Shown here: in pieces, positions 1 through 64,000 of the stretch
Layout of the letters: each line of letters opens with the position of its first letter
Numbering within the stretch: position 1 is the stretch's first letter
Source of the DNA: an uncultured Eubacteriales bacterium
GTDB taxonomy: Bacteria; Bacillota_I; Bacilli_A; Acholeplasmatales; Anaeroplasmataceae
Assembly: GCA_963628445.1 (NCBI GenBank)
Contig: CAVGEZ010000092.1
Coordinates: 10,634 to 74,633, forward strand
Length of the DNA stretch: 64,000 bases
Direction: 5' to 3'
Program-made: the position numbers and the translations under genes
Notes under the pieces: model-generated
Told to the model about the DNA's origin: nothing
What the model saw: only the letters and a program-made list of their open reading frames with translations
Databases searched by the model: none

Positions 1-3000
1 TGCGCTATCTGTCCAGAATATGACATAAATAGTCCATATTATAATACATTGTTCTGTGGCGATGAATATGTAGTAGAATAGACTTCAAAGGACACACCTC
101 TACATCAGGACTCTGGGGAAGCTAGACATTTCCATGCTGACGATATAAATTGTAAGAGTACTGGAATTTCTTATAGAACAAAGATAGTTGGAGTTGAAGA
201 TAATGTCAAATTAATAGAAGTTGGTGATAAAACTTTTTCAGCAAGAGCTGGAGAAGCCGAAGAGGCTTTTCGATATGAATACCTAAATTAGGAAATTAAA
301 TCCACTGACGCTACCAATCTTATAAGAGGTTCATTTGGTCCCTATTTAGCTCTTGACGGCTATGAGTATCCAGGAACATTAATCAATATATATATAAAGG
401 ATTATTAGACAATGAGTAAATAGGAGTTATTTAAACTTCGATATGTAGATAAATCTCCTTTTTATGCAATATCTTATAGATATGATATTTTGGATAATCC
501 GTCAGAATACCTATTATATAGAGGAGATACTTATATATGTACTTTTACTCATAGATTAAATAGAAATTTTCAAGACCCACAGGCACCTATTAATGATAAG
601 ATAGTAGATGAAAATTGCTGGAAAGATCATTATAAAGTAACTGATGGTGTTGTAAAAACAGAAAATTTTGAGAAAATAAACTTAGGAGATGTTAATGCTA
701 TAAAAATGGGATTATGGGTAACATTCCCATTAATATCTTCTAGTAACTTAAATATTAGAGCTTTAGATTCGTCTATTACTGATGAAGTTTCTTTAACAGG
801 GCATCCACGAACTTTTTATCCATATTCTGGAATGTCAGCTGATGGGTCATTTAAAGTACCTGAAGCTTTATGTTTTAATAAAGGATTTAATAAATCTTTA
901 TCGGAACGATATAATTTTGAAGTTCCCGATGTCCCTGCTATTAAAAATGATTTTACCAATAGAATTGCATATTCGGATATACATGTAAATGATGCTTTTA
1001 AAAATGGTTTTAGAACTTTTAAAGGAACACATTACCGAGATTATCCTAAAACTTATGGGTAGATAACTAAATTGGTAGAACTACGTGGTGGTTTACTTTG
1101 TGTATTTGAACATGGAATTGCCTATATTTCGGTAAATGAAAGAGCAGTTGCAGGAGAAGGTACTGGTGGAAATATCTATATTAACACCTCTAACGTGCTT
1201 CCAGAGAATCCAAAAATTATTTCTGATACATTTGGTAGTCAGTGGAAAGATTCTATTATAAAGACTCCTATGGCTGTCTATGGTGTAGATACTATAGGAA
1301 AGAAAATTTGGAAAACTAATGGAGAGGATTTTGAATGTATTTCAGATTTCCAAGTACAAGAATTTTTAAATAATAATATATCTTTATCAGAAAGAGAAAC
1401 TGAACCTGTTATAGGTATTAGAAATGTCAAGACCCATTATAATAGATTTAAATAGGATGTAATGTTTACTTTCTATGACAATTTATATGGGTTTGAAGAA
1501 AAAGTTTGGAACTTATGTTATAATGAGCTTATGCAAAAATGGATAACATTCTATAGCTGGGTTCCTAGTTATTCTGAAAATATATACAACCAATATTTTA
1601 GTTTTGATAGAAATACTTCTAAATACATTGCTAAATTAGGAGTTAGTAAAAAGAATAACGATTTTTCAGATGGAATAGTCCTAACTGCAAATACAATTCC
1701 AAATGACGCAAAAGTAGGTTATAAAATTGGTGAATTTGATTTAGTAAATAGAACTTTACCTTCAGGAAATAATATAGAATATAATTTAAGTTTTTCTTTA
1801 GAAAGAGATAATCTTAAAAATAATGAGTTATTTGGAATAGATTATGATAGTACTTCTAAAAAATGGTATCTATATTTAAAAACAGATGCTTGGAAATTAT
1901 GTTCTGAGTTGTATAAAAGAACTGTATCATTGGGGGATGAAACTAAGATAATAGATAATCCTAATAATCAATTAGAGTTTTGGAAAGATCAGTGTGTTTT
2001 AAACAATAACAGTAAAATTTATAAGGAAGAAGGTAAACGTGTATTCCTAGACAATGGAATAAATATTGATAAATTAGTTTATCTATTGAATGTAAAAGCT
2101 AATATTACTGTTACTTATAAAGGACAATCCTAGAGTGCTGTGGAAGCCTATTAGGATGGATATACCAATAATTTAAAAGTAAATGCTGGTTATTATCAAT
2201 CTGTTATTGCTGTAATTCCTCAATATAATATTCAATTCTTATCTACAGATTTCTGGAAACATGGTAGAGCAGGAATTATAGATATTGCTGATAAAATTTA
2301 TCCGTGCTATTGGTATGGTAAACAGCATCCTTTTGAGTTTGAATTTGTAGTTGCAGAAAATCCATCAATACATAAGATATTTGATAATTTAGAAATTATA
2401 AGTAACAGTGCAGAACCAGAATCCTTCCACTATGAAATAATCGGAGACAGCTATGATTTTGCCAAAGATAAAAAGAATATGTATATTCGACAGGAAGCTA
2501 CTAAAGAACTATATTAGTATAATGGTAGTGATATTACTTATGATAAAAATTATTCAGAATTATCTTCAGAGCACAGACATAATTACACTATAAAAGATGG
2601 TTAGAAAGTAGAACTTGATAGTTATGATAGGTCCACTTTGATGCCTTTATATTATAACAGAACTACTAGCATAAATAATATAGAGGACTATTACCATAGT
2701 AAGGACGGTAGTTCTGTTGGTAAAGATTTTTCTGCTTTATCAGGGGGTGAAATTACTCATTACGATGCCTTAAAAGAGTATCGTATTTGGAATCATGCTA
2801 AGGCAGTTGATATAACAGATCCAGAGAAAGGAAGAATTAGAGGAAACATGCATTACCAAGAAGATAAATGGAAAGTACAAATTAACCCAATAAATATAGT
2901 TCAATAGAACGAAAGTTAGTGGAAAGATTTAGACGGAAATAATACAGATAATATTCCTGTAGAATTAAATCAAAATCCCACTCCAGATGATGTGTTAAAT

Positions 3001-3183
3001 AAAACATCTTTAGAAGTTCCAGAAAACTTTAATAGGGGATATGTTACTTGGAAGTGGGAAGATACTTAGATGAGAGAAGTAAAACTTAAAGATAAATGGA
3101 TTAAAATAAGAGTTAGATATAAAGGAGATAAATTAGCCATTATATCTGCTATTATAACATTATATAGTATAAGTTATTCATAA
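1..3183 (+). CDS. virion (tail-associated) structural protein, N-terminus outside window; TAG read as sense
   Basis: Frame 1 is open from base 1 to TAA 3181-3183 once 13 in-frame TAGs are read through. Track ORFs 490-1062, 1072-1455, 1462-2133 and 2638-2907 are consecutive pieces of this one frame. I found no TAA/TGA in the gaps (checked codon by codon). Function is inferred only from its position at the head of the virion gene block. Confidence 0.7.
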
Positions 3184-5093
3184 TGGGAATAAGTTTTTCA
3201 AATTCTCCTTTATCTACTATATTTCCTGATACAACTAATAGTTTTGATAGGGAGATAATTCCTAAAAACAATGCATTAGGCTTTTAGTTAGGATTATAGT
3301 TATCACAGTCTACTAATCCAGCTTCTGCATAGTGGGGGCAACAAATGGTAGATAATTCAATAGTAGGAGCTAGTAATCCTTATCAACCTGTGATAACTCC
3401 TATTCCAGACCAAACTAATCCTATATCCAATTATTTAACTTAGGGATTTAATTCTCTAAGTTAGATTGGATCTTAGATTGGAGGAAAAATTGGAACAGCT
3501 TTTAATCAAGCTGGTAAAATAGGCTCAAATATTAAACTCATTAAAGAAGCTAATTAGGCTGTTAAGAATGGAGAAGCAGGTGCTAAAACATTAAGAGCAG
3601 GGGCATGGGGAGCAGCAATAGGTGCTGGTTCTGATTTAATTGGATCCTTTATGCCTTAGAAATCAGAGTATGATGGAGTACATGGAGATATAACGTAGAC
3701 TATGGATTCAGTTTATGATGGAATTTCAGATGCAGCTGCTGCTTTTGGGCCTGTTGGAATGCTTGTTTCAGGAATAATGAAAGGAGGTGCTATGTTAGGT
3801 AAAGGTGTAAATGCTTTAGGTGGGGGTACCGATGCAATGACAAGTACAGATGCAATCTTAGGGAGTTCTTTTCTTAATTTAACACCTCTTGGATTAGTAA
3901 ATGGTTTTGGAGGTAAGAAATCTAATTCTTTTACTAAAGATAATGAAGCGTTTGCGCAAATAGGTTCTTCTTATACAGGTAGTTATAGAGATGCTAATAA
4001 TGCTCTTGCAAAAGCTAATAAGAAATATGGCTTGTTTAGTAGTAGTGCTAGGAGAAAAGCTAATAAATAGATAGCAGAAGCTCTAAGACAACAAAATATT
4101 ATTTCTGATATTGCTGATAATACTCAAGACCGTATGAACATTAAAACTGCTATGTCAGCTATAAATGGAAATAGGTATGGCTGGAATATGTAGGGAGGTT
4201 ATGATTAGACTGCTGTAAGATATGGTAAGTTAGGTATGAAAGCTAAATAGATTATAAGAGAGCTTCAATTAAATCCTATAGTTTAGTATAAAAAATCTGC
4301 TCCCAAAGATTGGGAGGTTGTTCCTAAATCAGGGAAACCTACATATCAAGTATGGGTAAAGGATGTTAATCCTGATTATATATCAAAATCGTATGATTTA
4401 GAAACAGCTTACAATACTTTACCTTATGCTGCGATGCAAAGGTGGAAATTTGCTGTAAATAGTAAGACTCCTAAGTATTATCTAGATTATCATGATGGAG
4501 ATTACTATCCATTCCATACAGGTTCAGTAGCCCCATTAGGAGATGATTACATATTTTTAAAGAAAGGTACTTTAGAAACTAATCCCGAATTAAAAGGGGA
4601 ATTAGATTTCTATAATAATGATAAAAATTTTAAAAATAATTATGACCTTTCTTATGAAGGGGACAGATACTACTATAGACGAAAAAAGAAGCATAAACTA
4701 GGAGGATCTATTATAAAACTAAATAGAGAGACAGTTATATCATTAACCGACCCTAACAGTATCCCTGAATTTTAGAATGGTGGTTCTTTTAATGTTATTC
4801 CTGAAGGTGCTTTACATGCCAGAAAGCATAACATGGAAACCGAAGGAATTACCGAAAAAGGTATTCCAGTTGTTAGTGATAAACCCGATGGAAAAGTAGA
4901 GTAGTAGGCTGAAATAGAGCGGGAAGAGTTGATTTTTAGACTTTCTGTTACTTAGAAATTGGAAAAATTAGAAAAGAAATATTATAGTGAAGATTCTTCT
5001 TAGAAAGAAAAAGATGAATATGCCCTAGAAGCAGGAAAATTAATTACTGAAGAAATATTACATAATACACAAGACAATGCAGGATTATTATAA
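3183..5093 (+). CDS. virion protein, 636 aa (Gly/Ala-rich central segment; NVIPEGALHARKHN segment); TAG read as sense
   Basis: ATG 3183 overlaps the previous TAA (TAATG). Frame 3 is open to TAA 5091-5093 with 19 in-frame TAGs and no TAA/TGA. It joins track ORFs 3702-4070 and 4434-4775. Confidence 0.75.
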
Positions 5094-5925
5094 TATACCT
5101 AAGTTTGGATTTGGTGGACTATTTGCGAAAGAATTATAGAAACAACTCCCCCAATTAGCTGGAAAAAGTCAGAAAGAAGTTATAGAAGTTTTTGGAAAGA
5201 TTATGAAAAAATTTGGAAATTCCAATGTAGCCAAACTTTTTAATAATGAAAATCTTACCCAAAGAGAGGCACAAAGATTAGCCAAGTCTGTTAATATTAT
5301 GAATGAAATGGTTAAGGATCCTAAAAGTGTGGATAATCTCATTAAGAATTTAGAGAATAATCCTAAACGTATGGAAAACCTAATTAAGAATTTAGCCAAA
5401 GCTTCTGAGAAAGAAACAACTGCAAATAAAGCTAAAGCTGTTGCTAAAAAAGCCTCTGATAAAGCTAAAGAAGTAGCTTCTGAGACTAAAGAAAAAGTTA
5501 CTTCTAAAATAAAAGAGGTTGCCGAAAAGACTAAAGACACTTTAACAAACAATTTCTTTACAAGACACCCCTATCTATCAGGAGGAATTGCTTTAGGTCT
5601 TAGTAATGGAACAGTTAGAGAAGGATTGGGAAACGTTGTTAAATATTGGACTACTCCTGTTAATAAATGGGATCAATTAAGTAGTCCTACTAATACTTCA
5701 AATTAGGAATTTTTGTTTATGAATGGTACTAAAATCCCTCTTAAAAGAAATGCAGATGGTTTCTTTGTGCCTATTACAGATGAGGACAAAACCTCTACTA
5801 ATAGTGGTGATGCAGCTATTGATGCAGCAGTAAATGCAGTTAACAATAGTCCAGCCTCCGATAATTCTTATATTCCTAATAGTGGCTTTAATGACTTATT
5901 TGAAGGAGATCAATGGTTACAATAA
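5077..5925 (+). CDS. virion protein, 282 aa, Lys/Glu-rich; N-terminal PKFGFGG motif
   Basis: ATG 5077 in frame 1 lies 42 codons upstream of the track start (5203). That upstream stretch is coding-like and has one in-frame TAG (5137). A second TAG at 5704 joins ORFs 5203-5706 and 5713-5925. The gene ends at TAA 5923-5925. Confidence 0.65.
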
Positions 5926-6491
5926 CAATTGGTAATAAAACTTACAAAGTAAAAGAAGCTAAAACTGACGAGGAAAAAACAAAAGGACTACAAGGTATTG
6001 ATCATTTACCCAAAGATGAAGGAATGTTATTTTACTTTGACCCAGATGAAAAAAATTCAATTTGGATGAAAGATACAAAAATTCCTTTAGATATAATCTT
6101 TATTAATGATGATCAAGAAGTTACCAAAGTTCACAGAGGTGAACCAAACGATGAATCTTTAATAACATCTCCAGAGACGGCTTATGTTCTAGAAGTCAAT
6201 GTTGATTCTGGAATAAAAAAGGGAGACGAATTAGAAATAGATGACGGTAAAGAACCTGTTATGAAAGTTTTAGCTTAGGATGGTAGTACTTAGATGTAGT
6301 TATGGGGAGGGGAAAGAATTGTTAGTAGAAGAGAAACTAAAATACTAATCAAGAAAGCTAAAGCAGCAGAAGCTGCAAAGGATACTCCTCAATTTGAAAA
6401 TAAATGTAGATCTCTTGGTAAATATATGTTTAAGGTTATTAAAGGTTAGGATACAAGACCTAATGAGTATGTAGAAAACAAAAATGCATAA
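5913..6491 (+). CDS. DUF192-like protein, 192 aa
   Basis: Track ORF 5913-6278 continues through 4 TAGs to TAA 6489-6491. The pattern GLQG...GMLFYF...IWMKDTKIPLDIIFI...YVLEV matches what I remember of DUF192/COG1430. Confidence 0.6.
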
Positions 6492-6570
6492 ATATCTTAA
6501 ATAATTTTCTTTTTTAGAAAATAAAGTTTATATTTACTTCAAACCGTGTTATTTTTAATTATATATAATT

Positions 6571-6891
6571 ATGAAAATTACTTACAAAAACGCAGCAAAA
6601 TTAACTAAGAAATTTTAGGCAGGAGGTCCTGTTGAACCAGCAGACCAACCTGTAGTAGAGCAGGCTCCTGAAGAAATGGAAGGTGCTCCTGAAGAACAAG
6701 CTCCTCAAGACCCTATGATGCAATTGGTGGAGATTTTTAGTCAAGGTTTGCAAAATCAAGACTGTCAAGCTCTTGCACAAGGTGCTCAGATGTTTTTACA
6801 ACTTGTTCAACAAGCACAGGAAGGTGCAGAACCACAAGGAGAACCCGTTTATCGAAAAGGTGGTAAGCTTGCTTATAAGATTAAGAAATAA
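6571..6891 (+). CDS. small Gln/Glu/Pro-rich virion-module protein, 106 aa
   Basis: ATG 6571 follows an 80-nt AT-rich spacer. There is one in-frame TAG (6616, inside KF-Q-AGG). The gene ends in a double TAA at 6889-6894 and is followed by a strong hairpin terminator. Confidence 0.7.
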
Positions 6892-6906
6892 TAAAACTCA
6901 TTTTAT

Positions 6907-6946
6907 GGAGGAAGTGGAGATAATCAACTCCTCTTCCTCTTTTTTG
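6907..6946 (+). terminator. rho-independent terminator
   Basis: Stem GAGGAAGTGGAG (6908-6919) pairs with CTCCTCTTCCTC (6928-6939) with one mismatch. The loop is 8 nt and is followed by TTTTTT (6940-6945). Confidence 0.75.
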
Positions 6947-6951
6947 TTTAT

Positions 6952-9852
6952 ATGGCAGAAGAAATACAACAATAGGTAGCAACACCTATACTATATAGCT
7001 TTTATGGAAAGCAATACGATTATAATGATCTAGCCAAAGCTGCAGATCAAGGACTATCAGATTATTTAAATACTTTAAAAAGAGGTTCTAAAGATTCCGA
7101 GGAATTTAGAACAGCTTATAATGATATTATGAGTGGTATTAAGGATGGAACTATTACTTTTGCTGATGGTTCATTCCATGATTCCCAAGGAAGATATACA
7201 AACTCAGATGAAAAATATAGAGATTATTATGGCTTGATAGCCAATTATATTTACAATTAGATGGGGAAGTCTAATGAGTATAAAGCCCCTGAGGATTCTA
7301 CAAAAATTAAATGGAGCAATAATAGTGTAAGAACAGCACTAATGAGACAACTATTTAATAGTGATACTGCTAGAGTACAAGATTTTCTTGATTTAGATGA
7401 AGAAAAAGATGGTGTTCGCGGTATTACTAATAGGGCTTCTTACTTATCTAATGCATTACAACGTGTTGCTGATAACTGGGATTCTACTTTCCAAGGCTAT
7501 CAAGATTCTGATAAAACTAGATACGTAGAATTACTTACTAAAGCTGCTCAAGCTTTACACGATGGTACTATTGATCCCGGAGATTATCTTGCATTAGGTA
7601 ATGCTATAGGAGGGGTTGATTTCCGTGAATTAATGGCTACAGGAACACCTAAACAGTAGATAGTAGAACAATAGCCTACTACTAAAACTACTGAACAAGT
7701 AGTAGAATAGCCTAAGTTAAAACACACTGTATTAACAGTTAAAAATCCAGTAGCAGCTTAGAAAGCAGCAGCACTTATGCAAAGAATACCTACACAAGGT
7801 TTGATTAATATTCTTAAAAATAGTTTTTACAATTAGAAATATACTTTTGGAAATGACTCAAGAATATATTCTATTTTTAAAACCAATAAGATTACAAATA
7901 GATTTGGAGTTACCGCTACTTTGAATGCTTTATATGCACAAGGAAAGCTTTAGCTCGCAGACCCCTCTAATCCTAATCTTTACTATATTCCAGGATTACG
8001 TACTAAACGAGGAACGGGTTGGGTTTGGGATAAAGCCAACAACACTGTTACAGAAATGATGTTGTAGAATATTCCGTATGCTGCACAACGTTTACAATAG
8101 GTAGCAGTAAATAAACGAGGAGGAATTTTGAAGGCTTCCTCTGGTGCTCAATTACCTTGGTATAGTGGTATAACTGATTATAATCCTACTGGATATAAAA
8201 CAGCCTACGGTTCTACTTTATATGGAATAAACAACAACGGTGTTTATGAAAGAGCTTACGATAATAGTGGTGCTGGTTCTATCGACTCTCGATATAAAAC
8301 TGATTCAGATTACAGCGATTACGGAGAAAAAGGAAAATGGTATGCTACAGAGGTAGAAAAATAGAATTATTTTAAAAATTTTACCAAAGCTCTCCAAGAT
8401 GCCGCTGATATATATCAAAACGCTTAGGATAAATCTACATTAAATGATAGTAACAACCTATTTTTAAGATGGGCACATGCTGTAGATAAAAGTTTGCCAT
8501 CTGGTTCTACTGCTACTTTCTTTGATAATAATGGTGCTTTAAGAACTTCTTGGGGAGCAACTAATAATGATTCTTATGGCAGAGCAGCTGGCCCAGCAAC
8601 TTCTAAATTATCTGATTACATTTATAAAGTAAGAAATGATTAGTTGCTGTCTAATAGACATAATGATCTACTCTTAGAAGGAAGTCGTTATTTCTATACC
8701 GATTCTTAGGGGAATAAACACTGGGTAGATCCAGAAGTTGCTAAGAAATACAGAATAGGTAACGGAGTAGAACGTATTGAAGGTAATACTCGGTGGACTG
8801 ACTTTGAAATTTTTGGAAACCAAACTCCACAAGGAGCTAGTACAAATTCTCCGCAAGGTGGTAATACAAGCTCTCTACAAGGTACTAATATAAACCCTAA
8901 AAAAGAAATTAATAAATAGAGTTGGATAGAAAAAAATGGAGAACGATTATTAGAAAAAGCAGCCCCTTTAGCATTAAGTACTACTAGGTTATTTGATTCT
9001 TTACACACTAATAATAAAGTAGCTGACATAATGAAAAAAGCTACTACTCCTGTTCTGAAAAATACTTATGAGTTATACTCTCCTGTTACTGGTGCGTTTA
9101 GTGAAATGCAGCTTAGGGAAAATCAAGCCGCTGATGTAAGAAGGTTTGGTAATCAACCTTATACTTCAGATGCTTCTTTAAATGCTGCAAGATCTCTTGA
9201 TGCAAATAGACAAGCAACAGACCTAGAACGCCAAGGCTTTATTGCAGATGATAATGAGATTAAGAGAACAAAAGCAGAAGCACTTGCTAGACAAGAAAAC
9301 AATATTGCTAGACGTACGGAAGTAGCTAATGTTAATAGAGCTGCAATTAATGCTTCTGACAAGGAAAAAGCTTATATAGAGGCAGAGAGACTTAATAAAA
9401 ACTGGCAATCTAGAGATAATTATCTAGGAGGAATTGAATCAGATATTAAACAAAGAATTGCTCAAAAAGAAGCAAATAGAGAGTATAATAGGAAACGTAA
9501 GCTTAGTATTGAAGAGTCTGGGTTTAGTGCTGATTTAGACTATGAAAAATAGGTATTATAGAATAAGTTCTTGGATTTGGAGAATGAGATTAAACTCGAT
9601 CTTTAGAACAAGATTCAAGAGTTTACTAAAGGTGAAGATAAGTATTATTATGACCAACCTTTCTATAAGGAAGCTATGGAAAAACTTAGATAGTTAAGAG
9701 ACCAAAAATTAAAGGAAGAACATGAGCTTACAAAAAGACATAGTATATTAACTTCTGATTATATAAAAGGTTTATATGATAAAATGGATAGTAGTTCTTT
9801 ATTTAGAAAAGGTGGTAGCCTTAAAATGATTAATAAAATATTAAATAAATGA
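6952..9852 (+). CDS. large virion/cargo protein, 966 aa; TAG read as sense
   Basis: ATG 6952. Frame 1 is open to TGA 9850-9852 with 19 in-frame TAGs. All gaps between track ORFs 7261-7659, 8128-8364 and 9031-9552 were checked and contain only TAG. Confidence 0.8.
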
Positions 9853-11744
9853 AGATAACACCTAAATTTCAATAGGGAGGGAATTTTTCCTCCCTTTTTA
9901 CTACTTATTAGGCTGTTAGGGTACCTCAAGTACAAGCTCCTATGAAAGTATCTGATGATCAATCTATTTCGGTTAAATCAAAAGCTGCAAAAGAATCAGA
10001 TTCAGATGATACTAAAGGAAAATTAACAGAGAAAGATCTATACACAATGATAAAAGATATAAATGGATTACCTAACGAGATGAAAAAGATTGTATCTAAT
10101 TTAAAAAACACTTTAGCATATTCTAATTTACAAGGGGTTGATACAGGAGAACTTTCTAATATTTACTTAAATAGTTTATATAAACTAAAAGTGGCTAATG
10201 ACAATAAAGCAAAATTCGATGAAGCTGTAAAAGCTTCCAAAACTAATGGTAGTTTAGGAGAAGTTGCAATATCTATGTCAGGTAAATTATTATCTACAGA
10301 TAAAGATGGTTAGATTTCTGAAGTCTCTGTAGAGCAGTATTATAGTAATCCTGAACAATACAATTTACTAACTAATTCTAATCTCGCTTGGTTACGTAAA
10401 TATTCTCCGAATATGGCTTTTTAGCAAAGTGATAGTGCTTTTGAGATTATCAATAATGGAATGGGTTATGAATCTTTTCAAGCTCTTCTAGATAAGTCAA
10501 AAACAGCTTTAGGTAACTATAAATACGAAGAAACAGGTGTAGTTGGTAAAGAAGCTTTACTTGGTTTGAAAACTTTACAGGGATTAAGTAAAGAATAGCA
10601 AGAGAAGTATATAAAAGGAGCTTTAGAAGGAAAATATAAATACACTAGTTCTACTGATTCTAACGCTCAATAGATACAAGCTTTAATTAATTATCTTACT
10701 GTAAGTTTACCTAAACGTGCTAAAGTCTGGGCTTCAATTAAAACAGGTATAGCCAATGAAAACAAAGCTACACAAGCTTTAGTAGGTCAATACTTGTCTG
10801 GACAACTTAAATCAGATTCTACATATACTGTAGATTATCTTGGTACTGAAGAAAAATTAAAGAAAGCTAGTAATAGCAGTAGTGGTGGAAGTGATACTAA
10901 AGAAGGTTTCTGGGCACAACTACAATCTGGAAAAGCAGGGGATGAATCAAAATCTACTATTCTTATTGGTAAAACTAACATGTCCGTTGATGGTAAGTAC
11001 TATGGAACAACTCCAGGGCTTGAAGAAAATAAATCACTCTCTAAATATATAGGAGATTCAAGAGTTGGTTATCTTATTTAGAATACTAATAATATAACTT
11101 TTGGAGACCAATCTATATCCCCTAGTGCATTTAAAGATATTATGGTAAATTCTGGAGGAGGTGCTATTACTGCAACATTACCTGTAACACCAGATGGTAA
11201 GGTAGACTTTAAAGTACTTGATACTTATTCCAAAGTTGTAAGTAAACTAAAAGCATCTGGAGTTTCTATAGGCACTAGAGAATTTGAATAGAAGAAAGCT
11301 GAAGTGCTAAAGCAAATTGGACTAGGATATTTAGTTGATGCAGCTAATGGGACTATTAATACAAGATATTTTAGATAGTTCTTAATATTAGAGGGAATTA
11401 CTAGCAATAAAGCATTTGGAGAAGTTGATGGTAAAAAGCAAGAGATTAATGGAGCTTCCGAGTTCATTAAAGATGTTTCAAGTGATGATGATTTATTTGG
11501 AACTGTGGAGAAAGCTCTCTCCGATAAAGATAATCCTTATAAATTAGATCATAATTGGATTTCCTTTAATAATAATAAATTATATAAAGGTAACATTTAT
11601 ATACCTCTTAATACTAATACTCTTAATGCAATGAACGCTGATAAAAATGATGTTAAAGCAGGAGAATCTTAGGAATTTGAGAAAAAGCAATAGGAGTGGA
11701 GTAAACGAGAAGAAATGTAGGATACTGGATCTGATAAATTATAA
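9849..11744 (+). CDS. virion/cargo protein, 631 aa (alternative start ATG 9942)
   Basis: ATG 9849 overlaps the TGA of the previous gene (ATGA). It gives MKITPKFQQGG..., which parallels MKITYKNAAKLTKKFQAGG of gene 6571-6891. Frame 3 is open to a double TAA at 11742-11747 with 12 TAGs. The start is uncertain because a terminator-like hairpin sits at 9874-9899. Confidence 0.6.
9874..9899 (+). terminator. terminator-like hairpin just after the 6952-9852 stop
   Basis: AGGGAGG (9874-9880) pairs with CCTCCCT (9889-9895). The loop is 8 nt and is followed by TTTTT. It overlaps the first codons of the 9849 start model, so it could be an attenuator or a coincidence of the GG codons. Confidence 0.35.
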
Positions 11745-11747
11745 TAA

Positions 11748-14700
11748 ATGAAATAGAATGATTGGTTAGTAGCATCTTTAAATAACCCTGATTTTACACC
11801 TTAGGATTTTAAGGATGTTTCTGGAATGACATTAGATAATACTCAATTTTTATCTAAAGATGAATATAAAAAGAGTTCTTTTGTAAGAAATTAGAAAGCT
11901 TCCTAGGATAATGAGGGTAAATTTTCAGATGATAAATTTGATGCTTATTATAAGAATATTGCAAGTACTTTTAATACGTTTAGTACAGAAGATGAAGTAG
12001 ATAATTATCAATATAGTGTCTGGGATATTAATAGACCTACAGAAGGGAAAATAAAGGATGTTAATTTTAACATTTCTTCTATTAGTAATCCAGAACATAT
12101 TAGGATAGGTGTAGAAGGTATAAATAAAATTTCTACATCTGATAAATCTCGTAGAGAATTAGCACAAAATAGCAAGATATATGACCCTGCTACTGGAACT
12201 TATTTAGACAAGTCCGTTAATGATATAACTTTATTCTCTAATCCTCTTGGTTATATTTCATCTCTTTTTGGAGAACCTTTAGTGTATGCTACTTATGATG
12301 AAGATACAGTAGAAATTGATCCTGTAACTGGAAATAAGGTAAAACATTTAAAAGGAGAATGGAAAATTAATGATGAGGGAGAGTATTACACGGAGAAAGC
12401 TAATGGAAGAAATCTACGAGATAAGCAAGTTGTGTCTGTTGAGGATTATTTGACTTCTGAGGATAGTGCTTTAAATAAGTATGACTTCATGGATTCTGAT
12501 GATTTAGAAAAATCAGTAGCAGGTACAGTAGCTAAAAATGTAGCTGCAGTTATACCTATGTTAATTCCTGGGGTTAATACTGTGTATTCAGGATTATTAG
12601 TAGGTAGAGAGCTTGCTAAATCTCTTCCTATGGCTTATGGTATGATGGCTTCTTTAACAGGAGATAATGTTGTAGATAATTAGCTTGCTAATACTATAGC
12701 TGCCTATGGTTAGAAATTTACAGGATCTACTTCGGACTATGCTCAAGAAAAAACTTTTAGCTTTGAGAATTTTGGTAATCTAATGTCTGACGTTGCTTTG
12801 CAATGGGGGCAATAGAAATTTATAGCTAATACTTATAATAAATTAAAAAGTGGTAGTAAAGATTCTTTAATAGCTGCTGAAATTAATGCACAAAAAGAGT
12901 ATTCTGATAAAGCTACTCAATATATTATTGATGCTGGTCAAGGAAAAATTAGTGCAGCTTAGTTAAATTCTTATGTAGGTATTACATAGCCCGGAGAAAT
13001 ACTAGAAGCTATATAGTCTGGAAGATGGGCTAACACAGCTTTAGGTAAAGCAGCTTTAAATAAATATTTACCAGCAGTCGAAAAAACCATACAAAATAGA
13101 AATAGAATGGCACAAGATTTATCTCTTGTGTATATGGCAATAGTTTCTAATACTGATGTATACGATTCTATTCTATAGAAAGGTGGAACACCTGAAGAAG
13201 CAGCAGCTTTAGCCTTTGGATCTACTCTCGGAATGTTTGGAGTAGATAGATATTTAGGTTTAGGCGAAATGTTCTTTTAGAAAGATGAAGCAAAACTTGC
13301 ATTACGTTAGGCAGCTAGAGAAAACGCTGAATTATATATGGCAGGAAAGAAGGCTGCCATAGATACTTCTACTAAAAAAGGAATTGTAGGAGCCATCTAG
13401 AAAGGTATTGACTTAGGAAAGAAAACTGTCGATTCTTTCAGTACTAAATATAAAGATGGTACGTTAGGATTAGTTGGTAAGGCTATCGGTGAAGGTGCCG
13501 AAGAAATGGCTGAAGAATTAGTAACCGACTTTACTAAAACTTTGGGTGAATTAGCAGGTAAACTTGGATATTTTTCTCAAACTGACTATGGAGCTTGGGA
13601 AAATGCTGGGGAACGTTACGCTATGTCGTTCTTAGGAGGTTTTGCCGGCGGTGCTATGTTTGGTGGAGTTGAGGCGTGGAATAATCGAAATAATTCTACC
13701 AAACAATTTCAAAATGAAATAACTTATCTGTTAAGACAAGGTAAAAAAGGAGAAATTCTTTCAGAGCTTAAAAAACTATAGAAGACAGGAAAATTAGGTA
13801 GCACTAATCTATCTTATGATAGTGTAACCAATTCTGATGGGACAGTTACTTAGCTTACTGCTAATGAAGACCATAAATCTTAGGCATAGTCTAATTATGA
13901 AGGTCTGTCTAACATTATAAATCAACTAGATTTTATTCTTAATGAAAATCAATTGAATCTTTCCGAAGATGAATTATTCGATAAAATGGTTCAAGGAGAG
14001 TATAGAGCAAATGCTCTTTCTGATTATCTTAAAGGAGAAGATCTGGAGACTGCAAAAAATATATCTTATATATCTAGATTTCAAGAGGATTTTTAGAATT
14101 TGTCTAATCAGATTATAAATATAGAACAACAGATAAATGAAAAAATTAGTAGTACTACTGATGAAGAAAAGAGAAAAAATCCTAAATATAAAGAGGATTT
14201 GGATAAACTTCAACAATAGAAGTAGGAACTTTTAAAAGAGAAAGATTATCTCTTTAGTGAGGGTTCTTTAGGCTACTTAGAAAAGACTTTATTTGCAATG
14301 GATACTAAATTAAGTAGTAATTTTCTAGCTCTTAATTTAAATCAATTTGCAAGAGATATTACAGGAAAATCTTTATCTCAATTAACATCAGCAGAATTAG
14401 AAACTGTACAAGATTTATTTAAAAAATCTTAGAATAATGCTAAAGATAATCTAGATAAGGGGTTCAAGCTTTATAAACAAATGGAAGCAGAACTTACACC
14501 CGAGTTATCTGGATTAAAAAATATTGATACTATTAAGAAAATTAGAGAATCAGATCCTGCAAACAAATTATTAAAAGAAACTGATAAACTAGATTCTGAA
14601 ACAGATGAGGAATATGAATCTCTAAGTGAGCCAAAAGAAGGGGAATCTCAAGAAGATTATAATAAAAGAGTTCAAGCACATAAAGATGCTGTAAAAAAGT

Positions 14701-17700
14701 ATAATCTTGATAATCAATTTAACTGGATTCAAGAATTTGCAAAAACTCCTATAACTACTACTGACTTTAGATATTTTGTATCTAAAGTAGGTGCATTGAG
14801 AAATGAATTAATTAAGTACTACCTTGATAATACAACTGTAAAACAATCTGACGGTACTACTAAACCTTTCTGGCAATTATCTGCTGTCTCAAGTAATGGA
14901 GAGCCAAAAGCAGAAGATATTTCTGATGTAGAACTTTTGAATAAAGATATATATGACTATATCCTTCAAATAGGAGTATAGGATATAGATTCTTTAAAGA
15001 ATACCATTAAAAAACGTATTAGGGAAACTGCTGAAGGAATGGTGGTAAGAAATTTGCCAAGTCTTAACACAGTTACTTATGATGGTATTATTCAGAGCGA
15101 ATTAAAAACACTTTCAGATCTTTCAGCAGAAGAAAAAGAAGCTCATTCTGTTCCAACAGATTATAAGTATGATAACAATGGGGTTATTACTTATAAAGAT
15201 TTAATAGCTTTTATGAAATATGAAGGATGGGGATCAGATGAAATGTGGGGCTACTTACAAGATAGCGGTGTTACTGCAGAGGATTTGGAAGCTTTTTAGA
15301 AATTTGTTGCAGAAGTTGCAATTAATCCTAATCTACTTCAAGAAGATATTGCAGACACTATTTTTGATGTTAGCGAAACAAAGAAGAATGAATTAGCTGA
15401 TAATCTCACTGATTAGGTTTCTGAAGCCTTCTTTAAGAATTTAGATTCTTTTGTAAAAGCTTTAAATGAGTCAAAACAATTAAAAACTTTAAATGCTCTT
15501 GAAAAAGCTACATTCGTAAAGAATCCTATAATTCCGCTCATAAATAAGATTTCATCCTTTACAAAGAAAGGAACAAATGTAGAATCTCTATTACAAGAAA
15601 TTTATGAAACATATCATAACTAGGAACAAAATTCTGATTTTTAGTTAACGGATTCATAGTTAGCTGACTTAAAGTAGATTCTACAAGATTTTAAAGTAGC
15701 ACAGGCATTTTTATATGGAGCTTCCGTTTCATCAGATAATACCCACCCTGTAGGACATAATAAAACTTTAAATGACTTTATAAATAATCATAAAGATGTA
15801 TTTCCTAATGCATAGGAATTAGTTGAAATATCTTCTGAAGATTTTAATATGCTTTTAGGAGAAATTGCTACTTATTCTAGGGAAATTAACTCTTGGATAG
15901 CTAAACATGAAGCAAACACTGCCTAGAGGGAAGTTAGGTTTATTAAAACAGATGAAGCTTTAATTAAAACTATTAATTAGTTTTTTAAATTAAATAGAAA
16001 TGCATTTAAAATTTCTCCTACATTAGACTTATTAGATGGCTATGAAGCTCAAACTTTAGATGACTCTCTCAGCACCATAATAGCTCTGCAAGAGATACTA
16101 CATAATAATTTCCTAAAATCTGGATTAAATATAGATGAAGTTTTAGATAAACTTTCTCCAGTTATATTTGATAGGAAGAGCGCGCTTAGCCAAGATAATC
16201 TAGTATTAGATGAAAATTTAACTTATAAAGATTTTTCTGCTTACGATAAATTTTAGTTAATAGTTAGTTCTTGTGCAGCTAGTTCTATCCAATATTATCA
16301 AAATTTAAGAGCTTTCTTAGAAGCTAATAATAATTTAGCACCTATATCTTCTTAGGAATTTCCATCTAAGTTGGTATATGCACAACAATCTAATGCAAAA
16401 TTGATTAACAAAGCTCTTGAATGGTTGGCAAAAGATTCTAAATTTGATGTTGCATATAATACTACTATATCTACTGGAGTAGGAGGTAGTGGAAAAACAT
16501 TTGCAGTAGCTAGATTAAATGTTGGAACTGGTAAAGATTGTTGGTTATCAGGGCCTGCACAAAGCCAAGTTGACAATTTAAATAAAAGTTTACCTGAGGG
16601 TGAAGGAAAAACTAAGCAAGACTTACTTAGTATTATCTTCGGAGGTACTGTGCCATCGGATTATTGGACAATAAGTAGAGAGGATGGATCAGCTTGTGCA
16701 AAATTAAAGAATGACTTAAATATTCAAAAAATAGACAATGCTCCAAAGAACATTGTCATTGATGAAATTACTCATTTTAGCACTCCTGAACTTTTAGCTA
16801 TTTCTAAGTTCTGCGAAATAAATAACATAAACCTAATAGTATTAGGAGACACTCATCAAAACGGGTATCTTGATAAAGATAATATTGGAAATATAGAGAA
16901 TAATTCTTTAATTGCTTGGAGAACTCCTTCCATGTATCTTTCTTTAAGAAATGGAAATGCTATTAAAGTAGCTAATCAATCACCTCTTATTAGTATGATT
17001 GATAAATTAGCTGTAGAAGATCCCTCTATATATGGACGTACTGTTTATGATGACTTATTTAAAAGCTTTAGGTTAAAATATTATAATAAAGAAACTTTCA
17101 ATGGTGATTTAATAACTGATTCAGTAGATGATTTGTTAAATAAAATTCCTAAAGATGCTACTATTGGATTTATTGGAGATAATACATCTCCTGAATATAA
17201 AAAATTAGTAGATGCTGGTTTTAAAGTAAGTGACCCTATAGCACCTCTTGATGTTTAGGGTAAAGAATTTGATTATGTTGTTGTAGACAAGAAATGGTCT
17301 TTAGATCCTATAGGAGATAATTGGAATCTAAACTATTATAATATATAGGAATTTAATAAAGACCTTTACACCATGATTACTAGAAGTACTCAAGGTACTA
17401 TATTAATAGATAATGGATTATCTAATATTATAGGTAAGAGTATTGAAGTAGAATCAAATGGAGTATATTCAGGAATAGAGAAATCTATAGAAAACTTTAG
17501 GAAGAAACGTATTCCAGAAATTGATAAGGCTTTAGAAGATACCAAAGATCTTTTATTATAGCAAAAACCAAAAAAAGAATCAGAACCTCAAGAAAAAATA
17601 GTAGTAGGCGGTACAGAAATTACCAATGATGAATTAAAAGAGGAGGGAGACTCTGTAAAACTTGGAGATAATACAAAAGAAATAGGGGATTCTAATAATG

Positions 17701-20576
17701 ATGAATTAGGAACTATAACAGATGCATCTTTGAATATATCTGCTTACAGTAATGTTAGTTATTCAGGAATAAATACTGCTAATAAAGAATGGGTAAATGA
17801 TACTAATAGTTATAGTGATTTAGGAATCTTTGTAAAGCCCGGAGAAACTGTAACTGAAAATAAAGTAGACTTAATGACTCAAGTTCTTACTTTAAAGAGT
17901 GCTATTATTTATGGTTCTACTTATGTTGAACTTCCAAACTATATCACTTAGCTATTTGATGAAGATGCTTTCAAGAATATTGAATATTATGTAAAAATTG
18001 AGGATATTTCTGATTCAAATCGTTTAATAGGATTAACTAAAGGTTTAGGTTTAGAAAATGAAAAACGAGGAATATAGAATAAAGTAATTAAAGTAGTTGC
18101 TAAACTGAAAGGTAGAGATGGAAATATATATTCAATCTCACTAGGAGGATTAAATAATCCTGAAACTTGGAAATAGAATGCTCCGAAAATAAAAGCAGCT
18201 ATTAAAGCTCGAATTGATAACGGTGATCCTAATTCAGAAAGTTTATAGAAAGAATATGATAGTTATGATGATAACATAGTTAAATATGAAACTAAGGTTT
18301 CTGAATGGGTTAAAAAGAATTAGGAGTTTAGAATAAATCCTCCTAAATTCTCATCTTATACAAGGCTTCAACCTTTAAAAGCTTCTTATAGACTAGAAGA
18401 TTCTGTATCTGATGATGCAATTTATAAAAGCTACGTTCCTTTGCAAGTAGAATCAGCAGTACATATAGTTCTTGGGGATATGCCCGGAGTTGATAAAAGT
18501 TTAATAGGAAAACCTGTTATGTTTGTATCAAGTAATTTCTTACTCAAACCTTCTCAATTAAAAGATGTCTATGTACAGCAAACCCAAAACCCAAATATGT
18601 CTAAACAGGTTAGGATGGTTGTTTTAGATAATGTAGGTGTTTCTTTTAAATCCCTATATCAAAAAAAGTGGTAGGAACTTTACAATATTACAGCAGGAAA
18701 TCTTAAATTTACAACACCTATGGAATTATAGCCTTTTGCTATTAGAATGTATAAGGCTATGTGGAACTATAGAGCAGGTTTGGCTCGATTCTTAGAACGA
18801 TACGAAAGCTTTTTAAAAGAAAATAATCTTAACGATGAAGATATAGTCAAACTTTGTCAAGATGATAATGCTGAATATAATAAACTAAAAGGAGATAAGA
18901 CAGAATTTAGTGAATCTGAATATCGTAAAGCTGTAGATTCTGAAAAAGCTAAAATATTATCTGTGCTATGGAAATTTAATGATAGTCTTGCCGACTATGT
19001 TAAAGAATTTAGACTCGGATATAGTAATGATCATGGAGTTTATTTACGTAAATTGACTAACATAGATACAAAATTCTATGACAATCCTAATAATGTAGTA
19101 GGTATTTATATTAACCCACAAATAGCTCGAGATTAGTATGAGTTAGTTAATAAACTTTTTGAGAATATAGTTGACAAGATTATTCCTACAGAAGGTACTA
19201 ATTTAAAATCCTATATCACTAATACTACTAATTTAGAAAAAGGATGGTTTACTAAAGTAGTTAAATAGAAAGAGATAGAATTAGAATTTATTGATGAGAA
19301 TAATTCTACAAAATCTTCTCTGCATTTAGATAATGTATCTTAGCTAACTACATTACCTTTGATTATTATTAAAGCTGCTAAATATTTAAATGTAGCTAAT
19401 CATGTAGGTTCTTAGGACTATATAGATTTCTTACATCAATAGGCTGAAGATGGGCATACACCTTTTAGTATAAAATATCAAGATAAAGAACTAGATTGGT
19501 TTGATGTTTTAAGTTCTTTGGATAATCAAGTAGGAACTGATCCTGAGAATGATTATGTAGAAGGAATCCCAGGAATTTTACCGTATGATGCTGAATCTGG
19601 CACTGGAACTTTAGATACTAGATTGGATGATTTCTGGAACTTAATGTTTCATGGAACTGTTTCTACCCCTGTAGAAAACGATTTTACTAGAGACTTTATA
19701 AGAGCAACTAGTGCTCAGTTTAAATATGGTATTTTCTCAGATCCTATTGTTGCTTATAATAAAAAGGGTTCCAAAGAAAATGTTGATGTTACTCTTACTA
19801 GTAGAAAATTATTTAGAGTGAATGCAGCTGCTGCAGGTACAGTTATGTAGGTTGATATTTCTCCTTATAAAGAAACTAAGACAAAATCTAAATCTTAGGA
19901 AGTAAAGACAGAATCATTAGAAAATCCAGTGCAACAAACGGCTAATATTATTACTCCTATACTTTCTAAATTAGGTATAACTGTAAAAGCTACTAATTTT
20001 AAGAGTTTAGATAATTATATAAATAAAGTTAATGTAAAAATAAAAAATGTGTTAGAAGATTTTATAAAAGGAAATACTTCTAACAATTTTGAAGATTTAA
20101 TATTAAAAATAGATAACGAAGGTAATGCAGAGTATTTAAAAGATAGAGCAGAATTTAAAGGCAAAACTTTAAAAAATATAGAAGTTATTCCAGATGGTAA
20201 AGCTTTAACTTTTACAGATTCGGAAGGGAAAGAATATATTTATCATATCTGGTATTCTGATAATGAAATCGATGTTAAAGAGATGAATAAAGAAATTGTT
20301 CATGAACAAAATATGACTCCAGAGCAAGTTATAACAACTATAAGTAATCTTATAGAACCATTCTTTAAGTCTATAGAGGATGGTGAAGAAGAATTTAAGG
20401 ATATTATAAAGAAAGTTGCGGAACGCTCCAAAGGTGATATTTCTTGGGACACATTTACTAAGATTATTAATAATGTAGTATTTACGAAAGATTTCAAAGA
20501 TACTTATAGAGATGAAAACGGCTTTGATGAGCTAGAAAAGAATATAAAGAATTTCTTAAACTCATGTCCAATTTAA
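11748..20576 (+). CDS. giant virion/cargo protein, 2942 aa, with embedded SF1 helicase-like P-loop NTPase domain
   Basis: ATG 11748 follows a double TAA. Frame 3 is open to TAA 20574-20576 with about 51 in-frame TAGs. All 12 gaps between track ORFs were checked codon by codon and contain no TAA/TGA. SF1 motifs:
- Walker A GVGGSGKT (16476-16499)
- Walker B VIDEITH (about 16752-16775)
- LGDTHQNG
- DV-Q(TAG)-GKEFDYVVV (17250-17288)
- YTMITRSTQG (motif VI). Confidence 0.8.
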
Positions 20577-20577
20577 T

Positions 20578-23500
20578 ATGAAAAAATGTAAAGTTTCAAA
20601 CTACAGTAAAGATAAGTATTCCAATCTTATTGATTTTGCTAAAATAAAAGCAAGTACTGTTGAAGACTTAATAGAAGAAATCTATGGAGTACTGAAGGGA
20701 TTACCCTTCAGTACAAACATAGAAGATTCTTTAGATACAGACACCTATGCAGAAAGTATTAATGACTTATGTGAGTAGGTGAAAAAAGAATTAGCTAAAA
20801 CAGAACTAGCAAGTACCTTATCTCCAGCAGATAAAGGAAAAATTACTAGATCTTTAAAAGAAAAATTATTACCAACCCCTTTAACTAAAGTTGAACAACA
20901 AATTTCTGCTATTATAAAAGGGACTGATTTAGTTAGAGAAGAAGATGTCCAAGCTATACGGTATCATGGTATTATTAGCGACTTTTACGGTTCTTCTAAT
21001 CCCGGATTAGACAACTTGAGATTATCCTTATTTGAAAGTGAGTTAGGTAATATAGCTATATATAATAAAAAAATTGTAGAAACAGATAAAGAATTAAACC
21101 AAGGTATTATGGATTATCTCGAAAAGCAATACCAAATAATCAGAAAGTATTTGACTGATTACCACTTTTCAGATGATTCTAATTTTCCAAAAGTTTTATT
21201 TACCTCTTGGTCTGAAAATAGAAAAATTAAAGTAAAAACACATGATTACTTTAATACTATAACAGCAATGTATAATGTTATACAACATCTTAAAGAAGAT
21301 AATTCTTTTTAGGATTACTTGGAAGATGGTTGGAATAAAACAATGGATAATTCTACCGAAAGTTCTAAAGGATTAGATATTTATAATGCCATAAGTGCTT
21401 ATATTAATTTAGTTTATTTTGATGCTACTTTAAAACAAGTTTTTTCTAAATTTATAAATATTAATAATCAATAGGAAGTTATTCAGATAGCTGTAGATGA
21501 ATTTGATCATGCTACTGAGATTTATAAATATACTAGAAGTGTTGGAAATGCTAATGCTCGTAAGACTTGGGGGGATGATATTTCTAACTCTCTTGAAGAA
21601 ATGAGTAAATTTCATTAGGTATTGATTAGACGTATTCCTTTGTATGATTATAAAACTGAAGAAAAAGAATATGGTACTCTGGAACCTAAAGATGTAGTAG
21701 GAGCCTTTACTTTACTTAAAGTTGCAGGAGCATTAGTAAAAGATGCTGAATTTAGAACTGCTATAGAAAATCTAAATAATGATAATTCTAGAAAGAAAGG
21801 AGATCTTTTTACGATATTTCATAAATTATTTGTTGATAAGAATTAGAACATAATACATGAGTTAAATAATCGTGGGTTAGATCAAAACTATCTTAATATT
21901 ATTTATTCTGTATATCAAACAGTTTTTTCAAATTCAAAAAATTCTTGGAAATCTATTGAAAATAATTTTTTAAAAGAAAAGGGTATTCATTCTCGTTATA
22001 ATATGGCTGAAACAATACTTAATGTTATTAAATCTAATACTATATTAAGTTATTTGTAGACTACCTATAATTATGATAATGAATAGATGGTTACTGCTAT
22101 TAAAGAAAGATATTCTTATTCTAAAACTAAATTTGATATAATTCATGACATAGATGATAATACTATTCAGAGAGAAGATACCAAAGAACTTCTTACTGCC
22201 TTTCCTTTAAATAAGTTAAATGATGGAAAGAGTTATAGTATTAAAATAGGGGAAAATGTCTATAATATCGTAGTAACTGGGGATAATGTAAATATACTTT
22301 CTAAGAAAAATTCTGCTTCTAATTTTGATATTAGTGAATTAGCCAAAATCAAAGATGTAGAATGTAAAACTAATTCACAACGTGAGCATCTTTTAAGTGG
22401 TCAAAATTTAACTGATTCTGAAAAACAATTCATGGAAGTTTTGTCTTTCATAGACACAATGTTAAATACTACTTTTAGTGTAAGCAGTCAATCTTTGGAA
22501 GAATTTCATTTATCCAGAAAAAATAGACCTAATTTCTTCCACAACCTCTTTATGTCTGCTGCAAGAGCTTTAGTTATATAGGATATTTATAAAGATTTCA
22601 GAACAGCTAAAAAAGAAAATGGTGATACTTATGCTAAGAATGAACTTAAAGATTATTTAAATGATTCTAATAAATTCCCGGGGATTGTAGGAACTAATAA
22701 AGATTACTACTATTTTATTAAAACTATAGAGGGAAATCAATTAAAAACATTAGATAATAATGAATAGTGGGTTATTGATTTAGCTAAAGTTCGTGCCATT
22801 TTAAATAGAGATACTGTTAATTCCACCATTTCAGATTTAACAGGTAATAAAAACCCTAATTTTAGTTTAGCTTACTTAAGTGGTGATTTAAAAGGGTAGC
22901 TATTAGATTCTAAAAAGGATGCTTCTGCTACTTCTTTTTTACTCTTTTCTGATAATAGAAGTGCTATTATAGAGTCTCCTGTAGATTTGGATGTAGCTGT
23001 TAAAAATAGGAAGTCTAAGCAAGTTAAATCATTTACAGAAACAGAGTTATTTTATCACGCTTTGGTGAATAAGTTCCTAATTCCTTTCTCAGAAGATGGA
23101 ACAATTTTTATTCAATCAACTACTCAATCGGATAAAACTAAATTTATTCCTTATCATATTAATTTAAATGATATTGTAATTAATGGCGTTTCTTTAAGTT
23201 AGATAGTAAAAACTTATGGTTTTGAAAATTCTATAATAAATGCTATTCAATCCACTATAGGTCAAGCCTATAAACATGTATATAATTCTGTTTTAGAAGA
23301 TTATTAGAAACTTTTTCCTAGTATAAAAACTATAGACGATGTTAATCAACTCTTTAAAGGTAAACCTGTAAAGTTAGCAGATTCTGAGGATGTTTATATT
23401 ATAAGCGATGAAAAGTCTTTAATGAATGCGGTTCGTGCTTATAATAAAAATCATCCAAGAATTACTATTTATAAAGATTTACATTATAGACAAATTAAAG

Positions 23501-26500
23501 GAGGAAAGTTAGCATTTAATGAATTACTATATGAGTTTTCTCAAAATTTATATAATGATACTAATTATTTAAAACAGAGATTAGATTTTGAACGTAAAAG
23601 GTTCTTAAAAGATTTAATAAAGAGACGAATGAATATTAAAGCAACTCCTCAGATTAAGAATATATTAGTTTAGTCTTTTGGTGTTGATCTTAGTCGATGG
23701 GTTCAGACAATAGGGAAAGAAGAATATGTTGTTCTAGCAAAATCAAATGGATAGAATGTTTTCACTTTAAAAGATATTGGTGAGGATATTACTTTGAATC
23801 CGTTTCTTAATGCCTATTTCCTTATAGATAATTTAGTGGGAAATAATTTACGTTTTTCTGGAACAGGTTCTGAAATTAATCATAAAATTAAAGCATTAGG
23901 AGGTTTAGATTTAAAGTCTAAAATTAATGCAAATATAGAAGATTTGTTACTTCTTAAACCAAATTACATAGAAGATAATTTAACTTTCTATGACCTAGAC
24001 CAAATGATTAAAAAAGGTAGAAATATTCCTGAGTTGTCTGAAACAGTAAACGAGTTAAAGAAAGTATATTCCAAACAAATCCTTTTGATGGAGAATTTAG
24101 GACAAGGAGCACAATTCAAAAGAAATGTAATAATGTCTGCAACAATGCAGAGAATTTGTCCTAGTTTAGAGGGAATATCTGAAATGTTAAATGTTGCATG
24201 TATTTCTGATGTTACTTATAATATCTTTAATTTTTCTGGAAAAACAGATAAGTTAAAAGTTCATGATGGCTCTGCTTTAATAAGTCCTTTAGAGTCTATA
24301 TTAGAAAATAAATCATTAGGTTCAAATGAAGTAGGGTCTGTTAAGAAACCTATTCAACACTCATTTAATAATAAGTATATGACTGCTACTTTATTAAAGT
24401 ATGCAACAGATACTATTACAAACCAATGGATGAGGCAATCTGTAGGTAATGATTTGAATAATAATCAGCATGCTATTAATCTCCTAAACCTCTTTAAGAA
24501 AATGCATAATAAAAGATGGCATAAACTAGGAGAAAATGGAGAAATGCTTGATGATTGGGTTGATGGAGAAATAGATCTTATAAATGGATGTGCATATAAA
24601 AAAGACGAAGAACATGAAATTCTTTTTAAAGATGACATTCTTCAAGGTCATGATTTGTTTTATAGAAAAGGAGGAAAACATTATAAGATAGAAAATTTTG
24701 GGAGAGAAAACGGAATCTACTACACTGTTGAAAGCGAAGTTGACTTTATGGGAAATGCTCTATCGGGTGAACGTGGTAGGCAACATAAAGTATATCATTA
24801 CTTTGACAGTCAATCAAATCACATTCCTTCTTAGTTCTTATTAGAGGGTACTACTAACCATACTATAGATTCTCTTTATGAATTACATACAGCACTAGGA
24901 GGAATATGGTCTGAAGCTAAAAATGAAGATCGTTTAAATTATTCAGAATCTTCAAATATAGTTGTAGTTAATTTTATTAATTATGTAGCTACTTTAAAAC
25001 AAGGAGCAGACCCAACAGATTATAGCATAAATAGTTATGATTAGCCTCTAAAAAGAGCTATGATACATGTAGTAGCTAATGATTCAGCTGTTAAAAATGG
25101 TGTAGGAAATATAAATGATGATTCAGTTTGGTATAATGATTCAGACTTAGAATATATGCAAATAGATTCTAAAATGTACGGTATACAACAAGATTCTGAC
25201 CACACTGCTGATGAAGCTCATATGACAGAATTTTCTTAGGTTATATCCTCTCTAGATGCAGGTGGGTATTTACACGATTATGTTTCTCAAATATATCAAT
25301 AGCTTGGATAGGTTGCCATAGATTTATCTTCTGTTGAATTAGATGCAGTAGATAAATTCAGAGAAAGTGGTAATCTTTCTGATTTATATGATATTGTAGG
25401 ACGTACTATAATTGCTAATATTAAATCTGGTAGAAATTAGGTAGGTTTAGCTCAAGCTATAATTAATAATATTAAGAGTAAATTTAATCTTAATATAGAT
25501 CATAGTTTGGATGATTTAAAGATACCTTTTAGTGATCCTAACATATATAGTAATATTCTTTCTTCTTTTGTTTCTAACATAAACAAGAAATCTATAAAAA
25601 GATAGTTTCCTGGACTTGGAACTGTTATGGTTCCTTCATTTAATATCTCTATGATTTATGATATTAATGGGATTACATATCAATTTGAGGATATTATTAA
25701 AGAAGCTCAAGAGAATGGAATTACATCTACAGAAATAGATAATACAAAATATAATTAGGATATTGCAAAACAATATTTGAATAAGTTACAAGAAAAAGAA
25801 CAAGTAACTACAGATATTAATGAATTTTATCCTACTGATAATGTTTTAGTTACTATTTTAGGTACAAAAAATGGAGAAACAAAAGAATATAAGGAACATG
25901 TATCTTTAAATGGTATAGAAGACTATTATAACTTTACAGACAATCCTGTAGAATATCTTACTAAAAAAGGGTATTCCAATATTACTAATTTAACATATTA
26001 GAAAGACCTTACAGTACCAAGAAACTTAGCCCCTGCTCGAATTACTTGGGATTACATTGATTCTGATGGTAAAGAGCATCATTGTAACATATTTAATCAT
26101 TGGAGAGTACGAGGTCAGATTAGAGAATTTTTACAAATTCAAGCATCTAAAGGAAGTAAAGAAGAAAAGAATCTCTCTAGAAAACTCGCTAGTAAAAAAT
26201 GGGATGTAGACCAAGCTTTCAAAGATTTAAAGAAGGGTATTTATGAGCCATATCAAGGAGCATCTCCAGTGCAGATAACAAATTTAAAGAATGATTCTGC
26301 TGAAATAATAATGTCCAATATCTATGCTTCTAAATTTAATATAAAGAAGGGGGATAGTCTAGTAGACGTATTAAAACAGGGAGAAGCATACTTTTCAGTT
26401 CCTGAAGTTAATTTAGAATCGGATAAGTATGATATGGTGTTTACTAAAGGCGATGGTTCTCATGATTATATTACTTTCAAACCGTTATCAAAAAATGATG

Positions 26501-29500
26501 ATAATTGTAGTACCTTTTATCAAAGTTGGGAGAATATAAACAAAGTTTCATATGAAGCTCATGAGAATGTTTAGCCGGATTCTCCACAAGTTATTAATAA
26601 AATATATGCAGTAACTTCTGACAATGTCAGATTATTTGAAATAGGTAGAGAAATAGTAAATGATGATGTAGTTTGGGATAGTGCTAAGAAAGCTTTTATA
26701 TAGGATGGTAAAAAAGTAAGCAATCAAAGAAACTTCAGACGTGATGGAGATAGAGTTTTAGAATATATTGAATTTGTTTCAAAACACCAAGTATCTGAAA
26801 CAAGAGGGAATGGTTCAGTTATATCTTATAATTTATATAATATAAATAAGAATAATTTAAGAAGATGCTTTGAAAAAGAAATCTATCCCGAAAAACAACT
26901 TCATTATAAAAACTCAAAAGGAATAGATATTACATTAACACAAGATCAAAAATATGATCAATCTATAAATTATTATATAAGTAATTTACTTGCAAATATA
27001 TATAAAGCGCGGAACTATAGTGGTATTCAGTTTAATAAATCTATGAGTGATACTTCTGGTAGAATAGTAAAGCGTGTTCTATATAATTTTGCAGAGAATC
27101 TTAAATATAATAAACCTTTATATGATTATCTTAATAATGTACGAAAAATTATAGATAATATAGAGGGTGAGTTTAAAATACCTACAAGAGCGTTAAAGAA
27201 AGCAGAAAGAACTTATAGTACAACAATTTCTCATAAACAGTATGTTTCTTTCTAGAAATCTCTTTATTTTACTGCAGCTCGTATTCCAGCCCAAACGCTA
27301 CAATCTTTTATGAAATAGAAGTGTGTAGGTTTTACTGGAACAGATACTGGACAATGTTTTGTATCAGCATGGTAGACATTCTTGTAGGGAAGTGACTATA
27401 AACAGAATTGTAGTCTTTAAATCTCGTGAACTGCGGGGAACTTCTTAGAGCCTATATGTACTAATTTAGAGTAGAAATATCTCTAAAGGCAGTAACTAAC
27501 TATTGCTGACATAGTAAAAAGCATGTAGGATTGGACAATCCACGGCCAAGCATTCTAGATAAATATTTACAGGAAGGACTTGTTAATTGACAAAATTTCT
27601 TGTATATTTACAAGAATGAGGGTTCACAGACTATCCCGAGAGGGAGTAGGAACTTTCGTTTAAATAAACGAAGTATGACAAAAAGAAAATTTATTCGACT
27701 TAGTAAAGAACAGAAGAGTTTATTAATAGCTCTCTTAATAGGAGGTGGAACTATATCTAGTAATTACGTGTTTAAACTATCCCACTCTGCTCTACAAAGA
27801 GAGTACTTAGAGTGGAAAGTGAAATTATTAAACACCTATGGAATTAAAAATAATGGAGTAAGGGAATACATATCCAAATGCGGATATAATACTGGAAGAG
27901 AGGTGTTGTACTCACAAATGTCTCTTATTCCAACTATAAAAGCACTGCGTAGGTCTGTTTACGTTCCAAAGAAAACTATTACTAGAAAACTACTAGAATG
28001 GTTAAATCCTCTAGGTTTAGCCCTCTGGTATATGGATGACAGGTGTATTAATGTTAATACATCGAAGCAAAGAAGCTCTATTCAACATACTATTAAGATA
28101 GCTACATGTGTTGATGAAGCTACTATTAAAACAATAATAAGTTACTTTGATGAAGTATGGGATATACACTTCAGACCTTTTAAAGAAGGAAAAGGTACTT
28201 ATTCTATAGCGTCTAGTTCAGAGCTAGATTGCGAAAAGTTTATTAAAATAGTAAAGCCATATATAGAGCAAGTTCCCTCTTTTCTATATAAAATAAGAAG
28301 AGATTTAACTAAGGAGGAATTTATAAAATTACAGGAGTCAGGTTCCGAAGTGCGAGACATTGTATTTTAATATAATGATGATATAGTCGGACTTATACTG
28401 AAAAGTATAAGATAAATCGGATATAGATAAAGCATATATAATGGGTTTATGCTTTGATGAGAACGGATTATATGAAGGATGGAGTAATCTATTCAATTAT
28501 GATTCTATAGAAAATCTTAATGCGTCAGAATATTTACCAATGCCTCAGAAAATAAGGCATATAGTAATAAATGATGTTAATTCTAGAAGATAGTCCTTTG
28601 TTCAACAATTAGTAAATACTACTGATGAACAAGAGTAGGCAGAGATCTAGAATAAATTAAGATAGTTAGATAATATTGTAGACATAGATCCTTGGATTAA
28701 TAGAATCTATTCAGAAGAAAATACAGCTAAAAGAATACAACTAATGGCTGACTTTATTAATGAGATAAACAAGCATGCTTATGAAACTAATGAAGGTAAA
28801 TCAGTTAATTTAACTTATACAGATTCTCGTGGAAAACAATTAATTAATGATTTAAATACCCATGAATTTACTGAAATACCAACTAGTTTATCTTAGGATA
28901 TTAGTAAGAATTTTATTTCTAGTCATATTCAAAACACTGTTCAAGATTTAATTAATATGACTAGAGCATATTCACCTATTGAAATATCTGATTTTGGTGA
29001 TGCAGCTAGCTTAAGTGATAAGAGTACTGCAGAGCAAGAATTGACTCTTTTAAACCCAGCTACAAAATATATTATGTAGTATATTAATATGGTTGGTAAG
29101 AATGTAATTGGTATTGCTGCAAATGGTGAAAAAGCTTCTTTTATGTGGCATTTCTATCTTAATGATTTAGTAAGATATGGTGATGCAGAAAAACGTAAAT
29201 ATGGACATTTTAAATTCTTAACTAAAAGAATTATAGGCAGAGCTAATAATGCAATAGAAGAAAAAACAATAACTGGATTACCTGACATTAATTTTGAAAA
29301 TATAGATCCTCGTATTCTAGGAGAGTTTGGGTCTAGATTAACAGGTAATTTATATGTAGACTTGATGATAAGTTAGGTCTTGTCTGCGGCTACTGATAAT
29401 GCAAAAGAACTTATACTTGGAAAAGTAAATGCAGGTAATAAATTAGCAAAAATGTATTTATTTATGATTACTCTTGGTATGAACATAAATGACATTGTTA

Positions 29501-31230
29501 AATTTATGACATCACCAGTAGCATCATTTATAAATGATATAACAGAAGATGATATTTTCAATGATTACAATTTACCTATAAGTATTGCAATTGATTTTGC
29601 AAGAGGAAAGTTTCTTAATCAAAAGGGAGAAATTCTAGAAAATTATAAATCTAGGTATGGTACTCTAACTATGATACAAATTAAAGATCTTTATGAACTT
29701 TATAAGTTAAATGATAAAGAAAATCAACAAAATATCTTAGAAGATTGTAATGAATTTGAGAATGTGTTAGAAGGAGCTGATGAATTTAGTAACTTTGGTA
29801 GATTACTTGGATTAAATCAAGGCATAGGTACTTCTAAAATAGATTTACAGAAATAGATAAATAATATAAAACAATTCTATTCAAAAAGGATTGAAAAAGC
29901 TTTAAAAGACCCAAATATAGATTCGTCAATTAAAGAAAATCTTAAAGATTTTGGTTCTATAGATGTTAAACGATGGTTGAATGACAAAGAATATTAGAAA
30001 ATAATTACAGATAATTATAATGTTGCTAAAAAGTGTATTAACATTTTTGATGCTTTTCAACATATTCCTCAATTTAATTCTATTGGTAAATTAATGTCTG
30101 CTGTAATAGAAGTAGATGATAATATTTCTATTAAATCAAAAGCTTTTAATAGTGTATTAGAAAGAGCTAAATAGAATTTTAATTTCATATCAGAGGATTA
30201 TGAAAAGAGAATGCTTAAAGCTGTAGATACTGCTATTATTAGTAAATTTATAATAGATTAGAATATTTTTATTCCTGTATTAAAAGATACTTCTTATCTA
30301 CAATCAGATAGATCTTCTAAAACTTTTAGTGAGAATGCTTCTTTCTATTTAGATAGTCAATCAGCTATAGCGTCTTTTAAAGAAATATTTGAAAATAAAG
30401 TAATTCCTCGTTTAAAGCAAGGTTTTATTGCAGAAGTTGATGAGGACGGTAATGTTACTGAACAAGAATATGTAGATTTAAAATCAAATCCATTTATATA
30501 TGCTTTAATTAGAAGTAGAGAAAGAGATGTACCTATTTACAAAGCTAATATAAATATGAATTTAATTAATAGTAGTTTAAATGCTCAAAAATAGTACTAG
30601 GTATATTCTAGAGGCTTATCAGCTTTATCTAAATATAAATTTGGTAATATAACTTTATCTGATGCATTTATGTTATATAATTTAATTATAAATAGAAATC
30701 AATATGGAGAAAACCGTTTGACAGGTTTGTTTGATTCTTTTGTAACTAAAAATAAAACATTACATTTGCTTTATAAGTATTTAAAATATTTGGGAGATTT
30801 AGATTACAATGGAGTAGTTCACTTGGATATAGATACGGAATTTAAAGAACCTTCAAACAATATTCCTGTGTTGGATATTTCTTATAAAGATATATTGATT
30901 TCCGCAGCAGCTATGGTAAAATCCGATAAAGGACAATCAGATCCTTATATTATATTGTTAGGGGACATTCCTACTATAAAAGAAAAACATGGTTTTAATT
31001 ATAGTACTTTACAAGAACTTTTACCTAAGTCTTCTAAAGAAACTACAGAGGAATATATAGATAGATTAAATAATGAAAATAGATATTTTGTTTTAGGAGG
31101 ACAATTTTCAGATATACTATAGAATAAATTACAAACTATACAAGATATGAATGATATAGATAAAATAATATCATATCTTAATAATTTTGTAGCAGATGGA
31201 TTATTAACCATAAATAAAGTATGTGAATGA
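20578..31230 (+). CDS. virion-packaged two-barrel RNA polymerase (crAss gp66-like), 3210 aa; exons 20578-27399 and 28420-31230
   Basis: Frame 1 is open with 43 in-frame TAGs from ATG 20578 to TGA 31228-31230, apart from the intron interval. RIPAQTLQSFM (27280-27312) resembles the RxPxLHxxSxM segment of beta-prime/Rpb1. About 28 residues later comes GSDY|DIDKAY, which is the DxDxD metal triad once the exons are joined. Confidence 0.8.
27400..28419 (+). mobile_element. group I intron carrying a LAGLIDADG homing-endonuclease ORF
   Basis: - P1: exon GACTAT (27394-27399) pairs with GTAGTC (27410-27415), with a terminal U-G wobble at the splice site.
- The intron's last base is G (28419).
- P7-like: GACTAT (27629-27634) pairs with ATAGTC (28383-28388).
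- P9-like: 8-bp hairpin with a GAAA tetraloop (28392-28411).
- GNRA hairpin TCCC-GAGA-GGGA (27634-27645).
- Splicing restores the frame and the DYDID motif. Confidence 0.8.
27675..28370 (+). CDS. intron-encoded double-motif LAGLIDADG endonuclease/maturase, 231 aa
   Basis: Motif 1 is LLIALLIGGGTISS and motif 2 is LGLALWYMDDRCINV. The ORF has no TAG and ends in TAA, so it is translatable in either code. I prefer ATG 27675 to the track's TTG 27600, because that upstream stretch forms intron helices. Confidence 0.75.
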   Translation: MTKRKFIRLSKEQKSLLIALLIGGGTISSNYVFKLSHSALQREYLEWKVKLLNTYGIKNNGVREYISKCGYNTGREVLYSQMSLIPTIKALRRSVYVPKKTITRKLLEWLNPLGLALWYMDDRCINVNTSKQRSSIQHTIKIATCVDEATIKTIISYFDEVWDIHFRPFKEGKGTYSIASSSELDCEKFIKIVKPYIEQVPSFLYKIRRDLTKEEFIKLQESGSEVRDIVF

Positions 31231-33656
31231 GTAATTGTATTGTTACTATTAACATTAATAATAAAGAATTGAAGGTGAACTTGAAAGATAGTTCACCTTC
31301 AGTTTTAATTGATCAAGATTTTATAGAAGCTCTAAGAGAACAACCAGAGTTAGTAAGCACTCTTGTAGATAATCTACGAGAGATGTCTTTGAATACTGGT
31401 TTAAAATCAATAACTTTAAAAGATTTACAATCTGATGGTATACAGGCCAACTGTACTTTACAGTATTTAAGAGAGAACCCTAAATACAGTGAAATAACCT
31501 TTCCTGACGGTAATGCTAATATATTATTAGTTAAAAAATTAGTGTTGGGTGGTACTAGTATATCTGGAAGAATAATAAATTCTAACGGAGAAGAAATCTT
31601 TGTTACAAATGGCTCTGAATCTGATTTAAAAAAGTTAGCTTCTTTCTTAAAAGTAAGAAATAAAATAAGAGATTAGGGGATGAATTTATCTGAAGATTCC
31701 CCACATTATCCAGAATTGAAAGAGATTTTAGAATTAAAAAATGCTAAATTAAAAAAGAAATTAGATTCTATAGAAGATCTTATCCTAGATTATATTTATA
31801 ATAAGAAAAGCTATGCAGGTTTGTCATTAAAAAACGGCAAAAGTATCATATCTGTTTTAGAACCTTTTATTAGAAATATCCAAAAGTGGGAAACCCCTAG
31901 TATATTTGATGATCCTTTTATTACAGATATAAATTTACAAAAAGCTAATTTTGGGTATTCAACAAAAGAAAAAATTAATACTTCTTTTATTCATTATGAT
32001 GTTTTATTCAAGTTATTAAAGAAATATTATCAACCCTTATTAGATGCTTTTAATATAAATTCAAAGAATTTTAAAGAAACTGAAAAGAATAAAGACTTCT
32101 TAGAAATTTTTACTAAATATGATAATAATTCTGTTGATATAGTTAAAGATTCTAACAATCTTCTAGAAGCTATTATAAAATATACTTTCTCTACAGAACC
32201 TGAATTTGATTTTAGTTTTTATAAAACTTCTAAAAAAGGAATATTTTTAAAATAGGGATATACCCCAATCTCTGAGAAATATGGAATAGCTTATGATACA
32301 ATTCAAGAAATGAAAAGAACCTCCTATAAGGGATATTTTATTTATGAATAGACTTTAACTAACAACCATAAGAGAGTATTTGCTAGTAGAGGGACACTAA
32401 CTGAAGAAAATAAAAGTAAACCTTATAAATCGGTCGAAGAAGCATAGCAAGAGATAGATAAAATATTAGCTAAGCAATTTCTAAGAAAAAACTCTTTGAT
32501 AGAGTTTAAATATAGAGATAGTGCTATTGATGAAAATGGAAAAACTATTTGGGATAATAGCTTACCAAAAGAAACAATAGAAAGTACTGTTTATTTTCCT
32601 GTAGGAACTATTGTGGAATCTATTAATATTCCAATTAATAAAAAAACTAATATAAGAGGAGATGAACAAGCTTTGCTTAATAAAGCTAATATTAAATCCT
32701 TTCAAGAATTAATAAATTCTTGGACTATTAATAACAAACATAAAGAATATATATTACAAAATTTAGATACCCCAGAAAAGATAATAACATTTATATATAA
32801 AATAAATGAAATTTTGGGAGTAGAGGATAGATCTAAATCTAAGTAGATGGCAGATATTGCGAAATCTATAGTTACTGCTAACAAAAATTACTATTATATA
32901 GAAAAAAGATATTCAACAGGAAGTACTTATACTTATAAAGTAATACCAACTGAATTAGATAGTATGAGTAAACCTGACACACCTAAAAATTTACCAGTAA
33001 TTACTTGGATGGGTGCTATTTCTCAAGCTCTTAATAATTAGTTTGGTATATAGGTGAATCTACTTACTTCGGAAGAAGTGTCCTCACAAATGAAAAATGT
33101 TGCAGATCCTAATCTAGATAAAGCTTTTATTTATAATGGATAGGTATATATAAACACTACTATAGCTTCTACTGAAGATTTGTTACACGAGCATGTTCAT
33201 TTAATATTAGGTATATTAAAGAGTAATCCAAACTTAAGAGCTAATTATGAACGTCTATTAAACCAAGTAATAAGTACAAAGTAGGGAAATACTATGCTTG
33301 CTAAATTATCCGAAAATTATTCTGGTTTATCATAGATGGACTTAAGAGAAGAAGTTTTTGCTAAATTGTTTAGTAATTATTTAAGACAAGATATTACTAT
33401 TCAAACTAAGCAAGTATTTGAAGCTGCAGAGGAAGATATTAAAGAGGTAACAAAAACTATTTTTAATACTAACATTTCAAGTATAGCAGATTTTTATGGT
33501 AAAACTACTTTAAGTATATTTAAGAAGTTTAATTCTGATGTTGCTAAAATGTTAAGTTCTAATAATATAGATTTTAATTCTACTGTAGAATCCCGACAAA
33601 TTTCTAATTGGGTTTCTAAATAGATTAATGATGGAAATATAAAAGAAGAGTGCTAA
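31227..33656 (+). CDS. virion/cargo protein, 809 aa, with HExxH motif
   Basis: ATG 31227 overlaps TGA 31228-31230 (ATGA). Frame 3 is open to TAA 33654-33656 with 11 TAGs. It joins track ORFs 31227-31676, 31680-32255, 32496-32846, 32847-33041 and 33336-33623. HEHVH lies at 33186-33200. Confidence 0.75.
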
Positions 33657-33657
33657 T

Positions 33658-36600
33658 ATGGAATATTGTCATTATAGTTTTAATGGGAAAGATTTTACTT
33701 CCTATCATGAGCTTTTAAATTATTTAGATGAATACTTTAAGACGAATGTAGATGAGTTACAATCAGTAACTGATATTGTATATAGTAAAGCTAATTTTTA
33801 GAACTAGCAAAAAGAAAGAATAGAGAAGGTTAAACTAAACAATATAAAATTTGCATAGGCTTCTTTAATTAATGGTGAACCTAGTTTTGAAGGAAATAAA
33901 CTAAGTATATTAGATTTCTTGGATTCTCCAGAATGTAATATTGAAGGTAGACAATTAGTAACACCTCTTAATATTGATCAATATATTGAAGAGAGTGTCA
34001 AACACCTTATAGATTAGGGAGAAGAAGAAGCTGTTGCTAGACAAAAAACAAATCTTGAAGTTTAGCAATGGGAACACATTAAAGAAGATGCTAAATATGT
34101 CCATGTTTTAGGTAGTAGCTCATTAATATTTGAAGAAGATGATGCAGTTTTCTCAGAAAAGATTAAGGATAAAATTCCCCAGCATCTTTAGAAAGCAGCA
34201 ATAAGATTAAAAGATGGTTTTAGGCAAGTATATATAGAATAGAAAGGTAATTACACTGATAGTGTTGCTATAAAGAATCTTAATCTTAAAGCCAAATTAA
34301 AAGAAATAGATAAAGAAATTTTTGGTCATATAGACTGGCTTTTTATTGGTAAAGACGGTGTACTACATGCTTATGTAATAAAGACTACTTCTCAGAATCC
34401 GAAAGACTGGACTCGTGTAAAACTGGATAAATATAAATATGAGTTAGCTTTTCTTCAATAGATGTTGGCTTATAATGGAATAAATGTTAAGAATATAGAT
34501 TTAAATATTATTCCTGTCTAGTTACAATATAAAGGAAATGAAGTTGCTGCTAAAGTTCATAAAGTATAGACTGTTAGTTCTAGATTGTCAGGTAATGGTT
34601 ATGCTATGGATAAATTTGATAAAGCAGTAGCTCATTTCATAAGTTCTAACAATATGCCTCAACGAATTAGTTCTGAGCCTATTCAAAGAGCTAACGAAGT
34701 AAATAGGGCTATATTCCCTACCATTAATTTACGTGAAGATGGCATTGGCAAATCTGCAGAAGAATGGATTAAATACGCTCCTTCAATAGATCCAGAAGGT
34801 ACGGAACCTCTAGTAATCACACAAGTAAACGAAATAGACCACGCTTATGATGTTAAAATCAATGGAACTGTACATAAAATAAAATCTAATAAGACACGGA
34901 AGCATAATAAAGAAATTTTAGAATTAGTGTAGAAATATATCTATTCTTTAGATGATAAAAAAGGTTACACTACACAACGTTTAAAAGATGCTATTATAAA
35001 TAGTTATAATAAAGGTTTTATGACTTTTTCAGAAATTCCCGGACTAAAAAGTATTTCAATTTAGTTAGAAGCCGTTTTAGGAAAGTATTTTGCTGATTAT
35101 GAAGTAGATGAAAATACTAAAAAGAAAACTTTTACATGGGAGTTACTATCTGATATAACTGATGCTAATGTACTACTTTTTAGAAATAAGAATACTAATG
35201 TAATAGATTTTATTTGTCTATCCGCTTTTGATATAAGAGCAAAAGCAAACATTAAAAGTGGTCAAAAAAATATATTAGCTGCATATCGTTATGATAGTGA
35301 ATATGTTGATTTGGAAGGTGATTATGGAAATGTAGAAGCAGTTAGGACTATGGAGCTGCTTAATGAAATTTTACCAAGTTTAGGTAATGCTAAATTAGGT
35401 ACATTAGGTGTTCTAAGCACTATTAACGGAGCACCTTATAGATCTTATAATATAGGAGAATTTAATAAAAAATACTTCCAAAATATAGTAGCTATTGTTA
35501 ATTCTGAAAATAAAGGTTTGAATATTATTAATAATTTTTCATAGGCTTATTTTACAAATCCTGTAGAAGAAATTATTAATGAATATATAAGAGTTACGGA
35601 TGGTAAATCAGAAAATTATAAGAAGACTTACGAAGAGCTTGGATTAGATGAACTTTCTGCAGAGGATAACACGTTAGTCCAACAGAAAGCTTTAGAAAAT
35701 ATATTATTTAATATGACTAAATAGTATTCTTTCTTATCTAATCCTGAAAAGGTAGAAAAAGCTATAGAGTAGTCAACTAATTCTTTATTACATAATGTCG
35801 CAACTCTATATGAATTAGTTGCTAGAGCTTATATTACTCTTAGAGGGGAAACTCCTGTAAATAAGAATAATTTAAATAAATTAAATACTATATTCTTTAC
35901 TGCACCTACTGTAAATGACGAGAATATAAGAATTGTTGTAGATAATCTATAGATAACTCATGATACTATTGCTGAGGAGTTCTTAAAAGAATACGATAAT
36001 GGTATCAGAAAGCTATTTGATACCTTTTATGATAAGTGTGGATATAGTAGGGCTTAGAATTTTATGATAGGTAATCAAACTTCTCAATTTTCTAATTTAA
36101 TAGATCCTGATGCTGATTTAATGTCTTTTAAAAATCCTTATGATATGTCTAATGATTTAAAAGACTATGAGAGAGATTTATTAAAAGAAGTTCTATACAG
36201 GATTGACAAAATTAATAGAAATGGGAATAGTAAGTTTAATTCTGCTAATGATTCTAAGATTGAAACTTACATAGAAAACCACCCAGAGTATTTATGGGTT
36301 CCTTTAAAGAGAGCTTCAGGTGCTTCTGTAGCTTAGAGTAAAGAAAGTGTTATGGCAGGTATGAAAAATTTCTTTAGAAAAATACAAAACGCCTCAGAAG
36401 CTTTTGATGAGTTTGTAGAAGGGTTGACTTCTGAAGAAAGAGAATTACTAGGAAATGATAATGATGAATTTTATTCAATGCATCTTAAAAACCCATTTAG
36501 TATAAGTATGCCTACTTCTGCTAGTAATATTAACTCTACTATTAAAAATAGAAAAAATCTTTTGGATAAATATGGTAAAGGTTTTTTTGAAACAAATGTA

Positions 36601-38193
36601 GAAAGTCTTTTAGTTGATTTTCTAGCAGCATAGATTTCTACTACTTAGTATAATAAATTACTTGTAGCTTCAAAAGCTTTAATGCTTGAATTACACTTAA
36701 CAGGTAATTTTAATGGTAACAAAGAAATTGTTGATAAAGAAATTAAATACATTCAAGATTATTTAAAAATAAATGTATTTAAGACATCTATTATGAGTAA
36801 ACCTGAAAAAGCTATAGTAGGTGTTATTAGCCCAGTCAAGAGAGTAGTTTCCCACATGTTGCTAGGTGGTAATTTAGTCGGTGCTTTACGTGATGCTCTT
36901 GAAGGAGTGGAGTAGAATTTTATTCGTTCAGTTATTAAACTGAATACTGATTTAGATCCAAAAGATGTTGCAAAAGCTTACAACTATGTATGGAGACATA
37001 GTAAAGCTAATGCAATGTCTATGAATCTTCTTAGTAAATTATGTCTCCGTTATAGAATCTCTAATACTGATGTAGGTAGAATTGCGGAACGGGCTAAGAC
37101 TGGGCGTAATGGTATTTACAATTTTAGCAATATGATGTATAGTACATTAAGATGTCCTGATTTCTTAAATAGAATGACATTATTTGTGGCTAAATGCATG
37201 CATGATGGAGTTTGGGATGCTATGAGTCTAGATTCTGAAGGTAATCTAAAATATGACTGGACTAAAGATGCTAGATTTAAAGCTTTTAAATATGGTGTTG
37301 TAGGATCCCCTGAATATAAAAAAGCTAAAGCAGCATATTTCTCTAGAATTAGAGAATATAATTAGGAACATCCAGACCAACCCTTAGAGATGACTGATAA
37401 TCTTCCAGAACCTTATTCTAAACGTTCTATTAATGCTATCCGAAGTCTTGGGGATAATATTTATGGTTCTTACGATAAAGGAAAGAAAGCAATGCATGAG
37501 TTTGCAAGTTATGGTTTTCTTTTTGGTAGTTTTACTACTTGGATGAATGGTATTGTAAATAACTACTTTATGAGTACCCAAAAGAATGGTGTTTCTATGA
37601 TGAAAGAAGAACAAGAGCTTGATGAGTAGGGTAATAAGTTATTTTTTGATGAATATGGTAATATAACTAATGAAGACACAGGTATGCCTGTAACTAAAAA
37701 TGTACCTATAATTGTTTAGGGTATTTTACCTACTCTTACTACAATGGTTAGTATAGCTAAAGATAACGGTTTATCTGAGGTAGTAAAATATGTGAAAGGT
37801 AATAAAATGGTAAAAGCTAATGTATTCAAAGCCACTTCAGATGCTTTAATGTATGCGCTACTCTATTCTTTATTTTCACTATTATTTACCCCTGCTTATA
37901 AAGGATTTAAAAAGACTATGGTAGATAATCCTGCTATAGTTAATCTATTTACAGAGATTCTTTATAAAGGTTCGTCTAGAGCTTATGACCAATTTAAAGG
38001 GCCTTTAAATATAATATAGTTCTTTGGTGAAAATATGAACCCTCCATTTTATTCTACACCTGTTCAAGTATTAAAAGATGCTGGCAAAACTATATTTGGA
38101 GACAAATCTTGGAAATATCTATTATTTAATAATACTGGTTTCACAAGATCCTTTAAAGATACTGGATTTGCATACCTTAAATCATTAGAATGA
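33658..38193 (+). CDS. large virion/cargo protein, 1511 aa
   Basis: ATG 33658 follows TAA directly. Frame 1 is open to TGA 38191-38193 with 25 TAGs, and every gap was checked. The N-terminal part has a RecB/Cas4-like fold signature (GHIDWLFIGKDGVLHAYVIKTT ... ELAFLQQMLAY). Confidence 0.8.
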
Positions 38194-38366
38194 TAAGAGA
38201 TAATTTACAAGGTAAATTCCCTAGATGTCATTATAACAAAGCAGGTAAAGCTAAACAAGTTTTTGAGACTGAACAGGAAGCTTTAGATTATATAAAAAAG
38301 ATGAATCTTACTGGATATATTATATATCAATGCAGATATTGTAATAAATTCCACATAGCTAGTTAA
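38190..38366 (+). CDS. small Cys-rich (zinc-ribbon-like) protein, 58 aa
   Basis: ATG 38190 overlaps TGA 38191-38193 (ATGA). Sequence is MIRDNLQGKFPRCHYNK...YQCRYCNKFHIAS. It ends at TAA 38364-38366 and has no TAG. It is below the track's size cutoff. Confidence 0.5.
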   Translation: MIRDNLQGKFPRCHYNKAGKAKQVFETEQEALDYIKKMNLTGYIIYQCRYCNKFHIAS

Positions 38367-38372
38367 AAAAAA

Positions 38373-38416
38373 AATAAGCCCGGTATCTTAATTGATACTG
38401 GGCTTATTTGTTTATT
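38373..38416 (+). terminator. strong rho-independent terminator ending the + strand module
   Basis: A 15-bp stem: AATAAGCCCGGTATC (38373-38387) pairs with GATACTGGGCTTATT (38394-38408), including one G-U pair. The loop is TTAATT. It is flanked by an A10 run upstream and TTGTTTATT downstream, so it could work in both directions. Confidence 0.8.
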
Positions 38417-38525
38417 CAATACTAAAAGTAATTCTAATATCACTATTTTTTAATAATTCTTTCCGTGCAAATAATTCACCTTTCCAAAATATTTTAGGAT
38501 TAATAACATAAATTATTAGAAATAT

Positions 38526-38657
38526 TTAAATCTTGCAAATCTGTTTTCTGTCTGTAGCACTTAAACTCACTCTTCCAGTATTATATTCCGCATGAGAGCA
38601 CATCCAAACTAACAATGATTTAGCTGCTTCTGATTTTAATCCAAAAAGTGGACTCAT
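38526..38657 (-). CDS. 43-aa ORF in the inter-arm spacer, possibly a gene remnant
   Basis: MSPLFGLKSEAAKSLLVWMCSHAEYNTGRVSLSATDRKQICKI is protein-like but short. It is isolated in an otherwise non-coding stretch of about 350 nt. Confidence 0.2.
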   Translation of the reverse strand: MSPLFGLKSEAAKSLLVWMCSHAEYNTGRVSLSATDRKQICKI

Positions 38658-38756
38658 ATAATCTATAAAATGTCATGTATGTTTAAAACGGAGTAAATAT
38701 CTGATTACTAGGAAATTATAAATAACTTTATATCTAATTGATGTTCTTAACAAGTT

Positions 38757-38798
38757 ATAAAAAAAATAAACCCCTTAACAAGAAATTCTGTTAAGAGG
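38757..38798 (-). terminator. rho-independent terminator ending the - strand module
   Basis: On the - strand, CCTCTTAACA pairs with TGTTAAGGGG (10 bp including one G-U). The loop is 8 nt and is followed by TTTATTTTTT. It lies immediately after the 38808 stop. Confidence 0.75.
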
Positions 38799-38807
38799 TT
38801 GATTTGG

Positions 38808-39038
38808 TTATTTACTTAGCATTTTAATCTTATCATTTATATAAAAGATTGCTTTCTTTAAATCTTCTATAGTTTTTTCTTTATTAGAGTATCCTTGTTC
38901 TTCTTTACGACCTGCCCGAAGTAAATATTTTATGGCATTACCTGTATCAAAATCAAGATGTCTAGTAATATCAATTACTTCTATACCACATTGCTCTTTT
39001 AGCCATGTATAATGTGAGGGGTGATTTACTTTATCCAT
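38808..39038 (-). CDS. DUF3310-like phage protein
   Basis: NHPSHY...IEVIDI...GNAIKYLLRAGRK matches my recollection of the DUF3310 signature. Confidence 0.55.
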   Translation of the reverse strand: MDKVNHPSHYTWLKEQCGIEVIDITRHLDFDTGNAIKYLLRAGRKEEQGYSNKEKTIEDLKKAIFYINDKIKMLSK

Positions 39039-39724
39039 AAATAATGTGGTTTAAATACAGGTTTATATTTTTCATCTACAATACTACAATTAATTACTTT
39101 AGATTCACCTAATGTTTCAAATTCCCTGTTAGAAGTGTGGAGATGCCCATGAAAAACATATCTAGGTTGCTTTTCTATTATACATTCTCTCAAAGGTTCA
39201 TTTCCGAGATGATCTTTTGGAACCCATTTCAAATCTTGTAAACAGACATCACTGCAACCATAAGGTGCATCGTGGGTAATGAGAATATCTATCCCTCTAG
39301 GAATTTTAGAATATAATTTTCTTAAAGTATCATCATCTCTCATATAAGCCCAATTACCAAATATTTTACAGTAAGGCGATCCAAAGATAGTATAGGCGTT
39401 TCCTTCACGATCTAGGTATCCATAAGATTCATTAAAGAGTATAGTAGCTTTTGAATAGTAAGGAAACATTCTTCTGTAAACTGTTTCATTACCTTCAACT
39501 CTACACTCATGGTTTCCAGGAATAAATAACACCTTTTCACAAGGAAGATTATCTACCCAATTAGTAAATTCATTTGCATACCAAGATTTACACTTATCAA
39601 AAGACATTTGAGCTTCTAAGCTAATTAAATCTCCACAAATTAATACTAATTCACAAGGTTCTATCTCAGGTAGATTGCCATGTAAGTCACTGAGGGCACA
39701 AATCTTCATACCTTTAGTGTCCAT
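39026..39724 (-). CDS. calcineurin-like metallophosphoesterase
   Basis: Motifs present: DLHGN, GDLIS, GNHE, ITHDAP, HGHLH. Confidence 0.8.
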   Translation of the reverse strand: MDTKGMKICALSDLHGNLPEIEPCELVLICGDLISLEAQMSFDKCKSWYANEFTNWVDNLPCEKVLFIPGNHECRVEGNETVYRRMFPYYSKATILFNESYGYLDREGNAYTIFGSPYCKIFGNWAYMRDDDTLRKLYSKIPRGIDILITHDAPYGCSDVCLQDLKWVPKDHLGNEPLRECIIEKQPRYVFHGHLHTSNREFETLGESKVINCSIVDEKYKPVFKPHYLWIK

Positions 39725-39948
39725 TCCTCAATAGTATCCCCACATTCTTCACAACTCCCAAGAACTTTCCAATCTCCCTGACTTTCAACTATGTTTATAA
39801 TAATATCTTGTAATAAGCCTACATCTTTAACAGTACTAAGTAGTTTAGTAATAACGTCTCTAATTTCTTGTGTAGTCATATCAATAGACTCTTTACCATC
39901 TATCAGTAAGGACTCACAGATACATCCTGTTGTATATTTTATTTCCAT
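39706..39948 (-). CDS. hypothetical protein
   Basis: Standard-code ORF that overlaps both neighbours on the same strand. No motif recognised. Confidence 0.5.
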   Translation of the reverse strand: MEIKYTTGCICESLLIDGKESIDMTTQEIRDVITKLLSTVKDVGLLQDIIINIVESQGDWKVLGSCEECGDTIEEWTLKV

Positions 39949-40295
39949 AATCCTAATTGTTTTCCAGCTGATTCATCCATAAATATTATTTTAGTATCAT
40001 CTTCTAAAGTAATTATATAATCTTTAAATTGTTTTATAAAAGGAGCATCTTTTTTAATACCCACAATTTGACCTGTTCTATAAGGATTATTAGGTTCTGA
40101 TTTTTCAGAATCTATTCCTATTATATAAACTGCTTTGTCTTTATTTTTAGCACATTCATCACAACATTTATTAGCCCAACCTATCGGTTTACCATGAACT
40201 GAATCTACATGCTTTCCAATTAAAATATTTTCTTCAGCAACCTTTCCACAGATAGGACAAAGATATTTAACTAAAGCTACACCGTCACTCATCAA
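39939..40295 (-). CDS. hypothetical Cys-rich (zinc-binding?) protein
   Basis: CPICGK ... CCDEC cysteine pairs. Packed within the operon. Confidence 0.5.
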   Translation of the reverse strand: MMSDGVALVKYLCPICGKVAEENILIGKHVDSVHGKPIGWANKCCDECAKNKDKAVYIIGIDSEKSEPNNPYRTGQIVGIKKDAPFIKQFKDYIITLEDDTKIIFMDESAGKQLGLWK

Positions 40296-40476
40296 TTAAA
40301 TCTACTTTAGACAATTTTACTTCAGTTACTTCTATCTTACTTGTTTGGCTTACTTGCCATTCTTCAAATTTAATTAAAGCCTCCTTTATATTAGAGGCTT
40401 TAATATAATCTATTCTTTCTATATTATCTTTTAAGTATTCTACTAAATACAATGTATACTTTTTCATAATTAACAA
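40285..40476 (-). CDS. hypothetical protein
   Basis: Packed standard-code ORF. Confidence 0.45.
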   Translation of the reverse strand: MLIMKKYTLYLVEYLKDNIERIDYIKASNIKEALIKFEEWQVSQTSKIEVTEVKLSKVDLIDE

Positions 40477-41024
40477 AAGTTTGTAAATAACGCAAATCTC
40501 ATGCCATCTTCATTAAAATATTCTGCATATTCAGCATCAAGATTTCCTTTATAATTTTTTAGTTTATCCTCCATTTTTTCACTTTCGGAAGTCCTATAAC
40601 CTCCTGCTATTTCTGTTTTATGAGATTCATGGTATGTGCGAGAACAATCATACCTACGTTCTTTTCCATCAATCATTGCAGTATGAACCTTCATACATTC
40701 TCCAATTTCATCATTAATAAATTGTTCCCATGTAAAGGACTCACTATATTCATTTTGAATAGTTGCATTATTTTTATCTATAAATTCCTTTATAGATTCT
40801 AAGGTAGGTTCATAATATTTTAAATTATTCAAATCCCATAAAAAAGCCCAACCATAACTTCTCTTACCTAAGTGAATTTTATAAGTATCAAGTTCTTCTT
40901 GTAAGTCAAAAAGATCCCATTTTACATCATCTAAATTATTATTTGAAACCCGTTCAGCTAGTTTATAAAATTTATCTTTAGTTTCTTGTTTAACAGGTAA
41001 TATAGCATAAAAATTAGTTCCCAT
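40470..41024 (-). CDS. hypothetical protein
   Basis: Packed standard-code ORF, 184 aa. Confidence 0.55.
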   Translation of the reverse strand: MGTNFYAILPVKQETKDKFYKLAERVSNNNLDDVKWDLFDLQEELDTYKIHLGKRSYGWAFLWDLNNLKYYEPTLESIKEFIDKNNATIQNEYSESFTWEQFINDEIGECMKVHTAMIDGKERRYDCSRTYHESHKTEIAGGYRTSESEKMEDKLKNYKGNLDAEYAEYFNEDGMRFALFTNFC

Positions 41025-41541
41025 CTTCTGTTCTTTTAGTGTTATAACAATCCAACCATAGTTGTCTTAATGAAATATCAGCTACTGCTTCTTGAGCATT
41101 TTTTAGAATAGTGTTAATAGCATTTACATAATCATACCTTAAATATTCTTGAACATTTTCTTCAGGCTTAATATTAGATAATACTACTAATTCTTCTAAA
41201 TATATATTAAGTAAATTATTATAATTATTTATAAATTCTTCTAATTCATATTCAGAATTAGCTTCTGCATGATTAAAGGCAGCATTATCATCTCCATCAA
41301 AATATTCTAAGGCTACTTTAAGATCTCTTTCCTTTTTTACACTATCTAGCCATACTAGGAAAGCGACCTTAATAGCACTATAATTATTTTTGTAGAAAGC
41401 TTGAATCATTACAGAAAGTAAATTTAATTTATAATTAAATATTGTTTCTTTAATACTTTCAAAACCCCATTTAATATCTTGTAAAGAAGCTCCTTTAGAT
41501 CTATAGCCTGCAGGAACTTTAAAATAAGTATAGTAACTCAT
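41014..41541 (-). CDS. hypothetical protein
   Basis: Packed standard-code ORF, 175 aa. Confidence 0.55.
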   Translation of the reverse strand: MSYYTYFKVPAGYRSKGASLQDIKWGFESIKETIFNYKLNLLSVMIQAFYKNNYSAIKVAFLVWLDSVKKERDLKVALEYFDGDDNAAFNHAEANSEYELEEFINNYNNLLNIYLEELVVLSNIKPEENVQEYLRYDYVNAINTILKNAQEAVADISLRQLWLDCYNTKRTEDGN

Positions 41542-41543
41542 AA

Positions 41544-41678
41544 TTAATAATCATAAATAGAACAATCTACTGTATCAAATAAACAGTCTTTACATTCAAC
41601 AGGATTGTCTAGAGATTCTATCCTAATCAATACAGGAAGTTCTCCTATTTCTTCAATACTTTCTTGAAGCTTTTTCAT
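41544..41678 (-). CDS. possible 44-aa protein
   Basis: MKKLQESIEEIGELPVLIRIESLDNPVECKDCLFDTVDCSIYDY fills the gap between two genes exactly. It is below the track cutoff. Confidence 0.3.
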   Translation of the reverse strand: MKKLQESIEEIGELPVLIRIESLDNPVECKDCLFDTVDCSIYDY

Positions 41679-41682
41679 CAAT

Positions 41683-41889
41683 TCAATGTTTGTCATAAAT
41701 ACATTTATATATTAAATTAATAGTTTCTTTATCTAATTCTATAACATCTTTAAAAACTCTATTAGAGAACTTTCTTAAAGCTATCCCAAAAAAGCTGTTA
41801 TCATCTTTTGGAAATTCTTTTTTAAAAGAATTAATCATAGCTTGCTTTTCTTCTACTGTATAAAAACTATTCATAATTCCAACGTCCAT
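41683..41889 (-). CDS. hypothetical protein
   Basis: Packed standard-code ORF. Confidence 0.45.
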   Translation of the reverse strand: MDVGIMNSFYTVEEKQAMINSFKKEFPKDDNSFFGIALRKFSNRVFKDVIELDKETINLIYKCIYDKH

Positions 41890-42169
41890 CTTGATAGTAA
41901 TGGAAAGCAGAGTAAAGACAACCCCATTCTACCGATAAACAGGTCATATTAATATTCTCTTTATCTGGTAAATTTTTAACCATTTCTATCATCTTAGTTT
42001 CAGGAAAATCCCATTTAGATTCAAATGTAATAGTAATATTTTCTTCATCAACCTCATCCAAATCAAAATAATGCCAATTTTCACTAAAGAAATTCATTAT
42101 ATATTCTAAATTCTTAGGATTTTCAGAATAAACTCTTAATTCATTATTACATATATTTGCCATAGTCAA
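41867..42169 (-). CDS. hypothetical protein (terminates in TAG)
   Basis: Ends ...GRWNYE-TAG (41867-41869). The next in-frame stop is TAA at 41831-41833. Confidence 0.55.
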   Translation of the reverse strand: MTMANICNNELRVYSENPKNLEYIMNFFSENWHYFDLDEVDEENITITFESKWDFPETKMIEMVKNLPDKENINMTCLSVEWGCLYSAFHYYQDGRWNYE

Positions 42170-42171
42170 AT

Positions 42172-42202
42172 TAAAAAAAGGAGCCTACCTAAATAGGCTC
42201 CT
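42172..42202 (-). terminator. rho-independent terminator within the early arm
   Basis: Perfect 9-bp stem AGGAGCCTA / TAGGCTCCT (42179-42187 / 42194-42202). On the - strand it is followed by TTTTTTT (42172-42178). Confidence 0.7.
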
Positions 42203-42251
42203 GAAAACCAATAAAAAACACCTCATTAGTGCTTAATAGCCTAAAATGGTG

Positions 42252-42518
42252 TTAGTCGTTAACATGAATAGAAATATCTCCACTAGGAAGATAATTTTCT
42301 ATCTTGTATTCATCAATAATAAGATTACCATTATTTTTAAGATAATCTTTTTGTTCTGCACTGTTCATTGCTATGAACTTATAAAATTCAGATTCATCAA
42401 GAATCATTTCAATATGTCCCGATTTCAAATAACCTACTATATATTCTAATGGTGTATTTATTGTATATTTTTTAGTCTTGTTTATTTCCATATAAAGTTT
42501 CATTAGTATGAGTATCAA
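42252..42518 (-). CDS. hypothetical protein (start uncertain; an internal MEINK start is possible)
   Basis: Standard-code ORF. It overlaps the upstream gene by 47 nt. Confidence 0.45.
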   Translation of the reverse strand: MILILMKLYMEINKTKKYTINTPLEYIVGYLKSGHIEMILDESEFYKFIAMNSAEQKDYLKNNGNLIIDEYKIENYLPSGDISIHVND

Positions 42519-42717
42519 ATATTTCTTCAGTAGCCTGCCCTCCGTTTTCCGAGGGTAACATTCCTTCTTCTGTGTCTACTAAAAGTTCTGAATCTACTGG
42601 ATACGCATCTAAGTTTAATATTTGATTGATAGCTTCTTCTATAGAATCTGCCTCTATTTTAAAATAATCTCTTCTCCAAATTGTGTTTTTAGAATCTTTA
42701 TATAAACTAAATTTCAT
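42472..42717 (-). CDS. hypothetical protein
   Basis: Packed standard-code ORF. Confidence 0.45.
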   Translation of the reverse strand: MKFSLYKDSKNTIWRRDYFKIEADSIEEAINQILNLDAYPVDSELLVDTEEGMLPSENGGQATEEIFDTHTNETLYGNKQD

Positions 42718-42937
42718 TTGTTACGTCCTCCCTTTTTATAACAGGATTTATATTGCAAAAATCTTTAGCTTCTAATAAATTATCAAATACAGCTAAATAA
42801 CTATCGCTGCTTATATCTAAGTTTAAAGCTGTATGCCAACCTATTTTAAAAGGACCTAATTTATTAGTTTCAACTCTATATCGAATACTACCATCCTTTA
42901 GAGTTTCTTTTATTATTCTTTTAGCCATAAATATCAA
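42707..42937 (-). CDS. hypothetical protein (terminates in TAG)
   Basis: Ends ...VTNEI-TAG (42707-42709). A TAA follows two codons later (42698-42700). Confidence 0.5.
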   Translation of the reverse strand: MIFMAKRIIKETLKDGSIRYRVETNKLGPFKIGWHTALNLDISSDSYLAVFDNLLEAKDFCNINPVIKREDVTNEI

Positions 42938-43112
42938 CTTTTACTTTTGGGTTTTCATAAATATGATAACCAAACTCTTTCATAGTCGAGGCTTCTTCGT
43001 CAGATAATTTTCTAAGATATATAATATTAGGCTCATTACTATCTAGTATATAAAATCCTTTATATTCTTTAATATCAGCTATGTATTCTAAATTATCAGA
43101 TAGTTGTTGCAT
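42921..43112 (-). CDS. hypothetical protein
   Basis: Packed standard-code ORF. Confidence 0.45.
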   Translation of the reverse strand: MQQLSDNLEYIADIKEYKGFYILDSNEPNIIYLRKLSDEEASTMKEFGYHIYENPKVKVDIYG

Positions 43113-43983
43113 TTAAATATGAATTTACTTGTAATGCTAAATTTTGTGCATCTGGATGTGCTTTTTTGCTTGATCTGAGTTCTATAAATTTATCCCAATC
43201 AGTATCAAAACCCGTCATATATAAAGTAGTTGCAGTAGATAAGTTAAGTATATCTCTGTTTATTTGTGGAGTGGGGTTATAACCTTCATGAGTTTTTAAA
43301 TATTCTATACTCTTAAAAGTATTTTCTAATTCTTTACAACTTATAATAAATATACAAGTTGCAGTATCTAGTCTATTACCTTTTGAATCTTCTCTGAAAA
43401 AGATTTCTTCTTCTATGTCATATACATTATTTTGAATATTGTTAATAATATCCCTATTTGCATAATAAGGTATACAGAAGGTTAGTCCTTTCTTAGCTAC
43501 ATTTACATATCTAGTACTAAGTTCCATAAAACTAAAAGCTCTATGTCTTATAAATTCTCTAGATATACTAATAGGTAATGTAAATTCAAAAGTATATCTC
43601 AGATGATGATTTTCTGTAGGACTACAGATATATTTCAAATCATTCTCCCATTTATTTTCTAATATTACTCTATAATTAGTAGTAATGTAAGCATGATAAA
43701 TATCTGTCTTAATTTTAGAATAAGGATTATATCTATATCTCTCACATACAGATATAAAATTAGGTTGCTTATAATCTAGCATTAAATAAATTGTACCATG
43801 CTCAAAAGGGCTAAAATGATTAAGATTTTTTAATCTTTCTGTAAAACCTTTATAGCTGCTCTCTGTTGCTTTATCTTGACTGTTCCAACATATTCTACCA
43901 ACCCTTTCAATATCTTTAAGTACAGATTCTCTATCAAAGCCGTGTGGCTCAATTCGGATGGCTTTAGGTTCTATAAAATTCAT
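43096..43983 (-). CDS. thyX: flavin-dependent thymidylate synthase
   Basis: ThyX signature RHRAFSFMELSTRY (RHRxxSxxxxSxR). The length of 295 aa is typical. Confidence 0.85.
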   Translation of the reverse strand: MNFIEPKAIRIEPHGFDRESVLKDIERVGRICWNSQDKATESSYKGFTERLKNLNHFSPFEHGTIYLMLDYKQPNFISVCERYRYNPYSKIKTDIYHAYITTNYRVILENKWENDLKYICSPTENHHLRYTFEFTLPISISREFIRHRAFSFMELSTRYVNVAKKGLTFCIPYYANRDIINNIQNNVYDIEEEIFFREDSKGNRLDTATCIFIISCKELENTFKSIEYLKTHEGYNPTPQINRDILNLSTATTLYMTGFDTDWDKFIELRSSKKAHPDAQNLALQVNSYLNATTI

Positions 43984-44132
43984 TTTTTATATTTTAAATA
44001 TTCTATAATTGTAACCGCAGTTCCTACTACTCCAAACCCAAGAAAGAATGCAAGTATAATAGCTATTACCCACCAGCCTAAACATATAGAAACAATAAAG
44101 GCTATTAAGAGTAAATAAGTTAGATAAATCAT
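43980..44132 (-). CDS. possible 50-aa membrane protein
   Basis: MIYLTYLLLIAFIVSICLGWWVIAIILAFFLGFGVVGTAVTIIEYLKYKK has two hydrophobic helices. Its TGA overlaps the thyX ATG (ATGA). It is below the track cutoff. Confidence 0.4.
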   Translation of the reverse strand: MIYLTYLLLIAFIVSICLGWWVIAIILAFFLGFGVVGTAVTIIEYLKYKK

Positions 44133-44338
44133 AGATCAATAGTTATGTGTTTAGTAGCTGCTTCTATATTTGTATAGTAAGTTTTGGAAATAGAACTTAC
44201 TTCAAAATCTCCAGCAACTTCTTTTGCAATATCCAAAGCCTTTTCTATATTTTCAGCTTTTATATTAATTTCTCTTATAAAATTACCTTTAGAAGAAGAT
44301 ATGATTGCTTTAAAAAGATTGAAATTTAATAGTTTCAT
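44129..44338 (-). CDS. hypothetical protein
   Basis: Packed standard-code ORF. Confidence 0.45.
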   Translation of the reverse strand: MKLLNFNLFKAIISSSKGNFIREINIKAENIEKALDIAKEVAGDFEVSSISKTYYTNIEAATKHITIDL

Positions 44339-44577
44339 TTTAAATTATTATACCAATTAGTAAGATCATCTACTGTTTTTACTCCGTGAAATCTATCTAC
44401 TTCCTTCCCTTCATTAAGTACAATAACAGTAGGAACTGCAGTAACTTCGTATTCTGAAACTGCCACTTCATTTTCTTCTACATTTATACTTTCATGAGGA
44501 ATATGAGCTTTACTTAGATTGTTTTCCAAAGCTCTACAGGGGCCACAAGTAGGTGAATAAAATTTAAGAATTTTCAT
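44335..44577 (-). CDS. thioredoxin-family protein
   Basis: Active-site motif FYSPTCGPCRAL (CGPC) in an 80-aa thioredoxin-sized protein. Confidence 0.75.
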   Translation of the reverse strand: MKILKFYSPTCGPCRALENNLSKAHIPHESINVEENEVAVSEYEVTAVPTVIVLNEGKEVDRFHGVKTVDDLTNWYNNLK

Positions 44578-45055
44578 AAGCTTTTAATAGTTTATTTATT
44601 ATTTCACTTCCGTAAGAATCTTTAGTTAATTCTATAAATTTCTTTATAGAAGTTTTACCCTCCATTGTTTTATTATGTTCAATCATAAACATTTTTCTCC
44701 CCATTAAACAACTTCCAGTAAGTTCATGATGCGCTGTAAATAAATCTAAATTATTATATTCTTTATTATAATCAGGAAATTTCTTTTTGAACTCTTCAAT
44801 TCTTTGTTCTTCTGTAGATAAATTGAATAATTTAGCTTGCAAAGAATAAAATGCTTCTTTTATAGTAGCTCCATGAGCATAAACTCCTTGCGCTTTTACA
44901 ATAAAACAAGGTATTATATTGTTGTGTACTATAAAAAATCCTTTTGCTACATTATTCCTAATATGAGTTATAAAGGTTTGCATACCATCTACAGTACACT
45001 TAGCACATAGTTCGTAGTTATTTAAAAATTCCTCAATTTCCTTCAGAGATTTCAT
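44564..45055 (-). CDS. hypothetical protein
   Basis: Packed standard-code ORF, 163 aa. Confidence 0.55.
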   Translation of the reverse strand: MKSLKEIEEFLNNYELCAKCTVDGMQTFITHIRNNVAKGFFIVHNNIIPCFIVKAQGVYAHGATIKEAFYSLQAKLFNLSTEEQRIEEFKKKFPDYNKEYNNLDLFTAHHELTGSCLMGRKMFMIEHNKTMEGKTSIKKFIELTKDSYGSEIINKLLKAYENS

Positions 45056-45248
45056 ATTTTACGTCTTTAACATCCCAATCTTTCAAATCTAAATTAGGGA
45101 TTCTTATATTTGTATTTTTTAATATATTATGTACTCGACATAATGCATCTGTAGGTAATATTATACTACTTTTAATATTATCTTCAGATACATTATCATC
45201 AAAACAAACCGTACGAGTTAATATACAAGTTACTTCTACTTGTTTCAT
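45033..45248 (-). CDS. hypothetical protein
   Basis: Packed standard-code ORF. Confidence 0.45.
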   Translation of the reverse strand: MKQVEVTCILTRTVCFDDNVSEDNIKSSIILPTDALCRVHNILKNTNIRIPNLDLKDWDVKDVKYEISEGN

Positions 45249-45817
45249 TAAATATAATCCATAAAATAAAGGTTATATTCATCATCTATCATTTCCTGAG
45301 TTATTGCAGGGTTATGTTCTGCAGCCCAGTTCTTTATAGTAGAACTTAAGAAATGCTTAATATTTTTAAAAATAGACCATTCAGATTTCCAAGGTACAAA
45401 ACTATAATAATGAACCTTAATACCTTTCCAATCTTGATAAAGAATAGTCCAATCTTTTTTAATTACTATTTCTGTAATGTATTCTTTATATATAGGAAGT
45501 ATTTTATTTACCTCTGCTCTGAAAAAATCCTCAGAACCTCCTTCTAGTATTATCCTAAACTTTACATTTAAAGCTTTAAAATAAGCACATAAAGTAGTTA
45601 GAGAAGAGAATACTTTATCAAGTTCTGCAATACCATGCATAACTCTCCAAATCTTCCTATTGTTCTTAGTTTGTTCTTTTATTCTAATATCAAAGAATCT
45701 AACATGACTATCTAATTGTTGCTGAATAGTTTTTGTTTGACATCTCCAGTATTTAGCAAACTGGTTATACCCATTTACAGAATCTAAATAGGTATATGAA
45801 TTATGAGACCCTATCAT
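45248..45817 (-). CDS. hypothetical protein, possibly a PLC-like phosphodiesterase fold
   Basis: N-terminal IGSHNSYTY ... RFFDIRI resembles the PI-PLC X-box start. This is a weak call from memory only. Confidence 0.55.
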   Translation of the reverse strand: MIGSHNSYTYLDSVNGYNQFAKYWRCQTKTIQQQLDSHVRFFDIRIKEQTKNNRKIWRVMHGIAELDKVFSSLTTLCAYFKALNVKFRIILEGGSEDFFRAEVNKILPIYKEYITEIVIKKDWTILYQDWKGIKVHYYSFVPWKSEWSIFKNIKHFLSSTIKNWAAEHNPAITQEMIDDEYNLYFMDYI

Positions 45818-46158
45818 TTTATATATTTTTTATTAGTCATTATTAAAGTTTCTCCTGTATGAGTAGGAATATTCTCCACTCGTAAGGTTTTAAAACTTCC
45901 AATATACCCTTTTAATTTCATTGTATCTACAACAGTATCATAAATACAATAAATTTCATTAGGATTGTTAGCATTAACTTCATAATCTCCTATTATATCT
46001 TTTATAAAAAACATTCCATCTTCATCAAATTCAATTTCCTCATTATAATTAGATATAACATATTCCCCAACTATAACATCTCGAAGAGTCTTGTCATATT
46101 CTTTAGTTTCTGAGCAAGAGGTAAGGAGAAGTAAGATCATCAATATACTATATTTCAT
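45814..46158 (-). CDS. putative lipoprotein
   Basis: Signal peptide with lipobox-like MKYSILMILLLLTSC. Confidence 0.6.
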   Translation of the reverse strand: MKYSILMILLLLTSCSETKEYDKTLRDVIVGEYVISNYNEEIEFDEDGMFFIKDIIGDYEVNANNPNEIYCIYDTVVDTMKLKGYIGSFKTLRVENIPTHTGETLIMTNKKYIK

Positions 46159-46430
46159 TTTCTAAATTGCTCTATAGTTTTAAACAATAAGGTACAAGTA
46201 TCTTCTGTTAGATCTACTTCCAAATCCCACAGCCAAAGAGAAATAATAGATACACCTTCTTTAGTAAAAAGTTGATTTAATATAAATTCAAAGAGCTTAT
46301 TTTGATAATCAACACATGGTACTTCCCATAAATCAGTATGAAATGTATCTGATACTGCTTCAATCGCTTTTACATTTTTTACATAAGAAGTTATAAGTTC
46401 TGTAAATTCAGTTAATGTTATCATGTCCAC
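46155..46430 (-). CDS. hypothetical protein
   Basis: Packed standard-code ORF. Confidence 0.45.
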   Translation of the reverse strand: MDMITLTEFTELITSYVKNVKAIEAVSDTFHTDLWEVPCVDYQNKLFEFILNQLFTKEGVSIISLWLWDLEVDLTEDTCTLLFKTIEQFRK

Positions 46431-46981
46431 AAATTAAAAAAGTATTTTATAAAATTTTCGCTATAAGTTCCTTGTTCAAACTTATCAGCCATATCATTTA
46501 TAATATTTTGCCAATCTTCTAAGGTCTTAATTTCTTTACATAATGCTGGATACCCATCTGCATTTTTTGCAAAACTTCTAAGTCTAGGAATAATAAAAGA
46601 AGCAAATTCTGGAGAATTTTTATTAAGATATTTTCTTAAATGTTCTTTAAAGCTTTTAATTCTAGCTTTATAAGCTTTATTACACCTATCAAAAGAAAAC
46701 TTATCAGAACTATTCCATTTAGCTCCTCCTAATTCTAACATATCCCAATCTTCAGGATTGCCACATCTCTTAAAGAAGCCTCCTTCTTTTTTAGCAAGCC
46801 ATTTTATTATAGTAGAATCTAACGACCAAAGTTCAGTAGTATCAAACCCAACTTTTCTAAGATCTCTTAGATATTTTCTTTTTTCAACTCGAAATCCTCT
46901 TTTTCTTTTTTTGTTTCTAAAACCATTACCAAAAAAATCATCGCAGTGGTAAGGGTTTATTCCTTTCCAAATGTCTTCCAT
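46421..46981 (-). CDS. hypothetical protein
   Basis: Packed standard-code ORF, 186 aa, with a basic N-terminal region. Confidence 0.55.
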   Translation of the reverse strand: MEDIWKGINPYHCDDFFGNGFRNKKRKRGFRVEKRKYLRDLRKVGFDTTELWSLDSTIIKWLAKKEGGFFKRCGNPEDWDMLELGGAKWNSSDKFSFDRCNKAYKARIKSFKEHLRKYLNKNSPEFASFIIPRLRSFAKNADGYPALCKEIKTLEDWQNIINDMADKFEQGTYSENFIKYFFNLWT

Positions 46982-47144
46982 TAAAATGAGGTTTAATATG
47001 GTATCTAACTGGGGGATCTGGTCTTACTATAATAGTAGGTCTTCTATAATAATAAAAATCACTATAGTATCCACTATCATAATATAAAGTATCACATGAA
47101 GTAATACTACATATCAAAAGTAGAAATAAAATAAATTGTTTCAT
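46938..47144 (-). CDS. putative small lipoprotein
   Basis: MKQFILFLLLICSITSC signal/lipobox, followed by a Tyr-rich mature part. Confidence 0.5.
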   Translation of the reverse strand: MKQFILFLLLICSITSCDTLYYDSGYYSDFYYYRRPTIIVRPDPPVRYHIKPHFNGRHLERNKPLPLR

Positions 47145-47362
47145 TCATTTAACATTACTTCAAATTCATCTATATTCCAATCTTTTACATCTGGGGGAGG
47201 GACTTGTTCTTGAACTGCTTCATATAAATTTGTGTCTGAAAAATCACAAGATTCATAAGGAAACCCGTCCTCATCTACTTCAGTTTCTGATTTATAATCA
47301 TCTACTTCTATTTCAGCCTCTTTGCTTAGAGACATACAAATTAATACTTTTACTTTTGCCAT
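47141..47362 (-). CDS. hypothetical acidic protein
   Basis: Packed ORF, strongly Asp/Glu-rich. Confidence 0.45.
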   Translation of the reverse strand: MAKVKVLICMSLSKEAEIEVDDYKSETEVDEDGFPYESCDFSDTNLYEAVQEQVPPPDVKDWNIDEFEVMLNE

Positions 47363-47365
47363 ATT

Positions 47366-49318
47366 TTAATGAATCCAGTAATCACCAATTTCTATATCTG
47401 CTTTAAGTGGAATAATTTTACAAAAATAAGTTCCAGCTTTTTCCATACATTTTATAAGTAAATCTCCAACTTCTTTTGCTAATTCTTCAGGAGCTTCCAC
47501 ACAGTACTCATCATGAACCATATTTACTATTTTTACTTTATTAAACCACCCTCTTTTTACTATGTTGTTAAAGAATAAACAACCAGCTAATTTTGAACAG
47601 TCTGCACTACTACCTTGTATAGGATAGTTTTGAGAAAGTCTTTGAATTTCTGCTTCAGCTGTTCTATATTCTTCAGCATGTGTAGGATTTCCCATCTCAA
47701 CTTCTTCTCTGTATTTAATAAAAGGATTATTAGAGCTTATAAAGAATTTTCTTCCAGTCAGTGGATTATATTGAATATAACCACATTGTTTAGTCTTATT
47801 TAATACATACTGAAAGTAATTTTTTAATCCAGAAAATGCTTTAAAGTAGTTTCTATAAACCTCTTCACCTTGAGCCTTAGAACAACCAGTATTTCTTGCA
47901 ATAGTTGCTCCGTTTCCTCCATATCCAATGGCAAATTCAGCAGTTTTTGCTGTTTGTCTTAAGTCGTGATGATTTTTCTTAATAGAAATAAGATCCTCAT
48001 TAGTTAATTCATTTATAGGTTTTGTCTGTAATTCTTTATATAATAGAAAAGCTACATAACTATGCATATCTTCTAATCCTTTTCGATAAAAGTTAATTAA
48101 ACTTTCATCATGTGCAAAATTAGCTAATACAATACTTTCTTGTGCGGAATAGTCTGCAGATAAGAATTTATTTCCGGGTTCGGCAATAAAGCAACTTCTT
48201 GTATAAGCATCATTTGGTAAATTTTGAAGATTAGGAGAGTTTCTACTTTTTTCTCCACAACTTAACCGACCTGTATTCATTATTTGCCTATAAGTCGTAT
48301 GTATTCGACCTGTTACAGGATTTATCATATCTTCCCATTTCAATCCATAAGTACTTACAGTTTTTTGTAAAGCTTTGTAATTAAAATATAATTTTAATAT
48401 AGGAAATTTTGATATTTGAAATTTTAAAGCTTTTTCTTCAATAGTTTCTTTAGTTTTTCCTTTTATTTTAATTGTACAGTCTATTCCTATTTTTTTAAAG
48501 AGAGGTATAACTTGTAAAGGGCTGTTCCAATTTATTAAACTTTCATAACCTTCAAAAAATAAATTAGCACCATCAATATACTCCTTATAATTATTATCAT
48601 ATAACCATTTATTTAAGGTATATTGAGCTTCTTCTAATTTTCTTAAATTATCATAAGCCTGCTTTTTCCATTTTTCCCAATTAAGTTTAATTCCACAATA
48701 TTCTATGTAAGCAAGACATTTTACAAATTCGTTATCAATTTTTAAAGCACCTTCTAAATGAGCATAAGAGATTTCTTTCATCTGTTTTTTCATAACAATC
48801 TCAAGAAATTTTACATCTCTAGCACCATAAACTATTACTTCTGAGGATAAACCTTGTGTGATAATTTTTCCTCTAACAGATTTATCTAATTCTTCATTAC
48901 AATACTTTTTTACTATAGTTTTTAAATCTCTTCCTCCTTCTTGAAGTCCAAGAGTCAAAATATATTCTGCAAGCATTGTATCATAAATCTTATTTAATAA
49001 AACATTCTGTTTATAAAAGAATTGTAAATCAAACTTAGCATTCTGTAAAATAAAAGTTCCATTAAAATTATTGAGAAACTTTTTTAATACATCGGGGATT
49101 TTATAATTAAAGGATTCTATATTAAAAACTATTTGAAAATCTGGACAACCTAGCTGTAGAGTTAAAAGTTTTTTAGAGTGACAATCTAATCCAGATGTTT
49201 CAGTATCAGTACTTATATATTCTAATTTTTCCAGCTTAACAAGAGCTTCTTCTAATGTAATTACTTCATATAAAGGGTTTTCTAAAAGGTATAAATCATT
49301 GCTTACTAAATAAATCAT
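47366..49318 (-). CDS. family A DNA polymerase with 3'-5' exonuclease domain
   Basis: - Exonuclease motifs: DTETSGLD, NAKFDLQF, YGARDV.
- Polymerase motif A: LSADYSAQESIVLA.
- Polymerase motif B: RQTAKTAEFAIGYGG.
- Polymerase motif C: VNMVHDEY. Confidence 0.9.
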   Translation of the reverse strand: MIYLVSNDLYLLENPLYEVITLEEALVKLEKLEYISTDTETSGLDCHSKKLLTLQLGCPDFQIVFNIESFNYKIPDVLKKFLNNFNGTFILQNAKFDLQFFYKQNVLLNKIYDTMLAEYILTLGLQEGGRDLKTIVKKYCNEELDKSVRGKIITQGLSSEVIVYGARDVKFLEIVMKKQMKEISYAHLEGALKIDNEFVKCLAYIEYCGIKLNWEKWKKQAYDNLRKLEEAQYTLNKWLYDNNYKEYIDGANLFFEGYESLINWNSPLQVIPLFKKIGIDCTIKIKGKTKETIEEKALKFQISKFPILKLYFNYKALQKTVSTYGLKWEDMINPVTGRIHTTYRQIMNTGRLSCGEKSRNSPNLQNLPNDAYTRSCFIAEPGNKFLSADYSAQESIVLANFAHDESLINFYRKGLEDMHSYVAFLLYKELQTKPINELTNEDLISIKKNHHDLRQTAKTAEFAIGYGGNGATIARNTGCSKAQGEEVYRNYFKAFSGLKNYFQYVLNKTKQCGYIQYNPLTGRKFFISSNNPFIKYREEVEMGNPTHAEEYRTAEAEIQRLSQNYPIQGSSADCSKLAGCLFFNNIVKRGWFNKVKIVNMVHDEYCVEAPEELAKEVGDLLIKCMEKAGTYFCKIIPLKADIEIGDYWIH

Positions 49319-50172
49319 AGAAAATTAACAAGTTTACTTCCATATTTATCTTTTATATTTTTTAAAGCACCTCTTAAGAGTTGTTTAACTCGTTCTTCTC
49401 CTATACCAAACCTATTGGCTATTTCCTCAAAAGACATTTTATCTACATTAATACCAAATATCATCCTAATAATATCACTTTCTCTATTAGAGATGTTAGA
49501 TAAAATTAATTCTAATTCTTTACTTAAATCTTCTTTTAAGATATGTTCATTAGGAAGTTCCGAATTATTATTTGGAAACACGTCTATTAAGCTACTACTA
49601 TCAGCTTCTTTAAAAGGTGCTTCTAATGAAACTGTTCTATAATAAGTAGCTGCTGCATTAGCTATTTTTTGTGCAGATAAATTAGTCATATTCTCTAACT
49701 CATCTGTAGATGGCAGAATTTCGTTTTCTGCTTCATATTGTCTACTAATCTTATTAATTTTTACATTATTTAATAATTGATTAGTAGGTACTCTAATAAT
49801 TTTACTTTTATCAAACAAAGCTTTTAAAATGCTTTGCCTAATCCACCAAACAGCATAGCTAATAAATCTAAATCCTCTACTAGGATCATAATTTTGGCCT
49901 GCTTTTATTAGTCCACAATTCCCCTCTTGTATAAGGTCTACTAAATCTAAGCCTTTCCCTTGATATTGTTTAGCTACTGATATTACAAATCTTAAATTGG
50001 CATTTATTAAATCTCTAATAGCTTTATTATCTCCTTCTTTTACTCTTTGAGTTAATTTAATTTCTTCTTCAGGAGATAATACAGAATACTTGGAAACCTC
50101 CCTGAAATATGATTTCAGAGAGGAGTCTTTTCTATCTGTTGCAAGTTGTTTTATAACAAACTTTTTGCCCAT
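49315..50172 (-). CDS. sigma-70 family RNA polymerase sigma factor (primary-sigma-like, 285 aa)
   Basis: Region 2 is ANLRFVISVAKQYQGKGLDLVDLIQEGNCGLIKAGQNYDPSRGFRFISYAVWWIRQSI. A region 3 is present. The region 4 HTH is SFEEIANRFGIGEERVKQLLRGAL. Confidence 0.85.
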   Translation of the reverse strand: MGKKFVIKQLATDRKDSSLKSYFREVSKYSVLSPEEEIKLTQRVKEGDNKAIRDLINANLRFVISVAKQYQGKGLDLVDLIQEGNCGLIKAGQNYDPSRGFRFISYAVWWIRQSILKALFDKSKIIRVPTNQLLNNVKINKISRQYEAENEILPSTDELENMTNLSAQKIANAAATYYRTVSLEAPFKEADSSSLIDVFPNNNSELPNEHILKEDLSKELELILSNISNRESDIIRMIFGINVDKMSFEEIANRFGIGEERVKQLLRGALKNIKDKYGSKLVNFL

Positions 50173-50600
50173 TTAGTTAAATTATTATGAATAGTGATAT
50201 TATCTCCCCAAACATGGTCTTTTACTGCATCTTGGATGCTTTTATTTTGATAAATCATTTCAAGCATAGCTTCCCATGTAGCAGTATCTCTTACCCATGA
50301 ATCTTTATCTGACTTTGTAATATAATTAAATACAAAAAGTATTTGGAGTTTTCTAAAAATTCTAATTTCAATAAATGGAGGCCATTCATGTCTAACCATG
50401 TCATACTTAAGTTTCCATCCTACTCCACTACTTAAAAATCCAAAAATAGGATTGTAGTAATCTTTTCTTATTGGCATACCAAAGAACCAAGTAGGTTTTC
50501 CTATATGAATATGAATATAAGGAAATTTAAACCACTTATGAGCTTTCCACCATAAATAAAATGGATTATTATACTCATTCCACAACTTTGCTAATTTCAT
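50151..50600 (-). CDS. hypothetical protein
   Basis: Packed standard-code ORF, Trp-rich. Confidence 0.5.
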   Translation of the reverse strand: MKLAKLWNEYNNPFYLWWKAHKWFKFPYIHIHIGKPTWFFGMPIRKDYYNPIFGFLSSGVGWKLKYDMVRHEWPPFIEIRIFRKLQILFVFNYITKSDKDSWVRDTATWEAMLEMIYQNKSIQDAVKDHVWGDNITIHNNLTKWAKSLL

Positions 50601-50892
50601 ATTCTCTTAAAAGATTAGCCATACCTTGTGCAAGCATTTCATTTTGCTCCATACCTAAGAAAAATAAGAAGCAGTGAGTTAATTCATGCATAAAAGTATT
50701 TAATATTTGTTCTTTATTTAACTCAGTTTCATAAATATTTAAAGCTATTTTTATTTCTAATTTTTCAGAACACCAACAGCCATAAATTTCACCATCCCCG
50801 AGATCTACTCTATCTTCTACAGAAACAGTAATGTGATGATTAATCAGAGTAAACTCTTTTGGTATTAATTTATAAACATCCTCAGATTTCAT
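50575..50892 (-). CDS. small HExxH-motif protein (possible zinc metallopeptidase fold)
   Basis: FMHELTHCF in a 105-aa protein. The call rests on this motif only. Confidence 0.5.
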   Translation of the reverse strand: MKSEDVYKLIPKEFTLINHHITVSVEDRVDLGDGEIYGCWCSEKLEIKIALNIYETELNKEQILNTFMHELTHCFLFFLGMEQNEMLAQGMANLLREYEISKVVE

Positions 50893-52106
50893 TCTAAATC
50901 AAATCTAAATATACGTAATTTAGGTTGAGTAGGGATTCCCTCTGCAGAATAATTAAAGAATGTACACTCTGCTATATGATTCTTATAAGTACTTTCAAAA
51001 TTCTTTACATAATCCTCTTTAACTTCTCTACATCCTACAGGCATTGCTTCAAATGTTCTTCCATCAGGTAGTTCACAAGTGAAAGTCATATCTTCTGAAC
51101 CTCTTTTTCCAAGCTTATAACCAATCACTTTAAAATCTTCTGATTTATATTCTTTAATTTTGATAAGATTATTGCAACGTGCACCTACCTTATAAGGCTT
51201 AGAAGGGTCAGTAATTACAGCTCCTTCAAATCCTTCAGCAACCCATTCATCATGAAGCTTCTTCATATTATCCCAACCAGATACATATTCATGTACTAAT
51301 AAACGAATAGAATCTTTGAGTTGATCATCTTCTATAGATGAGTACATAGGAATCCTACATTCCTTACATAGAGAGTTCATTAAAAATCCCCAGCGATCAT
51401 TAGCTACCATTTCGGGATTACTTGCATCATAGCAATCATAAATCCAATATTGCAAACATTCAGAGTCTACTGCGTTCTTTTCCATTCTGGCAGCACCACT
51501 AAGGAATTGAAGACTTTTTCCTCGAGCAAATAATTCTCCATCTAATATTACTGTTGGATTTTGTTCAAAAAACTTAATAAGGCTAGCGTCTTCTCTAAGA
51601 TGAGTAGTAGAAGCATCATAATCTGATCCACCTCTACTTGCTGTATGTATTTCACCATCTTTATAGTAGAATAAAGCTTTTACCCCATCAAGTTTCCGTG
51701 ATATAAGCCACTCTTTATCAAAGATTTTTCTATTAGTAACCTTATCAGCTTGTTTAGCAAGTTGAGGTTTAATAACCCCTGCTTGATTTGTTTTAATCTC
51801 GCCAAACATAGAATTAAGTTCTTCATCAGTATACTCATTTGGATGCTTTTCTACTTGTATATAACCCTTATCTAGATAGCCTTTAACAAAACTATTAAAT
51901 TGAAGTATTGCTTGTTCTCTGTGAGTTCTGCCTGCTTTACCTACTTTAATCCAAGTATCTGGGCTTTTAGTTGTTTTACCTCTTACTTGACCGTACTCAC
52001 GAGTGAGAAGGAACCCATGCTCGGGTTCCTTCCATTCTTCATCCCATGTAACAACCACAAAACGAAATTTATTGGTTGCTGATTTGCTTAATAAATATGT
52101 TATCAT
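50889..52106 (-). CDS. ATP-dependent DNA ligase
   Basis: Motif I SRKLDGVKA (KxDG). Motif III VILDGELF. Motif IV-like YWIYDCY. Motif V EGAVITD and LIKIKE. Confidence 0.85.
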   Translation of the reverse strand: MITYLLSKSATNKFRFVVVTWDEEWKEPEHGFLLTREYGQVRGKTTKSPDTWIKVGKAGRTHREQAILQFNSFVKGYLDKGYIQVEKHPNEYTDEELNSMFGEIKTNQAGVIKPQLAKQADKVTNRKIFDKEWLISRKLDGVKALFYYKDGEIHTASRGGSDYDASTTHLREDASLIKFFEQNPTVILDGELFARGKSLQFLSGAARMEKNAVDSECLQYWIYDCYDASNPEMVANDRWGFLMNSLCKECRIPMYSSIEDDQLKDSIRLLVHEYVSGWDNMKKLHDEWVAEGFEGAVITDPSKPYKVGARCNNLIKIKEYKSEDFKVIGYKLGKRGSEDMTFTCELPDGRTFEAMPVGCREVKEDYVKNFESTYKNHIAECTFFNYSAEGIPTQPKLRIFRFDLE

Positions 52107-52411
52107 TTACGATTATTTCTAACAATATTCCAAAGATCATCTAAAGTCTTAGTAGGTATTTCTATGCCATTAATAGACATCTGACATTCAGGGTCCTCTG
52201 GATCTCTTTCGTAAAGCCACCAATTAATATCATCTATCGCATTTTCATTAAAATTTATATTGAGAGCTTTATCAAATAATTTAGTAGCATAACCTATCCA
52301 CACACCTTCATAAGGATTGTCGATTCCTAAAATATTAGAAGTAGCTTCAACATCTTTTTGCCATTCTTGAAAATCTTCAATAAGATCAAAAAATTCAGAT
52401 TTAGTTATCAT
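52103..52411 (-). CDS. hypothetical protein
   Basis: Packed standard-code ORF. Confidence 0.5.
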   Translation of the reverse strand: MITKSEFFDLIEDFQEWQKDVEATSNILGIDNPYEGVWIGYATKLFDKALNINFNENAIDDINWWLYERDPEDPECQMSINGIEIPTKTLDDLWNIVRNNRK

Positions 52412-52806
52412 TAATAAGAAATTTCAAATGAAATATCATCCCCCTGCTCTAAACAAGGAAGTAATGTATCTTTTACAAATTCTGCAACTTGTTTAACATC
52501 TTCTATGTAATGTTCATCATAATCTGTATTTCCAAAGAAAAATCCTTCACAAGTCGGTAATAATTCAGGGCCTTTAAAAGGATTCTCTAATACTTTATTA
52601 CATAATTCTAATAGTTCTTGAGCATCCATCTCATCTATAATAATAGGAACACAGTTCTCTACTGTATAACCCCTATTATTAAAAAAAGAAACTAAGAAAT
52701 TCACTTTTCTAAAATACCCTACTTCTTCTTGTTCCATGGGGATACGTTCATTAGTAGGATGTTCCTTATATTTACAAAAATATATATCAAGTCCCATGCG
52801 TATCAA
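52411..52806 (-). CDS. hypothetical protein
   Basis: Packed standard-code ORF. Confidence 0.5.
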   Translation of the reverse strand: MIRMGLDIYFCKYKEHPTNERIPMEQEEVGYFRKVNFLVSFFNNRGYTVENCVPIIIDEMDAQELLELCNKVLENPFKGPELLPTCEGFFFGNTDYDEHYIEDVKQVAEFVKDTLLPCLEQGDDISFEISY

Positions 52807-53108
52807 TATAAATAAATTGAATCAATATAATTTTCTGAAAAGAAAGTATCTTGTTTTACAAATGTTCTATAGTCAGAAACTTCATTTTCTTCTAATTCAT
52901 CAGCTTTACAATTACATTTATCCATTATCCAATCTAAATCATAAGAATAAGCATTTTTGAGAAATGATTTTGCATCTTCTTCAGATTTAGTAGCATAAAG
53001 AATTTCAAATTGATTTTCTGATGGAGTTTGATAATTATTAATTACAAGGTAGATCTCAGAACAATTTGTATACTTAGCTATAAATTCATTATCTCTCATA
53101 TTAAACAA
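52803..53108 (-). CDS. hypothetical protein
   Basis: Packed standard-code ORF. Confidence 0.5.
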   Translation of the reverse strand: MFNMRDNEFIAKYTNCSEIYLVINNYQTPSENQFEILYATKSEEDAKSFLKNAYSYDLDWIMDKCNCKADELEENEVSDYRTFVKQDTFFSENYIDSIYLY

Positions 53109-53334
53109 ATTCTTTAGTTACTTTCATAACTTTAACATCAAATGTATAATTTATACAAGTATCATCATTTTGAGGATAAATATCCATTGTATATTTATGA
53201 GTTTTCAAAACATTTTCTATCTCTGATTTTTTTAATTTATGCCAAGCAGGAGCTTTTCTTGTTTTATATTGTCTTGAATACCATAAAGACGATTGACTTG
53301 GAATAGCTTTAATATAGTAATTAGGAGTTATCAT
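53101..53334 (-). CDS. hypothetical protein
   Basis: Packed standard-code ORF. Confidence 0.45.
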   Translation of the reverse strand: MITPNYYIKAIPSQSSLWYSRQYKTRKAPAWHKLKKSEIENVLKTHKYTMDIYPQNDDTCINYTFDVKVMKVTKEFV

Positions 53335-53840
53335 TTGTTACCACTGTGTCCAAATCCACCTTCTCCTCTTTCAGTTTCATCAAGAGAATCTACTACTTCC
53401 CATTCAATCTTATTAACTTTTTCAAGAAGAGCTTGACATATACGCTCCCCATCTTCAATATAAATATCCTCTAGACCAAGATTTATAACTGGAAGCATCC
53501 ACTCCCCACGATAATCTGCGTCTATAGTACTTGGAGAGTTAGCCAACTGTAGACCTTTCTTAATAGCCATACCAGAACGGGGTCTGAATGATACTTGATA
53601 ACCTTCTGGAATTGCAGTAAATAATCCTGTGGGCAAAAGTGCCCTACTCATAGGAGCAATACGTATCATAGGGACTGTATGTCCTTCTCCAGACCAAATA
53701 ACTTCAGCATCACCAAAACCTTTAATAGGATTTTCAGGAGTTACACGACTAAGGTCAATACGAATATCAAGAGCTGCAGCACCTTTAGATTCATACTTTG
53801 GGAGTTTGTTGTTACTAATGTTAATTACTTTTACTTTCAT
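53331..53840 (-). CDS. dut: dUTP diphosphatase
   Basis: Motifs AAALDIR, RPRSGMAIKKG, TIDADYRGE and RGEGGFGHSG. Confidence 0.9.
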   Translation of the reverse strand: MKVKVINISNNKLPKYESKGAAALDIRIDLSRVTPENPIKGFGDAEVIWSGEGHTVPMIRIAPMSRALLPTGLFTAIPEGYQVSFRPRSGMAIKKGLQLANSPSTIDADYRGEWMLPVINLGLEDIYIEDGERICQALLEKVNKIEWEVVDSLDETERGEGGFGHSGNK

Positions 53841-54096
53841 TGTTATTAAGATATTTAATTAAAGAATCAATTACATCTTCCGCTTCGGAATAAAAAGCCT
53901 TAATAGGTTTATTTTTATCTAGAATAACTGCAAAAGGATCTAATCTAGCTGCATAATGAGATTTTAATCTATATGCTTCTTTCTTACCTTTTTTAGCCAT
54001 TGCGTCAATAAAATGAAAAATCAGAGTATACTTAGAAGTATCTCCGATTCTATTTAATTGCTCTTCATTATTATAAACAACAAAAACGTCTGTCAT
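53821..54096 (-). CDS. hypothetical protein
   Basis: Packed standard-code ORF. Confidence 0.45.
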   Translation of the reverse strand: MTDVFVVYNNEEQLNRIGDTSKYTLIFHFIDAMAKKGKKEAYRLKSHYAARLDPFAVILDKNKPIKAFYSEAEDVIDSLIKYLNNNESKSN

Positions 54097-54299
54097 AATA
54101 GTATAAACACACCACAGATTAATCCAAGTAATCCATCAATTATAAGAATAATTATAGCTTTCTTTTGAAAGCTTTCAAAATTATCTTTTATTTGATAAAA
54201 TAGATCTTTTGCAAGTTCTTGCTTTTCTTGACTTCCAACTATACATAACTTACTTAAGCTAAATATTATTAAAATAATTGCCCATATCTTCATTTCCAA
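54093..54299 (-). CDS. small membrane protein
   Basis: Hydrophobic segments at both the N and C termini (IWAIILIIFSL..., IIILIIDGLLGLICGVFILL). Confidence 0.45.
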   Translation of the reverse strand: MEMKIWAIILIIFSLSKLCIVGSQEKQELAKDLFYQIKDNFESFQKKAIIILIIDGLLGLICGVFILL

Positions 54300-54757
54300 A
54301 ATTTATTTGTAATATCAATTAAAGTATTAGAATCTTTATTATATTCTACTTTATACATTTTTTGATTAGTATTAGGGTTATTTATTGGACCTTTTTCTTC
54401 TATATAAGGGCCAAGTTTAATATAATCAAACCATTTTGGACTTATAGATTTATCAAGTTCTTGTCTACCACTATACCAACCAACTTTTAAATTTGTAGAT
54501 TCCTTTATCTGTTGAGCTAAAGTGTTAATATAATGTGGTTCTGCATCACCTCCCATAAACCCAACACAAGTAATCCCTTCATTACTTTCAATAAGTTCTT
54601 TTAATTTTCTCATTGTTAGTAAAGAACCTACATCTTCAGATAAATAAGAAGAGTGACAAGAGGGACAATGGCAAGGACAATTGCTAATATTTATACATAG
54701 TGAAATTTCATCAGGAAATTCACTAAAAGTAACCATTGTATCAACAAACTTTACCAT
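54290..54757 (-). CDS. nrdG: anaerobic ribonucleotide reductase activating protein (radical SAM)
   Basis: CxxxCxxC cluster in NCPCHCPSCH. Small size (155 aa). It sits in the same strand block as nrdD. Confidence 0.75.
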   Translation of the reverse strand: MVKFVDTMVTFSEFPDEISLCINISNCPCHCPSCHSSYLSEDVGSLLTMRKLKELIESNEGITCVGFMGGDAEPHYINTLAQQIKESTNLKVGWYSGRQELDKSISPKWFDYIKLGPYIEEKGPINNPNTNQKMYKVEYNKDSNTLIDITNKFWK

Positions 54758-55016
54758 TATCCCAGACTACGTTACCTTTTTCATTTAATATTTCAATAGT
54801 AGCTACACCATTATTTTTCTCAGTAGGTATAGATTCAATATCTCCTATAAATTCTGTTTCAAGATAATCTATATCACTATCACAGTATATATTATCCCCG
54901 CGTTCATAGCATTTAATAACTTTATTTATTGCTTCTGTAGGAGATTTGACATTTTTAACATCTACTATATGTTTTACCCAAGTAGTTACATATTCATTAA
55001 TAACTATTCGTTCCAT
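54741..55016 (-). CDS. hypothetical protein
   Basis: Packed standard-code ORF. Confidence 0.45.
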   Translation of the reverse strand: MERIVINEYVTTWVKHIVDVKNVKSPTEAINKVIKCYERGDNIYCDSDIDYLETEFIGDIESIPTEKNNGVATIEILNEKGNVVWDNGKVC

Positions 55017-55696
55017 TCTTTTATTTCTTTAGTTTCAGTATTTACAATAAAACATTTTCTACAGTCCAGACAAGCATAATCTTCCTTAATTACAGGATCA
55101 GATTCTTGCTGAGAATGCCCAAATATTTGATAATAGCCTGGAATATGTTTTTCTAGCTCATAGTCTGATAAACTATTCCAAATAGGAGAACCGTATTTAG
55201 AATTACCTCCTCTAGAAAGAGGCACTTCTTCCAAAATACCTTTAAACTCTTGATTAGGATCTTCAATATTGGTTATGTCATGATAATCTAACCACTCTTG
55301 AGTAATTCCTGCATGGCTAAAGAGAATTTTGTCAGTTGGATTATTTTCATATATATGATATATCTTTAAATCTAATGATTCTAATAAACTCTTTACTTCA
55401 TTAGCACGTTTATAATCATATCTACATCTTAAATTACCTTCAAGATAAGAAAAATCGTGGTTCCCTAGTAAGCAACTACACCAACTATCATATTTTTCAG
55501 GGTGTTTTCTTCGTTCTGTTACAAATTTAGATAACTTTCTAAGATTTTCTAATGATTCTTCTTTTGTAGGTTCACCAACTATAGCAGTATAAGGATCATG
55601 ATAATCTCCTAAAAAGACAATAGAACCCCACCAATTATGACAAGGTTCTATCCAAAAATCACGTCCGTGAAGATCCGGAATTACTAGTACTTCCAT
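55004..55696 (-). CDS. calcineurin-like metallophosphoesterase (terminates in TAG)
   Basis: Motifs DLHGR, LGDYHD, GNHD and GHS. Ends ...KEWNE-TAG (55004-55006), with TAA five codons later (54986-54988). Confidence 0.75.
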   Translation of the reverse strand: MEVLVIPDLHGRDFWIEPCHNWWGSIVFLGDYHDPYTAIVGEPTKEESLENLRKLSKFVTERRKHPEKYDSWCSCLLGNHDFSYLEGNLRCRYDYKRANEVKSLLESLDLKIYHIYENNPTDKILFSHAGITQEWLDYHDITNIEDPNQEFKGILEEVPLSRGGNSKYGSPIWNSLSDYELEKHIPGYYQIFGHSQQESDPVIKEDYACLDCRKCFIVNTETKEIKEWNE

Positions 55697-55895
55697 ATTC
55701 TATTACTTTTGTAAGATAGTTTATGGCTTCAAGTTGACCTCTAGTTAAATTAAAAACATTTTCGTTAATACTGATAGTCCAACCTTCACCATTAGACCAT
55801 TCTACTACATTTATAAAATCACTTTCTTTTGCACAATAATCATAAATTTTAAGATCATCTGTGATAGAAGTTACATTTTCTTTTAGTATTCCCAT
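55659..55895 (-). CDS. hypothetical protein
   Basis: Packed standard-code ORF. Confidence 0.45.
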   Translation of the reverse strand: MGILKENVTSITDDLKIYDYCAKESDFINVVEWSNGEGWTISINENVFNLTRGQLEAINYLTKVIEYGSTSNSGSSRT

Positions 55896-56071
55896 AATAC
55901 TTCCTTTTTAGGGTCTATGAATACAGAATCTATTCTAAAGTTTTGATCTATTCCAAGATCTTTAAACCTTTCTTTATATTTTTCAATAAGTTCTTGAGCT
56001 TTTCTATATGTAGTACAAATGTCCAATACTACATCATCTTCAGTATCATTTATAGTCAAAAACAGTGTCAT
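55883..56071 (-). CDS. hypothetical protein
   Basis: Packed standard-code ORF. Confidence 0.4.
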   Translation of the reverse strand: MTLFLTINDTEDDVVLDICTTYRKAQELIEKYKERFKDLGIDQNFRIDSVFIDPKKEVLWEY

Positions 56072-56895
56072 ATTATTATTCCGTTAGATAATGTGAAATT
56101 ATTATATTTTATAGTATATTGAATATGATTATCAACTTGTTCTATAGCTTTAACTTTTGTCCATTGATTTTTAGATAAGTATAAACCATATTTTTTAATA
56201 TCATTAATTGAATAAGGCAATACTTTTCTATCTGTGTTTCTACCTAAAGATACTAATAATGTTTCATATACATCTAAAAAATCTTGGTTGTATGAACATA
56301 TTTTATCATCAGTAAAACTGGCATCTACAATACCCTCTCTAAACTGTACTGATTGAGCAATGCTATCTATATTTAAAATACCCTTTATTATCCAAGTTTG
56401 TAATAATTCAATAAGAGAATTATCATTATAATACATAATAATACATCCATCTATAAGAGCACTTTGTATAGGTTTATATTTTTTGAGATTAGATTTTACA
56501 TTATTATAAACATTAATAGGTATTTTTAAAGTAAAACCTATAGTGTTACCTTCATTTATATTATATTCCCCATACAGAAGAAATAAACCTATTATTAATC
56601 CTTGAGCATAAGATAGATTTTTATCTAGACTAGGTATTGCAGGAAATTCAGAGCTGTTGAGACTTAAAGAATGTTCAATAGATAAGTTTTTAACTGGACA
56701 AACGTTCTTATTGGTTAAGAGAAGATGGTCTCCAGCTAAATAAATTTTTCTACCATTATCAGTAGTAATCTCATAAGAAGTAGTGTCTTCTTTAACAACG
56801 ATACCTTCTTTCCATATACCATTATAAACATATTCAGTAGGCCCTAATTTCAATGTAGGGCTTATATGGATGTGTTCATCTTTCCACAGATACAT
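56068..56895 (-). CDS. free-standing intein-like (Hint) + LAGLIDADG endonuclease protein
   Basis: - Hint block-B-like: SYEITTDNGRKIYLAGDHLLLT.
- Two LAGLIDADG-like motifs: AQGLIIGLFLLYGEY and FREGIVDASFTDD.
- Hint C-terminal-like: YTIKYNNFTLSNGIII.
- It has its own ATG and stop, so it is not in frame with its neighbours. Confidence 0.55.
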   Translation of the reverse strand: MYLWKDEHIHISPTLKLGPTEYVYNGIWKEGIVVKEDTTSYEITTDNGRKIYLAGDHLLLTNKNVCPVKNLSIEHSLSLNSSEFPAIPSLDKNLSYAQGLIIGLFLLYGEYNINEGNTIGFTLKIPINVYNNVKSNLKKYKPIQSALIDGCIIMYYNDNSLIELLQTWIIKGILNIDSIAQSVQFREGIVDASFTDDKICSYNQDFLDVYETLLVSLGRNTDRKVLPYSINDIKKYGLYLSKNQWTKVKAIEQVDNHIQYTIKYNNFTLSNGIII

Positions 56896-57230
56896 TAATC
56901 ATAAGGTTTAAAGTAGTCTTTAATAAATTTACCATCTAACCATTCTTCTACTTTATCTCCTTCTTCACAATCCTCAAAAATATCATCAACAGATATATAT
57001 TTACCTTTTACAAAAGCAACATTTTCTTTTACAATAAATGTTCCTGTATAAGGCTTCCATTCAATTTCATCTGCATACTCAGAACCATATATATTATATA
57101 TATCAGCTCCTTCGTTTTCTGCGAAATAGACAGGTTTACCTGATTCCAATGCTCTAGTTAAGTCAGTATAAACTTCTTTAATAACTGTAATAAAATCTCC
57201 ATCTGTTCCCGGAGTCCCAAATACTTTCAT
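56895..57230 (-). CDS. hypothetical protein
   Basis: Packed standard-code ORF. Confidence 0.5.
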   Translation of the reverse strand: MKVFGTPGTDGDFITVIKEVYTDLTRALESGKPVYFAENEGADIYNIYGSEYADEIEWKPYTGTFIVKENVAFVKGKYISVDDIFEDCEEGDKVEEWLDGKFIKDYFKPYD

Positions 57231-57267
57231 ATCCTAGTATATATTTTTTTTACTCAATTCTAAATTT

Positions 57268-59427
57268 TTAATTCTCATTTTTAGAGTAAATTCTAGTTTT
57301 TTGTTCTATTTGTCGAGGATTAGACCAGTTTTTAATCTTAGAAAGGTAGCCGATTACGCGATCCCATAAAGAAATATGATTACTTCCACATTTAGGACAT
57401 TTTTCAAATGGTTGTTTAGCAATAAATCCACATCTATCACATTCACAATTAGGAATATTAAATGTAAAGTATTGACAACCTACTTCTCCAGCATATTTTA
57501 ATAGTTTTCTATATTGTTCTACTGATAGATGATGGTCAAGATTAATATGTGCAGCAACACCTCCATCTAATTGATCATTAGCGAAATTTTTTCCATGCAT
57601 AAATAATTTATCTAATACAGAAACAGAAGCATCATTTGGTTTAAAGATATAACTAGCATAAAGATTTGTATCTTTAGGAACCCAATATCCATCTTGTTGA
57701 TCCCATGTATAATTTTTTGCAGATGCTGATTCAGCTGGAACTAATTCTGTATTAAAAGTTAGTTTATGATCATTAAATTTACCGTTAGCTGAACTGTTAA
57801 ATTCTTTTATAGTTTTAAATACTAATTTACAAAAATTTTTATACTCTTCATTATTAGTACATTTCATTCCGAGAAATTCAGCAGCTTGGTTTAAACCATT
57901 AACACCAATAGTAAGATATTGTTTATTTAAATCAATAAATCCTGCTTTATATACAGGAAGTAGATTAGAATTATACATATCCCATAGAAGTTCATTGTAT
58001 GCAATATGATACTTAGATACTCTTTCAAGAATATCTATTAAGTATGCTTTAAAGGAATCTCCTTCATTCTTAAATACGCCAGTAGCACATCTCTCATTTA
58101 CAATTTTACAGTGGTCCTGAACAATCCTATTGAGATTAAGAGTAATTACGCTTTTAGAACCAGTTTGAACTCCTAAATTACCATTAGTGAAATTAAATTC
58201 TTTAGTAGTAACCATATTTTTGAGTCTACAACAAGAACTCAATGAATCTACAGTATCAGATATATAAGTAAAGAAACTATGTCCTCGTGCATATTCTTGT
58301 GCTACAAATTCTGCCGAATCTTCATCAAGAAATTTACCTTCTTTATAAACAAGAGCGAAGGATTCTACAGGAAAAGTTAAAATACAGCGTAATCTTTCCT
58401 GATTAAACCATTGCATAAAGTCTTTTTGTAGCCAACAAAGAGATTCCCACACAGGTTTAGACCCGTCAGGAAAACAAAAATCTCCAAACATCCCTTCAAA
58501 GAATGGCTTGTCAAAATAAGAAAAATTTACGAAGGCACTTTGAAGTCCTCTAGCAGCTGCTGGCTGATTAATACTGTAAATTACTTGTTGAAAATATTGA
58601 TGTATTTGATTTTTTATGCTTTTGAGACGTAAGGAATTATGATTTGTAATTATATCATCACAATGTTTATAATAATCATCACCCCACTCTTTTCTAGCAA
58701 AGAAATCAAAGTATAAAAGAAATTCTGATGTTGCAACTGCTCCCGCAAACATTGCTGAGGTAGCAAATATTAGATTAATATACATACCACAAAAACTATC
58801 CAAGTTCTTTGGGGCGGCACTTAATCCACCAATATCTTTTATTCCATTTAATAAAAATGGATACATCGTCATACTAACACAATATGGAGCAATTGCTCCT
58901 GCAAAAGAAGATTCATCATGCTTATAAATAATATGATGTTCTAAATCTTTAATGTATTGATTTGCATCAAATTCTGGAAACAATTCCTTTAATTTAGAAA
59001 CAACCATATCTCTATTAAGCTTAAGATTATCAGATTTATGAATTTCTGCGTTTAAAATTCCAATATTTTTCCCACTTACATTAGAATTATCATCAATTGT
59101 AGCATTTGCAGTATTATTAGCTTCCTTATATTTAGATATAAAATCTTTTTTAGAATCTAATTGATGTCGTACTAAAGTGCGATAGTCTCTATATATAGAA
59201 TACTTCTGAGCAATTTCTTTATAATCATAATCATTAAGAAGTTCTATAACCTGATCTTGAATATCCTCAATACTAATTCCATCCCATACATTTACATTAT
59301 CTACAATCTCACTAATTACTTTATCTTGTACATTTTCATTACACGATAAAAAAGCCTTTTGAATAGCAGATTTAATTTTCTGTTTATCAAAAGGCTCTAA
59401 GTTTCCATTACGTTTTTTTACTTGCAT
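57268..59427 (-). CDS. nrdD: anaerobic (class III) ribonucleoside-triphosphate reductase
   Basis: N-terminal ATP-cone (VKKRNGNLEPFDKQKIKSAI). C-terminal Cys4 site (CECDRCGF...CPKCGS). Glycyl-radical motif DRVIGYLS. Length 719 aa. Confidence 0.9.
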   Translation of the reverse strand: MQVKKRNGNLEPFDKQKIKSAIQKAFLSCNENVQDKVISEIVDNVNVWDGISIEDIQDQVIELLNDYDYKEIAQKYSIYRDYRTLVRHQLDSKKDFISKYKEANNTANATIDDNSNVSGKNIGILNAEIHKSDNLKLNRDMVVSKLKELFPEFDANQYIKDLEHHIIYKHDESSFAGAIAPYCVSMTMYPFLLNGIKDIGGLSAAPKNLDSFCGMYINLIFATSAMFAGAVATSEFLLYFDFFARKEWGDDYYKHCDDIITNHNSLRLKSIKNQIHQYFQQVIYSINQPAAARGLQSAFVNFSYFDKPFFEGMFGDFCFPDGSKPVWESLCWLQKDFMQWFNQERLRCILTFPVESFALVYKEGKFLDEDSAEFVAQEYARGHSFFTYISDTVDSLSSCCRLKNMVTTKEFNFTNGNLGVQTGSKSVITLNLNRIVQDHCKIVNERCATGVFKNEGDSFKAYLIDILERVSKYHIAYNELLWDMYNSNLLPVYKAGFIDLNKQYLTIGVNGLNQAAEFLGMKCTNNEEYKNFCKLVFKTIKEFNSSANGKFNDHKLTFNTELVPAESASAKNYTWDQQDGYWVPKDTNLYASYIFKPNDASVSVLDKLFMHGKNFANDQLDGGVAAHINLDHHLSVEQYRKLLKYAGEVGCQYFTFNIPNCECDRCGFIAKQPFEKCPKCGSNHISLWDRVIGYLSKIKNWSNPRQIEQKTRIYSKNEN

Positions 59428-59792
59428 ATTATAATATTAAAAATTAGTATATAGTACTCCCTATACCAGCCTACTACTTTCTAAGTAGTAAAAACTGATT
59501 TAAACCCCTTCACCTTCTTAGCTACTCTTTCCGTTGATAGATTTATATCTATTACTAAGGGGTCGTCGCCACTAACCAACGTATACACGCTGCGATACCA
59601 GACACGCCTAGGATCAAAGAGGCTGGTTCCTGTCGTCGGAGTTGGGACGGAGCAGGAATTAACTAGGCAGTTAGCTTTGACAAGCACATAAGTGCACGGT
59701 TCTAATGTTTATTATGACCAAGAACTGATTCACAAAGATGGTCTAAGATGAAGTAAATATACTAATTTTTATTTAATCAAAAAAGCGTTCTA
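59428..59792 (-). promoter_or_regulatory. long structured 5' leader of nrdD (candidate cis-regulatory RNA/riboswitch)
   Basis: 365-nt non-coding gap. The core 59501-59700 is about 47% GC by hand count, against clearly AT-rich flanks. It contains several nested hairpins, plus a segment ACCAGCCT that can pair with either of two downstream partners. Confidence 0.4.
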
Positions 59793-60557
59793 TTAACAAC
59801 CTAGAATTTTACTTGCAAGAAGAGTTTTCTCGCAAATATTCATCATGTCTCGTTTCATATTATCAGTAAAAATCTGAGTAAATGCACCATATACATTATA
59901 CATATCAGACTCTTTTCCACCAATATAATAACGAGAATCTTGGTCTTCAAATAGAAGTTTATAAGCATCTATTGGAGTACTACTAGCTACTTTAACCTTA
60001 CCATATCCAACATCAAAAGTTTCTTTTAGACATTGTTTAACCCAATTGCCTAATTGAAGACTAGTATTTTCATAAGTACATTCAAAAGGAGTAGCCTTCA
60101 TGTGTCGAATAAAGTTTACAGTAGCTTCTATAGTACCCATTATATGTTCAATAGGTTTATAATTGATAGCAGTTTCAGGTTCTAAAGCAGAACAACTAAG
60201 TTGTTCTGGGGAAAATACACATAGATTAGTACAAACATTATCAAGAGCACCACTATAGAATTTTACAACTGGTTTGCGAACATCCAATCCATAAACCATT
60301 CCTACTACTTGAGAATGATTATCTACTACAAGGTTATCTGGAAGAATGGCTTGTACTACCACTCTATTATAAATATCTATAGTGTCGTTTTCTTCAACTG
60401 CAAGCTGGTCTGGTAATTTTACTTGTACTTTAAAATTATCAGTGTATTTACTCATTCTTTCCAAGAAAGGTTCTACATAAGCAGCAGTAGGATAATAGTT
60501 CCTATCTTTTATAGCAGTTGCTTTTCCTTGAAGCAATTCATTTACAGTTATTTCCAT
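59793..60557 (-). CDS. hypothetical protein
   Basis: Standard-code ORF, 254 aa. No motif recognised. Confidence 0.6.
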   Translation of the reverse strand: MEITVNELLQGKATAIKDRNYYPTAAYVEPFLERMSKYTDNFKVQVKLPDQLAVEENDTIDIYNRVVVQAILPDNLVVDNHSQVVGMVYGLDVRKPVVKFYSGALDNVCTNLCVFSPEQLSCSALEPETAINYKPIEHIMGTIEATVNFIRHMKATPFECTYENTSLQLGNWVKQCLKETFDVGYGKVKVASSTPIDAYKLLFEDQDSRYYIGGKESDMYNVYGAFTQIFTDNMKRDMMNICEKTLLASKILGC

Positions 60558-60890
60558 TTATTCCTCAATTTTATTATTAATTTGATCTTCTTTAAAGAAA
60601 TTTTCAAAAAACAAATTAAATTTATTTATTTCATATTCTCTAGCCTCGTTATAGAGCACTTTAAAGTAACTTTCATCCTTTTTACTTACTTCAATATTTA
60701 TTGTTGTCTGTAAAGGCTCAACAATAATTGTTAAAGTATTTACCTGCCAACAAAAAAGTTCAAAAGATATAGATTCTCCTTTGTTATTATAGATACTTAT
60801 ACTAGGATTATCTGGGTTTTCTGAGGTGACAATATGCATTTCCCTTTCCATTGCTTTGCGTACTAAAGCAATAATGTCTTTTATATTCAT
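60558..60890 (-). CDS. hypothetical protein, paralogue of 60891-61193
   Basis: Shares with its neighbour:
- MNI..I..L.RKAM at the N-terminus
- IYxNKGE
- FKVLxxExREY. Confidence 0.5.
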   Translation of the reverse strand: MNIKDIIALVRKAMEREMHIVTSENPDNPSISIYNNKGESISFELFCWQVNTLTIIVEPLQTTINIEVSKKDESYFKVLYNEAREYEINKFNLFFENFFKEDQINNKIEE

Positions 60891-61193
60891 TTATTTTACT
60901 ATTACACTTAATTCATTATTTAAATCAAACAATTCTTGTGCTATTTTAAGATTCGTATATTCACGCACTTCATCACACAAAACTTTAAATAGATTAAGTT
61001 CTGCATCTGTTAAAATCCGAAATGTTCTGTTACTTCTAGTACAAATTGACAATTCTTTATCACAAACAGAAATATCAAGTACTGTTTTTTCTCCCTTGTT
61101 TAAATAAATAGTTTGAGAAAAGGCTTGAATTGGCCATCCTGCTTTCATTGCCTTACGTATTAGCTCAGCAATACTTTTCATAGATATATTCAT
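60891..61193 (-). CDS. hypothetical protein, paralogue of 60558-60890
   Basis: See the neighbouring entry. The two genes abut in tandem. Confidence 0.5.
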   Translation of the reverse strand: MNISMKSIAELIRKAMKAGWPIQAFSQTIYLNKGEKTVLDISVCDKELSICTRSNRTFRILTDAELNLFKVLCDEVREYTNLKIAQELFDLNNELSVIVK

Positions 61194-61355
61194 TTATTTT
61201 ACTGTTTTTAGATATTCATTAAGTTCTTTAATTGTTATTCCTTCTAAAGCACAGCATTGAGCTTTAGATAGATATTCAGTACCGTTATATGTAACTGGTT
61301 TACAATTTTTGTTTGGTTTATAAACACCAAAAGCGTATTTATTATTCTTTTTCAT
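61194..61355 (-). CDS. possible 53-aa protein
   Basis: MKKNNKYAFGVYKPNKNCKPVTYNGTEYLSKAQCCALEGITIKELNEYLKTVK. Its ATG overlaps the upstream TGA (ATGA), and it fills the gap exactly. It is below the track cutoff. Confidence 0.35.
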   Translation of the reverse strand: MKKNNKYAFGVYKPNKNCKPVTYNGTEYLSKAQCCALEGITIKELNEYLKTVK

Positions 61356-61768
61356 ATATTAAATGATTTAATAATATTTTGTTTTAATGTTTCTAGGTCT
61401 TGAGCTTCAATTGTACATAGAGCAATTCTATCCCGAAGTTCTTTTTTAGTTAAAGAGTCTTTGATTTTTCCTAATGCTTTCCCATAATAGTATGCCATAC
61501 TTTTCTTTGAATCATATCTATCAATATTAGGATTTAATAATTTAGTTCTAATAGAGCGAATTGCTTCTTTCTTTATTTTTTCGGCTTCAGTTTCAAGAGT
61601 TTTAGCCTTATTTAAAGATGATGCAAATTCATTATATGCCACATTAAAAGTTTCATCCTTTAATATTTCTTCAGCATATTTTTCATTATTTAAATTAATT
61701 TTATTTGCTATATCTTCATACAACAAAGAAGCTAATGCACTAATTTGGTCTTTATTTAATTCTATCAT
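61352..61768 (-). CDS. hypothetical protein
   Basis: Packed standard-code ORF, 138 aa, predicted helical. Confidence 0.5.
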   Translation of the reverse strand: MIELNKDQISALASLLYEDIANKINLNNEKYAEEILKDETFNVAYNEFASSLNKAKTLETEAEKIKKEAIRSIRTKLLNPNIDRYDSKKSMAYYYGKALGKIKDSLTKKELRDRIALCTIEAQDLETLKQNIIKSFNI

Positions 61769-61770
61769 AA

Positions 61771-63306
61771 TTACATATTTTCAAAAGTTCCACGAATTAG
61801 ATTAAATCCAGAAATAATATCATAAGATAGACCATAACTATTTTTGCTATAGTTATAATCACTGTAATCAGAAGCTCCAAACAAGCTTAAAACATTACGA
61901 TATGACAATTTCTTACAACTACTAAGAGCATTAGAATGCAAATCTCCCTTAATAAAATGAATATTATCACCATAAATATGCTGAGAATCCAACCACTCAT
62001 ACAACATAAGTTGAGTTTTATCATTCATATTGAGAGGCATAGGCTTTTTCATAAATTGTGGGTCTTTGCCATGCATGCAAATCAGTCTTATACCATTTAC
62101 CTCAAACAAACCATAGAAATCTTCCCACAATGTAGTTTGAACATTAGGAAATTCTACATTTATTGCACTCATTAATGCTTTATTGCAAATATATTCATAA
62201 TTACCGCCATGATTACCACAAGGCACTGAGAAGACTTCAAATTCACATTTAAATGTAGTAATAAGTGATGAAATGAACCACCTCATAACAGTTAGAAATG
62301 TATTCGCTTGTTCTCTAGGATCCATATTTTCAGGCATTTCATGGTCAAGTCGAGCAGTTTTACCATACACTCCTGCACAATCTATATTATCACCGAGAAG
62401 TACAAGATTAATTTTGCCAAATGGACCTATTTCAGTCATACTCTTAATAATACACTTAAGTCTTCTAATTACCTCATCCTTACCATAGTTAATATTATCC
62501 TTATAAAGTGCTCCAGAACATACAGCAGCTCCTATATGCATATCTGCTAGATACAGGTTTATAGTTCTATCAGAGTTATTCTGTACTTCTATAGTATAAG
62601 GAGTAATTTTATCAAGCTCTATACTAAATTGAGCTTTTTTCAATTTGTCTTTAAGATCAATATTTTCTTGAGCATACTTCTTAAGAAGTTTCTCATTATT
62701 CTTAATTTGGTCTTCTTCCGCTTTACGAAGAAAACTATTCTCTTTCTCGCGAAGTTGAATTTCTCTCAAATCATTTTCAGAATATTCTTCATACATGTGA
62801 GGTGCAAAAGGACCACAAGCTTTTGTAATATTAAAAGAACGAAGAATACGTTTAAAATCTATTAAAGACAATTCTACAAAATGTCTAGAAATAGTTCTTT
62901 GAGTTAATGAATCTCCATAATAAGAATAAAGTCTATATATAAGATTCATTTCTTCTCTACTAAGAGAACCTAATAAAGGTTCTTTGTCTCGTCTAAATAT
63001 CTTGTAATTATAGGATATTATTTTTCCTTTATCATTTCTAGTAATAGATGTCTCCGCTCTATCATCAGTATCAACTGCTTCTACACTCTTATGAGTTACT
63101 TTATCATACAGTTCTACTAATTCTTTAGTTTCCTCAGATTGCTCCTTTCTAAGGTTAGAGAATAGAGAACTAATATTACTATAACTTAATCCATTTTCAA
63201 TACAAAATGCTTTTAAATTTTTGCCACTATTTACTGCAGCAGTTAAAATGTCTGTATATTTCTTTATTGTGGAATTTTTCATTATTATTTTAATTGATTT
63301 ATTCAA
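61771..63306 (-). CDS. protein with N-terminal HTH-like region and C-terminal metallophosphoesterase domain
   Basis: C-terminal motifs: LADMHIG, LLGDNIDC, CGNHGG, CMHGKD, GDLHSN. The N-terminus (...GKNLKAFCIENGLSYSNISSLF) looks HTH-like. Confidence 0.65.
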   Translation of the reverse strand: MNKSIKIIMKNSTIKKYTDILTAAVNSGKNLKAFCIENGLSYSNISSLFSNLRKEQSEETKELVELYDKVTHKSVEAVDTDDRAETSITRNDKGKIISYNYKIFRRDKEPLLGSLSREEMNLIYRLYSYYGDSLTQRTISRHFVELSLIDFKRILRSFNITKACGPFAPHMYEEYSENDLREIQLREKENSFLRKAEEDQIKNNEKLLKKYAQENIDLKDKLKKAQFSIELDKITPYTIEVQNNSDRTINLYLADMHIGAAVCSGALYKDNINYGKDEVIRRLKCIIKSMTEIGPFGKINLVLLGDNIDCAGVYGKTARLDHEMPENMDPREQANTFLTVMRWFISSLITTFKCEFEVFSVPCGNHGGNYEYICNKALMSAINVEFPNVQTTLWEDFYGLFEVNGIRLICMHGKDPQFMKKPMPLNMNDKTQLMLYEWLDSQHIYGDNIHFIKGDLHSNALSSCKKLSYRNVLSLFGASDYSDYNYSKNSYGLSYDIISGFNLIRGTFENM

Positions 63307-63330
63307 TTTTATATTAAGCTATTATGCTAT

Positions 63331-63368
63331 AAAAAAGAAAGGGCAGTCGTTTCTCAACAACTGCCCTT
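63331..63368 (-). terminator. rho-independent terminator after 63385-63936
   Basis: 9-bp stem AAGGGCAGT / ACTGCCCTT (63339-63347 / 63360-63368). On the - strand it is followed by TCTTTTTT. Confidence 0.7.
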
Positions 63369-63384
63369 AATATAGGATATAGAA

Positions 63385-63936
63385 TTAACCTCTTTCAACT
63401 CCGAATACAAGATAACTACCAACACGAGAACTCTTTGAAGGAGTATATTCAGCCTCGAATGCAATTGGCTCACCGTCAACTACCTGCTTTGTATATGTGC
63501 AGATGATGTTGCCCTTGAATCCCTTATTTACATACAAGTCCTTAGCAATTTCCTTAGCCTTAGCCTTAGTCTCGTTTGTCTCAGCGATAACTGAACCAGT
63601 AGCCTTATCAATCAACTGATAAGTGGTCTTATACTTACGAGCACCAGACTCATTCTTCTTGTCGTGGATACCGTAAGGACGCTCACGGCTATCAGCAACA
63701 GCTGACTCCAATGTGATTGAGAATCCTACACCAGCAACATTCTTAGATTTCTTAGCAAGATAATCAAGCATAAACTGCTTCTTGTCAGCGTCAGTTACAC
63801 CATTTACCTGCTTTTTCTTCCAGATTTTGTAAGCCTGTGTAGCATCACCCATAATGTCAAAAGGAGCCTTTGCAAGTGCTTCATCCTTAGTTGCTCCAGT
63901 TACTTCCATTCTCTTAAAATTCATAATTTGTGTCAT
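63385..63936 (-). CDS. hypothetical protein with atypical (GC-richer, AAG-preferring) codon usage
   Basis: 183-aa ORF with its own terminator. It is visibly richer in G/C than all neighbouring genes, and Lys is mostly AAG. Confidence 0.7.
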   Translation of the reverse strand: MTQIMNFKRMEVTGATKDEALAKAPFDIMGDATQAYKIWKKKQVNGVTDADKKQFMLDYLAKKSKNVAGVGFSITLESAVADSRERPYGIHDKKNESGARKYKTTYQLIDKATGSVIAETNETKAKAKEIAKDLYVNKGFKGNIICTYTKQVVDGEPIAFEAEYTPSKSSRVGSYLVFGVERG

Positions 63937-64000
63937 AATTCAATAAAGTTTAAAAAGTTTATAATCAAAAACATTAATTCATATCAACATCTTTCATCTA

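Follow-up and report, generated by a model that had tools for sequence, protein, structure and literature searches.

Gene organization of the plus-strand arm

The window, by which we mean the whole 64-kb stretch of DNA that was analysed, is composed of a plus-strand arm (positions 1-38366) and a minus-strand arm (38808-63936). When TAG is read as sense, the plus strand of the first arm resolves into 12 large genes and one intron-borne homing endonuclease. The series starts with g1 (1-3183; 13 TAGs, TAA stop), the 5'-truncated gene of a large virion structural protein that matches PHROG 28748 ('virion structural protein', E 4.5e-14) and has a 74% identical homologue in the related locus L111. 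It is followed by g2 (3183-5093; 636 aa, TAA stop), which has the densest TAGs (19, or 3.0%) and homologues in L111 and L112, and by g3 (5077-5925; 2 TAGs), g4 (5913-6491; 4 TAGs) and g5 (6571-6891; 1 TAG), all three ending in TAA. The gene g6 (6952-9852; 19 TAGs) stops at TGA in an ATGA overlap with g7 (9849-11744; 12 TAGs, TAA stop), and next to it lies g8 (11748-20576; 51 TAGs, TAA stop), which encodes 2,942 aa. A giant protein is encoded by two exons, g9 (20578-27399; 29 TAGs) and g11 (28420-31230; 14 TAGs, TGA stop). The arm is completed by g12 (31227-33656; 11 TAGs, TAA stop), g13 (33658-38193; 25 TAGs, TGA stop) and g14 (38190-38366), a small ORF of 58 aa with a TAA stop and no TAG.

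Altogether these 12 genes hold exactly 200 in-frame TAGs in 12,345 codons (1.62%), and none of those codons is an internal TAA or TGA. With g9 and g11 taken as one gene, the terminators are TAA in nine cases and TGA in three, and both ATGA and TAATG gene junctions are found. The long ORFs, of which the longest reaches 2,942 codons, contain 11-51 TAGs and no TAA or TGA. A first-pass annotation of the same DNA had claimed about 200 sense TAGs in the virion arm, none acting as a terminator, in 12 abutting or overlapping genes that end in TAA (nine) or TGA (three); we obtained the same numbers, and its counts per gene (13, 19, 2, 4, 1, 19, 12, 51, 43, 11, 25, 0) were reproduced, the 43 being 29 plus 14. 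Nine of the 11 complete recoded genes have their first TAG among codons 1-70, so that their translation depends on read-through nearly from its beginning.

The choice of the code has large effects on annotation. Plus-strand ORFs of at least 60 aa cover 52% of positions 1-38366 in code 11 and 98.6% in code 15, in agreement with the earlier warning that standard callers would misannotate the left 38 kb. Code-11 callers would break this region into more than 100 fragments, and the genome must therefore be annotated with code 15 or with a dual-code caller.

A PHROG scan of g1-g7, the endonuclease, g11, g12 and g13 gave an informative label only for g1 and the endonuclease. The name 'virion arm' derives from one PHROG match (g1) and from the layout, most plus-arm proteins matching no family; in L111, the ORFs that lie upstream of the homologue of g1 have no PHROG matches. 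The genes for the crAss-type TerL, portal and major capsid protein lie outside the window. Where the two arms converge, a 16-bp hairpin with an A-run and a T-run on either side (38372-38409) is likely to be a bidirectional terminator; matches to Thr_leader in this region are weak and occur on both strands.

A probable intron in the giant gene

The gene counted with 43 TAGs is g9 plus g11, one gene split by an insertion of 1,020 nt (27400-28419, plus strand). The first-pass annotation had stated that every interruption of the frames is a TAG; this holds elsewhere in the arm but not at the insertion, which has an ORF of its own as well as TAA stops in frame. Exon 1 ends in ...QGSDY and exon 2 begins with DIDKAY..., so that the predicted intron splits the motif D-Y/D-I-D; it is preceded by the exon-final T and ends in G. 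The junction was mapped against L006, and in L005, L006 and L008 the homologue of the giant gene is uninterrupted, forming one ORF of at least 2,517 aa. Splicing would yield a protein of about 3,210 aa with ...GSDYDIDKAY... at the intron site.

The insertion is probably a group I intron, as suggested by an Rfam Intron_gpI match at 28272-28410 (31.5 bits, E 6.5e-6, under the gathering score of 50). Within it lies a LAGLIDADG homing endonuclease ORF of 231 codons (27675-28370, plus strand; PHROG 11023, E 5.7e-15), which has no TAG against 3.7 expected at the rate of the arm (P = 0.023). A giant virion RNA polymerase whose catalytic motif is DxDxD is a mark of crAss-like phages. Exon 2 has no PHROG match, and a PDB sequence search of the giant protein against solved structures returned no match, including none to a solved crAss-like phage RNAP.

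The minus-strand arm

The early or replication arm (38808-63936, minus strand) is tiled over 98.6% of its length by 54 standard-code ORFs, among them those for NrdD, PolA, ThyX, dUTPase, ligase, thioredoxin and a sigma-70-like factor. None of its 8,374 codons is an internal TAG, against about 136 expected at the plus-arm rate (P about 1e-59), which bears out the earlier description of this arm as open in the standard code. An intein-like match is also present in the arm.

TAG is the last codon of four of the 54 ORFs (41867-42169, 42707-42937, 55004-55696 and 59481-59687). In three of them a TAA follows 3, 6 or 11 codons further on (six for 55004-55696); for the fourth, the doubtful 68-aa ORF at 59481-59687, one has to read 21 codons further, to 59418, to meet a TAA or TGA in frame. 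Early ORFs are translated almost identically in codes 11 and 15. Gln content is 2.66% in this arm and, in the plus arm, 2.85% without and 4.47% with the TAGs; this composition is uninformative on the meaning of TAG.

Relatives and identity of the phage

The window, 64 kb of a contig of at least 93 kb, comes from a crAss-like phage of gut type, and its two arms converge. The best matches of PolA are those of IAS virus, cr108_1, cr111_1, crAss001 and DAC15, with 35-39% identity over 96-100% of the query. For g13, 65 full-length homologues were found; its homologues in 67 IMG/VR loci, often on contigs of 150-190 kb, have 11-51 in-frame TAGs in every case, and even the closest phage genomes on deposit share just 25-30% identity in g13. 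By these comparisons the phage belongs to a poorly represented lineage and not to a well-studied family. Megablast of positions 1-20000 found nothing similar among GenBank phages, and an exact 40-mer had no counterpart in IMG/VR. An exact 42-mer search of GTDB genomes returned only one 6.7-kb contig, 97% identical to the window, that is binned with a MAG of Alistipes finegoldii, which belongs to a standard-code lineage.

The asymmetry between the arms is shared by the relatives. TAG makes up 2.59% of late codons versus 0.06% of early codons in 60 related contigs, and the GenBank record MT835492.1 (121.6 kb), which is also recoded, has the same late-versus-early layout. The claim that recoding is limited to the virion or late arm is therefore upheld beyond the window. 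The late-arm load is 1.6% of codons in the window, the mean in the relatives being 2.6%.

What TAG encodes

The relatives that we found are all recoded themselves, and the test for Gln therefore uses their CAA and CAG codons and no translations from databases. For g13, an L-INS-i alignment of seven closer sequences was preferred to a fast MAFFT alignment of 27 divergent homologues, in which the noise was excessive. Opposite the TAGs of the window (342 aligned codons), five close relatives carry TAG 87 times, CAA 49, CAG 45, GAA 20, and AAG, AAA and GAG 14 times each; Gln codons are thus 94 of the 255 non-TAG partners (37%) versus a Gln background of 2.3% in the 27-sequence g13 alignment. Reciprocally, opposite the TAGs of the relatives the window carries CAA 119 times, TAG 87 and AAA 45, and the commonest partner of its CAA codons is TAG (27%). 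In the g13 alignment with six relatives, TAG (24%), CAA (17%) and CAG (4.5%) stand opposite TAG. The control codons TAT, TGG, GAA and AAA do not pair with TAG. The protein P0001, which stems from a 93,049-bp NCBI contig and is 98% identical to g13, has Q at 25 of 25 TAG sites, and the masked TAG sites account for the difference.

CAA and TAG differ at two positions, and their exchange therefore reflects a shared meaning and not mutational proximity. Since TAG exchanges mainly with TAG, CAA and CAG, it most likely encodes Gln in the plus arm, as the first-pass annotation had proposed. It is extremely unlikely that TAG stands for Tyr, Lys, Glu, Leu, Ser, Trp or pyrrolysine: at variable sites its partners are indeed, after those for Gln, most often Glu and Lys codons, but Glu, Lys, Arg and His partners fit the usual substitution spectrum of Gln, the excess of Gln codons over background is large, and the single-step neighbours TAT, TTG, TCG and TGG are rare opposite TAG. 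As for pyrrolysine, a search of the early ORFs gave no pyl genes.

Sequencing or assembly errors, or decaying pseudogenes, were also considered as the source of the TAGs, and the probability left to them is negligible. The fragmented look of the arm in code 11 is their sole support. They are refuted by frames that stay open for up to 8.8 kb and by TAG positions shared with independently assembled relatives (the 87 TAG-TAG matches); moreover only one stop codon of three is affected, and the same pattern is found in relatives from many samples.

Recoding by expression module

Taken together, these data point with high probability to module-specific recoding, in which the virion and other large late genes of the plus arm are written in code 15, with TAG as Gln, and the minus arm is readable in the standard code; early translation would come first, and UAG would then be made readable as Gln. 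The first-pass annotation had described a code that differs by strand. The asymmetry is real, but it is better worded as a difference between expression modules.

According to this model, the early genes would be translated once the DNA enters a standard-code, Bacteroidales-type host; as the minus arm lacks internal TAGs, it has the same reading in the standard code that its host uses. Later UAG would become readable as Gln, most likely through a Gln-charged amber-suppressor tRNA(CUA) encoded outside the window, a non-canonical or host-supplied suppressor being a possible alternative. Until then the 200 TAGs would prevent premature synthesis of virion proteins. We infer from the layout, the gene content and published work that such a temporal switch of code may take place during infection.

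Alternatively, code 15 could be used at all times by the whole phage or its host, with no temporal switch and an early arm that lacks TAG by chance. The near identity of early translations in the two codes makes the sequence alone compatible with constant suppression. We nevertheless regard this as very improbable: about 136 early TAGs would be expected and none is present, four early ORFs end in TAG, and the depletion is common to the early genes of 60 diverged relatives, which indicates a selection against TAG that constant suppression would not produce. Furthermore, the 97%-identical contig is binned with the Alistipes finegoldii MAG, and the standard code is that of the hosts predicted for crAss-like phages with recoding (Borges et al. 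preprint 10.1101/2021.08.26.457843).

Search for the decoding agent

The first-pass annotation had seen no suppressor tRNA or release-factor gene in the window, and our searches concur. No tRNA of any kind was detected in the 64 kb, even at a permissive threshold, and no RF, GlnRS or amidotransferase Pfam domain occurs among the 54 early ORFs. The search was extended by walking relatives rightward (L001-L004, DnaB and helicase homologues, L113-L115, L119-L121, L123-L133) and leftward (L111, L112). No CUA-anticodon tRNA was found among the 48 tRNAs in 2.64 Mb of related loci, in L131-L133, or among the six tRNAs of the whole MT835492.1 record, which makes none in about 2.8 Mb of related sequence. 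The tRNAs that were met are those for Leu, Arg, Glu, Gly, Gln(UUG), Ser, Thr and others, together with one unusual call, 'Tyr(AUA)'. In relatives, tRNA genes lie in blocks in the early arm, where several have tRNA-Gln(UUG); a T-arm pattern derived from this tRNA gave only three matches.

With a low probability, TAG could be read as Gln with no dedicated CUA suppressor tRNA, either by a near-cognate host or phage tRNA-Gln that pairs with U at the first codon position, possibly aided by the blocking or depletion of RF1 by a phage factor, or by a non-canonical suppressor RNA that tRNA finders miss. The empty searches of the window, the 2.64 Mb of relatives and the complete MT835492.1 record speak for this, as do the tRNA-Gln(UUG) genes in the early arm of several relatives. 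Published complete amber-reassigned Crassvirales genomes also have no CUA tRNA. According to the Borges et al. preprint (10.1101/2021.08.26.457843), a TAG suppressor is detectable in no more than 40% of genomes with TAG recoding. On the other hand, the searches covered partial genomes, and for that of the window 64 kb of at least 93 kb; a UUG anticodon would endanger TAA too, the main terminator here. The 200 read-through events, 51 of them in one gene, demand efficient decoding, and near-cognate reading is not known to reach such efficiency.

We infer the mode of decoding, for which a tRNA(CUA) encoded outside the window is preferred. A related and still unlikely proposal, to which we give slightly more weight than to the preceding one, concerns the whole lineage: the window, at least 60 IMG/VR relatives and MT835492.1 may sustain very heavy recoding with no canonical CUA tRNA anywhere in their genomes. 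The agent might then be a suppressor RNA of non-canonical type, a tRNA-Gln with modifications or a phage factor that acts on RF1. If true, this lineage would be well suited to the discovery of an unrecognised UAG-decoding agent. Decoding of UAG with no findable suppressor tRNA is an already recognised question.

Comparison with known recoded phages

Late-gene recoding of TAG to Gln in crAss-like phages is already published, with proteomic support, and the precedent cited in the first-pass annotation is accurate. In crAss-like phages the late genes for structure and lysis are those written in an alternative code (Borges et al. preprint 10.1101/2021.08.26.457843); reassignment affects late genes for the most part, and a suppressor tRNA is not always detected along with it (Yutin et al. 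2021, PMC7886860). For two further crAss-like phages, peptides that span TAG sites with Gln are on record (Peters et al. 2022, PMC9523058). Accessory genes of the code change (RF2, GlnRS, amidotransferase) occur in some recoded phages and do not define them. The window adds a case of amber recoding by module, a proposed effect of which is to delay the synthesis of virion and lysis proteins.

As in code-15 crAss-like phages, in-frame TAG is confined to one contiguous structural or late module with TAA and TGA as sole terminators, TAG aligns with Gln, the replication module fits the standard code, the AT-rich genome resembles those of gut-associated phages, and homing-endonuclease introns interrupt conserved genes. 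It differs from those phages in that neither the window nor the examined parts of relatives showed a suppressor tRNA, and in that most plus-arm proteins are without a PHROG match.

A 101,034-bp circular, amber-reassigned Crassvirales genome from Egypt, whose predicted host is Segatella copri, rises in coding density from about 59% to about 91% in code 15 and has no detected CUA tRNA (bioRxiv 10.64898/2026.08.21.746148). The window belongs to a different phage but is similar, by description alone, in having one TAG-rich and one TAG-avoiding domain and no detected CUA tRNA.

Zeta crAss-like phages (proposed Echekviridae, PMC12386605; PMC7886860) have genomes of 145-192 kb that are rich in introns and inteins, and their recoding, of TAG or TGA, is variable. 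The window differs in the reported length of its contig (93 kb), and its giant protein in having no sequence-level match to a solved crAss-like phage RNAP; as described for Zeta RNAP genes (PMC7886860), the insertion in the gene of this protein lies exactly in a DxDxD-like motif. Other likenesses to Zeta are the contig size of many g13 relatives (150-190 kb), the intein-like match of the early arm and the early-arm tRNA blocks of the relatives.

TAG codons in the late genes

The window is AT-rich (G+C about 30%) and the sign of its GC skew flips near 38.4 kb, in agreement with two convergent gene arms. When TAG is read as sense, the + arm (1-38366) resolves into genes that abut one another. 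The summed length of + strand ORFs of 100 aa or more is 21.5 kb in the standard code and 42.5 kb with TAG as sense, while making TGA sense instead gives a near-zero gain; re-calling genes with code 15 (TAG as Gln) instead of code 11 (the standard bacterial table), as suggested in the first-pass annotation, raises the share of the + arm covered by + strand ORFs (60 aa or longer) from 52% to 98.6%.

The + arm genes contain exactly 200 in-frame TAGs in 12,345 codons: 13 in g1 (1-3183, cut by the window edge), 19 in g2 (3183-5093), 2 in g3 (5077-5925), 4 in g4 (5913-6491), 1 in g5 (6571-6891), 19 in g6 (6952-9852), 12 in g7 (9849-11744), 51 in g8 (11748-20576), 29 in g9 (20578-27399), 14 in g11 (28420-31230), 11 in g12 (31227-33656), 25 in g13 (33658-38193) and none in g14 (38190-38366). 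No internal TAA or TGA occurs in these frames, and all three stop trinucleotides are plentiful off-frame. The first-pass annotation had counted the same TAGs gene by gene, tallied nine TAA and three TGA stops with TAG never a terminator in this arm, and noted ATGA/TAATG junctions; our recount agrees on each point. The TAG observation is thus accurate and far beyond chance.

At the convergence of the arms lies a 16-bp G+C-rich hairpin between an A-run and a T-run (38372-38409), likely a bidirectional terminator. A second terminator-like hairpin (38769-38800, - strand) directly follows the last early ORF, and the approximately 360 nt between the two have no assigned gene.

TAG behaves as a glutamine codon

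With TAG masked as X, the g13 query found 65 full-length homologues, in which Q fills 333 of the 825 cells that face the 25 X positions, more than any other residue (background 4.4%), a tally that is not independent because g13 homologues in 67 of 67 related IMG/VR loci themselves carry 11-51 in-frame TAGs, so that a database Q may be a TAG. The g13 protein of the window's own sequence is already in the database, with Q at every TAG position.

Codons were therefore counted instead. With g13 and six relatives at 50-68% identity aligned by L-INS-i, the codons that face TAG, taken over all ordered pairs, are TAG (24%), CAA (17%), AAA (8%), GAA (7%) and CAG (4.5%). Window CAA faces TAG in 27% of cases and Gln codons in 19%; the control codons TAT, TGG, TTA, GAA and AAA pair with their own amino acid and not with TAG. 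Over 11 genes and five close relatives, window TAGs face TAG 87 times, CAA 49, CAG 45, GAA 20, and AAG, AAA and GAG 14 each; conversely, the relatives' TAGs face CAA 119 times in the window, TAG 87 and AAA 45. Two substitutions separate CAA from TAG. Judged from these aligned codons, the frequent TAG-CAA exchange with a tail of Glu, Lys, Arg and His is characteristic of a Gln codon. The alignment to relatives proposed in the first-pass annotation thus points to Gln, since TAG faces mainly TAG, CAA and CAG.

The early arm and the relatives

On the - strand, 54 standard-code ORFs without an internal TAG tile 98.6% of 38808-63936, which bears out the earlier reading of this arm as open in the standard code. 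None of its 8,374 codons is an internal TAG, whereas the + arm rate predicts about 136 (P about 1e-59). Pfam matches among the 54 ORFs include NrdD, a family A DNA polymerase, ThyX, dUTPase, an ATP-dependent ligase, a thioredoxin, two metallophosphatases and a complete sigma-70-like factor; the arm is an early module, for replication and nucleotide metabolism. One early protein of 183 aa recurs, identical, on contigs in 105 blocks of the contig collection.

The early ORFs terminate in TAA (25), TGA (25) and TAG (4). The TAG-ending ones lie at 41867-42169, 42707-42937, 55004-55696 and 59481-59687 (all - strand). Three of them have a TAA 3, 6 or 11 codons past the TAG; for ORF 59481-59687 (GTG start, 68 aa), which may not be a genuine gene, the next in-frame stop other than TAG lies 21 codons beyond. 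Since the next stops are 3-21 codons away, read-through would add just a short tail to these four ORFs if an amber suppressor acts late.

The sigma-70-like factor (49315-50172, - strand; regions 1.2, 2, 3 and 4) is directly upstream of PolA, a synteny kept in MT835492.1 (52320-53111, then 53154-55043), and no named crAss-like phage is among its GenBank phage matches listed as best. This predicted factor could guide transcription by the host RNA polymerase towards later genes of the phage. ORF 56068-56895 (- strand), adjoining the NrdD region, has a weak Intein_splicing match (E 3.1e-6, under the Pfam cut-off); in two relatives (L001 and L004) the NrdD gene is interrupted by an HNH endonuclease ORF.

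The asymmetry extends to 60 related loci, whose late-side ORFs hold 7,367 TAGs in 284,427 codons (2.59%) and whose opposite-strand ORFs just downstream hold 48 in 78,406 (0.06%). The nearest deposited genome, MT835492.1 (121.6 kb, unannotated; g13 30% identical), has the same layout: in the TAG-poor arm just one in-frame TAG occurs, within one of its seven ORFs of 400 aa or more, and twelve ORFs (475-3,401 aa) in the TAG-rich arm contain 4-128 TAGs apiece. Codon exchange with CAA/CAG, the TAG-free early arm and these 60 relatives together support the proposed TAG-to-Gln recoding of the late genes. Earlier work has reported such recoding in crAss-like phages, with metaproteomic validation for two of these (PMC9523058).

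The decoding agent

The layout fits the published early/late model (PMC7886860; 10.1101/2021.08.26.457843), in which the host's standard-code machinery would read the early genes and the late genes would be translatable only after UAG is decoded as Gln. As the first-pass annotation had stated, no suppressor tRNA or release-factor gene is visible here: the 64-kb window yielded no tRNA with ARAGORN or Rfam (gathering thresholds, and E up to 5), and the 54 early ORFs no release factor, GlnRS or amidotransferase domain in Pfam. We then walked outward through relatives on both sides, into their tRNA blocks. None of 48 tRNAs across 130 related loci (2.64 Mb) has a CUA, UUA or UCA anticodon, nor does any in three further loci (L131-L133), and the six of MT835492.1 (Asn, Asp, Thr (UGU), Met, Tyr, Ala) include no CUA. 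As at least 29 kb of the window's genome lies outside the search and the relatives are partial, the only full one being a single 'UNVERIFIED' linear record, the lack of a CUA match does not show absence.

This agrees with published TAG-recoded phage genomes without a detected suppressor. A suppressor was detected in just about 40% of TAG-recoded phage genomes (10.1101/2021.08.26.457843), recoding and suppressor presence agree imperfectly, especially in the Zeta group (Yutin et al., PMC7886860), and one complete Crassvirales genome with amber reassignment reportedly has no CUA tRNA (bioRxiv 10.64898/2026.08.21.746148). UAG decoding without a detectable suppressor tRNA is a recognised question in the field.

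An 85%-identical relative has an odd tRNA-like gene (L119:1210-1283), called by ARAGORN as tRNA-Tyr with an AUA anticodon; as read, this gene is atypical (U at position 37, anticodon stem over-long) and not an amber suppressor. In another relative, a glutamine amidotransferase, COOH-NH2 ligase and peptidase C26 cluster in the early arm adjoins tRNA genes (L131:7136-9896); no counterpart was seen in the window. HDV-like 'theta' ribozymes adjoining tRNAs are reported in recoded gut phages, and MT835492.1, itself heavily TAG-recoded, has a sub-threshold HDV-like ribozyme match (12473-12540; 28.9 bits, gathering score 44) directly after tRNA-Met in its tRNA cluster.

An insertion in the giant late gene

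The first-pass annotation had described a single gene with 43 TAGs, interrupted, like all others, only by TAG. The gene is real and single; its interruption at 27400-28419 is an insertion with in-frame TAA stops, and the claim that each interruption is a TAG fails there. In three relatives without the insertion (L005, L006, L008), the homologues of g9 and g11, the two exons, are parts of a single uninterrupted ORF (2,517 aa or more), and in the alignment the break falls exactly between ...TFLQGSDY and DIDKAYIMGLCF..., so the window carries a 1,020-nt insertion. It is preceded by an exon-final T and its last base is G; for its 3' part, a search of 1.2 kb gave a sub-threshold match to the group I intron model of Rfam (31.5 bits, E 6.5e-6). 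It encodes a LAGLIDADG homing endonuclease (27675-28370, + strand; PHROG 11023, E 5.7e-15) whose 231 codons include no TAG where 3.7 would be expected (P = 0.023), within a host gene that has 43. The insertion is probably a group I intron, splitting a D-Y|D-I-D motif. A PDB sequence search with the spliced giant protein gave no match.

Affiliation of the phage

PolA is 35-39% identical to that of the crAss-like phages IAS virus, cr108_1, cr111_1, crAss001 and DAC15. The g1 protein matches a PHROG of virion structural proteins; the other + arm proteins scanned against PHROGs (g2-g7, g11, g12 and g13) gave no informative match. The insertion in the giant gene resembles those that interrupt the RNAP gene at its DxDxD motif in the Zeta group (PMC7886860) and many relatives lie on 150-190 kb contigs, which makes a Zeta-like placement plausible. 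A 6.7-kb contig 97% identical to window 61184-64000 (L122, CAVFGN010000059.1) is binned in an Alistipes finegoldii MAG, a weak hint of host or co-occurrence.

Follow-up and report, generated by a model that had tools for sequence, protein, structure and literature searches.

Organization of the phage genome

The 64,000-nucleotide stretch of DNA analyzed here, which we call the window, carries two gene arms on opposite strands, and the two have to be read with different codes. The gene of main interest lies in the first of them.

1-38193, + strand: late (virion) arm, open only with TAG as a sense codon; 200 sense TAGs
11748-20576, + strand: late-arm gene for a 2942-aa protein; 51 sense TAGs, 72 CAA and 7 CAG codons, TAA terminator
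39026-64000, - strand: early (replication) arm, read with the standard code; PolA and NrdD annotated

The late arm contains 12 abutting long genes, which are terminated by TAA in nine cases, by TGA in three and never by TAG. ORFs of 150 aa or more cover 0.49 of the contig that carries the window (C92), and 0.85 of it when TAG is counted as sense. The terminase large subunit (TerL) matches the terminase family phrog_6681 (E 5e-62). It also matches 116 GenBank phage records, at 22-28% identity save for one record at 49%; for the most part these are Crassvirales members, Flavobacterium FpV phages and uncultured or faecal phages. Other searches returned little: seven of the eight late-arm proteins in a PHROGs scan were without a family, no PHROGs match was obtained for 20578-27420 and 28441-31230, a blastn comparison of the region with GenBank phages gave no match, and tblastn of the 2942-aa protein found two unannotated records and nothing else. 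On sequence grounds, the window comes from a gut phage, a deep-branching member of the crAss-like group (Crassvirales, probably of the 'Zeta' type).

In the 2942-aa gene, TAG is a sense codon. The opposite reading would keep TAG as a stop and explain the long frame as a set of pseudogene fragments, as low-level read-through or as an assembly artefact; it could draw on the splitting of the virion arm into about 60 fragments under table 11, on the two release-factor genes (with PCRF domain) present on the bacterial contigs of the bin, and on two early-arm ORFs that do terminate in TAG, each of them backed up by a TAA. We consider it extremely improbable, as the 12 abutting long frames hold 200 TAGs against no TAA or TGA, and the 8.8 kb of the 2942-aa ORF alone hold 51 in-frame TAGs and neither of the other two stops. 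Moreover, conservation runs past the TAGs in dozens of relatives, through helicase motif VI and 1100 further residues, the relatives swap TAG with CAA or CAG at the same positions, and the domain described below is predicted as one confident fold across its TAG.

An SF1 helicase-type domain within the 2942-aa protein

The 2942-aa protein has homologues over its full length, at about 2950 aa. The domain that surrounds the TAG under study lies in the middle of the protein, with the following features:

16365-17477, + strand: SF1 helicase-like NTPase core of two RecA-like domains (Pfam, AF2, Foldseek)
16476-16499, + strand: motif I (Walker A), GVGGSGKT; G, G, G and K invariant in the alignments
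16752-16775, + strand: motif II (Walker B), IVIDEITH; D1672 and E1673 invariant in the alignments
16839-16865, + strand: motif III, VLGDTHQNG; G1700, D1701 and Q1704 invariant in the alignment
17244-17288, + strand: motif V, PLDV-Q(TAG)-GKEFDYVVVD, from alignments to relatives and Upf1
17364-17399, + strand: motif VI, LYTMITRSTQGT (LYTMITRS); Y1874, T1875 and R1879 invariant

Motifs I, II, III, V and VI are thus all present and in order, as GxxGxGK, DE, GD..Q, QG.E and YT...R, and motif VI aligns with NVALTRAR of Upf1. The first-pass annotation, made from the letters alone, had assigned this domain to SF1, and the assignment holds: the window protein scores above the cut-off for the Pfam family AAA_30 (28.7-29.6 bits against 27), and the top fold matches are all SF1 helicases. 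All 28 relatives match AAA_30, 25 of the 28 match Viral_helicase1 and 21 of the 28 match UvrD_C_2 (counted at E <= 0.01, best 6.8e-7); the window protein itself stays under the gathering cut-off of UvrD_C_2 (PF13538), at 19.8 against 27.4 bits. A phmmer search of the lone domain against the PDB returned only a spurious match to Paratox. The AF2 model of the core has a pLDDT of 90.6 and a pTM of 0.88, and Foldseek against the PDB gives 115 matches at E <= 0.001; all 50 of the matches listed are SF1 helicases (best E 7.5e-11), the top ones being nsP2 helicase, SLFN11, RecD/RecD2, Dna2, Pif1, Dda and nsp13, each with probability 1.00. The predicted structure and the motifs together make this an SF1 fold of the helicase type.

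The domain resembles the SF1B, Upf1-like and viral branch (RecD/RecD2, Dda, Pif1, Upf1, alphavirus nsP2h, nidovirus nsp13) in its two RecA-like domains and in the same order of Walker A, DE, GD..Q, Q-G-x-E and Y/V-T..R. Unlike the solved SF1B helicases, it is embedded, at residues ~1540-1910, in a protein of 2942 aa in which no other recognisable domain was found. It also differs from the solved helicases by an insert of ~25 residues between motifs V and VI, and its identity to them is just 11-15%, with TM-scores of about 0.4-0.5.

The TAG codon of motif V

The codon that drew attention to this gene lies in motif V:

17256-17258, + strand: TAG at residue 1837, translated as the invariant motif V Gln of the helicase core

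On the + strand, positions 17250-17288 read gat gtt TAG ggt aaa gaa ttt gat tat gtt gtt gta gac, or D-V-[TAG]-G-K-E-F-D-Y-V-V-V-D in translation, in frame in the ORF 11748-20576, as the first-pass annotation had read the segment up to its last valine (D-V-[TAG]-G-K-E-F-D-Y-V-V-V). A Pfam scan of the single sequence with TAG masked as X was set aside, as its UvrD_C_2 match spanned motif VI only and left the TAG column unplaced; this match begins at V-Q only if Q is placed at the TAG position. A profile alignment, the kind of check that had been proposed, puts the TAG where motif V has its Q-G, opposite QGRE of Upf1: the family profile evQGqEFdYvvv aligns with afQGREKDY/FIIL and is collinear with motif VI, the Upf1 alignments having weak E-values when taken singly. 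Q1837, G1838 and E1840 are invariant in alignments of 17 and 28 sequences. From these alignments, we place the TAG in the Q/K-G column of SF1 motif V.

At this column, the codons aligned in 69 related loci are CAA (27), CAG (27), TAG (14) and AGA (1), and the database homologues have Q in 120 of 120 cases. The standard-code relatives, in which the gene has no TAG, read VQGSEF there, and a second related phage from the same bin (contig C94) uses a sense Gln codon.

The codon had been described as falling on the invariant Gln of SF1 helicases, which stands for this family but is too broad for the superfamily. The UvrD/Rep/PcrA branch (SF1A) carries Lys-Gly-x-Glu (KGLEF/W) at motif V, so motif V alone cannot exclude Lys, and this K-G-x-E is what speaks for a Lys reading of TAG. 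The family alignment, with Q in every protein and CAA or CAG in 54 loci, settles the Lys question; neither Lys nor Glu nor Tyr occurs at this column in any of the 120 proteins or 69 loci.

Identity of the inserted residue

Three further TAGs of the gene fall in Gln columns of the family alignment:

12813-12815, + strand: TAG, residue 356; the column is otherwise invariably Gln; relatives have CAA 14, CAG 5, TAG 8
13881-13883, + strand: TAG, residue 712, in a Gln column; relatives have CAA 14, CAG 1, TAG 11, GTT 1
16353-16355, + strand: TAG, residue 1536; the column is invariably Gln; relatives have CAA 14, CAG 3, TAG 10

Columns that are at least 90% conserved are met by four TAGs of the window, and all four are Gln columns. 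As Gln makes up 10 of the 198 conserved columns, the rough chance probability of this is (10/198)^4, or 6.5e-6. Conversely, each of the 10 conserved Gln columns has a TAG in some relative, against 4 of 12 Lys columns and 0-1 for every other residue.

The residue was then judged by likelihood. A comparison with the lone standard-code relative (26% identity, 33 alignable TAG columns) was abandoned, since it does not separate Gln from Glu (-93.2 against -91.3) and pooled counts are not independent; a column-profile likelihood was used instead, on non-redundant data for 47 of the 51 TAGs of the gene and with control codons as calibration. It gives, in nats, +29.5 for Q, -19.1 for E, -26.1 for N and -32.4 for K, and all 15 control codons return their true residue, CAG narrowly. 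The discrimination between Gln and Glu is owed to the sense codons of the recoded relatives and to the pooled data, and not to the standard-code relative alone.

We also have to weigh the reading of TAG as a sense codon for another standard amino acid, be it Lys, Glu or Tyr, the last with its neighbouring codons TAT and TAC. Besides the SF1A motif, it finds some ground in the slightly better fit of Glu to the single standard-code relative, and in the TAGs at residues 702 and 2463, which align with aromatic Y/W/F columns rich in Tyr. However, Gln leads Glu, Asn and Lys by at least 48 nats in the calibrated likelihood, and no conserved column met by a window TAG belongs to any residue but Gln, which leaves this reading very unlikely. 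As far as alignments can tell, it is Gln that accounts for what the comparison shows at the TAG sites.

Two TAGs outside this gene had also been put forward as falling where paralogous motifs use CAA. Both are present in the sequence, in aaa ttt TAG gca gga ggt (6610-6627) and in aaa ttt caa TAG gga ggg (9864-9881), and the argument stands for the first only:

6616-6618, + strand: TAG as third codon of KF-Q-x-GG, a motif at the N terminus of a 106-aa protein, compared with the relatives' codons

In 33 copies of this motif from relatives, position 3 is CAA in 16, CAG in 6, TAG in 6 and another codon in 5, which is a Gln-dominated column (22 of 33 CAA/CAG). The TAG at 9873 falls in a variable column and is uninformative on residue identity.

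A candidate suppressor tRNA

No tRNA(CUA) was found in the window or elsewhere on C92, but the bin holds one on another contig:

C95, 24100-24190: tRNA with anticodon CUA (tRNA prediction; Rfam tRNA, 43.4 bits)

C95 is itself TAG-recoded and maps to a section of a complete relative that is absent from C92. The option of joining C92, C94 and C95 into one genome was rejected, as C94 repeats part of C92 with 68% nucleotide identity and must therefore come from a second phage; the bin thus holds fragments of two related phages. With the tRNA on C95 and a second phage in the bin, we infer, rather than observe, that C95 belongs to exactly the window phage.

This tRNA is one of a family of suppressors that is present in 76 viral loci. 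Whole-length identities to other tRNAs, all at 70-79%, were uninformative, and the acceptor and D arms were used instead: over these, the closest co-resident isoacceptor of the family is the phage tRNA-Gln(UUG), with an identity of up to 0.94 (median 0.81), while the ordinary isoacceptors that come next reach no more than 0.75. The C95 copy has an A73 discriminator and a variable (extra) arm of ~21 nt, neither of which is known to be typical of tRNA-Gln. Such a long arm resembles those of Ser, Leu and bacterial Tyr tRNAs, and a class II body of this kind could be held in favor of another amino acid at TAG. This ancestry was rejected, as near-identical family members of 73 nt lack the arm; the family is of class I and Gln-like, and the arm has been inserted into it. 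The tip of the arm, moreover, bears a Gln anticodon, which speaks against another amino acid. The insert, of ~16 nt in the variable loop, is found in the C95 copy and in 12 of the 85 tRNA(CUA) copies that a scan of viral loci predicted, with eight distinct sequences, that of the window phage included; it forms a hairpin whose tip displays U-CUG, CUG being a Gln anticodon. We found no paper describing a CUG-tipped extra arm.

A CUA anticodon also raises the question of pyrrolysine, whose only support is the label 'tRNA-Pyl' that ARAGORN automatically gives to any tRNA with this anticodon. The variable loop of tRNA-Pyl has 3 nt, against the ~21-nt variable arm of the C95 tRNA, no PylS match was found in the 98.4%-complete assembly, and the TAG columns are Gln columns, so that we give this reading practically no weight.

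Returning to Gln, the decoding of TAG would most likely be ensured by this phage-encoded, tRNA-Gln-derived amber suppressor tRNA(CUA), which a host glutaminyl-tRNA synthetase would charge with Gln, the enzyme being a presumed one. The bin's own GlnRS was set aside for a mismatch of hosts, because the bacterial part of the bin is a Bacilli-type Bacillota while the TerL relatives all infect Bacteroidota; the phage contigs were probably co-binned by composition. The E. coli supE-type suppressors (tRNA-Gln with CUA) and the phage Sup-CTA tRNAs share with the C95 tRNA the CUA anticodon, G2-C71 and a weak first acceptor pair (A1-U72 in the C95 copy, U1-A72 in most of the family), and the likeness extends to the closeness of the family to the phage tRNA-Gln(UUG). 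What sets the C95 copy apart from these suppressors is the CUG-tipped hairpin of its variable loop and its A73 discriminator. The U-CUG at the hairpin tip could provide glutaminyl-tRNA synthetase with the G36 determinant that is absent from a CUA anticodon, and we tentatively raise the possibility, though we lean against it, that a covarying variable-loop hairpin with a CUG tip secures the Gln identity of this tRNA-Gln-derived suppressor at TAG.

Relation to known crAss-like phages

Altogether, it appears very probable that the crAss-like late arm reads TAG as Gln and that 17256-17258 encodes the motif V Gln of the SF1 domain; the first-pass reading of TAG as Gln is borne out by the codon-level comparison with the relatives. 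The late + strand virion arm would then use TAG as a glutamine codon in the manner of NCBI code 15, while the early arm keeps the standard code. This switch may act as a timing gate, because the early genes need no suppression and the late genes could not be made without it.

The TAG-to-Gln reading is correct but already known. In crAss-like phages, TAG has been assigned to Gln in the late genes, and the code switches at short distances within the Zeta group of 145-192 kb (Yutin et al. 2021, PMC7886860), and proteomics has proven that TAG is Q in crAss-like phages (Peters et al. 2022, PMC9523058). As in the published code-15 phages, the in-frame TAGs of the window are restricted to the late, structural arm while the replication arm is standard, TAG aligns with Gln, and a phage suppressor tRNA(CUA) is at hand. 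Further shared features are the relatives' changes between a TAG-recoded and a standard code at short distance, their genomes of 150-190 kb, and a TerL whose only kin are Crassvirales and FpV phages. We see no essential difference from these phages, of which this is one more genome, and the reading of TAG as Gln adds no biology to what Yutin 2021, Borges 2022 and Peters 2022 have described.

For annotation, the phage needs TAG to be read as Gln, as the 2942-aa helicase-bearing protein vanishes under table 11. On a more general level, one well-placed codon of a catalytic motif can point to the reassigned residue; the motif alone is not decisive, given the Lys of SF1A, and it is the family-level codon comparison that settles the residue. 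The discovery value is confined to the extra, CUG-tipped arm of the suppressor tRNA, which bears on the charging of phage suppressor tRNAs, a question left open by Borges et al. (10.1101/2021.08.26.457843).

A TAG-recoded giant gene in the late arm

When translated with table 11, the plus strand of 1-38193 falls into short ORFs, while 12 abutting genes appear there once TAG is taken as a sense codon. The sequence at 17250-17288 reads gat gtt TAG ggt aaa gaa ttt gat tat gtt gtt gta gac, and the TAG that the first-pass annotation had located in motif V of a helicase-like domain is indeed in frame within one of these genes:

11748-20576, + strand: 2942-aa ORF that contains 51 TAGs in frame, lacks internal TAA and TGA, and terminates at TAA
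13851-13853, + strand: sense TAG, residue 702, in a column that is aromatic in relatives (TAT/TGG/TTY)
17256-17258, + strand: motif V TAG, residue 1837
19134-19136, + strand: sense TAG, residue 2463, in a column that is aromatic in relatives (TAT/TAC)

Over the whole late arm, TAG accounts for 36% of the Gln codons (200 TAG, 310 CAA, 43 CAG) and is never used as a terminator. The early arm, on the minus strand, is intact in the standard code; two of its ORFs end in TAG, with a backup TAA 5 and 11 codons further.

If the frame in which the match starts is kept throughout, the orthologous giant gene of 10 relatives (loci L032, L042, L045, L046, L053, L055, L060, L074, L075 and L077) contains about 57-59 in-frame TAA and 5-8 TGA. 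Such numbers suggest that the frame shifts or that an intron or intein is inserted, more than that the code differs.

The domain is an SF1 helicase domain

When X replaced the TAG, the single window sequence matched Pfam AAA_30 at 28.7 bits (cut-off 27), and its UvrD_C_2 match covered motif VI only, so the TAG column was out of reach of a profile match to one sequence. The homologues used were about 120 full-length proteins and 80 related viral loci with their DNA. In a domain alignment of 28 sequences, the invariant positions (GxxGxGK, Q, DE, D..Q, R, G, Q-G-x-E and Y-T...R) form the SF1 motif series, and the members match AAA_30 (28/28), Viral_helicase1 (25/28) and UvrD_C_2 (21/28). When Q is put at the TAG, the UvrD_C_2 match of the window domain starts at V-Q.

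A profile search of solved structures ranked the SF1 helicases HelD, Upf1/NAM7, Pif1, RecD and IGHMBP2 first, and aligned evQGqEFdYvvvDk with afQGREKDYIILSC of Upf1. The C-terminal half alone is collinear with motifs V and VI of Upf1, with E-values that are weak by themselves. The AlphaFold model of the domain (pLDDT 90.6, pTM 0.88) has SF1 helicases as all 50 of its listed PDB matches (best E 7.5e-11), among them nsP2h, SLFN11, RecD/RecD2, Dna2, Pif1, Dda and nsp13. Alignment, profile and model matches together identify the domain as SF1 and, as had been proposed from the sequence, put the TAG in its motif V Q-G column, opposite the QGRE of Upf1.

TAG encodes glutamine

SF1A helicases (UvrD/Rep/PcrA) carry Lys-Gly-x-Glu at motif V, so this motif alone leaves Lys open. 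All 120 database homologues have Q in this column, but these proteins were possibly translated with TAG as Q, and the comparison was thus moved to DNA. Most of the related loci are TAG-recoded, with 16-119 TAGs in the gene; 11 loci have none, hence use the standard code, and read SVQGSEF at motif V. Across 69 related loci, the codons of this column are CAA (27), CAG (27), TAG (14) and AGA (1). At the window TAGs of residues 356, 712, 1536 and 1837, the sense codons of 27 non-redundant relatives are all CAA or CAG, save one GTT. In C94, a contig of the same assembly from a second related phage, a sense Gln codon occupies the motif V column (53% amino acid identity over the gene).

We also scored the TAG columns of the giant gene. 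For the 47 usable TAGs, the column-profile log-odds were +29.5 for Gln, -19.1 for Glu, -26.1 for Asn and -32.4 for Lys, and the procedure returned the correct residue for 15 of 15 control codons, CAG by a narrow margin. TAG appears in some relative at 10 of 10 conserved Gln columns, at 4 of 12 Lys columns, and at 0-1 of those conserved for each other residue. Two observations weaken the Gln reading: the sole standard-code lineage (26% identity), taken alone, does not separate Gln from Glu, and residues 702 and 2463 fall in aromatic columns. For these two residues, the simplest account is possibly that TAT mutated to TAG recently and that the resulting exchange of Tyr for Gln was tolerated. The initial assignment of TAG to Gln was correct, and it now has family-level codon evidence in addition to the motif. 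For this phage group, the recoding has been described in the literature and confirmed by experiment; proteomics found Gln at TAG in crAss-like phages (Peters et al., PMC9523058).

The N-terminal K-F-Q-x-G-G motif

Two further TAGs had been put forward as standing where paralogous motifs use CAA. Both are present; that at 6616 occupies a Gln-dominated position, the third of a conserved N-terminal motif (CAA/CAG 22, TAG 6, other 5), while that at 9873 sits in a variable one and does not bear on the residue. The copies, with orthologues in the related loci L001-L080, are:

5101-5118: K-F-Q-x-G-G
6610-6627: K-F-Q-x-G-G
9864-9881: K-F-Q-x-G-G

The motif lies 3-21 residues past the start Met, in both ~100-aa and ~630-aa proteins, and is kept in most of these relatives. 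Virion proteins may use it as a processing or packaging signal.

Phage contigs and the bacterium they were binned with

Within the 2.2-Mb assembly, the TAG signature is found only in C92 (the contig of the window), C94 and C95. In a complete relative of 174 kb, positions 77-173 kb are collinear with C92, and C95 (31 kb), which carries TerL, maps to 36-55 kb, a region absent from C92. Over C92:20.8-50.4 kb, C94 (33 kb) runs collinear with C92 at ~68% nucleotide identity, and this duplication indicates fragments of two related TAG-recoded phages in the bin. Relatives of TerL are confined to Crassvirales, Flavobacterium FpV phages and uncultured phages, with identities of mostly 22-28%. These relationships fit the deep-branching, code-switching Zeta group with genomes of 145-192 kb (Yutin et al., PMC7886860).

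The bacterial contigs of the bin come from a low-GC Bacilli-type Bacillota. Its GlnRS (C31:5996-7567) shares 96% and 84% identity with gut MAGs and ~70% with MAGs of Erysipelotrichaceae and Anaeroplasma. The hosts of the TerL relatives are all Bacteroidota, so this bacterium is probably not the phage host, and the phage contigs were probably co-binned by composition rather than by a host link.

The suppressor tRNA and the decoding of TAG

Neither the window nor the rest of C92 contains a tRNA. The suppressor lies outside the window:

C95:24100-24190 (L081:10100-10190): tRNA with anticodon CUA, 91 nt, Rfam 43.4 bits

It has A1-U72, A73 and a variable arm of ~21 nt. Its family is present in 76 viral loci, mostly at 71-75 nt, with 12 copies of 88-91 nt. 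The nearest co-resident isoacceptor is a phage tRNA-Gln(UUG). The family has a weak first acceptor pair (A-U or U-A), which among the CCA-bearing tRNAs of the bin's bacterium is found only in tRNA-Gln and tRNA-Trp.

A variable-loop insert of ~16 nt sets the long forms apart from the short ones. It folds into a short helix, with double compensatory changes at two pairs. Among 8 distinct long-arm sequences (the C95 copy and 7 relatives in IMG/VR), 7 have the tip U-CUG; the remaining one, for which no hairpin is predicted, has U-UUG. CUG and UUG are both Gln anticodons. The tip of the C95 arm, C-U-CUG-A-A, is the same as the anticodon loop of tRNA-Gln(CUG), and the tip 4-mer occurs in only 2 of 49 ordinary class II tRNAs of the same loci. 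We found no published description of a CUG-tipped suppressor arm.

Some 280 nt downstream of the suppressor, a strong hairpin followed by a T-run (L081:10472-10531) is probably an intrinsic terminator; its Rfam match to mir-1289 is spurious (27.8 bits, threshold 66). On contig C109 (3.6 kb) of the bin, six tRNAs lie in an array (Arg, Asn, Gln-UUG, Glu, Thr and Leu), none with its CCA encoded; the first 26 nt of the tRNA-Gln(UUG) are common to some suppressor family members. At the protein level, this contig did not match the complete relative. In the viral loci L094-L173, five predicted tRNAs with the ochre-reading anticodon UUA lie in phage arrays beside CUA suppressors.

No release factor was found on the recoded contigs, and no PylS across the whole assembly. 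The likeliest decoding mechanism is that described by Borges et al. (10.1101/2021.08.26.457843), in which a phage suppressor is charged by the host GlnRS and recoding gates late-gene translation. In the phage of the window, the host GlnRS would likewise charge the phage-encoded tRNA(CUA), and the recoding may gate the translation of its late genes.
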